Shown: positions 1 to 64,000 of the stretch, piece by piece
Layout of the letters: every line of letters starts with the position of its first letter
How positions within the stretch are numbered: the first letter of the stretch is position 1
NCBI GenBank assembly: GCA_964016885.1
Contig: OZ024742.1
Span: 358,360,001 to 358,424,000, forward strand
Reading direction: 5' to 3'
Length of the DNA stretch: 64,000 nt
From: Eledone cirrhosa
Taxonomy: Eukaryota
Position numbers and translations under genes: made by a program
The notes under the pieces: generated by a model
Database searches by the model: none
Seen by the model: only the letters and a program-made list of their open reading frames with translations
Told to the model about the DNA's origin: nothing

Positions 1-224
1 CATGCAGCTTTGCTGTTCGTATGCATGCATCGTATAACCTGCCTTTCATTTTTAGGGAGAACCCTCTAGCGGCTAATAGTGGTATAAGCTCTCTGAACTT
101 TTTCCATCCAGTTCTGACTCTAGCTACTGTACTTTCAGAGCACCCTCCCCCACTGCTGATTTTGTCACCCAGGTAACGGAAGCTGTCCACTATTTCTATA
201 GAACCCTCTGCGCAGTTGAAGGAG
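1..224 (-). mobile_element. RTE/BovB-like LINE fragment (post-RT region), cut by the window edge
   Basis: Similar to 4090-4300 and 12930-13130; minus-strand translation gives GDKISSGGGCSE...RVRTGWKKFREL. Confidence 0.85.
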
Positions 225-255
225 TATATGTATATATATATACATATATATATAC

Positions 256-308
<53 letters not shown>

Positions 309-453
309 TACTTTGGGAGGGTCATGTTGCCAATAAGAAACACACGCACCAGTTGCTTTCACTTCAATTTATTATAATAAATTTATAAATTTAGGAATTT
401 ATAAATTTCTGGTTGGCTGGTTGGTTCCATAACCAGATGATTCTTTATATATT

Positions 454-496
454 GTCAAAGTTCTTTCGTCACACATTCCGTGACCTCTTCAGTGAC
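454..496 (-). ncRNA. Minimal type-I hammerhead ribozyme motif (family A, left arm)
   Basis: Reverse complement reads gtca-CTGAAGA-g-gtcac(ggaatgt)gtgac-GAAA-gaac-TT-tgac; stem I gtca/tgac. Confidence 0.7.
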
Positions 497-660
497 TAGG
501 GATTCTTTTATTTGTTTTTGTGCCTCTCCTTTGTTCTGTCCTACGCCATCTTGTTTTTGTTCTGTCACACGCCATCTTGTTTTTGTGTGTGTCACACACA
601 AAAACAAGATGGTGTAGGACAGAACAAAGGAGAGGCACAAAAACAAAGAAAAAATCCCCA

Positions 661-703
661 GTCACTGAAGAGGTCACAGAATGTGTGACGAAAGCATTTT
701 GAC
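661..703 (+). ncRNA. Minimal type-I hammerhead ribozyme motif (family A, right arm)
   Basis: gtca-CTGAAGA-g-gtcaca(gaatg)tgtgac-GAAA-gcat-TT-tgac. Confidence 0.7.
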
Positions 704-946
704 AATATATAAACAATCATCTGGTTGTGGAACCAACCAACCAACCAGAAATTTATAAATTCCTAAATTTATAAATTTATTATAATAAATTGAAGAGAAA
801 GCAACTGGTGCGTGTGTTTCTTATTGGCAACAAGACCCTCCCAAAGTATAACAATATCGGTTTCAACACACGTTTTCAGATAAAGAATGTTGCTAAACAA
901 ATTCAGAAACGAAATATATATTTATATATATATACATATATATATA

Positions 947-1846
947 CGAGGTGTGTCAGAAACGTTCCAGGACTAATGTCACAAAAGATTTAGTTCAAAC
1001 CCAAACTTCACACTAAGAATTTTCTCCTTCAAAGTAATCCCCCTGGAGTATGTAACTAATCTTAGCTCTCTGCAGCGATCAAACTTTTTTCTTCATAATT
1101 TTATATACATGTCCTCTGTTTCAGGTCGTCAAGCAATGAACACAGAGAAATGAACAAACTTGAAAACTCCATCCTGCTGGGATTACTGCAGCAAGTGTAT
1201 GGATATGAGAGGATGTCATGCTCACGTGTTTTCAAGTGGTGCAAGAGATTTAAAGAAGGACACGAACACGTGGAAGATGACCCCAGGCCCTCAACAACCA
1301 GGACTGAGGTCAATGTTGAGCGCGTCAGGCACATAGTTCATAGCAATCGTCGGCTGACTGTTCGACTGATGGCAAATGAGCTGGGCATGAATCGGGACAG
1401 TGTCTGGAAGATTCTCACTGAAGATTTGGATATGCGGAAAGTCTGCGCCAAGATGGTGCCAAAACTGCTGAATGATGATCAGAAGGGTCGACGCATGCAA
1501 GTGTGCCAGGACATCCTCGAGCGTCTTGAAACCGAATCAGACTTACTAGGGACAGTCATCACCAGTGATGAGTCATAGATCTTCGAATACGACCCGGGGG
1601 GGACCCATTTTGAAGACGTGGACGAGATCAAAAAGGCCGTGACAACGGAACTGAGGAGGATCCCAGAAGAATCCTTCCAGGAGTGCATGCAAGCGTGGAA
1701 GAAAAGGATGGAAAAGTGCAGGGAGATTACTTTGAAGGAGAAAACTCCAGGGGGATTACTTTGAAGGAGAAAACTCTTAGTGTGAAGTCTGGGTTTGAAA
1801 TAAATCTTTTGTGACATCAGTCCTGGAACTTTTCTGACCCACCTCT
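947..1846 (+). mobile_element. Internally deleted mariner transposon with ~105-bp terminal inverted repeats, in (TA)n
   Basis: 947-1050 is inverted relative to ~1744-1846; ORF 1150-1578 has a mariner HTH region, a KMVPKLL motif (WVPHEL-like) and TSDES; TA-flanked. Confidence 0.9.
1150..1745 (+). pseudogene. Mariner transposase remnant
   Basis: VFKWCKRFKEG...VEDDPRP, VCAKMVPKLL, stop at the DESW position, then a jump from YDP to the C-terminal GTHFEDVDEIK; most of the catalytic domain is deleted. Confidence 0.88.
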
Positions 1847-1848
1847 TA

Positions 1849-1913
<65 letters not shown>

Positions 1914-2359
1914 GAATGCATGTATAGTATATTTGGTAATATACCGTATGTTTAATTAAAAACATTTTGAAGACCTTGCGCTATCATTTTAAAGTAGTGA
2001 CTACGTCACTTACTTCTTTTTTCAGAGCACCAATCCTAATTTTTAATTTTTGCTGGACCGGCAATCGCTCTGTATAATTAGTTCTTGATTATTACTGGAA
2101 TTCTATAAGAATCCAGCGTCTATAATTTCCAGCAGAGGTCGGCGAGAACGTTGCTCTGAGAAACACCAACAGTGTGAAACAGAATCTGTCAGCTTCTCTC
2201 CCTTCCTTTGCTGAAAAAAGAAATAAGTGACATAGTCACTACTTTAAAATGATTGCGCAAGGTCTTCAAAATGTTTTAAATTAAACATACGGTATATTGC
2301 CAAATATACTATACATACATTCATGTATACATCGCTATTTCAGAGCACCAATCCTAATA
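1914..2359 (+). mobile_element. Penelope-like pLTR structure: inverted 3' piece + ~318-bp unit + short re-started copy
   Basis: 1914-2024 is inverted versus ~2213-2324; tttcagagcaccaatcctaat is repeated directly at ~2020 and ~2338; hammerhead motif at 2153. Confidence 0.7.
2153..2193 (+). ncRNA. Type-I hammerhead ribozyme motif, G8A variant (family B)
   Basis: gct-CTGAGAA-acac(caaca)gtgt-GAAA-cag(aat)ctg-TC-agc; all three stems pair, GTC cleavage triplet, core has A in place of G8. Confidence 0.6.
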
Positions 2360-3313
2360 TCTATCTATATATATATATATATATACACTTATACACACTA
2401 GCAGAAAAACCACCCTTCAGGTGGTTTTCTGGTAGCATGTGTAGTGTGTATATTGATATTATACGCAAATACACATGCATATAGATATGATACATCAAAT
2501 AAAATCGTAATTGAGAATATGCACAGAAATTGAAGAGAGACTGTTACACTGTCTTCTGCAATCAGTAAAGTAATCCATGATACATTTTAAAAAGACGATA
2601 TTATATATAAACTGTATTACGGTGAAATATAATGAAAATGAAAAAGGAGAAAATTAGCGACGGAAGTATAAACCTTATATAACGATGCAAATATATGAAC
2701 GTTTATATAAGCGATGTGATATAGCGTCTGTTTTATCATAACCTGAAGTATTGACATTTGAAAATTTTAAAAGAAGTGAATCTTAAAATAAGCAATCATT
2801 ATGATAAAATAATGTACCAGTAAAACACTGGGATAATTGCTGGCCTTGTGCCAAAAAGTAGAAACAATTATATATAAGAATATTTATGTTTAATCAACAG
2901 TTACAAAATTTAGTAGATAAATTATGTAATATTTATTCATTATTTATTCAAAGTAATCCAACTTATTTTACTAGCGGCATAAAAAAATATATTCAGGACA
3001 CATTCCCACACTCTTTCTTCATTATATTATGATTACAAAAATATAATTATAAAAAATTAAGTATGATATAAAAATACCAAAATAGTCTTGAGACAATTGA
3101 ATAAATTAGAATAAATATATTATTTAATAAAAAAATATGTATTTTATATATAGTAGTCAGATATAAAACATAAGAACCTTAAAGGTTTCCTTTGCTTTTA
3201 AGTTCATAAGCTTACAACCATGGCTTAGTCCCTGAACATAATAAAATGCCTGTATGAACTGCCATCCTGTTGATTACTATTTGCTCATTGATGCATTATT
3301 TAATTTTCTACAC

Positions 3314-3428
3314 AGGGTGTCTATAAGAACTGGACAGAAGAAATATTTCAGTTAAATAAAATGTTGCTGGATTTATTTTTATTTGACAATATGTATTTTG
3401 CTTGTGCGTCTAAACTTTAAGGACACTC
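3314..3428. mobile_element. Small Tc1/mariner-like MITE whose right end is split by the RTE insertion
   Basis: Left end cagggtgtc; right end ggacactc continues as actctgta at 6181 after the LINE. Confidence 0.5.
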
Positions 3429-6180
3429 ATCATCATCATCATCATCACCGTTTTACGTCCGTTCTTCCACGCTAGCATGGGTTAGACGGGTTGTCCTGTT
3501 GTGGGCAGTGTCTGGTCGGCTGACCATGCCTTGCTCATACAGGAACTGATCTGGCTTGATTTCTACAGCTGGATGCCCTTCCTAACACCAACCTCATTTA
3601 CAGTGTGGGCTGGGTGCTTTTTCGTGGCGCCTACACGTCCACCTTGCGGTGGGGGGGGGGGGGGGGGGGGGCATATTGTTTATATGCTTCAGCATGTACC
3701 CATGGGAGGTCGGGTACCCTGTATTACTGCGTGACGCCAGAAGTCACGGTCGTGTGTCATTGACTTTGAGAGGTGTAGTTGGGTAAGGTCGGCTTTTATC
3801 ACCTCATCCCAAGTCATCTTGGGTCTCCCCACTCCGCGGTTTCCATCAACTTCTAGTGCTCTGCACCTTTTTATGCAGCTGTCATCCTTCATACGCATCA
3901 CATGTCCATACCAGCGTAACCGCCTCTCCTGCACGCAGCATTTGATTCCTCTTATGCTCAGTCTCTCTCTCAATTCATTTATGCTTTGTCGTTCACGTAT
4001 ATTACTGTTACACATCCATCGGAGCATGCAGGCTTCGTTTCTCTCTAATCTACGTAGGTCTTCCACCTTCAGCGCCCAGGTCTCACTACCATGCAACATC
4101 GCTGTTCGGATACACGCATCATACAGTCTGCCTTTCATTCTGAGGGAGAAGCCTTTTGCAGCTAGCAGTGGTAGTAGTTCCCTAAACTTCTTCCATCCCG
4201 TTCTTACCCTAGTTATTGTACTTTCTGAGCACCCACCTCCGTTGCTAATTCGGTCACCTAGGTAGCAGAAGCTGTCTACTGTTTCTACAGGGCCCTCCCA
4301 GAGATTGGTGGTACTTGTTTCCTGTGGCTGTTTGCTTGCTGTTTCAGCACAGCTGCTGCATGTGAATCCTACATTCTTAATTAAGCTTCCTGAGATCCCG
4401 CTACATCTCTTGTGTACCCATTGTTTGCATTTGGGGCAAAGAATGGAGTTCCTACCTACACCTTTCCTACATACTGAGCAAGGCCATTTCCCTGAGGGGA
4501 TCTGGGTTCTGTTTTCTCGTCTACTTATAAGGACCTTAGTCTTTGTCATGTTGACTTTGAGGCCCTTTCTCTCTAGTCCCTGCTTCCAGGTTTGGAATTT
4601 ATTCTCTAGTTCTACCATAGATTCAGCTATGAGTGCGAGGTCATCAGCATACAGGAGTTCCCATGGGCATCCGGTCTTAAACTCCTCCGTTATTGCCTGC
4701 AGGACTATGATGAACAGGAGAGGGCTAAGAACAGAGCCCTGGTGGACCCCAACCTGTACGCTAAATTCCTCGCTATACTCATTGCCAATCCTAACTTTGC
4801 TGACTGCTCCCCTATACATGGCTTGTACCGCTTTCACAAGCCATTCATCTACTCCTAGTTTTCTAAGAGCCCACCAGATTACTGCACGTGGAACTCTGTC
4901 AAAGGCTTTCTCAAGGTCGACAAATGCCAAGTAGAGTGGCTTACTTTTAGCTAGGTACTTTTCCTGTAATTGCCTCACAAGGAAGAGCGCATCAGTGGTG
5001 CCTTTCCCTGGTACAAACCCAAATTGCATCTCGTCTATATTCACCCGGTCCCTAATCAGCTGTGCTATAACTCTTTCTGTTACTTTCATGACCTGGTCCA
5101 TCAACTTTATACCTCTATAGTTTCCTCTATCTAGTGCATCGCCTTTACCTTTGTAGCAGTTGACAATGATGCTACTGCACCAATCTTTTGGTATGGCCCC
5201 CTCTAGTATTACCTGGTTAACGATACGTGTGGTTATAGTGTGACCTACAGACCCAGATGCCTTCAGCATCTCGGCAGCTATACCCGATGGACCGGTTGCC
5301 TTCCCTATCTTCATATCTCTGATTGCCTTACTTACTACGCTGCCGCTGACTTGTACTGCTGGTCCCTCTATAGGGTCTACGTGGGGTAGGGTCTCTTCTT
5401 CCCATGCATTCTCCTCATTTAGTAATCTATCATAATGACTCTTCCATGCATCTTTCTTCTCAGCACTTGTGAGGGCAAGCTCACCTTTATCATTCCGGAT
5501 ACACTTCTCTCCAATGACATCACAACTATCTCTGACACACTGCCTCGCAATCTTGAATACCTCCTGTTTCTGGTCCTCACGTTGTAAAACATGCTTGAAT
5601 TTTCTATCCTCTGCTTCCCTCCTAGCTAAGTATACTTGTCGCCTAGCTTCCCTCTTGGTCTCTATGTAATGTACCCTGCTCCCCCCGTTCTTCCATTCTT
5701 TCCATGCCTGTCTCTTGGCCTTGACTGCTTCATCTACCTTATTGTTCCACCACCAAGTCACTCTCCTCCTGCTTGAGGTCTTACTCCAGCCACAAACCTC
5801 ATCCGTCGCCTCTAGTAAGTTATTTTTTAGGAACTCCCAGTTCTCTTCTACGTTAAATGTCTCTATCTGTTCTTCTTTACTGTCGTAGGCGTTGAGTAAA
5901 ATATCTTTAAATCTGTTACTGGTTGAGGGGACTTTCAGCTTCCAGATCTTTCTTCTCCAGGTTGGCCTCTGTTTCAGGGCTCGTCTAGTTCTGACCGTGA
6001 GGTCGCTGACAACTAAGCTATGTTGGGATGTACATTCCTCACTAGGGAAGGCTTTTGTGTTTACGACCGTCCATCTGTCACGTCCTCTGATGAGGATAAA
6101 ATCTAACTGACTAGAGTGCTCCCCTGATCTATAGGTGATCAGGTGGTTGTCGGGTTTTTTAAAGTTTGTGTTACATATCG
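3428..6180 (-). mobile_element. 5'-truncated RTE/BovB-like LINE with (GAT)n tail
   Basis: Long RT ORF, end of APE endonuclease upstream, 3' UTR 3448-3688, (cat)n on the + strand at 3428. Confidence 0.95.
3689..5761 (-). CDS. RTE-clade reverse transcriptase (intact RT domain, PHD-like Cys cluster, C-terminal region)
   Basis: [55 protein letters not shown]. Confidence 0.93.
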   Translation of the reverse strand: MTWWWNNKVDEAVKAKRQAWKEWKNGGSRVHYIETKREARRQVYLARREAEDRKFKHVLQREDQKQEVFKIARQCVRDSCDVIGEKCIRNDKGELALTSAEKKDAWKSHYDRLLNEENAWEEETLPHVDPIEGPAVQVSGSVVSKAIRDMKIGKATGPSGIAAEMLKASGSVGHTITTRIVNQVILEGAIPKDWCSSIIVNCYKGKGDALDRGNYRGIKLMDQVMKVTERVIAQLIRDRVNIDEMQFGFVPGKGTTDALFLVRQLQEKYLAKSKPLYLAFVDLEKAFDRVPRAVIWWALRKLGVDEWLVKAVQAMYRGAVSKVRIGNEYSEEFSVQVGVHQGSVLSPLLFIIVLQAITEEFKTGCPWELLYADDLALIAESMVELENKFQTWKQGLERKGLKVNMTKTKVLISRRENRTQIPSGKWPCSVCRKGVGRNSILCPKCKQWVHKRCSGISGSLIKNVGFTCSSCAETASKQPQETSTTNLWEGPVETVDSFCYLGDRISNGGGCSESTITRVRTGWKKFRELLPLLAAKGFSLRMKGRLYDACIRTAMLHGSETWALKVEDLRRLERNEACMLRWMCNSNIRERQSINELRERLSIRGIKCCVQERRLRWYGHVMRMKDDSCIKRCRALEVDGNRGVGRPKMTWDEVIKADLTQLHLSKSMTHDRDFWRHAVIQGTRPPMGTC

Positions 6181-8684
6181 ACTCTGTACATTATTTATTA
6201 AGCCATCAGTGAAGATCAATCAGAAGGATGCCCAGCAATACAAAATAATATTAATAACTTTTTCACATAGTGACCTATAACTTCATTGAATTAACAAGGT
6301 GGCAGAGTAGATAAGGCATTTGATTATCTATTCAGGAATCATCATTTTCAAGTCTGAAGTTTTTTGTTGTTTCAGGACAGAATACATTATTGTGTATTCC
6401 ATTTGGTCACTTATTGGCAGGCAATGGGTATAAGATATTTTTTGAAAAAGTCAGTATGGCTTATCTATTGCTACATATATCTTATAGCTATTGACTTAAT
6501 TCATTATAATTCTGCATGCAATAATTGGCAAAGGAAAAGAACTAATGCCAGTTTGTGTCAGCAAAAAAAGAAAAAAAAAAAGAAAATATTTTAAAACAAT
6601 TCTAAAGTAGAATAAATTTCTTTGTCTTTAAAAGTGGTACATACTTACAATTATAGCAGAATTATTCATTAAATAAAGGAAAGATATTAACCCTTTCCTA
6701 CTTACTTGCTTGGCGTTCACCTGGGGTGGGTTGAGCTGGCTCTATTAAAGGAATTCATAGTGTAAGTTCATTTCAAAGGAGTTTCTTCAGAGCATTGGTT
6801 TCATAAGTAGATATGCACTTTAGGATAGTACAAACCAAGCATTGCTATAGCACCATAATCTTGCTTTCACACCCAACCCAATTTGGTGGAGTCTGTGCCA
6901 CTACGGGGATGCATGGGAGGGAGTTTGGCCAGCAGAGGTGATAAACACAACTTATTTGAGCCATTTTATAGGCCAGCAGGAGCTTACCCCACTGTCTAGT
7001 TCAACCATACTGACCCTCAGCACCAAACCTTTCATGAACATATTTCTAATGAAATCCCATCTATTTCAATTAATTGATGACAAATTTCGAGTGACTTACT
7101 AAAATTAATTAATTAGTTCATAATTAAGATAGTAACTTAATGTAAGGTTCTTATATAAAATTATTTTGGAAGATATTAATTTAAACAATAAACCTTCAAA
7201 AGGGGGTAACTTTATTTCAAATAACCAGAGCTGGTTTTGGCTATGTTGTTAACAAAAGGGTTGATAGAGAGAGGGGAGGGGGGTGTATGGAATTAAGAAA
7301 TTCCCAGCCTTCCAACACAATTTGTTCAAAGAGGGTTTCTATCCAAAATATCAGAACACATTGCTTATCATGTGATATAATGAATAAACATTCAGAATAT
7401 TTGTGTTGAAACTTCTCAGAAACATTTAACTGCTGATATAAATAATATTTTTATTCCTTTTAAAAATATTTTGTTTACTTATTTCAATTCTAGATGGGTG
7501 GTTTTGTTTTTAACTTTGCTTATTTTACAAGTTTTAATGTTTGCATTGAATTGTTGGAGCAAATATTTTTACCCCTTACAGGACACAATTCCTAATACCC
7601 TCCATTCAAGCATGAAGCAGATGCACAACCTATTTTAGTTTTGTCTAGTCTGAAGCAAACTGAATAATGTGCTTAGCCAAAGACAAGGAGTATGATTATT
7701 GTAGACAGCTGGGCTTGAAGTCATGGATTTGTGGGCATTCATTCACCATTTTAAGCACAACAGCAACTGTAATATTTAAAAATAAATAAATAGATATAAA
7801 TGAAAGTAAATATGAAACTCTTTCAAATGTTGCTTGCTACCTCCAGTTGATTTTGAATGTATGCCAATGGTTTCATTAATACCTTACAGTTGTTGTTGGA
7901 TGTTGTTACTGCTTTTGTTTTTCCTTTCAGTTAGATATGTGATACACAATTCTTCTCTATTACATTGAAGTTATTCATTGAAAAACCAATTCATATGAAC
8001 ATTACCAATATTGATTTTAACTATGTGAACAAAGATTTAAGGAATGTACATAAACTTTAAGCAAAAATAATAACATTATTTATTTTGATAAAAACAAAAG
8101 CACAATAAAACACTAAAGAACATTTTAAATTAAAGAAAATTCTTGTCATGCATTCCTAATTTGTGTTCCTATCTCCAGCAGAATGTTTGCCCGTGGCTTT
8201 AGGTGCTTGATTCTAGTGATTATTCATTGATAAAATAGAACCAATTATTGATAAAGTGGAACTGGAAGCAAGAACAATAAATAGCTTTATAGATTTTTCA
8301 GGTTAAAACTGAAATACTATTCTATAAGCAAAAATAATTCCAACTCCCAATGGGTGACTATTTTTTTTCTGTAACTAATTACTGATATTTGTTAAAGTAA
8401 AAAAGAAATTAATGTTGTATGCTGAAACATATTTCTATTTTCAATAAATGTAAAAGAAAAAGTTATGTTGGAAATGTGTACACCAATTAAGGAATGTTGT
8501 TTCAATTTTTGTCAAAAAAAATTATCTATCCTTGTGAAAGAAATTGGGATCATGTGAACTCTTGTAAACAACTTATCACTGTGTTTCAAGGTGTAAAAGT
8601 TCTCTAAAAAATGGAAGTTTTCTGTAAGTGGATTTATTATATATATATGTATATATATATATATATATATATACATGTACATAT

Positions 8685-8986
8685 AGACAATATGCCCCAC
8701 CCACTCCAACTGCAAAGTGGTCGTGGAGGTGCCACAGCAAAAAAGTACCCAGCCCACACTGTAAAGTGGACATGTAGGCACCATGGAAAAAAAGCACCCA
8801 GCACTCATTGTAAATGAGGTTGGTGTTAGGAAGAGCATCCAGCTGTAGAAATCAAGCCAGAATCAGTTCCTGTATGAGCAAAACAAGGTCAGCAACTGGA
8901 CACTGCCCACAACAGGACAACTCGTCTAACCCATGCTAGCGTGGAAGAACGGATTTAAAACGGTGCTGATGATGATGATGATGATG
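8685..8986 (+). mobile_element. RTE 3'-UTR-derived short copy with (GAT)n tail
   Basis: Reverse complement of the 24772-25070 3' UTR. Confidence 0.8.
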
Positions 8987-9436
8987 AATATGTGTGTGTG
9001 TGTATGTATATAAATCAGGATGGATTCAGTTTAAACTGGTTAGACCATTATTCAACAGAGTACTCGATACTTAGGGTAGTAGAGTATGGTCATATTATAA
9101 CAGCAACAGCTGAGCTCTTGCCATTTCAACAACTATTTCCAGACTGGAACTAGCTGTTGAAATGAGCATCCAGTCAAATCAATTTGAAATGATTTCTTCA
9201 GATGGGATCTACTGGAAGGAATGTTAAGGACTCTGCCCCCACCTTCCCAGGAATAAGTTGGTGAAGAAGAAGTAATCTGACTGGATTCTCATGCAAGACC
9301 AGCGTAGCTCATGGATGTTATTCAAACATCTTGCTTGGGGTCTACTGCTAGGTCTCCTGTTGGTTTGGTTTAAAATCTGTCTCGTGACTCAGAGGCTACT
9401 CTTCTCCAGATATTCCTACTCCACAAACAAGCATGC

Positions 9437-9449
<13 letters not shown>

Positions 9450-9472
<23 letters not shown>

Positions 9473-9597
9473 CATGACACATACACTGTTCACTTTCCTG
9501 ACATTTGTACATTATTATATATACTATACATGCACCTTTGATGAGTTGTAGTGCACCTGAGCACTGTACACAATAATTTTCATTATTATTATTATCA
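9450..9597 (+). mobile_element. CR1-type LINE 3' UTR fragment
   Basis: Matches 31128-31255, ends in (att)n. Confidence 0.75.
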
Positions 9598-10597
9598 TTT
9601 TAATTCACATCCAACTTCATCTGTCAATTCCCAAATTCGTCACTTCTGCCTGATAATTTATCAACTCTGAAAGGATTAAAAAGCAAAGTTGACCTTGTTG
9701 GACATTGAACTCAGTATGCAGAGAACTATACGTGAGGAATTGATTACAATGTCAGGTAGAATGATTTGCAGTATTTATTCTGGCTATCTGCTAAATGAGT
9801 TTTAATCCTCCCAAAGTCAAAGTTTCTTTTCATTATTTCAATGTTGATAAAAATGTACCAGTCAGGTACTGGGGTCAAATCTTCCTCTATATCTCTTTCT
9901 CACTTTCTCTCTCTTACTCTCAATCTTTCTCTAGAAGAAATCTACTGTGTTCAGACCAAGAGTTATAGGACCATATCATACCATTCTCACTTCCTCTATA
10001 TCTATTCAAGTCAATAAAAGAAGCACCAGTCTAGTACCTGACTAGTACCTGACATGATTCTTCTTCTCTTTCTTACTTTCATTCTTTCTCTGGAAGAAAT
10101 CAGCTTTGTTCAAAACTGGAGAGGAAACAAACTCAGTAAGATTATTTTTAAATGCCCAAGAAACCCTGTATATCAGTACAGTGCCCTACTATTCCATTAG
10201 AAGTTACTACTATATACATCCATATATGCAGAGTGCTGGAACACACACTGCGAGATATTTAACATGATGCTTGATTCAGACAAGTAACTAAAGCTTCAGC
10301 ACATGCATTCTTAATCTGGATCATTAATTTGATTCAATAAATTCTTTTTTATTTCATAAAATATACAGTTAATAGGAATTTTATCAGATAATACATATAT
10401 AAGACTTGGTAATATTGATAATTAATGTATGTGTTAATGACTACTAATGAGATTAATATTAATATCCAAAAATTAGTTTAATCATGACTCAATAGAATTA
10501 CACATGTGTAGGAGTATATGCATAAATATGTTTTTAATCACACTAAAAGGGAGGGATGTATATTGTGTGTGTATGTGTGTGTATATATATATTTATA

Positions 10598-10664
<67 letters not shown>

Positions 10665-10665
10665 A

Positions 10666-11055
10666 TCATCATCATCATCATCATCGTTTAACGTCCATCT
10701 TCCACGTTTGCATGGGTTTGGACGGGAGTTTTCCCACTTGAGGCAAGATTGGTTGTCCTACTCGTATAGGACTGTCTGGCTGGTTTTCTACGGTTGGATG
10801 CCCTTCCTAACACCAACCACGTTTACAGTGTGGACTGGGAGGTTTTTACCATGTTACCTACACGGCCACATTACAGCGTGGACTGTGTGTTTTTTTTGTC
10901 GTGACACCTACACATCTGGCAAGTTTTCTACGGCCGAGTGCCCTTCCCAACACCAACCCCGTTTACAGTGTGGACTGGGAGGTTTTTACCGTGTTACCTA
11001 CACGGCCACATTACAGCGTGGACTGTGTGATTTTTTTTTGTCGTGACACCTATAC
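10666..11055 (-). mobile_element. RTE-tail-related SINE-like element with an internal ~140-bp duplication
   Basis: (cat)n tail; gcccttcc(t/c)aacaccaac...gtcgtgacaccta occurs at ~10800 and ~10940. Confidence 0.7.
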
Positions 11056-11175
11056 GACCTTATTTGTTTCGGACTGGTTGTTGTGGTACCAACATAACTT
11101 CACATTTAAGGGGGTGGTGTGGATATGTATGTATATATATATAAATATATATATGTATATATATATATATATATA

Positions 11176-12571
11176 CAGGGTGCGGACGATATTTGTTCTA
11201 AATTTTCAACTGCTAATTTTATGCAAATTTTTTTTACTTCTGTTGTCACTCTTGTCTTCATAAAAACAGTGACTATATTTCAATTATTTATTTTCAGATA
11301 ATTGATTATGAATAATTTTGAACATCCAAATTTGTGGAAGAGACACAAAGTTCTTCTGGGAATCCGTGCCGGGAGGACAAATAAGGAAATTTCAGACTTT
11401 CTCAGCGTCAGCAGGAGAATGGTGGAAAAGGTCAGAAAGGAATTAGAAGATTCAGGATTCAACTACAAAGCAACATCAGAGATGAAAACACATGATCTAC
11501 GATCTGACGCCTTCAGAACGCCCGAGTTCGTCGCTGAAGTTCAGGATATCATCAACAATGAACCTAGCAAGTCGATGTGTGCCATTGCAAGGGAGAAGGC
11601 ATGGATGAAAAGCTCATAAGGCTGGTGGTACATGAAGACATTTGCTACGTTTCATACAAGGTGATGCAAGAAAAGCGACTGAAGCACGCAAAGAAGTTGA
11701 TCAACAAGTTGAAACACCCACTGGAGCCAGACATGCTGTGGTTTTTCTCCGACGAGAAAAACTTCTGCCAAGACCAGAAGATCAACTCCCAGAATAACAG
11801 AATAATTGATTATGAATAATTTTGAACCTCCAGATTTGTGAAAGAGACACGGAGTTCTTCTTGGAATCCATGCCGGGAGGACAAATAAGGACTAGAATAT
11901 CAACTCCCAGAACAACAGGTGACTCACTGTCTCATCCAAAGACGTGCCCAGAGTCATGCAGACAAAGTTTCCAGCGACAACATTGGTCTTAGGTGTCATC
12001 GGCAATCAAGGTGACGTCATGCCACCTCACTTCTTCCCTGAGGGCCTCAAGCTGAACACCGATGGCTACATCCGCGTTCTGAGCAAGGTAATAAAGCCCT
12101 GGATCGACCAGGTAGCTGCAGGTAGGCCGTACGTGTGGTAGCAAGACTCAGCGCCCTGCCATACCAGTCGAAAGACCCAAGCCTGGCTGTCAGAGAACTT
12201 CGTCGACCACACTTCACCTGACATCCGACCTCCCAGCACGCCTGACTTCAACCCTCTTGACTTCTTTGTGTGGGGCGCAGTGGAACGAGACACCAACAGA
12301 TCTAGCTGCAATACGAAAGACGATCTGAAGGCCAAGATCACAAGTGCCTTTAGCGGCCTAAATCGGGGGACAGTGACGAAGGCCTGTAGCCGGTTCCGAG
12401 GCCAGCTTGAGGCCGTCATCAAAGCCAATGGCGGGTTTATCGAGTGAGATCGAAAGAAAAAGTCATGAAGACAAACTGACCCAAATTTGATAAATAAATA
12501 TTAAATAATAAAACTACTGTGTTATTTTTTCCTAGACAGTAATCGTGCGAACAAATATCGTTCGCACCCTG
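11176..12571 (+). mobile_element. Tc1/mariner DD37D (maT-type) DNA transposon, degenerate
   Basis: TIRs cagggtgcggacgatatttgttc / gaacaaatatcgttcgcaccctg, TA-flanked; FSDEKNF, then QDSAPCH...PDFNPLD with 37 residues between the last two Asp; stops and frameshifts. Confidence 0.9.
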
Positions 12572-12738
12572 TATATATATATCATCATTTCATTTCATTT
12601 CATTTTACGTCCACTTTTTTCTGCTTGCAAGGGTGGGACGGGAACTGATTCTGGCTTGATTTCTACAGCTGGATGCCCTTCTTAACACCAACCTCATTTA
12701 CAGTGAGTGCTGGGTACCTTTTTGCCATTTGTATGTGT

Positions 12739-15545
12739 ATCATCATCATCATCATCATCATCATTTTACGTCCGCTTTTCCCTGCTTGCAAGGGTGGGAC
12801 GGGTCTTATTCAGCACAGCATCTCTCCACTCGTCACGGTCCCTCGTCATCTCCTAGGAGCATGCTTGCCTCATTTCTCTCCAGCCGTCGCATATCCTCTG
12901 CAGTTGCTGCCCATGTCTCACTACCATGCAGCATCGCGCTCCTCACACAGGCATCATACAACCGGCCTTTCGTACGCAGGGAGAAACCCTTCTTCGTCAA
13001 CAGAGGAAGCAACTCCCTAAGCTTCTTCCAACCCGTCCTTATTCTAGATACTATGGCCTCGGAACACCCTCCTCCCATGCTAATCTGATCTCCTAGGTAC
13101 CGGAAGCTATCCACCACTTCTATAGCGCCCTCCTGCATTTGAAAAATGTGTCTATCAATGCGACTTCTACTGTTTAATTTCCATGTACATCTACTGCATA
13201 CATATTTCTCCCTACCTGTTAGTTTGCCTGCTATCCCGCTACATCTCTTGTGAACCAAGGATCTGCATTGTGTGCATTTTATAGAATTCATGCCAGTTTC
13301 TTTTCTGCATATCGAACATGGCCATTTCCCTGAGGGAATCAGGGTTTTGTCCTCTTTTCTACTCATCAACACTTTTGTCTTAGCTAGCTTCACGCTCAGT
13401 CCTCTTGCTTCCAACTGCTGTTTCCATAGCCAGAATTTATTCTCCAGCTCCTCTACTGATTCTGCTATAAGAACCAGATTGTCAGCATAGAGAAGTTCCC
13501 ATGGACAGCCAGTCTTAAACTCCTCTGTTATGGCTTGGAGGACTATAATGAACAAGACCAGGCTGAGGACCGAACCCTGATGTACTCCTACTTGTATCTG
13601 GAATTCCTCACTAAACTCCATTCCTACCCTGACTTTACTGAGAGTACCTCTGTACAAAGTTTGCACTGTCCTCACAAGCCATTCCTCAACACCTAGCTTC
13701 CTTAGGGACCACCAGATGACAGATCGGGGTACCCTATCAAAGGCCTTCTCTAGGTCAACAAAGGCTAAGTATAGTGGCTTATTCTTCTTTAAGAACCTCT
13801 CTTGCAATTGCCTCACCAAGAAGAGGGCATCTGTTGTACTCTTCCCAGGCACAAAACCAAACTGCATCTCATCTAGTTTGACCCTTTCTCTAATTAGTTG
13901 TGCTAAAATCCTTTCTGCCACTTTCATAACCTGATCTATCAGTTTTATACCCCTATAATTGCTCCTCTCCAAAGCATCCCCTTTACCTTTGTAGCAATTC
14001 ATGAGAATACTGCTGCACCAGTCTTTGGGTATGACTGATTGATGATGCGTGCAACCAGTTTAGTGCTTACGTCCCCTGATGCCTTCAGCATCTCAGCAAC
14101 TATTCCCGATGGTCCGGCAGCCTTACCATTTTTCATTTCCCTAATCGCCTCTTGGACCCTATATTCGTCAATCTCAATAGCTGGTCCCTCTGTCGGATCT
14201 ACTGAGGGTAATTTCTCTCTCTCCCATTTGTTCTCCACATTCATCAGTCTCTCATAATGACATTTCCAGGCCTCCTTTTTCTGATCATTCGTGACACTAA
14301 GTACACCGGCATCATCCCGGACACATTTATCTCCAACAACGTCCTGATTTGCATTGACACACTGCCTTGCAATGTGGAACACCGCACGCCTCTGATCTTC
14401 CCGTCGCAGAATATTGGCAAACCTCCTACTCTCTGCCTCCCTGCGTGCTATGTACACCTGACGTCTAGCTTCTCTATTAGTGGCTGTATATTCTTCCCTA
14501 CTCCCACCCTTTTTCCAAGCCTTCCGAGCGAGTCTTTTGTCTCTAATAGCCTTATCTACTTTGCTGTTCCACCACCAGGTCACTCTCTGTCTGGTTGGAG
14601 CTCTGCTCCAGCCACAAGTTTTATCAGTAGCCTGCAGCAAGTTGTCACGTAAGAAATTCCAGTTATTATCTATGTCATACGTCTCTAAATCGTCTTCTTT
14701 TTCGTCATATACATCTTGAAGGGCTTTCCTAAATTTGTATTTTAGTGAAAGGTCTTTTAGCTTCCAGACCTTTCTTCTCCACACCTTCCTATATGTCTCA
14801 TTCCATCTCTTGCTTACTGAGATATCACTAACAACTAACCTATGATGTGGGGTACATTCTTCCCCAGGGTATGCCTTGGTATTAGACACTATCTGCCTGT
14901 CCCGCTGCCTAACTATTAAGAAGTCAATCTGGCTTATGTGCTCACCAGATTTGTAGGTTATTAGGTGATTGGCAGGTTTCTGAAAGTTTGTGTTGCAAAT
15001 AGTCAATGTACCTGCATCACAAAATTCAAGAAGTCTCACTCCTTCTTCATTTCTTGAACCGTAACCGTGCCCACCATGTACCCCAGTGTAACCACCCTGG
15101 AGCTGTCCAACATGACCATTGAAGTCTCCTGCTAGCATAACGATGTCTCCGTCCTCTGTCATTGCAGTTGTTTGTAAAAGTTGCTCATAAAAGCAGTCTT
15201 TCGCATCTTTGCCTAGGCCTGCTTGGGGAGCATAGGCCGAGATGATTGTCAGTAGTTTCCTACCTACAACTAATCTAAGCTTAATTATTCGATTACTTAC
15301 TCGAACTACCTCTATTGTCTTATTGATCCATTTCTCAGCCAGGAAAATGCCTACTCCCCCTAACCCATCATCCTTACCTACCCAGAATAGCTTATAGCTA
15401 AGACGTTTGCCTACGACTAGTCTCGCAGAGGCACCTCTCCATCTCACCTCTTGCACGCAGCACACATCCACCTGCCTTCTCTCCAGCATCTCCGCTATTT
15501 CAGCAGATCTATCTCTGAGAGTGCCAACATTAAGTGTTGCAACGT
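12739..15545 (-). mobile_element. RTE/BovB-like LINE (APE endonuclease + RT), frameshifted and 3'-internally deleted
   Basis: ORF 13999-15600 has ATLNVGT, VQEVRW, SAYAPQ, GDFNGHVG, QIDF; ORF 12833-14002 is RT with YADN in place of YADD; deletion near 12855 relative to 37590-38138. Confidence 0.93.
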
Positions 15546-16235
15546 CTTCATATTTTGTTGTTGTTCCTATTTGTTGCTGTGCTGATAAGCGTTTTGGCAT
15601 TGATACACTGGTTGGATGCCCTTCCTAACACCAGCGCCAATTTACAGCATGGACTGGGGGCTTTTATTTGTGCCACCAGCACTAGAGAGGATGTCTTACT
15701 AGACTCAAGGGCCCTCTCTACCCCTCCATTTTACAGCATGGTCATTAAAAAAAATAAATTAAAAAAATAAAAAAACTTATTGACACGACGTACACACACA
15801 CACTCACACACCAACACTCATGCATACAAACCACAACCACACACACGCCACTCACATACCAACACTCATTCATGCATACAAACACACACACCACTCACAA
15901 ACACACATACATATATATATATTACCGACAGTACTGATACAAATACAAAATCAAAATCAAAATCAAAATCAAAATCAATATCATGTCAACTGTTGACCTT
16001 TCCCAGTCCAGTTCAGCTTGTATATAATAATAATAATAATTGTTTGCTTTACGCTGGTAATGGCGGTGGTGGTGGTGAATGGTGGTGGATGGTGTCAGTG
16101 TGGTGATGATGGATGGTGTCAGTGTGGTGGTGGTGGATGGTCAGTGATGGTGGTGGCAGTTGTTGGTGCTGTAGTTGTTATTGCAGTTGCTGCTGCTGTC
16201 CCTGTCGCTGTTGTTGTTGTTGTTGTTGTTGTTGT

Positions 16236-16288
<53 letters not shown>

Positions 16289-16502
16289 CGGAGGAAATGA
16301 GGTAAGGAACAAGGTGGACCATAACGCACCAAAGTACTCAATACTTAGGGTAGTAGAGTGGGTAATAGGAACGAGTAGGACCCCGACGGCTGAGGTCAAG
16401 CCGTTTCGACGGCTAATTCTGTCCAGAATATAAAAGACGTAAAATAAGAAAATTTTTTAAAAAATATTTTTTAAAAAATTAACTTACTTACTTAAATTTT
16501 CA

Positions 16503-16582
16503 CTCCAACTAATTAGTTTCTGCAATGGGATAAAGACAGTTACGTAATGAACTGTTGAGAATTTCATTGCGTCATCAGGGAG
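16503..16582 (-). ncRNA. Type-I hammerhead ribozyme motif (family C, inverted copy)
   Basis: Reverse complement of 17063-17142. Confidence 0.85.
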
Positions 16583-17062
16583 GTCATTCTCAGCCAAGTC
16601 TCCATTATTTTACGTCTTTTATATTATCAGCCAAGTCTCCACTTATTTTACGTCTTTTATATTATTGTTCTGCATCCTCCTGCATTAAACCACCTAGGTA
16701 CTATGACATAACCTGTGTATTTGCTGGCATTAGCGTACATCCGTGCGCTTATGTTAGTAGATATATTAAATTATCTATATTTATCTCCAAATCACTGATT
16801 TGTCGAGCAAACCTGCCAAAACCACTTCTAAATTTTTTTGGGGGGTGTTAGTAGGCGTCTGTCATCTCACCATCCCATTCCTACTGACTAGCCTCTGTGT
16901 CACGTGATTGATTCTTTAGAATCGGCCATATGATCAGTGGCAGTGAGAATTTTCAGTACCTGGAATCCAGTCCTCGATAGCTGTTCCATTTACCGAATTA
17001 TTATTATTTTTATATGAGTCCCCAGTGTCCGCGCATTGCCTGGAGACTTGGCTGAGAATGAC

Positions 17063-17142
17063 CTCCCTGATGACGCAATGAAATTCTCAACAGTTCATTA
17101 CGTAACTGTCTTTATCCCATTGCAGAAACTAATTAGTTGGAG
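17063..17142 (+). ncRNA. Type-I hammerhead ribozyme motif (family C)
   Basis: ctcc-CTGATGA-c-gcaatg(37 nt with acagtt/aactgt hairpin)cattgc-a-GAAA-ctaattag-TT-ggag; palindromic stem III ACTAATTAGT; GTT triplet. Confidence 0.85.
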
Positions 17143-17617
17143 TGAAAATTTAAGTAAGTAAGTTAATTTTTTTTTTTTATTTTTTTTTTAAATTTTCTTA
17201 TTTTACGTCTTTTATATTATTGTTCTGCATCCTCCTGCATTGAACCACCTAGGTACTATGACATAACCTGCGTATTTGCTGGCATTAGCGTACATCCGTG
17301 CGCTTATGTTAGTAGATATATTAAATTATCTATATTTATCTCCAAATCACTGATTTGTCGAGCAAACCTGCCAAAACCACTTCTAAAATTTGTTTGGGGG
17401 TGTTAGTAGGCGTCTGTCATCTCACCATCCCATTCCTACTGACTAGCCTCTGTGTCACGTGATTGATTCTTTAGAATCGGCCATATGATCAGTGGCAGTG
17501 AGAATTTTCAGTACCTGGAATCGAGTCCTCGATAGCTGTTCCATTTACCGAATTATTATTATTTTTATATGAGTCCCCAGTGTCCGCGCATTGCCTGGAG
17601 ACTTGGCTGAGAATGAC

Positions 17618-17697
17618 CTCCCTGATGACGCAATGAAATTCTCAACAGTTCATTACGTAACTGTCTTTATCCCATTGCAGAAACTAATTAGTTGGAG
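17618..17697 (+). ncRNA. Type-I hammerhead ribozyme motif (family C, second tandem copy)
   Basis: Same sequence as 17063-17142, 555 bp downstream. Confidence 0.85.
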
Positions 17698-18034
17698 TGA
17701 AAATTTAAGTAAGTTAATTTTTTTTTTTTAATTTTTTAAAAAATGTTCTTATTTTACGTCTTTTATATTATTGTTCTAATCCTCCTGCATTGAACCACCT
17801 AGGTACTATGACATAACCTGTGTATTTGCTGGCATTAGCGTACATCCGTGCGCTTATGTTAGTAGATATATTAAATTATCTATCTATATATATATATATC
17901 CTCATCATCATCACCGTTTTACGTCCGTTCTTCCATGCTAGCGTGGGTTAGGCGGGTTGTCCTGTTGTGGGCAGTGTCCAGTCAGCTGACCTTGTCTTGC
18001 TCATACAGGAAATGATTATGTATATATATTTATG

Positions 18035-18093
<59 letters not shown>

Positions 18094-18125
18094 AGATCAA
18101 AAGATGGTTAAAGGAGTTCCATGTA

Positions 18126-18192
18126 TTTTATTATGCGCATTTCAAAAACAAACATCATCATGCAATAATATTCGTGTTTTCATCAGATAAAA
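18126..18192 (-). ncRNA. Type-I hammerhead ribozyme motif (family D, left arm)
   Basis: Reverse complement: ttttat-CTGATGA-long stem II hairpin-GAAA-tgcgca-TA-ataaaa; palindromic stem III ATGCGCAT. Confidence 0.8.
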
Positions 18193-18332
18193 CAGGAGGA
18201 CATGATATGAAGGCTACAAAATACTTGTGGATAGTGCAGTTTTAAATCAACATATGTTGACATATCAAGATATGTTGATTTAAAACTGCACTATCCACAA
18301 GTGTTTTTTAGCCTTCATATCATGTCCTCCTG

Positions 18333-18399
18333 TTTTATCTGATGAAAACACAAATATTATTGCATGATGATGTTTGTTTTTGAAATGCACATAATAAAA
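18333..18399 (+). ncRNA. Type-I hammerhead ribozyme motif (family D, right arm)
   Basis: ttttat-CTGATGA-aaacacaaatattattgcatgatgatgtttgttttt-GAAA-tgcaca-TA-ataaaa; stem III palindrome broken by one transition. Confidence 0.75.
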
Positions 18400-18557
18400 T
18401 ACATGGAACTCCTTTAAACATCTTTTGATCTTATATATTATGTATACTCCAGTCCTACAAATTGTAGAGTGTTTCTTATCCGATATCTGCATTGCTTTAT
18501 TGTTTATTGTACTACAATAAAACTCACCCCCTATATATATAAATATATATATGTATA

Positions 18558-19530
18558 GGTGTCCACTATTTCTATAGAACCATCTGTGCAATGGAATGAG
18601 TTAGTATTCTGTGGGCACTTGCTGCTACTTATTGCAACTGAGCACCGGCCACATATAAAATCTATATTCTTAGTTAGCTTACCGGTGTTCCCACTACATC
18701 TTTTATGCACCAATACTTTGCATTTGGGACACAAAATGGAGTTTCTGCCTACTCCTTCCCTACACACTGAGAATGGCCATTTCCCAGATGGGACCAGTGC
18801 CCTATTTTCTTTCCTACAAACTAGAACTTTAGTCTTAGACAGGTTAATTTTAAGGCCTTTTGATTCTAGGCCATGCTTCAATGTTTGGAATTTCTTCTCT
18901 AGTTCAGCCATTGATTCAGCCATGAGCATTAGATCATCTGCGTATAGAAGTTCCCATGAGCAGCCTGTCTTGAACTCCTCTGTTATAGCCTGAAGGGCAA
19001 TAATAAATAGTAGGGGGCTAAGGACGGAGCCCTGATGAACACCAACTTTATGCTAACCTCTTTACTATATTCATTGTTAATTCTAACCTTGCTGACTGTT
19101 TCCTTATACATAGCTTGTATAGCTCTCACAAGCCATTCATTAACACCTAGATTTCTAAGGGCCCATCAGATAATCGAGCGGGGTACTCTGTCAAAGGCTT
19201 TCTCCAAGTCAACAAAAGCTAAGTATAGGGGTTTACTTTTAGCTAGGTACTTCTCCTGTAGTTGTCGTACGATGAAAAGTGCGTCCGTTGTACTTTTACC
19301 TGACACAAATCCGAACTGCATTTCGTCTAGATCAATTCGCTCTCTGATTAGTGGCGCTATTACTTTTTCTGTGACCTTCATGACCTGATCAATTAATTTA
19401 ATGCCTCTATAGTTTCCCCTATCTAGGGCATCTCCTTTACTCTTGTAGCAGTTAATGATGATGCTGCTGCGCCAGTATTTCGGAACGACCCCGTTCTGTA
19501 TGACTTGGTTTACTATCCGGACTCTCCGGG
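18558..19530 (-). mobile_element. Internal RT fragment of an RTE/BovB-like LINE, degenerate
   Basis: QFGF, FVDLEKAFDRV, SGKWP...C motifs across ORFs 19166-19381 and 18531-18929. Confidence 0.9.
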
Positions 19531-19594
19531 TGATATATATATAGAGAAAGAGAGAGAGATTACATGAAACAAAGTTCTGTTTAAATCATTTATC

Positions 19595-19641
19595 TGCTTA
19601 CAATTGTTTCTTCCAAACCGAGGTTTGGAGTCTTCGGAGCA
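19595..19641 (-). ncRNA. Minimal type-I hammerhead ribozyme motif, U4C variant (family E, left arm)
   Basis: Reverse complement: tgct-CCGAAGA-c-tccaaac(ctcg)gtttgga-a-GAAA-caattg-TA-agca; palindromic stem III ACAATTGT. Confidence 0.72.
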
Positions 19642-20970
19642 ATTATTCAGTGATTTTTAACATACTTGACCTCCTTTTCAACACAAGAGACATATAGAAA
19701 CATATGTATATATTGACCCACAGTGGGTTGACATCCATTACAATAATATAGCATGGTAATTTACATACAAAGATTACAGTCATATTAAAGGACAAAATTA
19801 AAATTAAAATAAAACATTGGCAGTCTACTAAGATAAAGCAAAAGGAAAGTTTGGAGTAGCCAGTGTATGCAACAGTCACACGTGTGGCATGCACGTGTGT
19901 CCTATTTATACAAGATTATAGTGCGGCAGATTGTTACAAGTAAAACAAGCAGTCAAAGCAGGCAATCAAGAGCATCATGGGGGTGAACTGGTTAAGCATT
20001 ATTTACACACACCTGTACGATATAGAAGCCCGTGTGTGGAGAAACACCAAAAATATCAAAAATATTACAAATGAGAAGCAAAACAGCACCACTGTCCTCG
20101 TACACACCACCACTCTCACAATCCAGGAAACGCAATTTATAGACTACATGCCCATCTCAATCCACGATGATTCAACCACTGGATGCCTGGTGAACCATGC
20201 TAGAACATCACAGCTTGTCGTTCTTTAATTCGATTCATAGATCAGGTTGTTTTTGTTGTGAGAGATGATATCGTATTATATTCCGGAAGTGTGTGTGTGT
20301 GATTAAGGGGAGTTAATGCGTAAGGGGAGGTAACTAGCTGATTTCTATAGTTAAATTTATTATCCTAAAGTACATTAATGGTGTCTCAAATGAGTTCTCA
20401 TCATATAAGTTTATAAACAATTTCTAAATTTAAGTATCTTATCTATAAATTACAGTGTAGTCTATCGAGAAGTACTAAAGGTGTTCATATTAGGATGAAT
20501 ACCTTTTATCATAGAGTGCCCCCACCGAACATTCCACATGAAGAGTCAGATCTCCAAATCAATGATCTTTGTAAGTGTAGTCCACCCGCAGGACCTGGCA
20601 GGGTCTTATTAGAATCACTTCTATATATGACTCCTGGTAAGTTCTGGGTCATTGCATGACTGATTGCATGGCAAAGTTAAATATCACTAGGGTAGTCCAG
20701 AGATCAATTCTCACTTACAAAGACACTGATCTGACCATCAAGTCATACATGTATTTATAACTCATACATCACCTGTACATAATTCATTGCACTCAGCATA
20801 TAGATTATATAGCTCTTTTATGTTAATAAATTAATTACTTAATCTTCCATTTATCCAATGATGGCACTACATACACAGAACAATGTTAGCACAACCAATT
20901 CCGTGCTTAAAGTTTACATTGGTGTAATGTAGTCTAAGCAATTGAAGGCCCATATACCAAAAGTAGAATA

Positions 20971-22375
20971 CACCGCGATGATGCACTTCTACTTATAGAT
21001 TATAAAAAATTCAATATAGAAAGAACTAGAAAACTATTGCACAAGACATTCAAAATCTATAACCTTAGTATTACCATGGACAAAAACACTAAAAACGTTA
21101 ACTTCCTGGACGCCACCCTCTACCTAGACTCAAAGATATATGCACCTTTCCACAAACCTAATGAAAAACTCATTTACGTAGATACCAAGTCTAACCACCC
21201 TAGATCTATATTAAACTCTATCTCTAAGGGAGTATCTAATAGAATCTCTAATCTATCCTATCACGTAAACATATTTAGCAAAAACTCGCAATATTATAAC
21301 CAGGCATTAGCTAGATCAGGCCATAATATAGAGATCGAGTTCCTACCTACAAAAGCACATAGCTACAACATTATTTCGCACAACATGTCCATGAGGAAAT
21401 TTAGTAATGGGAATAGCAACCACACACACACTAATACGGAAGATGCAAACAAAAATAAACCACACCACAGAAATTACCATAGTACCATAAAAGGAAACAA
21501 CTCACCAGACATAAAAAACAAAAATAGAAGAAGAAATAATACATTTTTAAACCCTCCTTTCAATCTAAACGTCTCTACCAACCTACCTAGGGCTTTCTTC
21601 ACACTACTAGATAAAAACTTCCCATCCGGCCATAAGTACCATAGCCTTTTAAACAAAAAACACTATTAAAATCTCCTACTCTACTACGCCTAACATAGCA
21701 TACCACATAGTTAGTAGCAATAAAAGAAAAATTAATTCTTACTTCCAGCAAACTAAATCACAACAGACGATAAACCTTCAAAATAACATTATAGCAACTA
21801 ACCCTAATATCAATAGAAATAATAGTAATAAGACTAGTGTAAACAATAACACTGGGAATGTCAACCCACATAACCATAACCCTATAGCTACCATCCAGAC
21901 TTCTACACAACATATTAACCTGCAGACTAACACCCAGAATAATTGTAACTGTAGATCAAATAGAACCTGCCCTTTAGATAAAAAATGCTTAACCAAGATA
22001 TCATATACTCATGCACAGTCACAACTAGCAACTCTTCTGAAACCTATATAGGCTCTACTTCAAACTGCTTCCAAACCAGATACAATTCGCACCACCACTC
22101 TTTCAAAAAACACAGTCTAGCCAACTCCACTTCTCTATCTAGCTACATACACTATCTAAAAACTAAAAATAAACCATATACACTTAAATGGTAAGTGATA
22201 GGTAACGCGTCATCGTACAAACTACCTAATACATTTTGTAACCTCTGTCTACTAGAGACCCATACTATCATCTTCTCAAACCATAACCTCCTTAATAAAA
22301 AATCAGAAGTGTTCGCGTCTTGCCAACACCGCTTGCGACACTCCTTCCAAAACTTTAAACCCAATATATAACAGT
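20971..22375 (+). pseudogene. PLE RT C-terminus/thumb, Asn-rich linker and GIY-YIG endonuclease
   Basis: HRDDAL at 20971, VNFLDATL, KPNEKLIYV...SNHP, NPPFN, CNCRSNRTCPLDKKC, IIY...YIG...RY.SH, CNLCLLE, SE..ASCQH; frameshifts and stops. Confidence 0.9.
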
Positions 22376-23846
22376 GTCAGACTTGAACCCGTCACCACCT
22401 CTAGCAGCAATCATCAGGGGCACACCTTACACCTTATCTCCACACCCATTAATCCTATTTAACGCAAATAGTGACATCCTCCTAGTACCTTTTTCCTTGG
22501 AGATATCCCCATGTACTTCTACTTTTGGTATATGGGCCTTCAATTGCTTAGACTACATTACACCAATGTAAACTTTAAGCACGGAATTGGTTGTGCTAAC
22601 ATTGTCCTGTGTATGTATGTAGTGCCATCATTGGATAAATGGAAGATTAAGTAATTAATTTATTAACATAAAAGAGCTATATAATCTATATGCTGAGTGC
22701 AATGAATTATGTACAGATGATGTATGAGTTATAAATACATGTATGACTTGATGGTCAGATCAGTGTCTTTGTAAGTGAGAATTGATCTCTGGACTACCCT
22801 AGTGATATTTAACTTTGCCATGCAATCAGTCATGCAATGACCCAGAACTTACCAGGAGTCATATATAGAAGTGATTCTAATAAGACCCTGCCAGGTCCTG
22901 CGGGTGGACTACACTTACAAAGATCATTGATTTGGAGATCTGACTCTTCATGTGGAATGTTCGGTGGGGGCACTCTATGATAAAAGGTATTCATCCTAAT
23001 ATGAACACCTTTAGTACTTCTCGATAGACTACACTGTAATTTATAGATAAGATACTTAAATTTAGAAATTGTTTATAACCTTATATGATGGGAACTCATT
23101 TGAGACACCATTAATGTACTTTAGGATAATAAATTTAACTATAGAAATCAGCTAGTTACCTCCCCTTACGCATTAACACCCCTTAATCACACACACACTT
23201 CCGGAATATAATACGATGTCATCTCTCACAACAAAAACAACCTGATCTATGAATCGAATTAAAGAACGACAAGCTGTGATGTTCTAGCATGGTTCACCAG
23301 GCACCCAATGTTGAATCATCGTGGATTGTGAGATGGGCATGTAGTCTATAAATTGCGTTTCCTGGATTGTGAGAGTGGTGGTGTGTACGAGGACAGTGGT
23401 GCTGTTTTGCTTCTCATTTGTAATATTTTTGATATTTTTGGTGTTTCTCCACACACGGGCTTCTATATCGTACAGGTGTGTGTAAATAATGCTTAACCAG
23501 TTCACCCCCATGCTGCTCTTAATTGCCTGCTTTGACTGCTTGTTTTAATTGTAACAATCTGCCGCACTATAATCTTGTATAAATAGGACACACGTGCATG
23601 CCACACGTGTGACTGTTGCATACACTGGCTACTCCAAACTTTCCTTTTGCTTTATCTTAGTAGACTGCCAATGTTTTATTTTAATTTTAATTTTGTCCTT
23701 TAATATGACTGTAATCTTTGTATGTAAATTACCATGCTATATTATTATAATGGATGTCAACCCACTGTGGGTCAATATATACATATGTTTCTATATGTCT
23801 CTTGTGTTGAAAAGGAGGTCAAGTATGTTAAAAATCACTGAATAAT

Positions 23847-23893
23847 TGCTCCGAAGACTCCAAACCTCGGTTTGGAAGAAACAATTGTAAACA
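23847..23893 (+). ncRNA. Minimal type-I hammerhead ribozyme motif (family E, right arm; stem I mutated)
   Basis: Same as the left arm but the 3' stem I strand reads aaca instead of agca. Confidence 0.62.
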
Positions 23894-24093
23894 GATAAAT
23901 GATTTAAACAGAACTTTGTTTCATGTAATCTCTATATAACTGCTCTGTAAAACAACTGATGTTGTTACATTGAGCTATTTATCTTACTGGTAATAAGATA
24001 GTAATAAATTACTGTCTTTCACTATTTAGGGTATAATATATATATAACTATAAAAGGTTTTAGTATATACATAACCATAAATAGTATCCTTAA

Positions 24094-24188
<95 letters not shown>

Positions 24189-24207
24189 TATATATATATT
24201 TATATAT

Positions 24208-24238
<31 letters not shown>

Positions 24239-24254
24239 AATATATATATATATT

Positions 24255-24720
24255 CGTAGAGACCTGAAAATCCGCCTCTTCATTGCTGTAGTGGAGTCTG
24301 TGCTGCTGTATGGGTCTGAGACTTGGACACTGACCAAGAGACTCACTCAGATGGTGGATGGGTGCTACACGAGAATGCTGAGGATGGCTCTGAACATTAA
24401 TCAGTATACACTGAGGATGAAAAACTCAGAGCTGTATGGGAGCATCCCAAAAGTCAGCTCAAAAGTGACACAGAGAAGACTGAGGTTGGCTGGACATGCT
24501 CACCGACATCCAGAGTTGACATTGCACTCAGTGCTCCTTTGGGAGCCCCTACATGGACACACTAGAAGAGGAAGACCAAGGTTAACATATGTTGATGCCC
24601 TAAGGACAGACACTGGTCTGTTGGAGATGCAGGATATGGCAGCGATAATGAGGGACAGAGACCGCTGGAGAGAACTCGTCCATGGATCTCGGGAATTTTA
24701 CCCGCCTTAGATAGATAGAT

Positions 24721-24724
<4 letters not shown>
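24255..24724 (+). mobile_element. 3' fragment of a second RTE-group LINE family with (ATAG)n tail
   Basis: [13 protein letters not shown]...RRLRLAGH...RGRPRLTY; the stop codon runs into the tail. Confidence 0.85.
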
Positions 24725-24759
<35 letters not shown>

Positions 24760-24771
24760 TGTGTATGTATA

Positions 24772-25336
24772 TCATCATCATCATCATCATCACCGTTTTA
24801 CGTCCGTTCTTCCACGCTAGCATGGGTTAGACGGGTTGTCCTGTTGTGGGCAGTGTCTGGTCGGCTGACCATGCCTTGCTCATACAGGAACTGATCTGGC
24901 TTGATTTCTACAGCTGGATGCCCTTCCTAACACCAACCTCATTTACAGTGAGTGCTGGGTGCTTTTTCGTGGCGCCTACACGTCCACTTTACAGTGTGGG
25001 CTGGGTGCTTTTTTGCCGTGGCACCTCCACGACCACCTTGCGGTGGGGGGGGGGGGCATATTGTTTATATGCTTCAGCATGTACCCATGGGAGGTCGGGT
25101 ACCCTGTATTACTGCGTGACGCCAGAAGTCACGGTCGTGTGTCATTGACTTTGAGAGGTGTAGTTGGGTAAGGTCGGCTTTTATCACCTCATCCCAAGTC
25201 ATCTTGGGTCTCCCCACTCCGCGGTTTCCATCAACTTCTAGTGCTCTGCACCTTTTTATGCAGCTGTCATCCTTCATACGCATCACATGTCCATACCAGC
25301 GTAACCGCCTCTCCTGCACGCAGCATTTGATTCCTC
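24772..25336 (-). mobile_element. 3' end of the same RTE subfamily as 3428-6180
   Basis: Near-identical to 3428-3971, truncated into (TA)n. Confidence 0.92.
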
Positions 25337-25346
25337 TTATGCTCAG

Positions 25347-25425
<79 letters not shown>

Positions 25426-25739
25426 CGTGTATGTACATATATATATATAGGTATGTATGTATAGACACACATTCACCATACACACTCATACACACACATA
25501 GATACATACATATATATATTCATGAAGAATTTAATTACAGATGTTGGGAGTAGCAACAAATTTCACCAACATTTTCAATTACCTATTCTCTATTGATGTA
25601 GTCATATTTTATTAATATGAAGAATGGAAGAACAGTGTATGTGCATATACATATATATATATATATGTATATATATGTCCCATCCTTGCAAGCAGGGAAG
25701 AGCGGACGTAAAATGGTGATGATGATGATGATACATACA

Positions 25740-25813
<74 letters not shown>

Positions 25814-25833
25814 TGTATATATATATATGTATG

Positions 25834-25869
<36 letters not shown>

Positions 25870-26032
25870 TATATATACATATATATTTGTTTATATATTT
25901 GTTTATGTATACACATACAGACACACACACCACACACGCATACATAAATATATTTGCATCAGATGTTAAAACGGCAATGATGATGGTATTTGTATGCTTA
26001 TAGATTTATCTACACACACACACACACATACA

Positions 26033-26066
<34 letters not shown>

Positions 26067-26200
26067 TGTATATATAGGTCTCTCTCTATATATGAATATA
26101 TATATTCACATGCATATTTGCATGAATGTATGGTGTCTATATATTTATATATATATATATATATATATAGTCAGATAAGGAGAGAGATAGAGAGAGAGAG
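25337..26200. repeat. (TA)n/(CA)n microsatellite complex with a short RTE tail at ~25675-25732
   Basis: Direct reading. Confidence 0.9.
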
Positions 26201-26742
26201 AATGTTTAAAATAGATGCTTGCATTGATGAAAGCCAATTCTATATGGGAATATTTCATTTGATAATACTGACAATATCAATTTTCAGGTCACAAGGTCTT
26301 GAATATTATATTTACCATTTTCTCCAAATTACAAAATCTTAAGAATTCCATAATAGAAGAGTGTAGCAACTTAATAATAGTGTTTTGGTTCTGTAACAGA
26401 CATGGATGACAAAGCTGGCAAGATAATAATTAAAGAGGATCTGAAAATATATAGAATATTTTAATGAAACTTTTGTAAAATATCAAATTATTTCATAGAG
26501 ATATATTGATTATTTGTAATGAATAGATACTTTGTAATATTGCAGTTGTTTAATAGAATATTCTTATAAAACTTTTCCACAAATTGGAATTATAACGATC
26601 TTGTGACCTTTTCCACAAATAGGATTAGTAGTGACTCTTTTTCACTCGTCACCTCTCTAAGAAATACTCTTTCTCTTTCTTCACACATTTTTTTTTTTAA
26701 TTTTACAAAAAAATCAAAATTAAATTCTCCTGAAGTCAATTT

Positions 26743-27030
26743 TCATCATCATCATTGTGTTCCCCTTCCCCCTCCTCCTCCTCCTCCTCCTCCTCCTCCT
26801 CCTCCTCCCCCTCCTCCTCCTCATCATCATCATCATCATCATCATCATCACTGTGTTCCCCTTCCCCCTCCTCCACCCCCCCCTCATCATCATCATCACC
26901 ACCATCAACACCATCATCATTCACCACCATCATCATCATCATCACCCATCATCACCATCATCATCCATCATCATCATCATCATCATCACCATCATCATGC
27001 TCACCTTCATCACCATCATCATCGTCACCA
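26743..27030. repeat. (CCT)n/(CAT)n low-complexity compound repeat
   Basis: Direct reading; tgtgttccccttcccc is duplicated. Confidence 0.9.
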
Positions 27031-27329
27031 TATCATGTCTGCTATCTATCCTAACACGTGTTAGATATGTTGTCCATGTCTATGACAGGTCAGTAAGTCC
27101 ATACGTCTCCTATTTCATGTCGTTTCTACAGCTAGATGCTCTACCTAACACCAACCACCTACAGAGTGCACACGATGCATCGACTTTCAACATTAGCACT
27201 GTTTTCTTACAGAGTGTACAGGATACATTTTATCAAGGTACCACACTGGATTGTGTGTTGTATTCTTCAACAAAACCCTTCATTTCACATTGCTCCCTTA
27301 TACTCAACTGAACATGAGTACCAGTAATA

Positions 27330-28598
27330 GCTGCGATGGACTGCTCTCCTGTCCAGGGGGGAGTCTTGTACTCTGTTGCTTAACACCATGGTTACCAGGA
27401 TAAGCAGCAAGCTGATGAGCCTCTGGGCTTGAGACAGACTTTAACCCTGTGATGGACTGCTGTCCTGTCCAGGGGGGAGTCTTGTACTCTGTTGCTTAAC
27501 ACCATGGTTACCAGGATAAGCAGCAAGCTGATGAGCCTCTGGGCTTGAGACAGACTTTAACCCTGTGATGGACTGCTGTCCTGTCCAGGAGGGAGTCTTG
27601 TACTCTGTTGCTTAACACCATGGTTACCAGGATAAGCAGAAAGCTGATGAGCCTCTGGGCTTGAGACAGACTTTAACCCTGTGATGGACTGGCGTCCTGT
27701 CCAGGGGGAGTCTTGTACTCTGTTGCTTAACACCATGGTTACCAGGATAAGCAGCAAGCTGATGAGCCTCTGGGCTTGAGACAGACTTTAACCCTGCGAT
27801 GGACTGCTGTCCTGTCCAGGGGGAGTCTTGTACTCTGTTGCTTAACACCATTGTTACCAGGATAAGCAGCAAGCTGATGAGCCTCTGGGCTTGAGACAGA
27901 CTTTAACCCTATGATGGACTGCTGTCCTGTCCGGGAGGGAGTCTTGTACTCTGTTGCTTAACACCATGTTTACCAGGATAAGCAGCAAGCTGATGAGCCT
28001 CTAGGCTTGAGACAGACTTTAACCCTGTGATGGACTGCTGTCCTGTCCAGGAGGGAGTCTTGTACTCTGTTGCTTAACACCATGGTTACCAGGATAAGCA
28101 GCAAGCTGATGAGCCTCTAGGCTTGAGACAGACTTTAACCCTGTGATGGACTGCTGTCCTGTCCAGGGGGAAGTCTTGTACTCTGTTGCTTAACACCATG
28201 GATACCAGGATAAGCAGCAAGCTGATGAGCCTCTAGGCTTGAGACAGACTTTAACCCTGTGATGGACCGCTGTCCTGTCCAGGGGGAAGTCTTGTACTCT
28301 GTTGCTTAACCCTTTAACATTTACATTACTCGATACATACTATTGTATTTTCGTGGTAAACACTTCATCTGGCATAATTATCTCACACAATATCGAATCT
28401 ATGAGACTTTGATATCTATTTTGAGAACAATACCTTAATATAAGTATGAGCAGCTGATTATGGCCAGCTTGAACAGAAAGAGGTGATAGCATCCTGGCCA
28501 GGTATGGCCAGTTTAAATGCTAAAGGTTTAACACCATGGAAACCAGGATAAGCAATAGCTTGCTGAGCCTCCAGGCTCGATGCAGACTTTAGACTTTT
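27330..28598 (+). repeat. Tandem array of nine 115-116-bp units resembling a SINE 3' domain; ninth unit split by a MITE
   Basis: gatggac at 27335, 27451, 27567, 27683, 27798, 27913, 28029, 28145 and 28261. Confidence 0.93.
28310..28527. mobile_element. piggyBac-like MITE (~220 bp) with TTAA target duplication
   Basis: Ends ccctttaacattta / taaatgctaaaggt; TTAA at 28306 and 28528; the other array units have a single TTAA at this site. Confidence 0.85.
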
Positions 28599-29019
28599 TT
28601 TAAATGACCTAAAGAGGTTGCTGTATGATCAATCAGACCGAATACTTTCCTCTACCCTATGTTGTCTCTGATTGCCAATCACATGGCTATGTACTGTGTT
28701 TAATTCAATGGTTGATAAATACATACATTAAGGAGATCCAGTTTATCTTGACATATTGTTACATAACTGTAAGAATGGTGAAATGATTAATGTGTTTGCT
28801 CCGTAAATATGAGATCCCTGCTTTACTGCCACACTTGTGAAGGAAATAAGGTTGACAGAAGCTGTGTAGAAGCCTGTCAAGTCAATTGCATTTGTAGTTC
28901 AGAAACTGCTGAACTGAACAATCTCCACTCTGTCTCAATATCCTCAGTTAGCTCAGGGAGTTATCTGAATTTGGATGCAATAGTATCTGCATACCTGGTC
29001 CTGATTTCCTTATTCAGAT

Positions 29020-29280
29020 ATCACAGCTCCAATACTATGGACATGGGGTTAGAATATCTCAGGAAAGGATCACTGGACAGATTTTATGGGCAAAAGACCC
29101 AGGGGTAGAGCCCCCAAAAAGGCGGTTGGATCACATCTACGATCCAGCCAGATCAGTTGGAAATGGTTGCTTCTTACAGAACTCACTAGAAGGAATGTTT
29201 GAGGACTCTCCCCCAAGACCTTCTCAGGAATAAGTGGGCAAAGAAGAAGAAATAAAGAAATAATAAAGAAATAAAGAAAT
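29020..29280 (+). mobile_element. 3' fragment of an RTE-like family with (GAA)n tail
   Basis: Similar to 54740-54960, 58640-58880 and 9180-9420. Confidence 0.65.
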
Positions 29281-30295
29281 CATTATTTCCAAAGGTTAAA
29301 ATACCTAATTAGTTATATGGTCAGGTGATAGTGTTACTGCTGTTGTTGATGGATGAACTGAATTCGTCCTGATGGAGCAAGGTAATGATTAAAGGCTTTC
29401 TAACAATGGTTACATCATCATCATCATTTAATATCTATTTTACCTACTAATAAGTATTGGCCAGGTCGTTACCAAACCAAGTCAGTACTCAAAGGGATCT
29501 AATGATATCTCAAATGGATCTAAGGGCTTATCTACTTACTTTCCTACACTCCACCAAGTTCTTGGGTGAATATCACTATCCAATATATTCCATTGCGACA
29601 GTAGAGAGTTAAGTGAGTGATTTTTAACTGCTATGTCTAGTATATTGAGTGAAGCCATAAAGATTCTTTTGATTCCTTCTTTCTTGTAATATTTCTGATG
29701 GTGCTCTATGCTATAACTTTCTTTGGGAACATCATCAAATCCCTCATATTTAGTGAATAGAAGACTTTTAATTCTATGGTCTAGTGGGATTAATCTAAAT
29801 TTATTTCAATAGCCACAAGATACATTCAATATGAATGTTGCAATGATAGGAACACAGTTCTGCTATTTATACAAAACTTGATACTATGCTACATTGAATC
29901 ATTTGGATATCTTACATAAGATAATGGTTGCAGACAATTCATTATTTCTTTCTTCAAATTACTATTCTTCGCTCTCTCAATTTAATTTAAATGATTCTGA
30001 AATCTGTCAAGTGAATTTCTTCTGTGTATATGTGTGTCTGAGTGTGTAGGGGAAAGGGGGGATACAAGTGTATGGATAAATGTGATGTAATTGCTGAAGA
30101 TAACATGTTTTATATAACTTTTGAAGCAAGGCATTACTTTTCTTTCACACATTTTCATTTAGAGAAAACATAGCGAATGAAGGATAAAAATGATATTCTA
30201 CATTCTATTTTTCTAAGTAAATGTTTGGACTGACTTCAAGTTATAAGTGTTTAACTGAAGAAAAATGAAACTTTATACAGAGTGTGATCTAATTA

Positions 30296-31256
30296 ATATG
30301 CAGATGACAATGAGCTGTACCTTGAAATCAAAAGGACAGATCCTGAAATCTATAACTCTTTCCTACAATCAGACCTGGACACAATGCAGCAATGGATCAC
30401 AGACTGGCAACTGAAGCTGGCTGTGGACAAGTGTACCACCATGCATTTTGGGAGGAAAAATCCAGCGTCCACATACTCCCTCCACAACACTGATATCAAG
30501 AAGTCTTCTTGTGAACGTTCACCTGCATTACTGTCAGCAGCGATTTGCATTGGACAAAGCACATCTCTAAAATTGTCAAGAAGGCCGAGGGTGTCTTGGC
30601 ATCACTCAGCAAGACCTTTGTTAGCCGCTCTCCAGCCATCTATTTAAAGCTGTATACAGTTATGGTATGACCACACTTGGAATTCACATCATCAGTCTGG
30701 AACCCCTTTCTTGCTCAGAACATTGACCTCCTGGAAACTGTTCAGAGACGTGCAACAAAGCGCATACCCTCTGTCAGACACCTACCATATTCTGAACGCC
30801 TTGCTTCCCTGGGCATCGATTCATTGAAGCTCTGACTTCTGCCAATGGATTTGGTAAACACCCACAAAGTTATTAACCATCTCGCCAACAACAACCCTGA
30901 GCACCTTTTTGATCTCCATGTGTCTAACACACGTGGACATGCCTACAAAGTCAGAAAACAGCACAGCTCCCATGATTTTCGGAAACATTTTTTCATGCTT
31001 AGAGTTGCTGAAGCATGGAACAAACTGCCTGCGTCAGTTGTTAGCTGCCTAGACACTGCATCCTTTAAAACCTTCATGCTTCCCGAAATTCGCCAAAACT
31101 ACACCTGATGTCCCCCTTCCATACACATGTGTATATCATGACTCATGCACTGTTCATTTTCCTGGCGTTTGTACATTACCCTATGTACTATACATACACT
31201 TTTGATGAGTTGTAGTGCACCTGAGCACTGTACACAATATTTTCATTATTATTATT
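30296..31256 (+). mobile_element. 5'-truncated CR1-clade LINE
   Basis: YADD at 30296, LQSDLD..QQW...WQL.L...KC, RGHAYKV...FRKHFF.LRV..AWNKLP; (att)n tail. Confidence 0.88.
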
Positions 31257-31665
31257 TTAAAGATATGTAATTACTGCAATGTTTGCCTCTGAAAGGAACC
31301 AAATATATTATATAGACAGATCTGCCTTTCTTTAACCCTTATCTCCTTTTTCATTATTTATATAATTATTTATGTAAACTTAATAGATAATTTAAATAAA
31401 CCTTTTTTTAAATGAAAATTAAATATTAGATTGAACTTTGAAATGTTGAGAAGAAATTAGGGTAAAAGTGGGTTAGCAAAAATATATATTTTAATTTCAT
31501 GTAAAGAGCATGTAGTTGTCATATCTTAGACCAAGGTGAATCTTCATTGCTTTGTTTATTATATGAATAAATTGCGATTTTAAGGAAATGTGTTCCTGCT
31601 ATAACTACACTGTCATGTTTATTATGATGATAAATTGGTATTTAAGTTGAAATGTTGGGTATGAA

Positions 31666-31937
31666 CAGGGCCAGATTTAATGAGAGACAAAGGAGGCAAT
31701 TTCCCTGGGCACCCTGCAGCAAGGGGCCTCACCAGTGATTTCTGTAGCAATTTATTTGTGCCTCAGATGGGATTTTTAATTTTAGAAAGGTTAGAATTTT
31801 TTAAATTTAATACCGGTGTGTATAACTTTTCAATTACAATCACTTGCGCCAAGTTAACATATGTAAAATTGGGTGTTTGCGGTGTATTCTAATATTTTGT
31901 GTATGAAGGGCCCCACCAAGGTCTAAATCAAACCCTG
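31666..31937. mobile_element. hAT-like MITE
   Basis: Imperfect TIRs cagggccagattta / taaatcaaaccctg; 8-bp TSD ggtatgaa / ggtataaa; related copies near 41410-41625 and 55910-56095. Confidence 0.7.
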
Positions 31938-32487
31938 GGTATAAATCCAATGTGACATAGGAAATATGCCAAACTGCATTAGGTTAACATGAATTTTTGT
32001 TTGGTATATTAAGAGATCTGCAAAACTGTTTCAGCTCATCACCGTTGGAGCTGTCTTGTTTAACATATTCACAACTTCGTCTGCTGAGACAATAAGGCAA
32101 CAATGATCTAATATTTTGCTAAGATGATGAAATATAGTGATGTATATAACTTAAAACATACATTAGTGTCTCCAATTTATCATAATTTTGTAAACACAAA
32201 ATATATGATACATAATATATATGATACATAAGCAGAAATTTCTAGAACACAATGAATCGGAATAGAAAAAAAAATAGCCTGTTGGATATATAAATTCTGA
32301 GAATAATTTGTTTAAGTCTTGTTGTGGCAGTCTATTCTTAAAGTTGTTTTATTTATGAGCTGTATCAGGTTCTGGCTGTAAACAAATATATATTTTGAAT
32401 TTATATCCTAAAGAAGTAAAAACTAACTCACATAATATCAAGAATGATAGCTTTCAATATTTAAAACTAGACTTAAAGAGAGAAAAA

Positions 32488-32870
32488 CACATGTCTAACA
32501 CATGTGGACATGCTTACATATGTCTAACACATGTGACATGCCTACAAAGTCAGAAAACAGTACACCTCCCAAGACTTTTGAAAACATTTTTTCCTGCTCA
32601 GAGTTGCTGAAACATGGAACAAACTACCTGCATTGGTTGTTAGCTGTCGAGACACTGCATCCTTTAAAAGCTCCATGTAACAAACTACCTGCATTGGTTG
32701 TTAGCTGTTGAGACACTGCATCCTTTAAAACCTCCATGCTTCCCGAAATTCACCAACACTACACCTGATATCCCCCCTCCATACACATGCACACATATGT
32801 GTGTGTCTGTGTGTATCATGACACATACACTGTTCATGTTCCTGACATTTGTACATTTTTCTATGTACTT
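32488..32870 (+). mobile_element. CR1 3' fragment with two short local duplications
   Basis: Matches 30917-31180; catgtctaacacatgt and aacaaactacctgcattgg are each duplicated. Confidence 0.8.
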
Positions 32871-35800
32871 GGCAGGAGGGTCTGAGTTCAAATCCCGCCA
32901 AGGTTAACTTTGCCTTTCATCCTTACGGGGTCGATAAAATAAAGTACCAGAAATGTACTGGGTAATTGCTGGCCTTGTGCCAAAAGTAGAAATAATTATA
33001 TATATATTATAAACATTGTTGAACCATGCTTATATCAAGTACAGGAAAGAATAACAATTCCAAATCTAAAGTAAAAACAAGGCCACCCCTTAAACCTTAA
33101 TGTACAGATACATTTCAATAAGATTAGATATAGGCAGTGTGGGGAAGAAGAGTTTGATCGTTAGCAGACATTGTCCCAACATGTTTCAGTCTTAGACTTT
33201 ACAAGTAAAACATGACGATTTATGTAGGTGCTAGATCGAGAGAGAGTGAGATGAATAATTTATAGATATGACCGCTGGGTGAAGAAGGGCCAAGAAATGC
33301 CATTAGAAGGAAGTTACAGTAGAGGAAGACCACAAAAAACATGGGTGGAGGTGGTGAGAGCAGACCTCAGATCGATGAAGCTCTCAGAGGAGATGACGAA
33401 GGATTGTGATAAGTGGAGAGATGCTGTGCTGAATAGGATACATCCCACTCTTGCAACCAGGGAAAAGCGGACATAAAATGATGATGATGAAAAGTATTGT
33501 ACATATCATTGCATGTAAAACTACATAAGTCCTGAGTTAAATATAATTGTACTTTCATGTATCATCGGTTTATGTTATACTACAATTAGAGACTTCTAAT
33601 TATAAATGGTTTATGTTTAGTCACACATATATTGTCAATAATTAGATATTGTTTGAAAGTAGATTTTTACCAAGATTTTTACAAGAAGAATAATGACTGC
33701 AAAGTTGAAATATGAGCTCTTGAGCAAATCAGCATAAATTAAAGCATTACTAGTTGTTGGTTATTTAGGGTTCCATGGTAATATAAATATCCAGTTTTAA
33801 AAACATTCGCTAAAATTTGACCCTTCAGTTGTGTTAAAGATACTTCTTTACTGTTGTGGATCTACATGGAAATGTACCAAGTAAATGCTGTAAAGCAGTT
33901 GCTGATACCTACCCAGTCATAGAAAGCTTGCCAAACAATATGTTGGGAGGACACTTTAGTTGTTTCAAGGACATGACTGCCTTCCAAGTGTTGGTGATCT
34001 ACACAATAAAAACACTCAGTTCACACTGTGAAGCAGGTTGGTGATAAGAAAGGCATCCAGCCTTAGAAAACTTGCCAAACAAAGGGTTGGGAGGACCCTT
34101 CAGTTTGTGTCAAAAGACAACAATTCTTGTGCACATGATAGAACCTGTGACCATACATATGTTAAATGCAGTCTCCTTAACCTGTCTGGAAAGTCAGTCA
34201 CACCACATCTATATTGTACTGGTCTATGTAGACCCTTCCTAGCAGGAAGGAGGACATTAAATGATGATGATGGATTATTTTCAACCATGCTACTTACAAT
34301 AAAGAATAACAATAATTGGATAACTGGAAAACATTTAGATGTTTTGCTATTCTCACTACAATTCCTACTCATAAAATCTCACATTTGAGACCAGTACATA
34401 TTTATTTTAAATATTGCACCCTGTAAGTATGGCTAGCATTAGGAAGAACATCCAGTACCAAAAACCAAACCAGAAATGGTTCTGTGTGATCAAGACATGG
34501 TCATCTGATCTGACTTGTCTCACACTGAGACAACCCATCTAAATCATGCAAACATAAAAAATGAACATTAAATGGTGATGATGATGATGATGATGATGTT
34601 GACAATTCCATTGCTGAAATATGCCATAATTCAGAGTAATTTCTGTTTGTCAAATTACAAAACATGTTTTACAAAAGAAATTAACATGACAACTTTAATT
34701 ATCTCAAGGATGACAAGAATCTAATTCAGAAAGGTTTAGTTCTGAAAAACACTTTACAATGTAAACCCAGTTTTGTTCTATTTATTACAGCAGTAAAAAA
34801 CAAAATAGATCTGAACGGTTTTTCTTTTGGAGAATATATTTAACTTTCAGCTCACAAACATAATTGATTTTTGTAGGCATTTCCCATTTTCAAATGTTTT
34901 TCTTTGCGACTAAACTACAATTTATTGGTTTACTAATATGTTTCACTAACTTGACATATGCTGTGTTCTGTCTAAACATATTGCTGATGTGAGATTTAAT
35001 CACAACACAATGAAAATATCTTTCCACAGTTACCTATCGATACTGATAAACTCTTAAGTGCTTCTGTAGTTTAAAGCAAAGAAAGCAATTCCTTATAGTT
35101 ATTTCATTTTCAACTCCTCAGTGCAACACAGTCACAACTTCAAATGTAAATATAAAACATGATAAAAATATATAAATATTAGTTATGAAAATGTCTCAAT
35201 GCTTAAGTGGGGACTACAAGAAAATATTTGATGCAGAAATGCATTTGGGAAATGGTTTCTATTTATATAGTTATATATAAATATATATCTGAAAAAAAAA
35301 ACATTTTTGTTTGGCAGCATGACAAGTACATAAAACATACCAACACCATGATCACCAACAACCAGCATCATGATCACCATCATCTTTATCATTATTATTA
35401 TTACTAATACTATTAAGGTGTCCACAGTTTTGGTTGGTTGGCTACACATATCACGCTTGTAATTTGCCTAGTCAACCTAAATAAGTGGCATAGACAGCCC
35501 CAGTTATTGGAAGCTGTATTGTTAGCAGCACACAAAACCTACAACAACTGGATTAGTGGAGCTAGTTAAACAAGAGTTAATGGTGCGATTATGAACAACA
35601 TGTGGAGGCATATGTTTCTGAGAATTTTAAGAGGAGAATCAATAGTGGTTATGGTATCAATAGAAAAAACTCAGAAAGGTTAGGACAGCTAATTAGAAAA
35701 GTCACCATGACAAATGTGTGGAATACATTACCATACCGTTAGCTTCCATCTTTTCACCATCAAAAGGAATGGTTCCTGTTTGCCAGAATTGCCTGACAAA

Positions 35801-36245
35801 GCTGTATGTTTTGTGCTCCATGTATGAGATTTATAGAAACCTTCTGATGCATTTGTGCTTGAATGACTGGATTCTTCATTATATGTCATCTGTGGAGCCC
35901 AAATCTCACACCCATACAAAAGGATCAAAGTCACCAAGAACTTTAGTAATCTATGCTAAAGATATATGATTTATGGCATATGTTTGTGAATTTACGTCAT
36001 AGGTAGCTCATATACTTATAAGAATACAGGATAAAAGACCTAAATCTTAAGATGAGCAGGCCCCTTCAAAACCCATAAGCCCAAACTAACAGCCCTTCCC
36101 CTTTTGATCTGTTCTGGTTACAATCTGGCAATATACTGTCTTATAACTATTTAGGGAGTTCTTGTACATGTTAACTATTCGAGTATATTATCGATCCTAG
36201 GTAATCATTTTAATAGGTTGATACCCCCCCCCCCACACACATATG

Positions 36246-36282
<37 letters not shown>

Positions 36283-36460
36283 ATTTAAAAGGGTCAAGGT
36301 GCTGTGTGGTTACTAATAAAGAGTATATATATATCATAAGCTTATGCTAACTGATCTGCAGTGTTTACAACTTGCAAATATGAGGCTTCATTAAATGTTT
36401 AATTATTTAAGTAATCCTTGTATATTTTAACAACTATCTAAGATAATAAATTTAATAGAG

Positions 36461-36500
<40 letters not shown>

Positions 36501-37445
36501 TATATATATAGTGAGAGAGAGAGAGAGCTCAAAGCTCCATAGATTAGTTATAAACTCCTGTTGAGCTGAAACCTATAAATTTGCAAATTTATTTTCATAT
36601 ATACCATTAATGGCTCACATTTTTATTATCTTGCTATCATCCTATAGCATTTATGGATTAAGACAAATATTGTTGCAATTTAAAGACACAAAAATACCAA
36701 GTAATATAATTATTTCTATTTTGGGCACAAGGCCAGCAATTACCCAGTACATTACTGGTACTTTATTTTATCGACCTCGTAAGAATGAAAGACAAAGTTA
36801 ACCTCGGCGGGATTTGAACTCAGATGATAAAGGGACGTAACTCTATGCTTCAAAGTATGGTGTCCGACTCTTAATGAAGAGCTGCAAGGAAAGCAGGTGT
36901 ACATAGCATCTATTACATACAAAGCAACATCTACACCTTCACTTGTTTTGCTAGAAGTAGCAACCAAACTGCCTTCAAACCATACCATATTGGTTAATGT
37001 AGTCCTAGTTACAATACATATACAAGATACAAGATAGATATTGTTGCATAGATGAAATGCATTTGACCATATGTCTACTGTGTTGTGGTTGACTTGGGGT
37101 TAAACACTACTAACATGCAGATAAAAGAATTCTACTTGATACTGAATCACATACTATGACAGAGGGCTGGACTAAGTTCTTTGAAGACCCTATGCACTAA
37201 ACAGATTATGGTGCCCTCCTTCCTCATGTATCAAATTTACAATTTTGTTATGCCAAATGCATTTAATTTGAATAAAATGCTGTCCCTCTTCTGTGTTTAT
37301 GTTGCTTAGTAGTTAATACAGCTCTGTGTTAAAGAACTTCCAGTTATTACTACACACCTATATTAAGCCATGCTTCATATTACCTATACTATTATCACAA
37401 TAATATTTGTACTTCTGAACCTGTCATTTCTATAAGGTCTTATTA

Positions 37446-38156
37446 ACCCTTCAGTATTTAAACTGGCTGCATCTGACCAGAATTCTCTCCTCTTTTCATC
37501 AAAATCTCATAGATTCAAGATTATGTGAGATGAAGCCTTTATCACGAATATACAATAGTAAATATAGAGTATTCATCATCCTCATCATCATCATTTTACG
37601 TCCACTCTTCCCTGCTTGCAAGGGTGGGACGGGTCTTATTCAGCACAGCATCTCTCCACTTGTCACGGTCCTTCGTCATGTCTACCATGAACTTCAGCGA
37701 TCTGAGGTCTGCTATCACCACCTCCGCCTATGTTTTTCGTGGCACTTCTTTACCCAGCGGTCATCCTCCGTGCGCATCACATGTCCATACCACCTCAGTC
37801 TCCACTCCCGTACACTACATTCTATCCCTCTCAGACACAGTTTCTCTCTCAACACATTCATGCTGGGTCGTTCATGCACATTTACACTGCACATCCAACG
37901 GAGCATGCTTGCCTCATTTCTCTCCAGCTGTCGCATATCCTCTGCAGTTGCTGCCCATGTCTCACTACCATGCAACATCGCGCTCCTCACACAGGCATCA
38001 TATAACCGGCCTTTCGTACGCAGGGAGAAACACTTCTTCGTCAGCAGAAGAAGCAGCTCCCTAAGCTTCTTCCAACCCGTCCTTATTCTAGATACTATGG
38101 CCTCGGAACACCCACCTCCCATGCTAATCTGATCTCCTATTGTAAACGCTAAAGGG
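37446..38156. mobile_element. piggyBac-like MITE interrupted by an RTE 3' fragment (37574-38138, minus strand)
   Basis: MITE left part 37446-37573, right end gtaaacgctaaaggg-ttaa after the RTE piece; ORF 37715-38122 is an RTE C-terminus. Confidence 0.8.
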
Positions 38157-38525
38157 TTAAAGTGTTAATTTCTCGACTTGTTATCATCAAACATCCTCAC
38201 TAGAAACTTATATTAAATTCTTTGCTAAATATTCCCTATTAGGTCTGTCACCACTACACACACTCTGACTCCACTCCACTCATGTGTGGTGTTAAGTAAT
38301 AATTTACATTAACCATTAATTAATTTCATGCACCCATTAACTAAATCTCATCTTGCTTTGTTTAAACAAAAACGTTTCATTCGACCACCCCTAATTCTTC
38401 TCCTATAACAGCACGGCAGGAATTTTGTGTCTAAAACTAATATTTGTATTATAAACAATATCACATTACTGAAGATTGGATCTTTGTATTTGCTTATACC
38501 CTATTCCTGGCAATAACATCTATTA

Positions 38526-38746
38526 ACCCTTTAGCATTTACATTACTCTCTATATATTATTGTATTTTTGTGGTAAAAGCTTCATCTTACATAATTATCT
38601 TACATAATATCAACTGTACGAGATTTTGTTATTATTTATTTTGAGAACAATACCTTAAGGTCAGTATGAGCAGCTAGTTATGGCTGGTTTGAACAGAAGA
38701 GGTGCAAGAATTCTGGCCAGATATGGCCGGTTTAAATGCTAAAGGA
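38526..38746. mobile_element. piggyBac-like MITE copy
   Basis: ttaa-ccctttagcattta...taaatgctaaagga-ttaa. Confidence 0.8.
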
Positions 38747-40066
38747 TTAACACCTCTCTAGACTTTCCTTTGAATGTTGTTACATTTCACAGGAAGAAAA
38801 TATTGGAATATAAAAAAAGATATTGCATTTGAAAAGTGTTAGCCTTCTTCAACCTCTCTTATCAAACAAAGAAGTGAACAATAAACAAAAGCAGTAGCAA
38901 GTGTTTTAAGGCCATTCTTTCTTGTTAAAACAGTTGTTAGCCTTGCAGGCAATATGAAAGGTCTTCATAATAAAGATGGTGTATTTTTTGAAGCCATGTT
39001 TTATGGGTGGATCCTCTTCCTGGCACCAACGTTTTTAGTTACCTTTTATAACATGCAGGGATATGGTTTACCTATTCTAAGCCAAATATATTCAGTCAAC
39101 AAAAGACAAGTGAGGGAATACAAAATCATAACTGATATTTAAAATACATATTTTGTCCAACACAATCTTATCTACACACATCAACATTACTCATTTATTC
39201 AATTATTAACATTTCCTTCCAGGAAACTATTTTCTTGTAACTCTTAAAGTTTCTTGCAGACTGAATAAGGTGGAGAATATCACAGTTTCTATAGTTAAGC
39301 AGTAAAGAGGCACTTCTCACATGCGATGACATGATAGATAAGGTGCTCTTAATTATGTGTGCTAATTGTTCTAAATATTATCACAATTTCCTTTGCTTTA
39401 AGCAATTCTTTCCTATACATTTTGTGGGTTAATTGATGTTGAGTTTATCATAGTCTTCAGAACAAGGTGTGAAACTTTCTCTCTCCATGGGAAGTATGCT
39501 AATTTAATCTATCTCTTCATTACTGTTCAACTTTGTGTCTCCTATGACTACACCTTCAGGTGTCTCCATTCTCCATTTCTCTCCATCTACATACCAGCCT
39601 CTTCTATATACAACATCAACGCATCCATATTTCATGAAGAACAATCTACTTGACAACCTAATCTCATTCAATAATTACATGACAGTTATATATCTTTTCT
39701 ATGCTTGAATAATGCAATTAAAACTGTTAAAAATATATCTTTATTAATAGAATCCTATTGTCCACATCATTTAGCCTAGGAGGGTTTTTTAAGGTTTTGA
39801 TACTTAATAGTGTCCAGATGAATTAGTAAAAATGTCAATTTTTTCTGTGAAACAACAATGGCAAGATTCAAACAGAAAGCTGCAAGACGAAAGGTTTCAA
39901 TACGAAATATTACTTCCTGTTCAACAATTTGTAAAATCAACATTTTTATGCTAAAGTCTCATCTCTTGTTGCAATTCAATTTTGTTTTTGTTGTTTCAAA
40001 ACAAATGAAAGCTAGGATTTGAACTAGGAAATTAGAACTTCAGTATATTCTAAAAAAATGTTTTAA

Positions 40067-40287
40067 CCCTTTAGCATTTACATTACTTTATATTTACTAT
40101 TGTATTTTCACTGTAAATGTTTTACCTGACATGATTGTCCTACATAATATCGAATCTATGAGATTTTGATATTATTTATTTTAAGAACAATGCTTTAACA
40201 TCAGTATGAGCAGCCAGTTATGGCTGGTTTGAACAGAAAGTAGTGAGAGAATTTTGGCCGGTTATGGCCGGTTTAAATGCTAAAGGG
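40067..40287. mobile_element. piggyBac-like MITE copy
   Basis: ttaa-ccctttagcattta...taaatgctaaaggg-ttaa. Confidence 0.85.
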
Positions 40288-40399
40288 TTAAGTCAGTTTC
40301 AAGCCTGGAAACTCATCAGGCTGGTGATTAATTTTATTTCCATGGTGTTAAATGACAGAGTATAAGACACCCACACCCCACTTCCTTGACAATTTGCCA

Positions 40400-40760
40400 G
40401 TCCATCACAGGGTTAAACTCTCAGTTACTATTCGTACTCATTTTCAGCTGAGTATACAGGTACAATGTGAAATGAAGTGTTTTGTTGAAGAACACAACAC
40501 ACAGCCCTGTCCAGGACTCGAACTTACAACATTATGATCATAAGTCCAACACCCTCACCACTAGGCCACTCTAGAATCCTCCCTGGACAGGATGCCATTA
40601 AATCCCCAGCTATTGCTGCTACTCATTTTCAGCACAGTATACTGGAGCAATGTGAATTGAAGTGTTTTGCTCAAGAAAACTATACACAACCCAGTCCAGG
40701 AATCAAATTTACGATGTTATGATCGTAAGTCCATCACACTTACCACTAAGCCATCAACTT
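40400..40760 (-). mobile_element. Two tandem degenerate tRNA-derived SINEs
   Basis: tactcattttcagc...gaagtgttttg...ccagga-box-B complement occurs twice; related to 53953-54172. Confidence 0.6.
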
Positions 40761-40797
40761 CCACTTCTAAATATCGCAAATATGAAATCTAGAGTTC

Positions 40798-41215
40798 TGT
40801 AGCGGTTGTCTCCCTTGTTTTGATTGGGATCTAGACGGGAGGTAGAACCCTTTCTGCAACTTCCGGTCAGAGCCCTATAAAACTAACAACTTTAAGCTTT
40901 CTAACTCTCATTGCCTTTTCGGCACCAGGTCAAGAGCCTCTCATTGGGCTCTGCCATTCATTTGGCCAACAGGCGCCTGGCCTTAGCCAGGCGTCCTCTG
41001 CCAGCCACCATTGCCTGGCAATCAAAACGGTAACTACTAACTTTGCTTCATTCTAACATCATCCTCATCTTTGACATGTCAACTATACTATCTACCATTG
41101 TTAATTAAATATTATACACACAACTATGTATTCCTTGTTACATTCATACAACCCAGTAATCTCGCTATATTGGTAACCCTGACGTGATACGAACACGCAG
41201 CCGTTCATCGCTATA
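40798..41215 (+). mobile_element. LTR-like element (40798-41169) + extended tRNA-Trp primer-binding site + short second end
   Basis: Starts tgtagcg, ends cgctata (inverted ends), internal TATAAAA and ATTAAA; TGG... PBS at 41171; gttc flanks both sides (40794-40797, 41216-41219). Confidence 0.65.
41171..41202 (-). other. 3' 32 nt of mature tRNA-Trp including CCA (PBS-type copy)
   Basis: Reverse complement ggctgcgtgttcgtatcacgtcagggttacca versus the metazoan tRNA-Trp 3' end as I recall it, GGCTGCGTGTTCGAATCACGTCGGGGTCA-CCA (3 mismatches). Confidence 0.8.
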
Positions 41216-43514
41216 GTTCTATCTACTAACTCAGTTATTACATTAGATATTTGCTGGTTTCAGCTGTTAGCTGCAGCAATTCTGGGACACTATCTTTAAG
41301 TCTTATTGACCTATCATATTTCTGATTAGTCTCATTTATTGAAGAGCTATGTTATCATATTTAAAATAAGGGGTTGAAAGTCAACACATTAGTTTACCCA
41401 AACCTGTAAACATACACATACACACACTGGGAGGGAACTCATACACAAAGGAATTAGAATACAAACCCTCAATTTTACATATTAAAGTCAGCTTGGCAGA
41501 AGTAATTAGAATTGAAAAGATATACATACATGTAATAAATTTCAAAAATGTAGCCATCCTCTTTTTATATCCACCTTCCCCACAGGCATTGCCTTTCCAC
41601 ATCAAATCTGGCCCTCATGAATACATACCCTCTTTCACAACATTGTCTAAAATGATGCCAAAATTTAGTTCAACTCCTTGTATAAACTTATTCTTTTTTA
41701 CTTCTTAACATTTGAACATCTCCAGAGTGAATTTCAATCTTGATATTGTGAGATAATCTCAGTTGATTGTATCTTTCTTTTCTTTCCCTCACCACATTTA
41801 TAATGCAGGAGTTTACTTGGGGGTATATATGTTATGCTGAGCATTCCCTCATGCTTTTTGGTCACTAATCTTTATTGACAAACACAGTCACTGTGTACTT
41901 TCTTTTCCTAATCTTTTATACATTCATACATACATGGTGGCTGCAAACTCTGCCAAGAGTTTGGGAATTGCTTGTCAGATTACAGAAAATGGTGCACCTT
42001 TAGGCTACACCCAACCACACGAACCTATAACATAACCTGAACAAGCAAAGCCTGTGCTTTGAAGGTTTTTTAAGTGGGGAAAGGATTTGCACTCGACTAA
42101 TCCCACTCTCTGAGCATCGAAAACACTACCTGAAAAGGAGAACTGGTCAACATCATCGGATGTTTCCGAAGCTGCAGGTTTTTTATCAGGATTTCGCTCT
42201 CCTAGAAAGGTGTTGTGACAACAACTGAGGGCCTTTCACTACAAGGTGAAAAGAAAAAAAATTCTATTTGGATGGCCGCTGACTCTGCTGAGTTTCTCTG
42301 CCCCGTACTGGGTCTTGTATTTCATCCCGCAGGGTGTCCAAATATCACCCTCCTCACCAAGAAAGCTTGGTGGGGTTGCTGGTTTAGTTGCAGATGAACC
42401 GACCACGACACAGGTTGTACTGGGTTACATGTTACCAGTAGTACTCAAGAGTAACCAGACATACATACATACATACATGCATGCATATTTGTTGTAGAAT
42501 GGTTAGCATTAAGAAACACTTCCAACCATAGAAACCATGCCATAACAGGAACATATGAGCAAGGCATGTTTCTCCAGCCCATCTAGTCTCAGACTGTGAT
42601 GATCAATCTGACCATATATGAGATCGATGGGTCACTTCTCAAACTATTTCAATTTATCCACCAATAACGTGCTTTGTTATCGTGATGGGATTTGACTATA
42701 TTCCTCTTTAGAAGGTCACATGGAACTACTAGCATCACGGTAGTGAGGATAACTTTAATCTTTGCTGGTATCTTGGAAAAATTCCCTCTCTAAAATTTAA
42801 GGCTGAACTCTGCTGAACAATAACCCCAATAAACCTGACTACGCGGACTTTCTTCAACTTTTCGGAAACAACCTGTGGTTTCTATGTGCAATGTTTTGCT
42901 AATGTATCAAGTGTGCATAGGACATGGTGGATGAAACTGTAGAGTTTGGAATATACATTGTGTTCCCTCACTAACCCACTTATCCTATATATAACGAATT
43001 GTGTACAATTTGATATGCAGATTTGTATTTACAACAAACGATTTTTGTAAATTCATTGAGTTGGATAGAAGCGATCCTAGATGAAATCTGTCTGGCTTGT
43101 TATAATTAATGTACATACCCATGCTAGTGTGAAAGATGGACGTTAAACGCCAACGATGATGATGATATATATATATATATCTGTGTGTATATATATTTAT
43201 GATATATGTATATATATATCATATATATGTATATGTATATCATTATCATGATATATGTGTTTATATATTATGTTGGTACTACAAAACGTCCAGCCCACAC
43301 TAAATGATGGGTGTGTAAAAATAACGGCAAAAAGCACGCAGCACACACTGTAAATGTGGTTGGCGTTAGGAAGGGCATCCAGCCATAGAAAACCAGCTAG
43401 AAACAGTCCTATATGAGCGAGACATGGGCACTTGACCCAACTTTCCTCTAAATGGGACAAACGAATCTAACCCATGCTAATGTGGAAGATAGTCGTTAAT
43501 CGATGATGATGATG

Positions 43515-43601
<87 letters not shown>

Positions 43602-43602
<1 letters not shown>

Positions 43603-46600
43603 TAGCAGAGGTACCCGGCGTTGCCTGGTATAACTCTCAATGGAGTAGTCGTTCAAATGAACCGAGAGACTTCCGTTAAACACGACTATAGAAGTAACAA
43701 TTTATAGGTGTTGGCCCTAAAGAGGGCCTTTGAATGTTCACTTCGAAATATCTCTGCGGTGGTGCTGCCAGCAAAGACGAATCCGATGGTAACAGTTTAA
43801 AGTTGGCGGCCCTGAAGAGTGCCTTGGATCGTTCACTCTTAAAAGTCTCAGCGGCGGTGCTGCCAGCAAAGAGGAATCCAGCGGCGATATAATTTATAGT
43901 TGGTGGCCCTGCAGAGGAGCTTTTAACGTTCACTTTGAAATATCTCAGCGGCGGTGCTGCCAGCAAAGATGAATCCGATGGTAACAATTTAAACTTGGTG
44001 GCCTTGAAGAGGGCCTTGGATCGTTCACTCTTAAAAGTCCCAGCGGCAGGGAAAAGTTGATTAATTAGGTTAAAACTACGGAACATCGATAGCAAAGTGT
44101 AATAGCAACATATAAATGCGGAAAACGGAGACATTGAACATTTATAACGTATATCAAAAGCAACCTCAGAGGCGTACGTCGTATTGTCAAAGGGACAAAA
44201 ATAGCACAGATACAGCAAATGTAAGCACTTATACAACAACAAAAAAAACACCGATTACTTGTTGGCGGATGGGGTGCCTACAAGGCTTCCTTATAGACTA
44301 TATTTTGGGTTTTCTCGCGAGTTGCAAAAGCAAATAGGTTATGTCGGCTCCCCACTCGAGAGCAGCCAACATATAGTTGACCATGGGAGAAGCACAGTTC
44401 TTCTAAATTAAGCCCTACGACCGTCAGCGTCTGACCTTGTGATTTGTTAATCGACATGGCGAAACTGAGCTGGAGAGGGAATTGCAGCCTTCTGAATGTG
44501 AAAGGAATGTCTTTACCGGATGGAACGAGATGTCTCCTTGGTATGAAGACAGTATCCCCCTTACCACATCCTGTAAGTATTGTTGCCTCAATAACATGAA
44601 GCATCGCCTTTTGGACGACCAGATGCGTGCCGTTGGTTCCAAATTCCTGAGGAGCATGACAGGGGTACCTTTCTTAAGTCGCAGTAAGTGTGGTGGTAAT
44701 CCGGGAGGGTCTAGGGAGCTAAGAAATTCTGTGGGGTAATTAACAACTTCGTCCGGATCAGCCATAGAGTCAAGGGACTTGTAGACGTGCAGGTTTCCCG
44801 ACAATCACATCATGAGCTGTTCATGATGTTTCCAACTATATGGTTTTTCGAAGTCAATATTGCGCGTTCACACAACCACTCTTGATTTGTGTAGTTCTCC
44901 TCAAGATTAGGAAAAACAGACGTCCGTAACTCAGCAATTGACTTAACACATCTGCAAATCCCTTTGAGGTCCGCTGCTCCATCTCCGTCGAGTGGGACTT
45001 TGCCATCTCCCAACGACAAAATAGCAGCAGCAAAACCCGTTGATGTCTTATCACCTTGCAGTTGTACTATCATGTTTGTTTTAAGCGTCAGCTTTCTTAC
45101 ATAACGCCAAAGTGGGGAGGCCTTAAGGCATGCACCAACCTCATCAGCCCGCGTACCTTTTGGGATTACAGGCAGTCTGTCGGAAGTCCCCAGATAACGG
45201 GAAAGTGACACCTCCCATTGGTTCTTGACAGTTCCTGTGGGCCATTGTGCATTCGTCCCAAACAATTAGTAGGCAGCGCTTTAACACCAGTGCTTTTCCG
45301 GAAGACTTGCTGATGTTGGACGTGGGTGTGTCAGATGATGCCACGTTGAGAGGAAGACTGGAGGCAGAATGAACTGTCCTGCCACCAGGCAGCAAAGTTG
45401 CTGCAATGCCGGAAGAAGCCACGGCCAATGCGATATTTCCGTGTTGCCTCACTGCAGCGAGTAAAAGTTTGAATACAAATGTTTTGCCCGTGCCTCCAGG
45501 TGCGTCCAGGAAGAATATACTCCCTCCCGATTACGGATGGAATCAACGACAATGTTGTAGGCTTGTTTTTGATCCATTAGAAGTTTTGGTTCATTTTCTT
45601 CAACATACCAATTGAGTTCGACATCATATGACGTTTCACGTATAATGTCGTTGGGAATGTCAGATGACGCATCTCCAAGTATTTGCGGAAGCCCATATTT
45701 CTCCAAGACATCTCCGCCCATTGAAGCCACTGTCTTCAATATCGATCAGAGCTCTGTTATATATAGCGTCTGAAAAGCCGACATCTAAGTTTGGAGATTG
45801 CAATTGAGCGAGACGCCTATATTAGTCTGCGAAATCATCTTTAAACTTTTGCCATAAAGAGTAAGGATCGCTCAAGTCACAGACGTGCAAGAGGATTGCA
45901 AAAGGTGCCCTTAGACTACAGGATGATTGTGAGATGGCAGCTTCTGTCAAGGTTGCATCCCATTGTGCGTCATCTTCTAAGTAACCACGCCTCAAGCAGG
46001 CTTCCCTGTACGTTCCGCAGGCGTATCCATCGACGGTTCTCAGATGAGTGAAGCTAGTCGGCTCTCTTACCTCATGAAGCAGAAGTCGCAGGTAGAAGCA
46101 TTCGTGTTGGGTAGGGTGGACCGTATAAACTCGCTCATGGCAATTGTCGAATTTGATGCCTGGATGTCCCACCACCTCTTGCCCTACCTTCCTTCGTAGC
46201 CATTTTGTCCGGTTCCATGTATAGTAAGACGGTATTTCAGAATACAGCAGAGTTCGAGCGAAGTCGTCGTGTTGACAAAGTTGGAAAAAAGCGGTGTGTG
46301 TAGTTTCCTTTGGTGAGATCGATAGCAGAGCAGCTGTTGCATCGTTGAAATACACCCGTTAACCGTTTTCAGGGTGAACGGCAAGTTGTTTAATGACGGG
46401 ATGTCGTTGGTGCAGTGGGAAGCCTAAAATGCGCCAAAAGGCTTCATTGCTGCTAATGTATCGGCCTGCTTGGTAGTCAGATACCTTGTCTCTACAGTTT
46501 TCATGACGAAGACCAAAGATAGCAGCATCCGATCCCTTGTTTACGTACTTACAAACGTATTTAATTGATTTTACTGAGTTGCAAAATTCGACGTTTATAT

Positions 46601-48560
46601 TGGCGTTGAACGCTTTCAAAAGGAGGGGGCATAACGGCACTATCCAGCTGTTGTCGATTTCGCGTTGCCAACTTTTGCTGTGAACCCACCGTCTTCTGGT
46701 CTCCTGCGCCTATACAACGGATATCCGCCACCACCAGTCTGTGTTTCCTGTAAAAACGGCCTGGTATATCGTTTTGTACACTTTCCGTCGTGTATGCACG
46801 GGGACTTCATATTGAGTCCATGTCCGCAAGGACCATAGACCATGTTTGATGTGACTATAGAGAAGAGGTCCTTGTCAATCGACGGATCAGGTAGTTCGGC
46901 AGAAATGAATTTGTCGATGTAGTTTGAACTGATTTTTGTAACCAACCAAATCAAGATATGGACATGCGGCAGCCCTCGTTTCTGCCATTCAACCGTGTAC
47001 ATGTCGCACATGACAGGCCCCAAAACCTGTCCTTTCTTTAATAAATCCATTAATTTGGATAATTTCAGACGAAATGGCCAGGGGTCGCCATTTCGCACTT
47101 AATTGAGGTGCAATTAAACGGGGGAGACAACAGGGTGCAAAAACTAATAAATCCTTCGCACAGTTTAGGCACGAGTGTGAAATAGCACAATCCACATACA
47201 GTAGGCTTTAAAATTTACACCTGGGTTAAATCGCGCTTTCTTGGTTAGGAGTGTGAAATGACGCCAAAGTTCAAGAAAAAAAATGTAACTCCCCATTCCG
47301 CACTTTATTGTGGTGCAATTACACGTGGGAGACAACCGGGTGCAAAATTCAATTCAATCATCCTAAAGTTAACTAAACAAACTAAAGTTAAGTCAGGGGG
47401 ATCTAAAAATTCGATACTCCATTTGTAGGACATGAGTAACCGATGCGTCAACTTTCGTTTAAATTGACTTTTATTTCCAGAAGTTGAAATGCTTTGCTGC
47501 AACAATAATATGAACTTTAAAGTGGTCCAAAGGGGCTTACTGCTCCCCCTTGCAAATTTCAAGTGATAACGAATGTGTGGTGCTTTATCTTATGGCAGGC
47601 AATAACCATTTCATTTAGGTTTTGTAAGAATCAAGTATAAACTCCCGAGGTTATGGTGCTTTTTTATTGTGGCAGTTTGAACTTTTATAGGTTAAGGAAT
47701 TGGGCTCATTGTCCCCGAGAGGTCCTCTTGCTGAATTGAAATGAAAGTAAATGTGTCTCACTGTATCTTCATCTGTAGTACATGAATAACAACTAAGTCG
47801 AAATTCATTTTATTGGACTACCAATTATCGAAGCTATGACGCTTTGCTGCATTACAATAGCCAAATTCAATAAATGACTCGCCGGGGCTTATTGCCCCCT
47901 GGGGGTACGCTTCCTTGTTCCGGGTATAGGCAGTGTCTTCAACATCATCTTTAGGCAATGGGTAACCAATGTGTCCGGTAAAGTTAAAATCGAACGTAAA
48001 CTTCAAAAGTTATCAGGTACTATTACAGTGTTAATGTGAACTTCAATAGATATGTCGAAGGGGATTACACCCCTTCCCCTCGGGTGGTCCCCTTGATAAG
48101 TTCAAGTAAAAGTTCATGTGTTCACCTTCCTTTATAACCAATATGTCTCGCTTCGTGAAAACCAAACACCAACTCAAGCAGTTATGACGTTTTGTTGCAT
48201 TGATGATATCAACTTCAACATTCATCAAGTAGGTTTACTGCCCCCTAAGGGGTCCCCTAACTGAATTTCTGCGCAAGTGCATGCCTGCAAATTTATTTGT
48301 AGGCCATAAGCAAACAAAAGATTAATTTTGGTGAAGATGGGATGCAAATTGCAGGAAGTATGGGGCCTTTATGCAGTAGTACTGCTGATTCCAAGTGAGA
48401 GGCTTAAGGAGGTTATCTGATCCTGGGGAGCCCCACAAATGAAAACTAAAATAGCCTAAAACGCGTAATAGGACTTCTGAAAACCATGTATGAAATTTGG
48501 TGCAAATCGGTTGTAAAAGGTAGAAATGCGTGCGGTTACACAGGCAAATAGACAGGCATC

Positions 48561-48575
<15 letters not shown>
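43602..48575 (-). mobile_element. Helitron, decayed and lacking the RepHel N-terminus
   Basis: Minus-strand 3' end ccaggcaacgccggg hairpin then ctgCTAG|t; 5' end tatatataaaacagatgcctgtct merges into (TA)n; Rep and PIF1 remnants inside. Confidence 0.9.
44278..47080 (-). pseudogene. Helitron RepHel (HUH Rep + PIF1-like helicase), multiple frameshifts
   Basis: [83 protein letters not shown]. Confidence 0.95.
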
Positions 48576-48615
<40 letters not shown>

Positions 48616-48717
48616 TACACGGGTGTGTATGATTGCGTATAGAAGATTATATTAATAAAAGAAATTCCAACTTTGTCTGATTTACTCGTTTTATTTACAA
48701 TCCTTTAAAATTATAAT

Positions 48718-48909
48718 TGTTTCTACTTTTGGCACAAGACCAGCAATTACCCAGTACACTACTGGTACTTTATTTTATCGACCCCGTAAGGATGAAAGGC
48801 AAAGTTAACCTCGACGGGATTTGAACTCAAACCGTAAAGGGACGTAACTATGCTAGAAAGCATGGCGTCCAACCCTCTACTGATACTGCCAATTCACCGC
48901 CCTCCTTAA
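48718..48909 (-). mobile_element. tRNA-derived SINE with a 19-bp TSD
   Basis: Box A/B on the minus strand (ttggcagtatcagtag, gagttcaaatccc); TSD aatcctttaaaattataat at 48699 and 48910. Related copies near 32870, 36710, 56720, 59105 and 60710. Confidence 0.85.
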
Positions 48910-49062
48910 AATCCTTTAAAATTATAATGGTATTAGAATGAAATAGTATGGTAGAATATTAAATGTTAAGTGTTAATTGAACAAGTACTTTCATGCTTTG
49001 ACAGTCAAGTTTGCAATTTTCAACAGTTGAAAATTGCAAACTTGACTGTCACCACAGAATAT

Positions 49063-49099
49063 GAACTTGAAGATTGCGAAAGCATGAAAGTACTTGCTC
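49063..49099 (+). ncRNA. Minimal type-I hammerhead ribozyme motif, C3U variant (family F)
   Basis: gaac-TTGAAGA-t-tgc(gaaa)gca-t-GAAA-gtac-TT-gctc; the inverted arm gives gttc, restoring stem I; palindrome AAGTACTT. Confidence 0.62.
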
Positions 49100-49229
49100 A
49101 ATTAACACTTAACATTTAATATTCTACCATACTATTTCATTCTAATACCATTATAATTTTAAAGGATTGTAAATAAAACGAGTAAATCAGACAAAGTTGG
49201 AATTTCTTTTATTAATATATATCTATCTA

Positions 49230-49273
<44 letters not shown>

Positions 49274-49362
49274 GACCCATCCAAACCTTGCTAGCATGGA
49301 AAGCAGATGTTAAGATGATATATAATTTTAACATCTGCTTTCAGGATTATGATGATTTATAC

Positions 49363-49404
<42 letters not shown>

Positions 49405-49560
49405 AAACCGAGTTAAAGACTCGCGTTAATCCCCTGTAATTTAATGAACTTTTAGCAGCATGGGGTATAAATGTTATTGAGACACGAGTAACACAATAAT
49501 GATGTCAACAGCAGAAATTAGAGATGAAATGTATGTTTATTTTGTTGTAGCACAAATAAT

Positions 49561-49747
49561 TGTTTCTACTTTTGGCACAAGGCCAGCAATTACCCAGTAC
49601 ATTACTGGTACTTTATTTTATCGACCCCGTAAGGATGAAAGGCAAAGTCAACCTCGGCGGGATTTGAACTCAGAATGGCAAGGGCCGTAACTCTATGCAT
49701 CAAAGCATGGCGTCCCACCCTCTACCAATACTGCCAATCTACCGCCC
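49561..49747 (-). mobile_element. tRNA-derived SINE with an 18-bp TSD
   Basis: TSD tgttgtagcacaaataat at 49543 and 49748. Confidence 0.85.
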
Positions 49748-50177
49748 TGTTGTAGCACAAATAATGTTGGTTAACTTGTATGGTTGAAGTTACACATAAA
49801 AATGAGGTTACAAAAGGGAATGTGCCATTGCGCCGGAAAGCCGGCAGGCTAAGGTGCAAAATCTCACCGTCACATGTACGTGTTGCTGGTTCGAAGTTCC
49901 TGGTGCGAGAGAGAGATTCTTCAAATCTTCGCGGGGAATTTCTCCCCCAGGACGCGTAGGGATACATCCTCTTCTACTGGCGCTGATTGGCTGAGCTGAG
50001 CCAAATCACGCACAGAGAATGTATGTGATCCCGCGGAATGTAGGTCACTACAAACTAAAGGAATAAGTACCGGGCTCTTCATAATACAGTATATAGAGAA
50101 GAAAACACAAGAAGGGTATGTTTTTAATTAATTGAAAAGATACCATTTTTGTGTTTTCTTCTGTATATACTATATTA

Positions 50178-50718
50178 TCTATCTCCTTATAATATATAAC
50201 CAGCAATTTCTCTGTCTGTCTCTCTGTCCGACAGTGGAAACACGTGCGCGCGTGCGAATGTTTTTTGCGAACGCGTAGAGAAAGAGTGAGAGTGAAAGAA
50301 AGAGACAGACTACGAGAGGAGGATAGCGGGAGGGAGAGAGGGAGAGAGAGAGTGAATAGACGCTAAAACACGTGCGCGCGTGCAAATGTTTTTTGCGCAC
50401 GCGTAGAGAGAGAGTGAGAGTGAAAGAAAGAGACAGACTACAAGAGGGGGATAGCGGGAGGGAGAGAGGGGGGAATTGAGGAGTGCTACAGAAACATATA
50501 TACATTTCTGTGTGTGTGTAATATATATATATATATATACACACAGAAATATATATATATACACACAGAAATATATATATATACACACAGAAATATATAT
50601 ACATTTCTGTGTGTGTAATATATATATATATATACACACAGAAATATATATACATTTCTGTGTGTGTAATATATATATATACTAGCAGAAAACCACCCTA
50701 GGGATGGTTTTCTGCTAG
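50178..50718 (+). mobile_element. Putative non-autonomous Helitron with internal duplications
   Basis: TC start followed by ttataatatataa and ctgt repeats; ends in a hairpin + CTAG. Confidence 0.55.
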
Positions 50719-51633
50719 TCTATATATATAAAACTGAGGATGTCTGTCTGTGTGTGTGTGTGAGTTTGAATCCCTAAAACTCGAGAAGCACCCAACCGAC
50801 TGTTTTCAAACTTTACACATATAATACTTATGTTGCAGGGAATGTTCTGAGCAAAACAGATTTCAAATTTTCAGTGCCCTATGGATGGCATTAGGCGATT
50901 TAGCGATCTTTCTCTATAATTCTTAATCTTTCTCTTTTTAGATAGATACATACATATAACGTCTCGCCCTTATAATATCTGTTGGTATGTGTGACTGTCT
51001 GCATTACGTCACTTCTCTGAGGATGTCTGTGTGTGTGTGTGTGTGTGTGTGTATGTGAGTTTGAATACTTAAACCTCGAGAAGTACCCAACCGAGTTTTT
51101 TCAAACTTTACATGTGTATTACTTATGTTTCAGGGAGTGTTATGCACATAAAAGAATTCAACTGTTTGATCCCCCGAGCCCGCATTAGGTGAAAAACTGC
51201 GTTTTATTCAGGTTTTGGGGATTTTTTAGGCGTTACGTCAAACCGATTCCCTTGAAATTGTAACTATGTATTAGTCAGTCTCTTCTTCATACCGTGAGCA
51301 AAGAAAATCCAACTTTTTATGGCCTAGAGCGCGCATTAGGTGAAAAACTTCATTTTTTTCAGCTTTTTAGGGCTTTTTTGAGGCGTTACGTTTAGCCGAT
51401 TTTCCCTAAATTTCAAGGCATATCATGCACATACAAATTAATTCATTTTCTTGATGAAAACCTGAATTTTTCCTGCTTCATCGACGAAAATCTTAAAGAT
51501 TATCCAGCCATCAGAGTATTCGGTTAATTTTCTTTACATATTGTCCAGGCATGCAGTTTTTCCACGATTAGGTCTGTTGGCCGCCCGCGTTCCAAAATAC
51601 CTTATCCCTTGCAACGCCGGGTACCACTGCTAG
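50719..51633 (+). mobile_element. Non-autonomous Helitron
   Basis: 5' TCtatatatataaaactgaggatgtctgtctg; 3' cccttgcaacgccgggtaccactgCTAG|t, similar to the 3' end of the 43602 element. Confidence 0.85.
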
Positions 51634-52444
51634 TATATTTATATATATAAACAACAAGCTTCCCCTCAATTCATTTAAAGTGGTTACAAATAAACCTGTT
51701 AACCACACAGCTATGGCTGAGGAAATGTCTCACGAAATATCAGCTGTGGCGTATATAACCTTGCATTAGGTAACAAAAAAAAAATTCATGTTTATTTTTT
51801 TTACTGAGAAGGCTGACTCAGCTGTGGCAAGATCTAAAAGATATGGAGGTCATTAAGGGTGAGTATGAATTCTAGCATACTGTCTCTTCACCAGGTTATC
51901 TCAGAAGTTTAAACATAAAACAGAAAGTATTTTTTTAAACACTGTAAACAAAGAACAAAAAAGACAACATAAAGCAAGTAGAGAGATAAGAGTTTTTCTC
52001 TCGTTTTACATTTGTTTCTTTCATAGATATTTAATAATCACCTGAAGCTATTATTGAAAAAGGCATTTAAGTGGTGAGTACATAAGTTTAACTAAGATAT
52101 GAAACACAAATGTCACTTCTTATACGTATCTCTCATTCTCTAGCCCTTCCTACACATGTTACATAGCTGGGAATATATCAACCAATCTATGGACATAAAA
52201 CTTCTGTGAGTAGTAAAATACAATAACAAAAAAGCCAATATACCATATAAAGAAATGAAACAAACAACAATAGGTAAGAAAATGAAAGTGAAAGTTACAT
52301 GCAGTGTAGAGTTTCTCCTAAAATATAGTATTATAATTAAAGATGACCTCCAGTTTTGATGCCAAAAACAAAGGTCATATTACAAACTTTGAACTTTGAG
52401 ATCAATAGCAGATAATAAAATAACAAAATAATTTCCATCAAGAC

Positions 52445-53490
52445 CGCCACCACTGCCACCACCACTGCCCCCACCACACACCACCACCACCATCACCACC
52501 ACCACCACCACCACCACCAGCGCCACCACACACCACCACCACCAACACACATCACCACACACACCACCACCATCACCACCACCACCACACACCACCACCA
52601 CACACCACCACCACCAACACACATCACCACATACCACCACCACCACACACCACCACACACCACCACCAACACACACCACCACACACCACCACCACACACC
52701 ACCATCACCAACACTATTACCACCACCAATACCACCACCACCACCACAACCACACACCACCACCACCAACACACATCACCACACACCACCACCACCACCA
52801 CCACACACCACCACCACACACCACTATCACCAACACCATTGCCACCACCAATACCACCACCTCCACCACCACCACCACACACCACCAATACCACCACCAC
52901 CACCAATACCACCACCACCACCAATACCACCACCACCACCACCATAACCACACACCACCACCACCAACACACATCACCACACACCACCACCACACACCAC
53001 CATCACGAACACCATTACCACCACCAATACCACCAATACCACCACCACACACCACCAATACCACCACCACCACCAATACCACCACCACCACCACAACCAC
53101 CACACCACCACCACACACCACCATCACCAACACCACTACCACCACCAATACCACTACCACTACCACCACCACACTCCACCACACACCACCACATCACCAA
53201 CACCACTACCACCACCACCACACACCACCACACACCACCACACAACGCCATCACCACAACCACACACCACCACACGCCACCACCAACACACATCACCACA
53301 CACCACCACCACTACCACCACCACCACCACCACCACCACACACCACCACCACACACCACCACCATCACCAACACCACTACCACCACACACCACCACCATC
53401 ACCACCACCACTACCACCACCACACACCACCACACACCACCACACACCACCACCATCACCAACACCAACACGACCACCACATTCACCACA
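52445..53490. repeat. (CAC)n-rich compound microsatellite with higher-order repetition
   Basis: Direct reading; caccaacacacatcaccacac recurs. Confidence 0.95.
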
Positions 53491-53952
53491 GCAGGAACAA
53501 TAAAAATATTTGATTGGACAAGGTTAAGTCAGTTTACAAACCATATAAGCTGTTTATGACATGATTGAGAGATGAGAGCGATGTGTAATCTAGGAGGCAA
53601 TGACCACAAAGCAATGAACTCAATCTAAACCAATCATTAATAATGATTACTTTCACTCAGGCACATGGCCAATTTCCACAGTATAGTCTTTTGAATTTAC
53701 CCCAGTTATATGTTTTATATCTCTTAAGAAGATGAAGGGTAATTTTACACCTGATGAATTTGAACATAAACAAGAAAGATTATATGAAGAAAACTGTCAA
53801 ACTGTTAACAATTTATACTAAATATCATCTTTCATTCTTCATATTTTGATGAAGCAAAATAATATTTTTCTTTAATGTAGGTCAGGGAATTAGACAGCAT
53901 TTTATAGATGTGTATTTTATGAAACCTTAGATGCTTATGAAGGGTGACAGTA

Positions 53953-54172
53953 GTAGGGACGATCGACTTTCTTCAAATCGGACCGAGAAAACAATGTTCC
54001 CATTGGTCTTTCCAATTGCTAATACTATCTATTGGTCACAACTCCAGGTAGAAGGAGCAACGTGAAATAAAGTGTCTTGCTCAAGGACATAACGCATCGC
54101 CTGGTCCAGGAATCAAACTCACAACCTTAAGATTGCAAATCCAATTCTCTAAACACTCAGCCACACGCCTTC
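53953..54172 (-). mobile_element. tRNA-derived SINE with a 13-bp TSD
   Basis: TSD aagggtgacagta at 53940 and 54173; box A/B-like motifs on the minus strand. Confidence 0.75.
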
Positions 54173-54334
54173 AAGGGTGACAGTAAGCATCTTTAATATA
54201 TTGAATGTTTATATATATATATTAAATGTATATATATATATTAAATTCCAGATTCCTTTAATAAAACTCTAAGGTTTCATAAAATACACATATATAATAG
54301 ACTTTCGAAATTCCTGAGTGGCCGAAATGGGATT

Positions 54335-54960
54335 CAGAGAATCACTCCAAGTAGAGCTGCTAATTCTCTGAATTGAGAGATCACAGTTTCGATACTATAG
54401 GCATGTGGTTAGAATATCTCTGGAAAGAATCACTGGACAGATTTGTAGCTCTGAGATCAGAGAATCACTCCAGGCAGAGCTGCTAATTCTCTGAACTGAG
54501 AGATCACAACTCCGATACTATAGGCATGTGGTTAGAATATCTCTGGAAAGAATCACTGGACAGATTTGTAGCTCTGAGATCAGAGAATCACTCCAGGCAG
54601 AGCTGCTAATTCTCTGAACTGAGAGATCACAACTCCGATACTATTGACATGTGGTTAGAATATCTCTGGAAAGAATCACTGGACAGATTTGTAGCTCTGA
54701 GATCAGAGAATCACTCCAGGCAGAGCTGCTAATTCTCTGAACTGAGAGATCACAACTCCGATACTATTGACATGTGGTTAGAATATCTCTGGAAAGAATC
54801 GCTGGACAGATTTTACTGGTAAAACCAACTGGCAAGAGATCCAAGGGTAGACCTAGAGCAAGATGGTTAGAGAACATCCATGAGCTTGGCTGATCTCATT
54901 TGGGATCCAGCCAGATCAGTTGACTCTCTCAGGAATAAGTAGGTGAAGAAGAAGAAGAAT
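54335..54960 (+). repeat. Four 123-bp tandem units within an RTE-like 3' fragment ending in (GAA)n
   Basis: cagagaatcactcca at 54335, 54458, 54581 and 54704; encodes GHVVRIS-like residues followed by GRPR.RW. Confidence 0.88.
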
Positions 54961-55080
54961 GCTTAGGTAGATTCAATGTCACAGTTTTCTCTTGGAAGGA
55001 GAAAGAGCCATGCTGATGAACATTTTAAATCCTCTGAAACTGAAAATATTGATAAAGTCTGCTGATGGTTTATGTAAGAC

Positions 55081-55130
<50 letters not shown>

Positions 55131-56271
55131 GTTTAACGTCTATCTTCCACGCTAATGATACATTAGTTTAAACTGCTAACATCATCATTTTCTGTTAATG
55201 TTACTTTTTTATTCTATGCTTCTCCTCTCTAGAGGAAAAGGTTTTGCCCAAAAACTTCACTAGTCATCTGCTAGCAAGGGCTGGACATGTATACATAGAC
55301 CAAGTCAATACTGAAGTAGGGCTACAGACTTCCCAGATAGGCTAAGTTTTTGTTATCTCATTTATGCACAGTCTCATGTTCTACCAAGTTCACAGGAGAG
55401 GTTGTAATGTCTTTGACACAACTGAAGTGTCCTCCCAACCCTTTTTTTGCAAGCTATGTGTATTTAACATGTAGATCACCAACACTGTGAAGGGCATCAT
55501 CTTCTTAATATGATTAAAGTGGGGGTTCTAATGAGGATGTGTATTATATAGGTGATGAAAAGAAACAGTTGAGTGGGAGAAGATGAATGAATATGCCCAT
55601 AAATTGCATTTCATTGAATCTGATTTCCCATTGATGGATATTTTTGATGATTAACAATATCGAAACTGACTTGTTTACATGAGAAAAAAAGCTATAAAGT
55701 TAATAATTCTAGAGTTGAAATGAAACCTCAAAATATCTGGTCTCTAAGATAATACTGGTATTTCTCATAAAATTTAATTTAGGAAAAAACATCTATTTGG
55801 CTGAACACTGAAACTTAAGCAAGAAATACTGTAAATTATCAAATGTGGCATTATTATAGTTCTATTGCTGTGGTTCCATGGTGTAATAGTAATCACATCT
55901 GCTTTACAGACAGAGTTGGATTTGACCAGGTGGTGGGGTGGTTATTAAATTAAAAAGTTCTAACCATTCTAACCATTCTAAAATTAAAAAGGTCAGCTGA
56001 GGGCACAAATGAATTGCTATGATCATCCCTGGTGACCCCACTGCAGGGGGTCCAGGGTAATTACCCCCTTTGCCCACCATTAAATCTGATCCTGCATACA
56101 AGTGGTCATGAGATCAAACTCACTGGAACCTATCTTTGTAACTAAATGCTTAAATGCAGTGAATTGGTGGTATGAGTTGACTGTTGGATAACAACTTTGT
56201 GGCATATAGTTACAGCCCTTTACATTCTGTGTTCAAATCCTATGAAGGTTGGCTTTGCCTTTCCTCCTTAA

Positions 56272-56491
56272 CCCTTCAGCATTTAAACTGGCTGTATCTG
56301 GCCAGAATTCTCTCACCAATTTCTATTCAAACCAGTTGTAATCGGCCACTCATACCAATGTTAAGGTATTGTTCTCAAAATAAATAATATTAAAATCTCA
56401 TAAATTCGATATTATTTGAGATAATTATGTGAGATAAGCCTTTACCATGAAAATATAATAGTATTTATAGAGTAATGTAAATGCTAAAGTA
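56272..56491. mobile_element. piggyBac-like MITE copy
   Basis: ttaa-cccttcagcattta...taaatgctaaagta-ttaa. Confidence 0.75.
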
Positions 56492-56902
56492 TTAAAGGCT
56501 TGATAAATAAAGGCTTGATAAATAAAGTACTTTCCCTCACCCACAATTGTTGGCCTTGTACCAACATCAGAAACCTTTATTATAGCTCTTGTATATGTAT
56601 ATATTTATTTGCTACACCCTGTTACATACACACACATATGATGCTGTTTATGTACTAAGGAATTGTACATGTGACTCCCAGCTTGTGAGGGTACATATAT
56701 AATTCTGCTTATATGACATAATTGTTTCTACTTTTGGCACAAGGCCAGCAATTACTGGTACTCTATTTTATCGACCCCATAAGGATGAAAGGCAAAGTTA
56801 ACTTCGACTGGATTTGAACTCAGAATGGCAAGGGCCATAACTCTATGCGTCAAAGCATGGTGCCCAACCCTCTACCGATACTGCCAATGAAACATATTTT
56901 AA

Positions 56903-57122
56903 CCCTTTAGCATTTAAACCAGCCATATCTGGCCAGAATTATCTCATCTCTTTCTGTTCAAACCGGCTGTAACTGGCCACTCATACTGATATTAAAGTAT
57001 TGTTCTCAAAATAAATAACATTGAAATCTCATAGATTCGATATTATGTAAGATAATTATGTGAGATAAAGCCTTTACCGCGAAAATACAATAGTATATAT
57101 AGAGTAATGTAAATGCTAAAGT
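56903..57122. mobile_element. piggyBac-like MITE copy
   Basis: ttaa-ccctttagcattta...taaatgctaaagtg-ttaa. Confidence 0.8.
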
Positions 57123-58109
57123 GTTAAGTCATCATCTCCTTTCTTTATTCCCTATTGCTACTCAGCCACTGCCATTATCCCTGTTTCAAACATTTATGAT
57201 GAATCAGTCAGACTCAAATTTTGCTTTCAACACATTATAGTTGGGAACAGAAAAATGAATGTTTAATTGGCTATTATCACTTTCTTACAATTATTTAGAA
57301 TTAATTTTGAAAAAATATAATAGTTTTTAAGGTGAAGTATTTCAGAATAAATTAATTTAAAATGACTTTTCAAACATTCAATATGTACTTTATGTTTTTT
57401 CCCAAAGTAAAATATTTGTTGTGAGGTTAAGGTGTTAAGCAATTATCTCCAAGATATCTTCTCACACATATCTTCCCCTTCCTTCCTCATCCAACCTATG
57501 TTATCATGGGAAGCCAAGGTGAACGTCCTCTGGTTCACCTTCCCCACTCAAGCCATGTCTCACATCCCTGACTTATGTTTCCTATCCAACCGATGCAAGC
57601 CCAGAAAGCCAGGAGCATTATATAATATATCAGCACCTCACTTAAAATGCACCATTTAGCCTGCCCCCTACTGCCAGGACACATCAAGACTCTTAATGAG
57701 GTAGTGCTGGTGCCATTATGAAATACACCCAGCTCAATCTGTAAGGTGGTAAAGCTGGTGCCACAATAGAAAAGCACCAATTTCACTCTGCAAGGCAATA
57801 GTGCTTGTGCCATGATGAAAAGCACCAAGTCTGCACTTTAAAATGGTAGTTCTGCTCCTATAACAGAAATCAACTTGTCTACCCCATAAGCTGGTCATAA
57901 TGGAGTTGTCCTGCCATTAATAACCAAGCCCCAAATTGAGGATACGAGCAGTACATTGTCTTCTAACTAGACTCGCCTCAGTATATGTGTACCAATCTAA
58001 CACATAAATGATTTGAAAATAGATATTAAACAGTGATGATGATGTGATTGAATTTAACCATATAATGGCTGTCAGTGTTGAATCCCTTAACATGATATAT
58101 AAGACAAAT

Positions 58110-58455
58110 TGCTTCAATTTTCTGGATGTGCAATGTAAATGTGAGAGAATGCAGAGCTGAGAGAGAAGCTGGGCTTAAGGGGAATCCTAGATAGTGTGCA
58201 GGAGAGAAGACTCCATTGATAAGGACATGTGATGTGCATAGACAATGACTGATGGGTGAAGAAATCCCAAGAAATCCCAGTGGAAGTAAGCTACAGTAGA
58301 GGACAACCAAGAAAGATCTAGGCAGAGCAGACCTCAAATCACTAAGACTGGCAGAGTGGATGACGAAGGAATGTGACAAGTGGAGAGATGCTGTGCTAAG
58401 AAGGACCTGTCCAACTCATGCAAGCATGGATGCAAAAGTGATGATGATGATGATT
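58110..58455 (+). mobile_element. Degenerate RTE 3' fragment
   Basis: Similar to the reverse complement of 37590-37900; (gat)n tail. Confidence 0.65.
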
Positions 58456-59880
58456 GCTATGCTCAAGAGTTCAGTGATACTTATATTCCATGTTTACAGA
58501 CAATTTACACTTCTCAGCTAAATGAATTTCTTTATTAATATAGGAACAATGATTTTAGTAGTGTTGCTATTTACGTGAATCAGTAAGGCAAATATTTGTA
58601 CATTAAGACATACTTATTTAAAAAACAAGGGGCATACTTTTAGAATATCTCAGGAAAGAATCACTGGAGAGATTGTGCAGGCAAAACCAACAGGCAGGTG
58701 ACCCAGGCTTAGACCCTGAGCAAGATGGATGAATAATATCCATGAGTTTGGCTGGGGTCACTTGGAGATCCAGCCAGATTAGTTGGAAACAGTTGCTTCT
58801 GACAGAACCTGGTGAAGGGAATGTCTGAGGACACTGCTCCCACAACTCTCTCAGAAATAGGTGGGTGAAGGAAAAGAACGGCAACAACAACTTTGTAACA
58901 TGGTTGATGTTAGAAAGTATATCAAAAATGGAATATATGAGTGAGGTATGGTCCTCCAGCCTCTATAATCTGCGTGTTGACACGTACAAACATTGTCAGT
59001 GTGGATATCAGGCATGGTGACAGTGACAATGACAATAATACTAACAATAATACTAACAATAATACTAACAATAATACTAACAATGATATTTACAATAACA
59101 ATGATAATTGTTTCTACTTTTGGCACAAGGCCAGCAATTTCCCAGTACATTACTGGTACTTTATTTTATCGACCCCGTACGGATGAAAGGCAAAGTTAAC
59201 CTCGGCGGGATTTGAACTCAGAATGGCAAGGGCCATAACTCTATGCGTGAAAGTATATCATCCGACTCTCTACCGATACTGCCAATCCACCAATGATGAT
59301 CATTATGATGACAAAGATGCTGTTGATGATGATGATGATGATGACAAGGGTGGTGATGATGAGTATGATGACAATGATGGTGTTATGATAATAACCATAA
59401 TGATGATGATGACAATATGATTATGATGCTGCACTTCACCATGAAACATGAACTTATCACTCAAACAACATCAATGAATTATAACTCTGAATGTAAAGAA
59501 TTTAATCCTACCTTTTCAGTTTCTACAATATACTTTTATTTCTCTAACATTTGAAGGTTTTCAAATACCTCAGTTTACTAAAACAACATAATCCGTTCTG
59601 ACATCACAGTGGAATAATTAGAGAAGAGAAGAAAATTATTAGAAGAAAAATAGTTGCCAAAAATGTACATATTTCTATAACAGGACAGAGTATCCCAGTT
59701 ATGTTATCTTCGATGGAAAGATGTTTTAAGTCGGATTTTACTCAACTGCTTTCAATACTTTTCAATTCCTTTTTAGTGATGCCTTACCAATTATGCTGAT
59801 TTTAGGCCAACATACCCAAACCTGCCAAGTGTAAGTTTTACAGGGTACGCTTTTAGTCTAGTGATTAGCTCTGGGCTTTG

Positions 59881-60275
59881 ATCATCATCATCATCACCGT
59901 TTTACGTCTGTTCTTCCACGCTAGCATGGGTTAGACGGGTTGTCCTGTTGTGGGCAGTGTCCAGTCAGTTGAGCATGTCTTGCTCATACTGAAACTGATT
60001 CTGGGTTGATTTCTACAGCTGGATGTCCTTCCTAACACCAACCTCATTTACAGTGAGTGCTGGGTGCTTTTTTTCCGTGGAGCCTACACGTCCATTTTAC
60101 AGTGTGGGCTGGGTGCTTTTTTGCCATGGCACCTCCACGACCACTTTCCAGTGGGAGGGGTGGGGGCATATTGTCTATATGTTTCAGCTTCGGCTTGTAC
60201 CCGTGGGAAGTCGAGTCTTCTGTATTACTGTGTGACGCCAGAGGTCATGGTCGTGTGTCATCGTCCTTGAGAGGT
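59881..60275 (-). mobile_element. RTE 3' UTR and ORF end copy
   Basis: Similar to 24772-25160. Confidence 0.85.
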
Positions 60276-60929
60276 GCTATCCCATTTTATATCCAATAGA
60301 GTTGAATATTTCAAAAAGTGTGAAAAGTGTTACTGATATTTTGTTAATGTTTTCCTGAATATTCAGTTGTTCACATCAGGCTATGAATGTAGTGTACTAC
60401 AGATTACTTCCAAGATGTTTTGCTCTGTATTACAAATAATGACTTGAACAGGAACAAATAAATTAGTGTCTTGCTAAAGGCTGGACCTATTTTCAATACT
60501 GTCCTGGTGTTGTATAAACTCTTGGTCTTCTCAAGTCTTTCCAACATGACTCTAATCTAAGGTTATAGTGTTAATTGTTGTAGTATTCTACTAATATCAA
60601 TACAGGTAAATAGAAATAAATAAGTAAATAAGTGTTGATGTTCTCTCTCTTTCATTCACTGCCTCCGTCTCTCTCGCTATCCCGAACTCTCACTATTATA
60701 AGCAAATGAGGGCAGTGAATTGGCAGTATCGGTGGAGGGTCAGACGCCCTGCTTTGCAGCAAAGAGTTACGGCTGTTTATGGTCTGAGTTCAAATCCCGC
60801 CGAGGTTAACTTTGCCTTTCATCCTTACGGGGTCGATCAATAAAATAAAGTACCAGTAATACACTGGGATAATTGCTGGCCTTAGAAACAACTATAATAG
60901 AAACAACTATTATAAGCAAATGGGAGCCC

Positions 60930-61215
60930 ACATGCTGGCTGCCCCATAGCCCTGGTGGATAGAAAAGAGAAGGTGTTTCCCCAGAGGATGGTGAGAGAGG
61001 TGCATTGGAAGAGCCATTCCTGCTCATGAGGATCACACCTGTGGGTAGCCAAATCTGTGCTAATAGTGGGGAGTAGGGAGGTAGCACTAGGGCCAAGGAC
61101 ACCAGAAGTCTCCACTGCAACAAGCTCGACCACAAACCTGTCTGAGAGCAACCAATATCTGGAGAGTTTACCCACCTCATCCTGAAGTGCAGCAGAGCCT
61201 GGATTAGTCACAGGT
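60930..61215 (-). pseudogene. C-terminal fragment resembling a CRE-clade restriction-like-endonuclease non-LTR element
   Basis: PGSAA..DE..KLSRY..LSDRF....VAVETSGVLGP...EWLFQ..SL.I..GN pattern. Confidence 0.6.
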
Positions 61216-62195
61216 TGCCAACAAAATCCCTACTTCCTTTTTGAACTTATAATATATCAGATATTATTAATTCATTTAACTTTTTATAATCATTTGTTGT
61301 TGTTGTTTCTGCTTTCAGTTGTAATTTGTAAATAATTATAGAAGTTAAGAGAAAACATAAAAAAAAAATATCAGTTGATAATTTCATGCTGTTTTCAATA
61401 AATACATTTATCTTTATTATATTTATTCTGATATAGACCAGACACATTAAGCAAGCAATGAGAGGACGTAACTCTAGTAATACATGATATATTAGCAGAC
61501 TCCAACCAAAGCAGTATTAATTTGTTTTTACTACTGAATTAGTACATTCATAATTAGTACTCACATATTTTGTTGAATTAGTTCAATTATGTGAGCAAGA
61601 GCTATGATAGTTTAGTCTGGCTGTTTAGGTCATCACAATTTTGAAAGATAGTGTAATTAGAAAATTTCTCATCAGATTGTAAGGTAGTTCAAAATCAAAA
61701 GCAACCACCTGCAAATACTCTATGAATACTAAGTATCTACTATATTAGTTTTATTTCCAGCTATGAAGAAGCCCAGCTTTCTACTCAATTTATTTATGGC
61801 TCTATATAGATTTCATCATGAAAATTGAGAGTACAGGGGTTATAAAATTCTGAAAGTGCAGATATGGCATAAAAATATTTACCTACACGTTGATGGTTTT
61901 CAATCCCCAATTCAACTTATAATGAAAAAGTGAGTCTGGTAGTTACAGATCTGAATTATAAAAATCAGGCAATAGATATCAAAATTATCATAAGTGTAGT
62001 TTCAAAGTTTTAGCATATGAACTTCATCTTGTCTCTTTATTTTTGCCTCTTGTTGTATAGTTAGAATGAATGGTGCATTATGTTCTTAAACAAGACGTTT
62101 CATTTCATATTGCTTCAGTCATCTCAACTGAAAATAAGTATCACCAGCTGCTAACATCACATAGAAGGGGAAGTCCTGTTCACTCAATAATTTAA

Positions 62196-62391
62196 CCCTT
62201 TAGCATTTAAACCGGCTGTATCCGGCCAGAATTCTCTCACTTCTTTCTGCTCAAACTAACCATAACTGGCCACTCATACTGATGTTAAAGTATAGTTCTC
62301 AAAATAAATAATATCAAAATCCCATGAATTTGATATGTGAGATAAAGCCTTTACCACGAAAATACAATAGAGTAATGTAAATGCTAAGGGT
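62196..62391. mobile_element. piggyBac-like MITE copy
   Basis: ttaa-ccctttagcattta...taaatgctaagggt-ttaa. Confidence 0.75.
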
Positions 62392-62625
62392 TTAATACTA
62401 CTTGAAAGGGAAATAAACTCCAGGCTAAAGAGTCTCTAGTCTCAAGAAAGACTAAACCTTTAAACTTGTGTCTGAATATATTTCATTCTATTTTTCCTTG
62501 TTTCTTTAAATCATTCCTCTTCTATTACATCTATTATTTCTTTGTCTTCTTTGTGTTGTAATTTATATCTTTTAATGAATTAATCTTTTACAAAGTGAAC
62601 AATAATTAATTCACAGGGATTTATC

Positions 62626-64000
62626 TTAACCATTCAGTTATCAACATGTCCAAAACTGGCGTTGGTTCTATGAAATAAAACTATTTATCACTTTAGTTAT
62701 CAACATGTCCAAAACTGGCTTTGGTTCTATGAAATAAAACTGTTTTATCCCTTTCAGTTACCAACATGTCCAAAACTGGCTTTGGTTCTATGAAATAAAA
62801 ATGTTATCTCTTTAGTTATCAACATATCCAAAACTGGCTTTGGTTCAATGTAATAAAACTGTTTTATCCCTTTAGTTACCAACATGTCCAAAACTGGCTT
62901 TGGTTCTATGAAATAAAACTGTTTTATCCCTTTCAGTTACCAACATGTCCAAAACTGGCTTTGGTTCTATGAAATAAAACTGTTTTATCCATTTCAGTTA
63001 CCAACATGTCTAAAACTAGCTTTGGTTCTATGTAATAAAACAGTTTTATCCCTTTAGTTACCAACATGTCCAAAAGTGGCTTGGTTCTATGAAATAAAAC
63101 TGTTTTATCCCTTTAGTTACCAACATGTCCAAAACTGGGTCTCGTTCTATGAAATAAAACTGTTTATCCCTTTAGTTACCAAACCAGCTAAAAAAAGCTC
63201 TGGTTCTATGAAATAAAACTGTTTTAGCCCTTTAGATATCAACACGGACAAAACCAGCTGTGATTCTATGAAATAAAACTGTTGCATCCGTTTACTTATC
63301 AACCCGGCCAAAACTGGCTTTGGTTTTATGAAATATAACTATTTTATCACTTTAGCTACCAACATGTCTAAAACTGGCTTTGGTTCTATGAAATAAAACT
63401 GTTTTATCCCTTTAGTTACCAACATGTCCAAAACTTGTTCTGGTTCTATGAAATAAAACTGTTTTATCCCTTTAGTTACCAACATGTCCAAAACTTGTTC
63501 TGGTTCTATGAAATAAAACTATTTTATCCCATTAGTTACCAAACCAGCTAAGAAAAGCTATGGTTCTATGAAATAAAACTGTTTAGTTATCAATCCGGCC
63601 AAAACCGGCTCTGATTCTATGAAATAAATCTGTTTCATCCCTTTATTTATCAACCCGGCCAAAACTGGCTTTGTTTCTATGATATAAAACTGTTGTATCC
63701 CTTTAGTTACCAACATGTCCAAAACTGACTTTGGTTCTATGAAATAAAACTGTTGTATCCCTTTAGTATCAACATGTCCAAAACTGGCTCTGGTTCTATG
63801 AAATAAAACTGTTTTATTCCTTTCAGTTACCAACATGTTCAAAACTGGCTATGGTTCTATGTAATAAAACTGTTTTATCCCTTTCAGTTGCCAACAGGCC
63901 CAAAACTGGCTCTGGTTCTATGGAATAACTGTTTTATCCCTTTAGTTATCAACATGTCCAAAACTGGCTCTGGTTCTATGTAATAAAATTGTTGTATCCC
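62626..64000 (+). repeat. ~60-bp minisatellite (about 23 units, runs off the window)
   Basis: Consensus ccctttagttaccaacatgtccaaaactggctttggttctatgaaataaaactgttttat. Confidence 0.95.

Follow-up and report, generated by a model that had tools for sequence, protein, structure and literature searches.

Six inverted repeats in a 64-kb stretch of the Eledone cirrhosa genome (hereafter the window, 64,000 nucleotides in all) carry hammerhead ribozyme motifs. Are these fold-backs mobile units in their own right, or are they what a larger element leaves behind when it inserts? The question reaches beyond this locus, since how Penelope-like elements (PLEs) form tandem and inverted structures is named as open by Craig et al. 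(2021, PMC8557442).

Results

Six families carry minimal type I hammerheads

The six inverted repeats with a type I hammerhead motif reported by the first-pass annotation are present at the positions claimed, and each belongs to a repeated family, F1 to F6 (Table 1). The typical copy of every family is predicted to fold into a minimal type I hammerhead, with the core CUGANGA / GAAA / UH and three stems, of which stem I is open. The families are mutually unalignable, and cross-family BLAST of seven end regions gave a best E of 0.15, which agrees with the claim that they share no similarity outside the core. Six families were indeed found, but a seventh, F7, had been overlooked. The motif is not intact in every arm: the left arms of F2 and F6 have no intact copy, stem III is broken in the right arm of F4, and the right arm of F5 has a mismatch in stem I.

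A type I hammerhead scanner detected 6 motifs from 3 families in the window, whereas 100 local dinucleotide shuffles averaged 0.06. A looser scanner detected 8 motifs from 5 families, while 29/30 shuffles had none and the remaining one had a single motif. Hammerhead motifs are almost absent from dinucleotide shuffles, the control that had been set for a chance origin, and such an origin was not borne out. What makes the F6 motif at 49063-49099 escape the scanner is solely the C3U and the mismatched stem I of the window copy; most members of its family are canonical. An Rfam scan of the window (E<=5) yielded 129 matches with no hammerhead family among them, and on the fold-backs Rfam gave only sub-threshold miRNA-type matches.

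The core is less variable than the remainder (24/2522 vs 1287/45702 cells), and 205/230 arms match their family majority at all 11 core positions, that majority being U4C in F5. The F6 core shows no conservation beyond that of its flanks (2.1% vs 2.0%). Among the core variants reported previously, U4C is family-wide in F5 (33/33 arms), whereas C3U (F6, 5/43 arms) and G8A (F2, 3/36 arms) are minority variants. Stem III, described as mostly palindromic, is a perfect palindrome in F3-F6 and an odd palindrome in F2, but it is not palindromic in F1; the folding energies of its duplex are -4.8 to -10.6 kcal/mol in F2-F6 and +1.4 in F1. Moreover, sister families of F2 exchange stem II and stem III pairs in a compensatory manner, and C3U and G8A are carried jointly.

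The window is dense in these insertions, as had been noted, but it is typical of the genome: 5 insertions pass against 3.4 expected (P=0.25), and a hotspot was rejected. We found 21 insertions in 400 kb sampled elsewhere in the genome and estimate the hammerhead-bearing insertions genome-wide at roughly 10^5.

Table 1. Features of the hammerhead-bearing insertions, in window coordinates
Family	Feature	Position	Strand	Remarks
F1	Inverted repeat	300-857
F1	Head-to-head insertion	300..913		Left arm (-) starting at 300 and right arm (+) ending at 857; (TA)n flanking both sides
F1	Hammerhead	454..496	-	Canonical core; 4-bp stem I; stem III weak, non-palindromic
F1	Hammerhead, right arm	661..703	+	Stem III altered in window copy
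F1	Tail	858-913		56 nt; ORF start
F2	Inverted repeat	1904-2332
F2	Insertion	1914..2358		110-nt inverted arm (-); nearly whole 318-nt monomer (+) to 2325; tail ~33 nt, monomer head
F2	Hammerhead	2153..2193	+	GUC site; window copy G8A, family majority canonical
F7	3' end and tail of Hydra-type PLE	16287..16428	-	Truncated within hammerhead stem II
F3	Inverted repeat	16427-17769
F3	Insertion	16427..17881		178-nt inverted arm (-); short duplicated junction pieces; ~112-nt tail, monomer head
F3	Two tandem ORF-less monomers	16664-17218, 17219-17769		~555 nt
F3	Hammerheads	16503..16582, 17063-17142, 17618-17697	-, +, +	Long stem II; palindromic 10-nt stem III
F4	Inverted repeat	18079-18446
F4	Head-to-head insertion	18085..18533		Arms ~176 nt; right-arm tail ~87 nt from 18441
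F4	Hammerhead	18124..18194	-	8-bp AU-rich stem I; palindromic stem III
F4	Hammerhead copy, right arm	~18331-18401		Stem III broken
F5	Inverted repeat	19555-23933
F5	Insertion	19555..24035		Inverted 1.42-kb arm (-) 19555-20972; body (+) 20972-23933; ~102-nt tail from 23934
F5	Hammerhead	19594..19642	-	Family-wide U4C
F5	ORF remnant	20938..22370	+	5'-truncated, frameshifted; RT thumb, CxCX5C linker, GIY-YIG-like domain (Hydra type)
F5	Hammerhead copy, right arm	23846-23894		Stem I mismatch
F6	Inverted repeat	~48650-49217
F6	Head-to-head insertion	48612..49217		Tail on left arm, 48612-48649
F6	SINE inside left arm	48713-48903
F6	Hammerhead	49063..49099	+	3-bp stem II; GAAA loop; window copy with C3U and stem I mismatch

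Four fold-backs are 3' ends of protein-coding PLEs

The fold-backs had been described as a non-autonomous set. This holds for F2 and F3, which are short, protein-free tandem units, but F1, F4, F5 and F6 are 5'-truncated 3' ends of protein-coding PLEs. Other copies of F1, F4, F5, F6 and F7 extend upstream into RT and endonuclease frames of their own, and these retroelement frames bear out the proposed link to Penelope-like RT/GIY-YIG proteins rather than to DNA-transposon MITEs. F1, F4, F5 and F6 have the features of EN+ PLEs: a single ORF with RT followed by a C-terminal GIY-YIG domain (seen by Pfam in F6, by RT motifs and Pfam in F1, and by motifs in F4 and F5), a pLTR formed via a partial tandem, an inverted 5'-truncated copy and a tail. 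Read-through from pLTR via tail to ORF was observed in F4 and F1, and inverted copies and tails are present in all six families. A set of 24 homologs at 29-42% identity was almost entirely unnamed.

F6 is the 3' end of a Neptune-like RT and GIY-YIG PLE, with an upstream frame of 588 aa that matches RVT_1 (E=1.9e-6) and GIY-YIG (E=2.6e-6) in Pfam. F1 is the 3' end of a CCHH-type RT and GIY-YIG PLE, and its broken copies retain RT motifs and GIY-YIG (Pfam, E=1.1e-4). Inspection revealed in both a CX4CxxC linker and an endonuclease C..C..H..H, in agreement with the CX2-5CxxC linker and CCHH of Neptune/Nematis, with a spacer that is short in F1 and longer in F6. Numerous F1 copies have their 5' end close to -257, next to a YY1-like AAGATGGCG motif; the query itself began there. 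The cluster could represent a transcript start.

F4 is the 3' end of a young Hydra-type PLE with a unit of ~3.7 kb (copies L289 and L290). Several of its natural open frames have 820-821 aa, and the upstream frames (806-821 aa) contain RW, DKT and CxCX5C. At first look, its endonuclease as query produced 61,077 candidates, and 150 matches stood at 98-100%. YRDD and Y-x-G-x-T occur in F4 and F5; DKT is accompanied by RWT in F4 and by RWR in an 83%-identical relative of F5. The F5 fragment in the window matches GIY-YIG at E=0.0011, short of the Pfam cut-off. Pfam at E<=0.01 finds nothing in the Hydra-type frames, whose assignment is by motifs. In the inspected translations, F4, F5 and F7 have the CxCX5C linker and an endonuclease without the CCHH motif; like the Hydra clade, including Hydra-1_Obim (PMC8557442, section 11 and File S1), they combine this linker with (TA)n targets and hammerheads, and F4 has RW and DKT. 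For the clade, that source gives RWK, a length generally under 3 kb and few families, in contrast to the RWT, the longer unit and the many first-look candidates of F4.

F2 and F3 are tandem units without open reading frames

The longest ATG frame is 18 aa in F2 and 29 aa in F3, and both have a GC content of 37%. F2 copies are preceded upstream by a further monomer or by a junction, with no ORF. Tandem runs of F3 reach ~5 units, F2 occurs mostly as 1-2 units, and a 68%-identical relative occurs in a 311-bp array. As tandem, ORF-less, low-GC units that each carry one type I hammerhead, F2 and F3 resemble the non-LTR retrozymes of Cervera and de la Pena (2020, PMC7229834) and of Li et al. (2026, bioRxiv 10.64898/2026.07.22.740005), which have been proposed to use PLE proteins. 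They differ from these in mostly having 1-3 units, a tail, an inverted arm and (TA)n targets (the word "inverted" occurs 0 times in the text of PMC7229834), as well as in their hammerheads, which are of the minimal PLE type with a 3-4 bp stem I instead of the canonical 6-bp stem I with loop 1-loop 2 contacts. No autonomous partner was seen among 30 tail-selected F2 loci and 25 F3 loci, where nearby PLE-coding matches read as separate insertions next door. F2 and F3 are likely to have been moved in trans. That ORF-less, retrozyme-like units bear the full PLE insertion signature is more direct support than co-occurrence for their mobilisation by PLE proteins.

Most inverted insertions carry one tail, and their arms probably share a source

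Inspection of the junctions placed the insertions in (TA)n, which confirms the reported association, and the arms abut head-to-head within a few bases. Since arm lengths and junctions differ between copies, the fold-back is an insertion product and not the mobile unit. Each family has two sharp 3' ends. The tail, of 33-112 nt across families, corresponds to the sequence following the pLTR in a tandem copy. Exactly one tail was present in 73/82 inverted insertions, none in 6 and two in 3 (P=7e-14 vs independent arms), such that 9/82 violate the one-tail rule. Additionally, 17/19 partner arms were tailless in a tail-selected F6 set, and long F4 insertions followed the pattern without exception (11/11).

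In all nine long F4 pairs, which span several haplotype groups, the partner arm is the nearest or tied nearest relative among 50 others, and the match extends across 760-1050 nt. The F5 arms in the window are 98.5% alike, compared with 95.5-96.9% for seven other copies. Short arms are partly concordant: family variants were shared by both arms in 58 cases (21 expected) and confined to one arm in 113, the corresponding numbers for non-CpG variants being 33 and 37. For F1, F3 and F5, the within-pair distance is not below the between-locus distance. This mixed sharing may be due to the selection of top hits and to mutations that arose later, and the arms could also be alike through gene conversion that followed insertion or through the use of two RNAs from one locus. 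A-to-I editing of the template was rejected as a cause of arm differences, with no A>G excess (68/429 vs T>C 62/424 sites, P=0.66). The one-tail and nearest-relative counts favour two primings at two fixed start sites, with RNA from one source.

Discussion

Taken together, we consider it probable that the six fold-backs are PLE insertions into (TA)n, comprising four ends of coding families and two protein-free units likely moved in trans, wherein the paired arms likely result from two target ends priming on the RNA of one source at two fixed sites 33-112 nt apart. The endonuclease would open (TA)n, after which one DNA end would start at the near site and remain tailless, while the other would start at the far site and acquire the tail. 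Both cDNAs would halt early and be joined at their inner ends, often via short overlaps or palindromes. The template would be a tandem read-through or circular RNA, yielding partial tandems, and the hammerheads are predicted to cut mainly as dimers via the palindromic stem III.

Several of these steps have a counterpart in Poseidon of Anolis (Frangieh et al. 2024, PMC11167929), whose protein cuts both strands and extends them, initiates at two internal sites bounding the tail and is predicted to dimerise. The Poseidon tail sits where pLTR and ORF meet, as in F1 and F4, and the hammerhead of this lizard element is dispensable in vitro. In vitro, no difference in start site between its strands was seen, whereas our genomic counts imply one start site per end. 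We give about even chances to a broader model, in which PLEs integrate by coordinated double priming: a protein dimer would direct each target end to its own start site, both sites being fixed and on a single RNA, and inverted insertions of three PLE types and two non-autonomous units would consequently all have exactly one tail. In L1 twin priming, two target ends prime on one RNA and generate a 5' inversion. There the second primer lies far upstream and the halves do not overlap, whereas here both start near the 3' end, which produces an inverted duplication.

Self-priming has been proposed by Arkhipova et al. (2013, PMC3846280) and Craig et al. (2021): antisense RNA or the first cDNA folds back where it is palindromic and gets copied, after which the endonuclease removes the tail at one end. 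Such a snap-back accounts for same-haplotype arms and for the recurrent palindromic centres in F4 and F6, but we regard it as unlikely, because the tail bounds coincide with the two RT start sites determined in vitro and because, of 32 asymmetric cases that could be scored, 11 had the tail on the longer arm but 21 had it on the shorter, where the template would lack it. Since a copy cannot exceed its template, snap-back needs an extra trimming step able to hit either arm. The one-tail and same-source counts thus discriminate between two published ideas, self-priming and two internal start sites. The notion of six dedicated non-autonomous fold-back families, with the palindrome as the unit moved by PLE proteins, is refuted as a general statement, and we assign it a small probability. 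It is partly true for F2 and F3, which have no ORF; additionally, a stereotyped palindrome of ~385 bp recurs in many F6 copies, as does one of 338 bp in several F4 copies, and a palindromic master could add secondary copies. Against it, F1, F4, F5 and F6 run upstream into coding frames of their own, arm lengths and junctions vary widely, 69/155 loci have no inverted partner in range, and the F6 palindrome has a central base that keeps no fixed relation to the tail (9 vs 3, read by eye).

Could the arms be independent insertions, or RNAs of different loci, that were later homogenised by gene conversion? Short arms do carry discordant variants, and families pile into the same (TA)n tracts. We consider this highly improbable, given the abutment of the arms, a one-tail pattern that independent arms would not be expected to show and the agreement of the nine long pairs over 760-1050 nt. 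Lastly, terminal inverted repeats with TA flanks resemble MITEs, and AT-rich DNA may produce motifs by chance. The absence of the motif from shuffles, the upstream retroelement frames, the compensatory stem changes, the variable inner truncation, and the tails and tandems leave next to no probability for DNA-transposon MITEs or chance; instead of a fixed-length unit with equal terminal inverted repeats and transposase kin, we found unequal ends.

Two primings on one RNA would add to a picture that is in large part established. Earlier publications (PMC8557442, PMC3846280, PMC4209133) already describe the inverted truncated copy, the one-end tail, insertion into (TA)n and hammerhead pairs on opposite strands. 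The canonical EN+ PLE insertion described by Craig et al. (2021) and Arkhipova et al. (2013) shares with ours heavy 5' truncation, a partial-tandem pLTR with a hammerhead, an inverted 5'-truncated copy at the 5' end, a tail often at one end and palindromes at inverted junctions. Its tails measure 30-40 nt, compared with 33-112 nt in the window families. The one-tail pattern and arm identity are given there in words and are counted here; new here are the counts of one-tail insertions and of nearest-relative arms. The motifs also resemble the minimal type I hammerheads that Cervera and de la Pena (2014, PMC4209133) described from metazoan PLEs: stem I is short, an extra base follows A9, the palindromic stem III lends itself to dimers, a genome holds several consensus families, U3-A8 variants occur, and truncated PLEs give opposite-strand pairs 100-700 bp apart. 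That study counted 2,000-9,000 per genome, against ~10^5 estimated here with a different scanner, so that the numbers are not like for like. Our literature search, for which subscription journals lay mostly out of range, found octopod hammerheads only in PMC8557442 and PLE twin priming in none of the sources.

Fold-backs of this kind can end up wrongly classified, as MITEs, SINEs or miRNA hairpins. If our reading is true, this genome, where ~10^5 such insertions fall into dozens of families and a young Hydra family still has open frames, would rank with the most ribozyme-dense described, and the unexplained origin of PLE inverted repeats could readily be tested in it.

Hammerhead-bearing fold-backs and their families

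The first-pass annotation had reported six long inverted repeats, each carrying a type I hammerhead and belonging to a family unrelated to the others outside the core (F1 to F6). The inverted repeats are present at all six positions in the window, and the hammerheads exceed chance: a strict type I scanner found six motifs (in F1, F3 and F5), while 100 local dinucleotide shuffles averaged 0.06. A looser type I scanner gained F2 and F4, giving eight motifs in all, with 29 of 30 shuffles free of any. The F6 motif was missed by the scanners in the window copy only, which carries C3U and a stem I mismatch; an Rfam scan of the window reported no hammerhead. We identified a seventh family, F7, which the first-pass annotation had missed. 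No two of the seven end regions align (best E=0.15), confirming that the families are unrelated outside the core.

F1 to F6 are each repeated in the genome, with 1035, 3138, 1176, 136, 2383 and 745 first-look candidates, respectively; 40 were scored per family, and the figures set a minimum and should not be read as copy numbers. The majority core is canonical in five families and carries U4C in F5, and 205 of 230 arms (an arm being either half of the head-to-head insertion) match their family majority at all 11 core positions. Variation per cell was 0.95% in the core versus 2.8% elsewhere, where subfamily variation is included, and F6 showed no difference. Among the core variants proposed earlier, U4C is thus typical of a family, while C3U (5/43 F6 arms) and G8A (3/36 F2 arms) are minority states. 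Pairs of C3U and G8A were found in other families, among them F2 sisters with compensatory stems.

Whole F7 motifs were found at four distinct places. Most F7 copies (at many loci, e.g. L059, L082, L117 and L129) fold back within hammerhead stem II, and because the fold-back point lies there, such copies retain the 3' half of the motif alone. F7 is very common, with nine matches in 5 of 40 pieces sampled across the genome.

Features of the window (window positions)
Feature	Position	Observation
F1 fold-back	300 (start)	
F2 fold-back	1914 (start)	
F3 fold-back	16427 (start)	
F4 fold-back	18085 (start)	
F5 fold-back	19555 (start)	
F6 fold-back	48650	
F7	16287-16428	cut within own hammerhead stem II
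Element with 136-nt terminal inverted repeats	914-1879	internal frame, HTH_32 match E=4e-6; in (TA)n
Three related LINE pieces	3689-6190, 12833-15624, 18531-19585	on the - strand; mutual likeness 68-77%
Broken Helitron	43676-47098	on the - strand; Helitron_like_N and PIF1 matches
SINE-like repeat, ~8 window copies	48713-48903; 2803, 32879, 36705, 49556, 56718, 59104, 60715	
Tandem arrays, units ~116, 123 and 60 nt	27331-28310, 54334-54813 and 62626-64000, respectively	

The element with terminal inverted repeats resembles a Tc1/mariner-type DNA transposon that has undergone deletion. The LINE pieces encode RVT_1 followed by a PHD finger, with an AP endonuclease in one, and F5 adjoins the third. 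The SINE-like copy at 48713-48903, with a target duplication of ~19 bp, lies inside the left arm of F6; therefore, the window F6 predates that insertion. None of the window's three tandem arrays gave a motif with the hammerhead scanners.

Coding and ORF-less elements

Upstream extension of copies showed that F1, F4 and F5 continue into reverse transcriptase (RT) and endonuclease frames typical of a Penelope-like element (PLE); a tail-anchored search gave RVT_1 and GIY-YIG matches upstream of F6, and tblastn found RT/endonuclease frames upstream of F7. A CxCX5C linker occurs in F4, F5 and F7, and RW and DKT motifs in F4, all of which are motifs of the Hydra clade (PMC8557442); the supplement of that paper includes one Hydra family from octopus, with a (TA)n target. 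By inspection, the Neptune/Nematis-type patterns CX4CxxC and CCHH are present in both F1 and F6. Judging from 150 endonuclease matches at 98-100% identity, F4 is young, and open frames of 811-821 residues occur in 10 of 17 F4 regions, which had been selected for their long frames or for pairs on opposite strands. An open 832-residue Hydra-type frame lies at L309:997-3492, its DNA 83% identical to the F5 body. One named homologue, with no more than 37% identity, comes from Argonauta hians; together with the size of the genome and its many (TA)n repeats, it suggests that the source is probably an octopod.

Full copies run from a truncated upstream copy through the pLTR (the repeat from a partial tandem), tail, ORF, 3' region and hammerhead to the end, the tail being the sequence after the pLTR. 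In F2 and F3, the element's own head follows its 3' end, giving units of 318 nt and ~555 nt, respectively, with a longest frame of at most 29 aa, arranged as partial tandems or short runs. Since these units have no coding frame, two of the six fold-backs are non-autonomous. The earlier proposal of a set of non-autonomous families therefore holds for F2 and F3 and fails for F1, F4, F5 and F6. No coding partner was found for F2 or F3.

Tails and arms

All families show two sharp 3' ends: the first abuts microsatellite, and the second carries a fixed tail of ~33-112 nt. From 170 loci, we set aside 3 without a central match, 12 that shared an insertion or array with another locus, 3 without an anchor, 1 broken by (TA)n and 69 without an inverted partner in range. 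The remaining 82 inverted insertions had a tail on one arm in 73 cases, on neither in 6 and on both in 3 (P=7e-14 versus independent arms). In a tail-selected F6 set, of which ~5/30 loci repeat earlier places, the partner was tailless in 17/19; among 15 long F4 regions, all 11 with both outer ends scored had one tail. Among scorable asymmetric insertions, the tail was on the shorter arm in 21/32 (11 of them F2) and on the longer in 11/32; 39 insertions were classed as symmetric, some of them wrongly.

In 9/9 long F4 inversions, the partner arm was the nearest or tied-nearest among 50 other arms, with 0-4 differences over 761-1050 nt and several haplotype groups represented. Short arms were only partly concordant: 58 variants were in both arms (21 expected) and 113 in one, and in F1, F3 and F5 the within-pair distance was no smaller than that between loci. 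This discordance may be due to top-hit selection and later mutation. Junctions often have 1-6 shared bases or short insertions, and palindromic centres recur at F4 and F6 junctions. At the F1 loci L022, L025, L034, L043 and L048, 5' ends gather ~257 nt from the 3' end, beside a motif that we take to be YY1-like; the cluster could mark the start of a transcript or be an artefact of the query.

Density in the genome

To sample the genome (3.0 Gb in 1796 contigs), we picked forty 10-kb pieces by hand, placed at round coordinates along 20 large contigs and so not formally random. They held 43 motifs in 18/40 pieces, while five shuffled sets gave none. By our own grouping these motifs are 21 insertions, and 15 motifs belong to one array. 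Extrapolation gives ~157,000 insertions genome-wide (Poisson range 97,000-240,000). The window is unremarkable, with 5 passing insertions versus 3.4 expected (P=0.25). Using other descriptors, 126,247 motifs are reported for axolotl and >6000 for one coral (PMC7229834), and PMC4209133 gives a range of 2,000-9,000 minimal motifs for single genomes. In 1.12 Mb of fetched DNA, mostly retrieved with the six families, there were 388 motifs in 37 clusters, and stem III was palindromic in 29/37, by a scanner that favours palindromes.

Tandem hammerhead arrays of other units occur in sampled pieces L223 (~421-nt unit, 15 motifs in 10 kb) and L199 (311-nt unit, 68% like F2). L183-L185 (G000:C28:45828000-45858000) form a higher-order array with 25 F3 hammerheads in 30 kb, in which blocks of 2-5 F3 monomers, alike in truncation and tail, recur every 2-3 kb; this array is a local amplification after insertion.

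Formation of the fold-backs

Taken together, the sequence comparisons suggest that both arms derive from one source. A simple fold-back copy is excluded because the shorter arm often holds sequence that the longer arm lacks. Two primings, one per start site, would produce the two arms, and fit best to same-source arms and shorter-arm tails. This model agrees with in vitro work in which the two strands were each extended by a PLE protein from a pair of internal sites that bound the tail (PMC11167929), although the strands showed no difference in start site in that work. Self-priming with trimming (PMC3846280; PMC8557442), which also gives inverted copies, is a possible route. The likeness of the arms fits one RNA, two RNAs of one locus or gene conversion alike, and two primings at two start sites remain the best fit to the arms and tails together.

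Much of this pattern has precedent. The truncated copy in inverted orientation, the tail on one side and the preference for (TA)n are described in PMC8557442. Minimal hammerheads whose stem III is palindromic, and pairs on opposite strands separated by 100-700 bp, are described in PMC4209133, and retrozymes as PLE derivatives in PMC7229834 and bioRxiv 10.64898/2026.07.22.740005. For Octopus vulgaris, 31 recently active Penelope-like families are reported in a main text from which the word "ribozyme" is absent (PMC13282606). What is new here is the set of particular families, the estimate of density and the counts of tails and arms. Tables of tails or of octopod hammerheads may already exist in supplements to the cited papers. 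The fold-backs are real and well supported, and are mostly explained by known PLE biology.

Follow-up and report, generated by a model that had tools for sequence, protein, structure and literature searches.

How does a piece of a retroelement's own tRNA primer come to lie between two ends of the same LTR? This question is raised by positions 40794-41219 of the window, by which we mean the whole 64,000-nt stretch of Eledone cirrhosa DNA that we analysed. There, an LTR is followed by a copy of part of tRNA-Trp and then by a short repeat of the LTR end, and the same four letters stand on either side of the whole. Copying of the primer binding site (PBS) is considered to end at the modified tRNA base m1A58, and the tRNA copy at this locus runs past it. 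The initial annotation of this DNA saw here a genomic fossil of m1A58 read-through, integrated as an aberrant or miniature LTR element.

Structure of the Unit

The unit and its borders comprise the following features, in order along the window.

40598-40753, minus strand: very high-copy tRNA-like SINE remains, outside the element (depth in run X1 up to 620,671)
40794-40797, plus strand: left target site duplication (TSD), GTTC, the same 4 letters as at 41216-41219
40798-41169, plus strand: core LTR, 372 bp, TGT...ATA, multi-copy by the depth of reads and contigs placed on the window
40876-40881, plus strand: TATA-like box, a putative U3 promoter predicted by motif scan
41104-41109, plus strand: ATTAAA, a possible poly(A) signal predicted by motif scan
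41170, plus strand: 1-base spacer (T) between LTR end and PBS
41171-41188, plus strand: PBS for tRNA-Trp, 16/18 matching (41175 and 41180 differ)
41189, plus strand: A facing tRNA A58, where T is expected by comparison with tRNA-Trp genes; candidate m1A58 misincorporation
41190-41202, plus strand: read-through copy of the tRNA-Trp T-arm and variable loop (positions 57-45, counted back), 13/13 matching
41203-41215, plus strand: 5-nt linker and 8-nt LTR-end repeat, the outer integrase end
41216-41219, plus strand: right TSD, GTTC; depth single-copy or zero from 41220 in runs X1, X4 and X8
41220-41369, no strand assigned: single-copy flank, within the stretch (41162-41459) that one X1 contig spans

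The core LTR starts with TGTAGCG at 40798 and finishes with TCGCTATA at 41169, exactly where the initial annotation had placed an LTR-like unit of ~370 bp. Placed from ATTAAA, the original U5 would occupy roughly 41125-41169. The letters at 41208-41215 are those of 41162-41169, and the 13-nt end that carries this 8-nt repeat also finishes with TCGCTATA. These 13 nt had been described as mimicking the LTR end; only the last 8 of them repeat it. Taken alone, the 8-nt match is modest, its score being reached by 63 of 5000 shuffles (20 nt downstream) and by 626 of 5000 (100 nt). From 40798 to 41215 the long form measures 418 bp, of which 46 bp extend beyond the core LTR.

GTTC does flank the unit at 40794-40797 and 41216-41219, as first described, but it occurs once more at 41203-41206, immediately after the tRNA copy. 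The right boundary is therefore not fixed by sequence alone, and was taken from depth, which favours 41215 (see below). The upstream sequence checked has no purine tract ahead of 40798, as expected for a solo LTR, and there is none within 41203-41207. Inside the 64-kb window we found no second LTR copy and no second tRNA piece. RNA folding of 41120-41215 was unremarkable (z -0.08).

Surroundings in the Window

Microsatellites, LINE-type RT frames and SINE remains are abundant in the window. Decayed SINE pieces lie just upstream of the LTR (40511-40753), with a weak Rfam tRNA match at 40511-40568. The six window ORFs that were scanned contained no LTR-element protein; a LINE-type RT and a weak helix-turn-helix (HTH) match were found, the latter in a broken frame at 1099-1578 that we take to be mariner-like. 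Broken frames at 44278-47098 are presumably helitron-like.

A LINE with an RT and a PHD finger is present in several copies, 70-97% alike (3689-6190, 12833-15624, 18531-19585 and 37715-38164). At 19555-23933, long inverted repeats with arms of 605, 123 and 585 nt, 98-99% complementary, surround a 243-aa frame that gave no match in Pfam and that we assume to be Penelope-like. Tandem arrays occupy 27219-28591, 54334-54813 and 62573-64000, with units of about 116, 123 and 60 nt.

The tRNA-Trp Copy and Its Mismatches

Our reference for tRNA-Trp consisted of genes from metagenome contigs (L003, L005), not the host's own. They were collected from the metagenome contigs with a 22-nt pattern, base 19 left open; together with one viral locus, this gave at least 125 matches in 122 loci. 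Base 19 was T in 124 of the 125 pattern matches listed. Among the matches listed, 98 are complete eukaryote-type tRNA-Trp genes; all 98 have A58 and none (0/98) encodes CCA. A T at position 58 of tRNA-Trp genes, which the initial annotation had named as evidence against its reading, was thus found in none of them.

Against mature tRNA-Trp including CCA, 41171-41202 is complementary at 29 of 32 positions. The length and place of this match were as first described; its quality had been put at 31/32, with the mismatches at 41175 and 41180 overlooked. The third mismatch, the A at 41189 where T would pair with A58, is present as reported. The letter at 41180 is found in 5 of the 98 tRNA-Trp genes listed and that at 41175 in none (0/98). 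On both strands of the window, the 32-mer is the sole match at 29/32 or better (runner-up 21/32), and for the 13 nt matching beyond base 19, p at window composition is about 2.5e-9. Because CCA is present here and is encoded by 0 of the 98 listed genes, the segment was copied from mature tRNA. The data support the view that 41171-41202 is reverse-transcribed mature tRNA-Trp at the exact PBS position of the LTR, and we are highly confident that it derives from overshoot of the reverse transcriptase on its primer, whatever the route. ARAGORN called 0 tRNA genes, and Rfam gave no match at 41171-41202. In our preferred reading, the tRNA piece is a passenger, neither promoter nor gene.

As a control, we scanned viral contigs for 18-nt Trp PBSs and obtained 17 loci (L123-L139), many of them related and so not independent. 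In all 17 the match ends at 18 nt. Base 19 behind them is A in 9, C in 8 and T in none. These ordinary PBSs thus halt at 18 nt with A or C at 19, which makes the 13 further matches in the window unusual, and the A at 19 not. That base 19 of these 17 Trp PBSs is never T may itself be a one-base m1A58 footprint. Where m1A is followed by A, RT signatures are reported to contain little C, so that, read as RNA, T or G remains (PMC4787781), which is consistent with A in the cDNA.

The A at 41189 therefore fits the m1A58 misincorporation first proposed for it, but does not prove it, since A stands behind 9 of 17 ordinary PBSs, the window copy is aged, and T is found in 3 of the 4 other read-throughs described below. 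The two mismatches within the PBS fit a decayed passenger site. Equally, PBS mismatches are described as common among active ERVs (PMC7472051), so those at 41175 and 41180 are no proof of decay.

Copy Number and Right Boundary

Four of the 10 listed sequencing runs (X1, X4, X5 and X8) were placed on 40560-41459 at 80% likeness. X8 consists of raw reads; the figures for X1 and X4 are summed contig depth, which is no copy number. In X1, the LTR bins between 40800 and 41189 have depths of 9,148-38,443, the bin at 41190-41219 has 10,544, and the flank at 41220-41369 has 7.5, so that the last bin of the unit stands at about 1,400x the flank. The corresponding series in X4 is 853, 845, then 921 in bin 41190-41219, then 0; in the raw reads of X8 it is 363, 164, 59, then 0. 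An end at 41202 predicts a last-bin depth of 6,887 in X1 and 370 in X4, and an end at 41215 predicts 13,775 and 739. Since the measured depths lie above the first prediction and near the second, an end at 41215 is favoured, and depth collapses after that position. In X5, from another organism, 40798-41089 is covered and depth is zero from 41100, which argues against tRNA genes filling bin 41190-41219, although filtering can also make such holes.

Both the extension and the 13-nt end occur in many copies, by order of magnitude in the hundreds to few thousand. Absence of homologs of 40798-41169 had been named at the outset as a second observation that would speak against the LTR, and depth shows many homologous copies. 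The fossil of m1A58 read-through proposed there is borne out in its substance, a mature-tRNA copy with CCA that continues 13 nt past A58, but not as a single fossil; the mechanism was right in its core and wrong in its scale.

Individual contigs add detail at the edges. One X5 contig begins matching at exactly 40798, after 29 foreign letters. One X1 contig departs at 41169 into SINE sequence, which indicates that short-form ends exist too. Another X1 contig covers 41162-41459 and differs at 1 letter; the junction therefore exists in X1 and is not an assembly error. The X1 contig holding the locus is low-depth from about 41160; the window copy thus differs from the high-depth paths over the extension, and this fits heterogeneity. 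Estimates of the long-form share disagree, at about 0.19 in the X8 raw reads, 0.77 in X1 and 1.25 in X4 by contig depth. None of the 14 joints listed runs from 41215 back to 40798, a weak result because repeat contigs are short.

Letter differences were taken from the best 40 of 221 variant rows. The ten rows computed reach 68-100% in some run, and none of the 40 is a single letter in 41163-41215. At least 9 of the 372 LTR positions (about 9 among these best 40 of 221) differ from at least 80% of X1 depth, and these near-private changes indicate that the window copy is aged. At 41159, the other letter, T, is common (58% of X1 depth, 90% of X4). With T at this position, 11 of 12 letters agree between the inner and the outer end, and by eye the inner end then has a TTCT that is also the next four bases complementary to the tRNA, a short microhomology.

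Read-Through in Other Contigs

In four other contigs, LTR-like sequence is followed by CCA and a long copy of tRNA-Trp.

L039, 225-265: 37 nt, T at 19; LTR-like end in AAA
L075, about 560-685, minus strand: LTR end, tRNA-Trp PBS, 35-nt read-through, A at 19
L165 (G001 contig C523): 39 nt, T at 19
L171/L172 (G002 contig C45): 33 nt, T at 19; purine tract, about 900 bp to CCACA, primer copy

L075 has the same layout as the window: its LTR end recurs about 40 nt beyond the tRNA copy, a match reached by 2 of 5000 shuffles. No such repeat was found in L039, L165 or L171. The LTR bodies of L039 and L075 have no homology to the window LTR, with scores within those of shuffles. The sequence behind the tRNA copy of L039 resembles what we take to be an insect SINE. 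L165 and L171/L172 are eukaryote-type retroelement sequence inside bacterial MAGs, probably contaminant contigs, and a second full copy of either LTR was not found in their genomes. The 39-nt copy of L165 halts one base short of G37, which in tRNA is a methylated position. Overshoot on tRNA-Trp is thus recurrent, with A at 19 in 2 of 5 cases when the window is counted with the four contigs.

Other matches were set aside. In viral contigs, the 22-nt pattern gave 1 match, a phage tRNA-Met; a pattern with a base other than T at 19 gave 17 chance matches, the inner-end pattern 1 chance match and the outer-end pattern 0 matches. In genome contigs, 13 of 15 matches were not Trp read-throughs, and 9 were called as bacterial tRNA-Arg or -Lys genes. 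Separately, L068:601-622 is a 3' piece of tRNA-Trp that lacks CCA and ends at the very base where the window copy ends.

Origin of the Unit

We give about even odds to 40798-41215 being a long-form solo LTR, 418 bp in length, from a CsRn1-like Ty3/Gypsy family primed by tRNA-Trp, in which U5 has gained 46 bp and the gain has been amplified. The LTR core, the PBS, the primer copy past A58, the repeated LTR end, the 4-bp TSD and the many copies are all there to be seen. The lengthening of U5 would have come about by read-through, a slip back and amplification, as follows.

In one ancestor, plus-strand strong-stop synthesis would ignore m1A58, insert an A opposite it and copy at least 13 more tRNA bases. 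Unable to pair at the PBS, this overshoot could slip its 3' end back onto the minus-strand U5 end, so that the U5 end would be copied again and then a fresh PBS. TTCT is a possible jump point; the linker as observed would then require two single-base insertions. When the downstream PBS was used for priming in the following cycle, both LTRs would receive the lengthened U5, and the upstream PBS would turn passenger and decay. The long form would then amplify, and LTR-LTR recombination would leave solo copies with a 4-bp TSD.

The layout of L075 counts in favour of this history, as an unrelated contig with A at 19 and a second LTR-end copy. Against it stand the two single-base insertions required by the linker, and L039, L165 and L171, which have no repeated LTR end. 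Among the reads and contigs placed, we found no full-length element in which a PBS comes after a 418-bp LTR, no paired long-form LTRs and no internal sequence. Two other derivations of the linker were not taken up: if the tRNA copy went on to G37 with a gap, one insertion and a 2-nt deletion are required, and a skip to the D loop gains only 3 further matching letters.

The strongest rival is that each copy is an independent accident, a recurrent dead-end product that mimics a solo LTR with no recombination involved. RT would often pass m1A58, the plus strand would re-copy the U5 end only, and integrase would take the LTR, the primer copy and the re-copied att end, in hundreds of independent insertions. 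A looped intermediate with two integrase ends would give the 4-bp TSD, and repair would drop the internal part. The unrelated contigs, with tRNA-Trp read-throughs of 33, 35, 37 and 39 nt and T or A at 19, speak for this. So do the signs of varied extensions, namely a private locus contig and no single letter of 41163-41215 among the best 40 of 221 differences, and X8 hints at a minority long form (0.19). On the other hand, hundreds of copies would require a very high accident rate, and X4 depth does not drop over the extension (853, 845, 921), which fits a uniform end. In HIV-1, moreover, read-through beyond position 54 is reported to be non-integrating (PMC8599865). We regard this explanation as rather unlikely, though worth keeping beside the long-form solo LTR.

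The initial annotation had also offered a miniature LTR element. Such a non-autonomous unit, TRIM- or SMART-like, would consist of the LTR and PBS with the tRNA piece and the vestige of a second LTR, and would replicate as one. The unit is indeed multi-copy and TSD-bounded, with an LTR-end motif at its end. Its self-replication is unlikely, however, because it has neither a polypurine tract nor a second R region, so that U3 would not be rebuilt by standard strand transfer; the PBS has two mismatches, and no joint among the 14 listed returns from 41215 to 40798 (again weak, given short repeat contigs), although such a return is what tandem arrays or a brief internal stretch should produce. We consider this origin improbable.

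It is very doubtful, too, that 41202 is the end of the insertion; the right end of the LTR would then bear the copy of a primer that was not removed, with a TSD at 41203-41206 and the TCGCTATA that follows belonging to host DNA. GTTC does directly follow the tRNA copy, L171/L172 (purine tract, LTR of about 900 bp, 33-nt primer copy) has the layout of an unremoved primer, and PMC12220202 cites circles with tRNA at their LTR junctions. The X1 and X4 depths in bin 41190-41219 nevertheless exceed the prediction for this end, and an 8-nt LTR-end match followed by GTTC would have to be coincidence, when the 8-mer by itself is equalled in 63 of 5000 shuffles.

Lastly, a tRNA retrocopy or SINE head that a LINE placed next to the LTR, or else the remnant of a tRNA gene, is suggested by a window rich in LINEs and tRNA-like SINEs and by the fact that any RT could misread m1A58, yet it has very little chance of being right, given a CCA end one base off the LTR end in PBS orientation, the absence of the 5' half and A box, the negative ARAGORN and Rfam searches, the lack of a separate TSD or tail, and the same junction in four unrelated contigs.

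Implications

An overshoot of 14 nt has here been integrated and, by depth, has spread to hundreds of copies or more. If the unit is a long-form solo LTR, an LTR can push its boundary outward when it takes in its own primer, and every LTR of the family would hold a target for 3'-tRNA fragments. If the copies are instead dead-end products, recombination is overestimated by solo-LTR counts for this LTR family, and RT errors made in vivo at a modified base are preserved in the copies. Independent insertions would then be another way for apparent solo LTRs to arise, and also a germ-line read-out of the base placed at m1A58 and of the stall site. For annotation, such LTRs resemble LTR+PBS truncations or tRNA pseudogenes.

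Comparison with Known Systems

In the description given in PMC2582038, CsRn1-like elements have TGT...AAA or TGT...ATA ends, a tRNA-Trp PBS and a 4-bp TSD. The window unit shares the tRNA-Trp PBS, the 4-bp TSD and TGT...ATA with the members of this clade (CsRn1, PwRn1, AgCR and Kabuki), and its 372-bp core is close in size to the 381-bp LTR given for PwRn1. It has TGT at 40798 and ATA at both 41169 and 41215, as the CsRn1 end criterion asks. By eye, each end matches the integrase motifs TGTGGYG and MSYYAMA of Table 3 in PMC3601003 at 6 of 7 letters. The clade is reported from 9 of 12 cephalopods (PMC6238403). The unit appears to work like a CsRn1-clade element, known here from the traits of its LTR since the window has no coding part; a Gag CHCC motif and RT/RH/IN phylogeny are further marks by which the clade is recognised. 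It differs in having a PBS and primer copy inside the LTR boundary, a feature that goes unmentioned in the parts of these sources that describe the clade. In the openly licensed literature that we searched, no LTR family is described that carries its own PBS together with the primer overshoot in U5, within the LTR boundary.

Helenus, Ajax and Cassandra (TRIMp3) are alike in having tRNA-derived sequence in the LTR, with the animal elements showing a 4-bp TSD and many solo LTRs (PMC10886601). As described there, Helenus keeps A and B boxes, is presumed to stem from a SINE insertion, and has a tRNA part unrelated to its PBS. The window piece is instead the primer's own 3' half with CCA, its B box altered at A58, and a search of the minus strand at 41150-41300 with an A-box consensus gave no match. 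Helenus/TRIMp3 was rejected as a classification since the tRNA part of the window is the PBS and its continuation, with the A box absent; TRIM/SMART since the second end is 8-13 bp and there is no polypurine tract; and a tRNA gene or tRNA-derived SINE head since CCA is present, ARAGORN found 0 and Rfam none there. In the strong-stop-DNA model for the origin of SINEs, reportedly due to Ohshima and Okada, a tRNA is said to be joined via CCA to antisense U5, and the whole tRNA with its promoter is required; in the window, 32 nt of the tRNA were copied.

tRNA copied at the LTR junctions of retroviral DNA has been reported (Colicelli and Goff 1986, as cited in PMC12220202). Those junctions, as cited, likewise place mature tRNA with CCA beside an LTR end, in single molecules from the laboratory or cell culture and not in a germ-line family. 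For mammalian ERVs, short read-through with a mismatch at A58 has been published before. The Harlequin PBS is reported to match 22 nt with A facing A58 (PMC2359750), and the mismatch in ETn/MusD is ascribed by its authors to m1A58 misincorporation (bioRxiv 10.1101/2025.05.12.650695). Complementarity past base 18 is thus common to the window unit, to mammalian ERVs (Harlequin, HERVK9 and ETn/MusD) and to lentiviruses (PMC2359750, bioRxiv 10.1101/2025.05.12.650695, PMC8599865). In the ERVs and lentiviruses, as these sources describe them, the extension is 3-4 nt long and lies in the internal region, whereas in the window it is 14 nt long, is followed by a second LTR end and lies inside a TSD-bounded unit.
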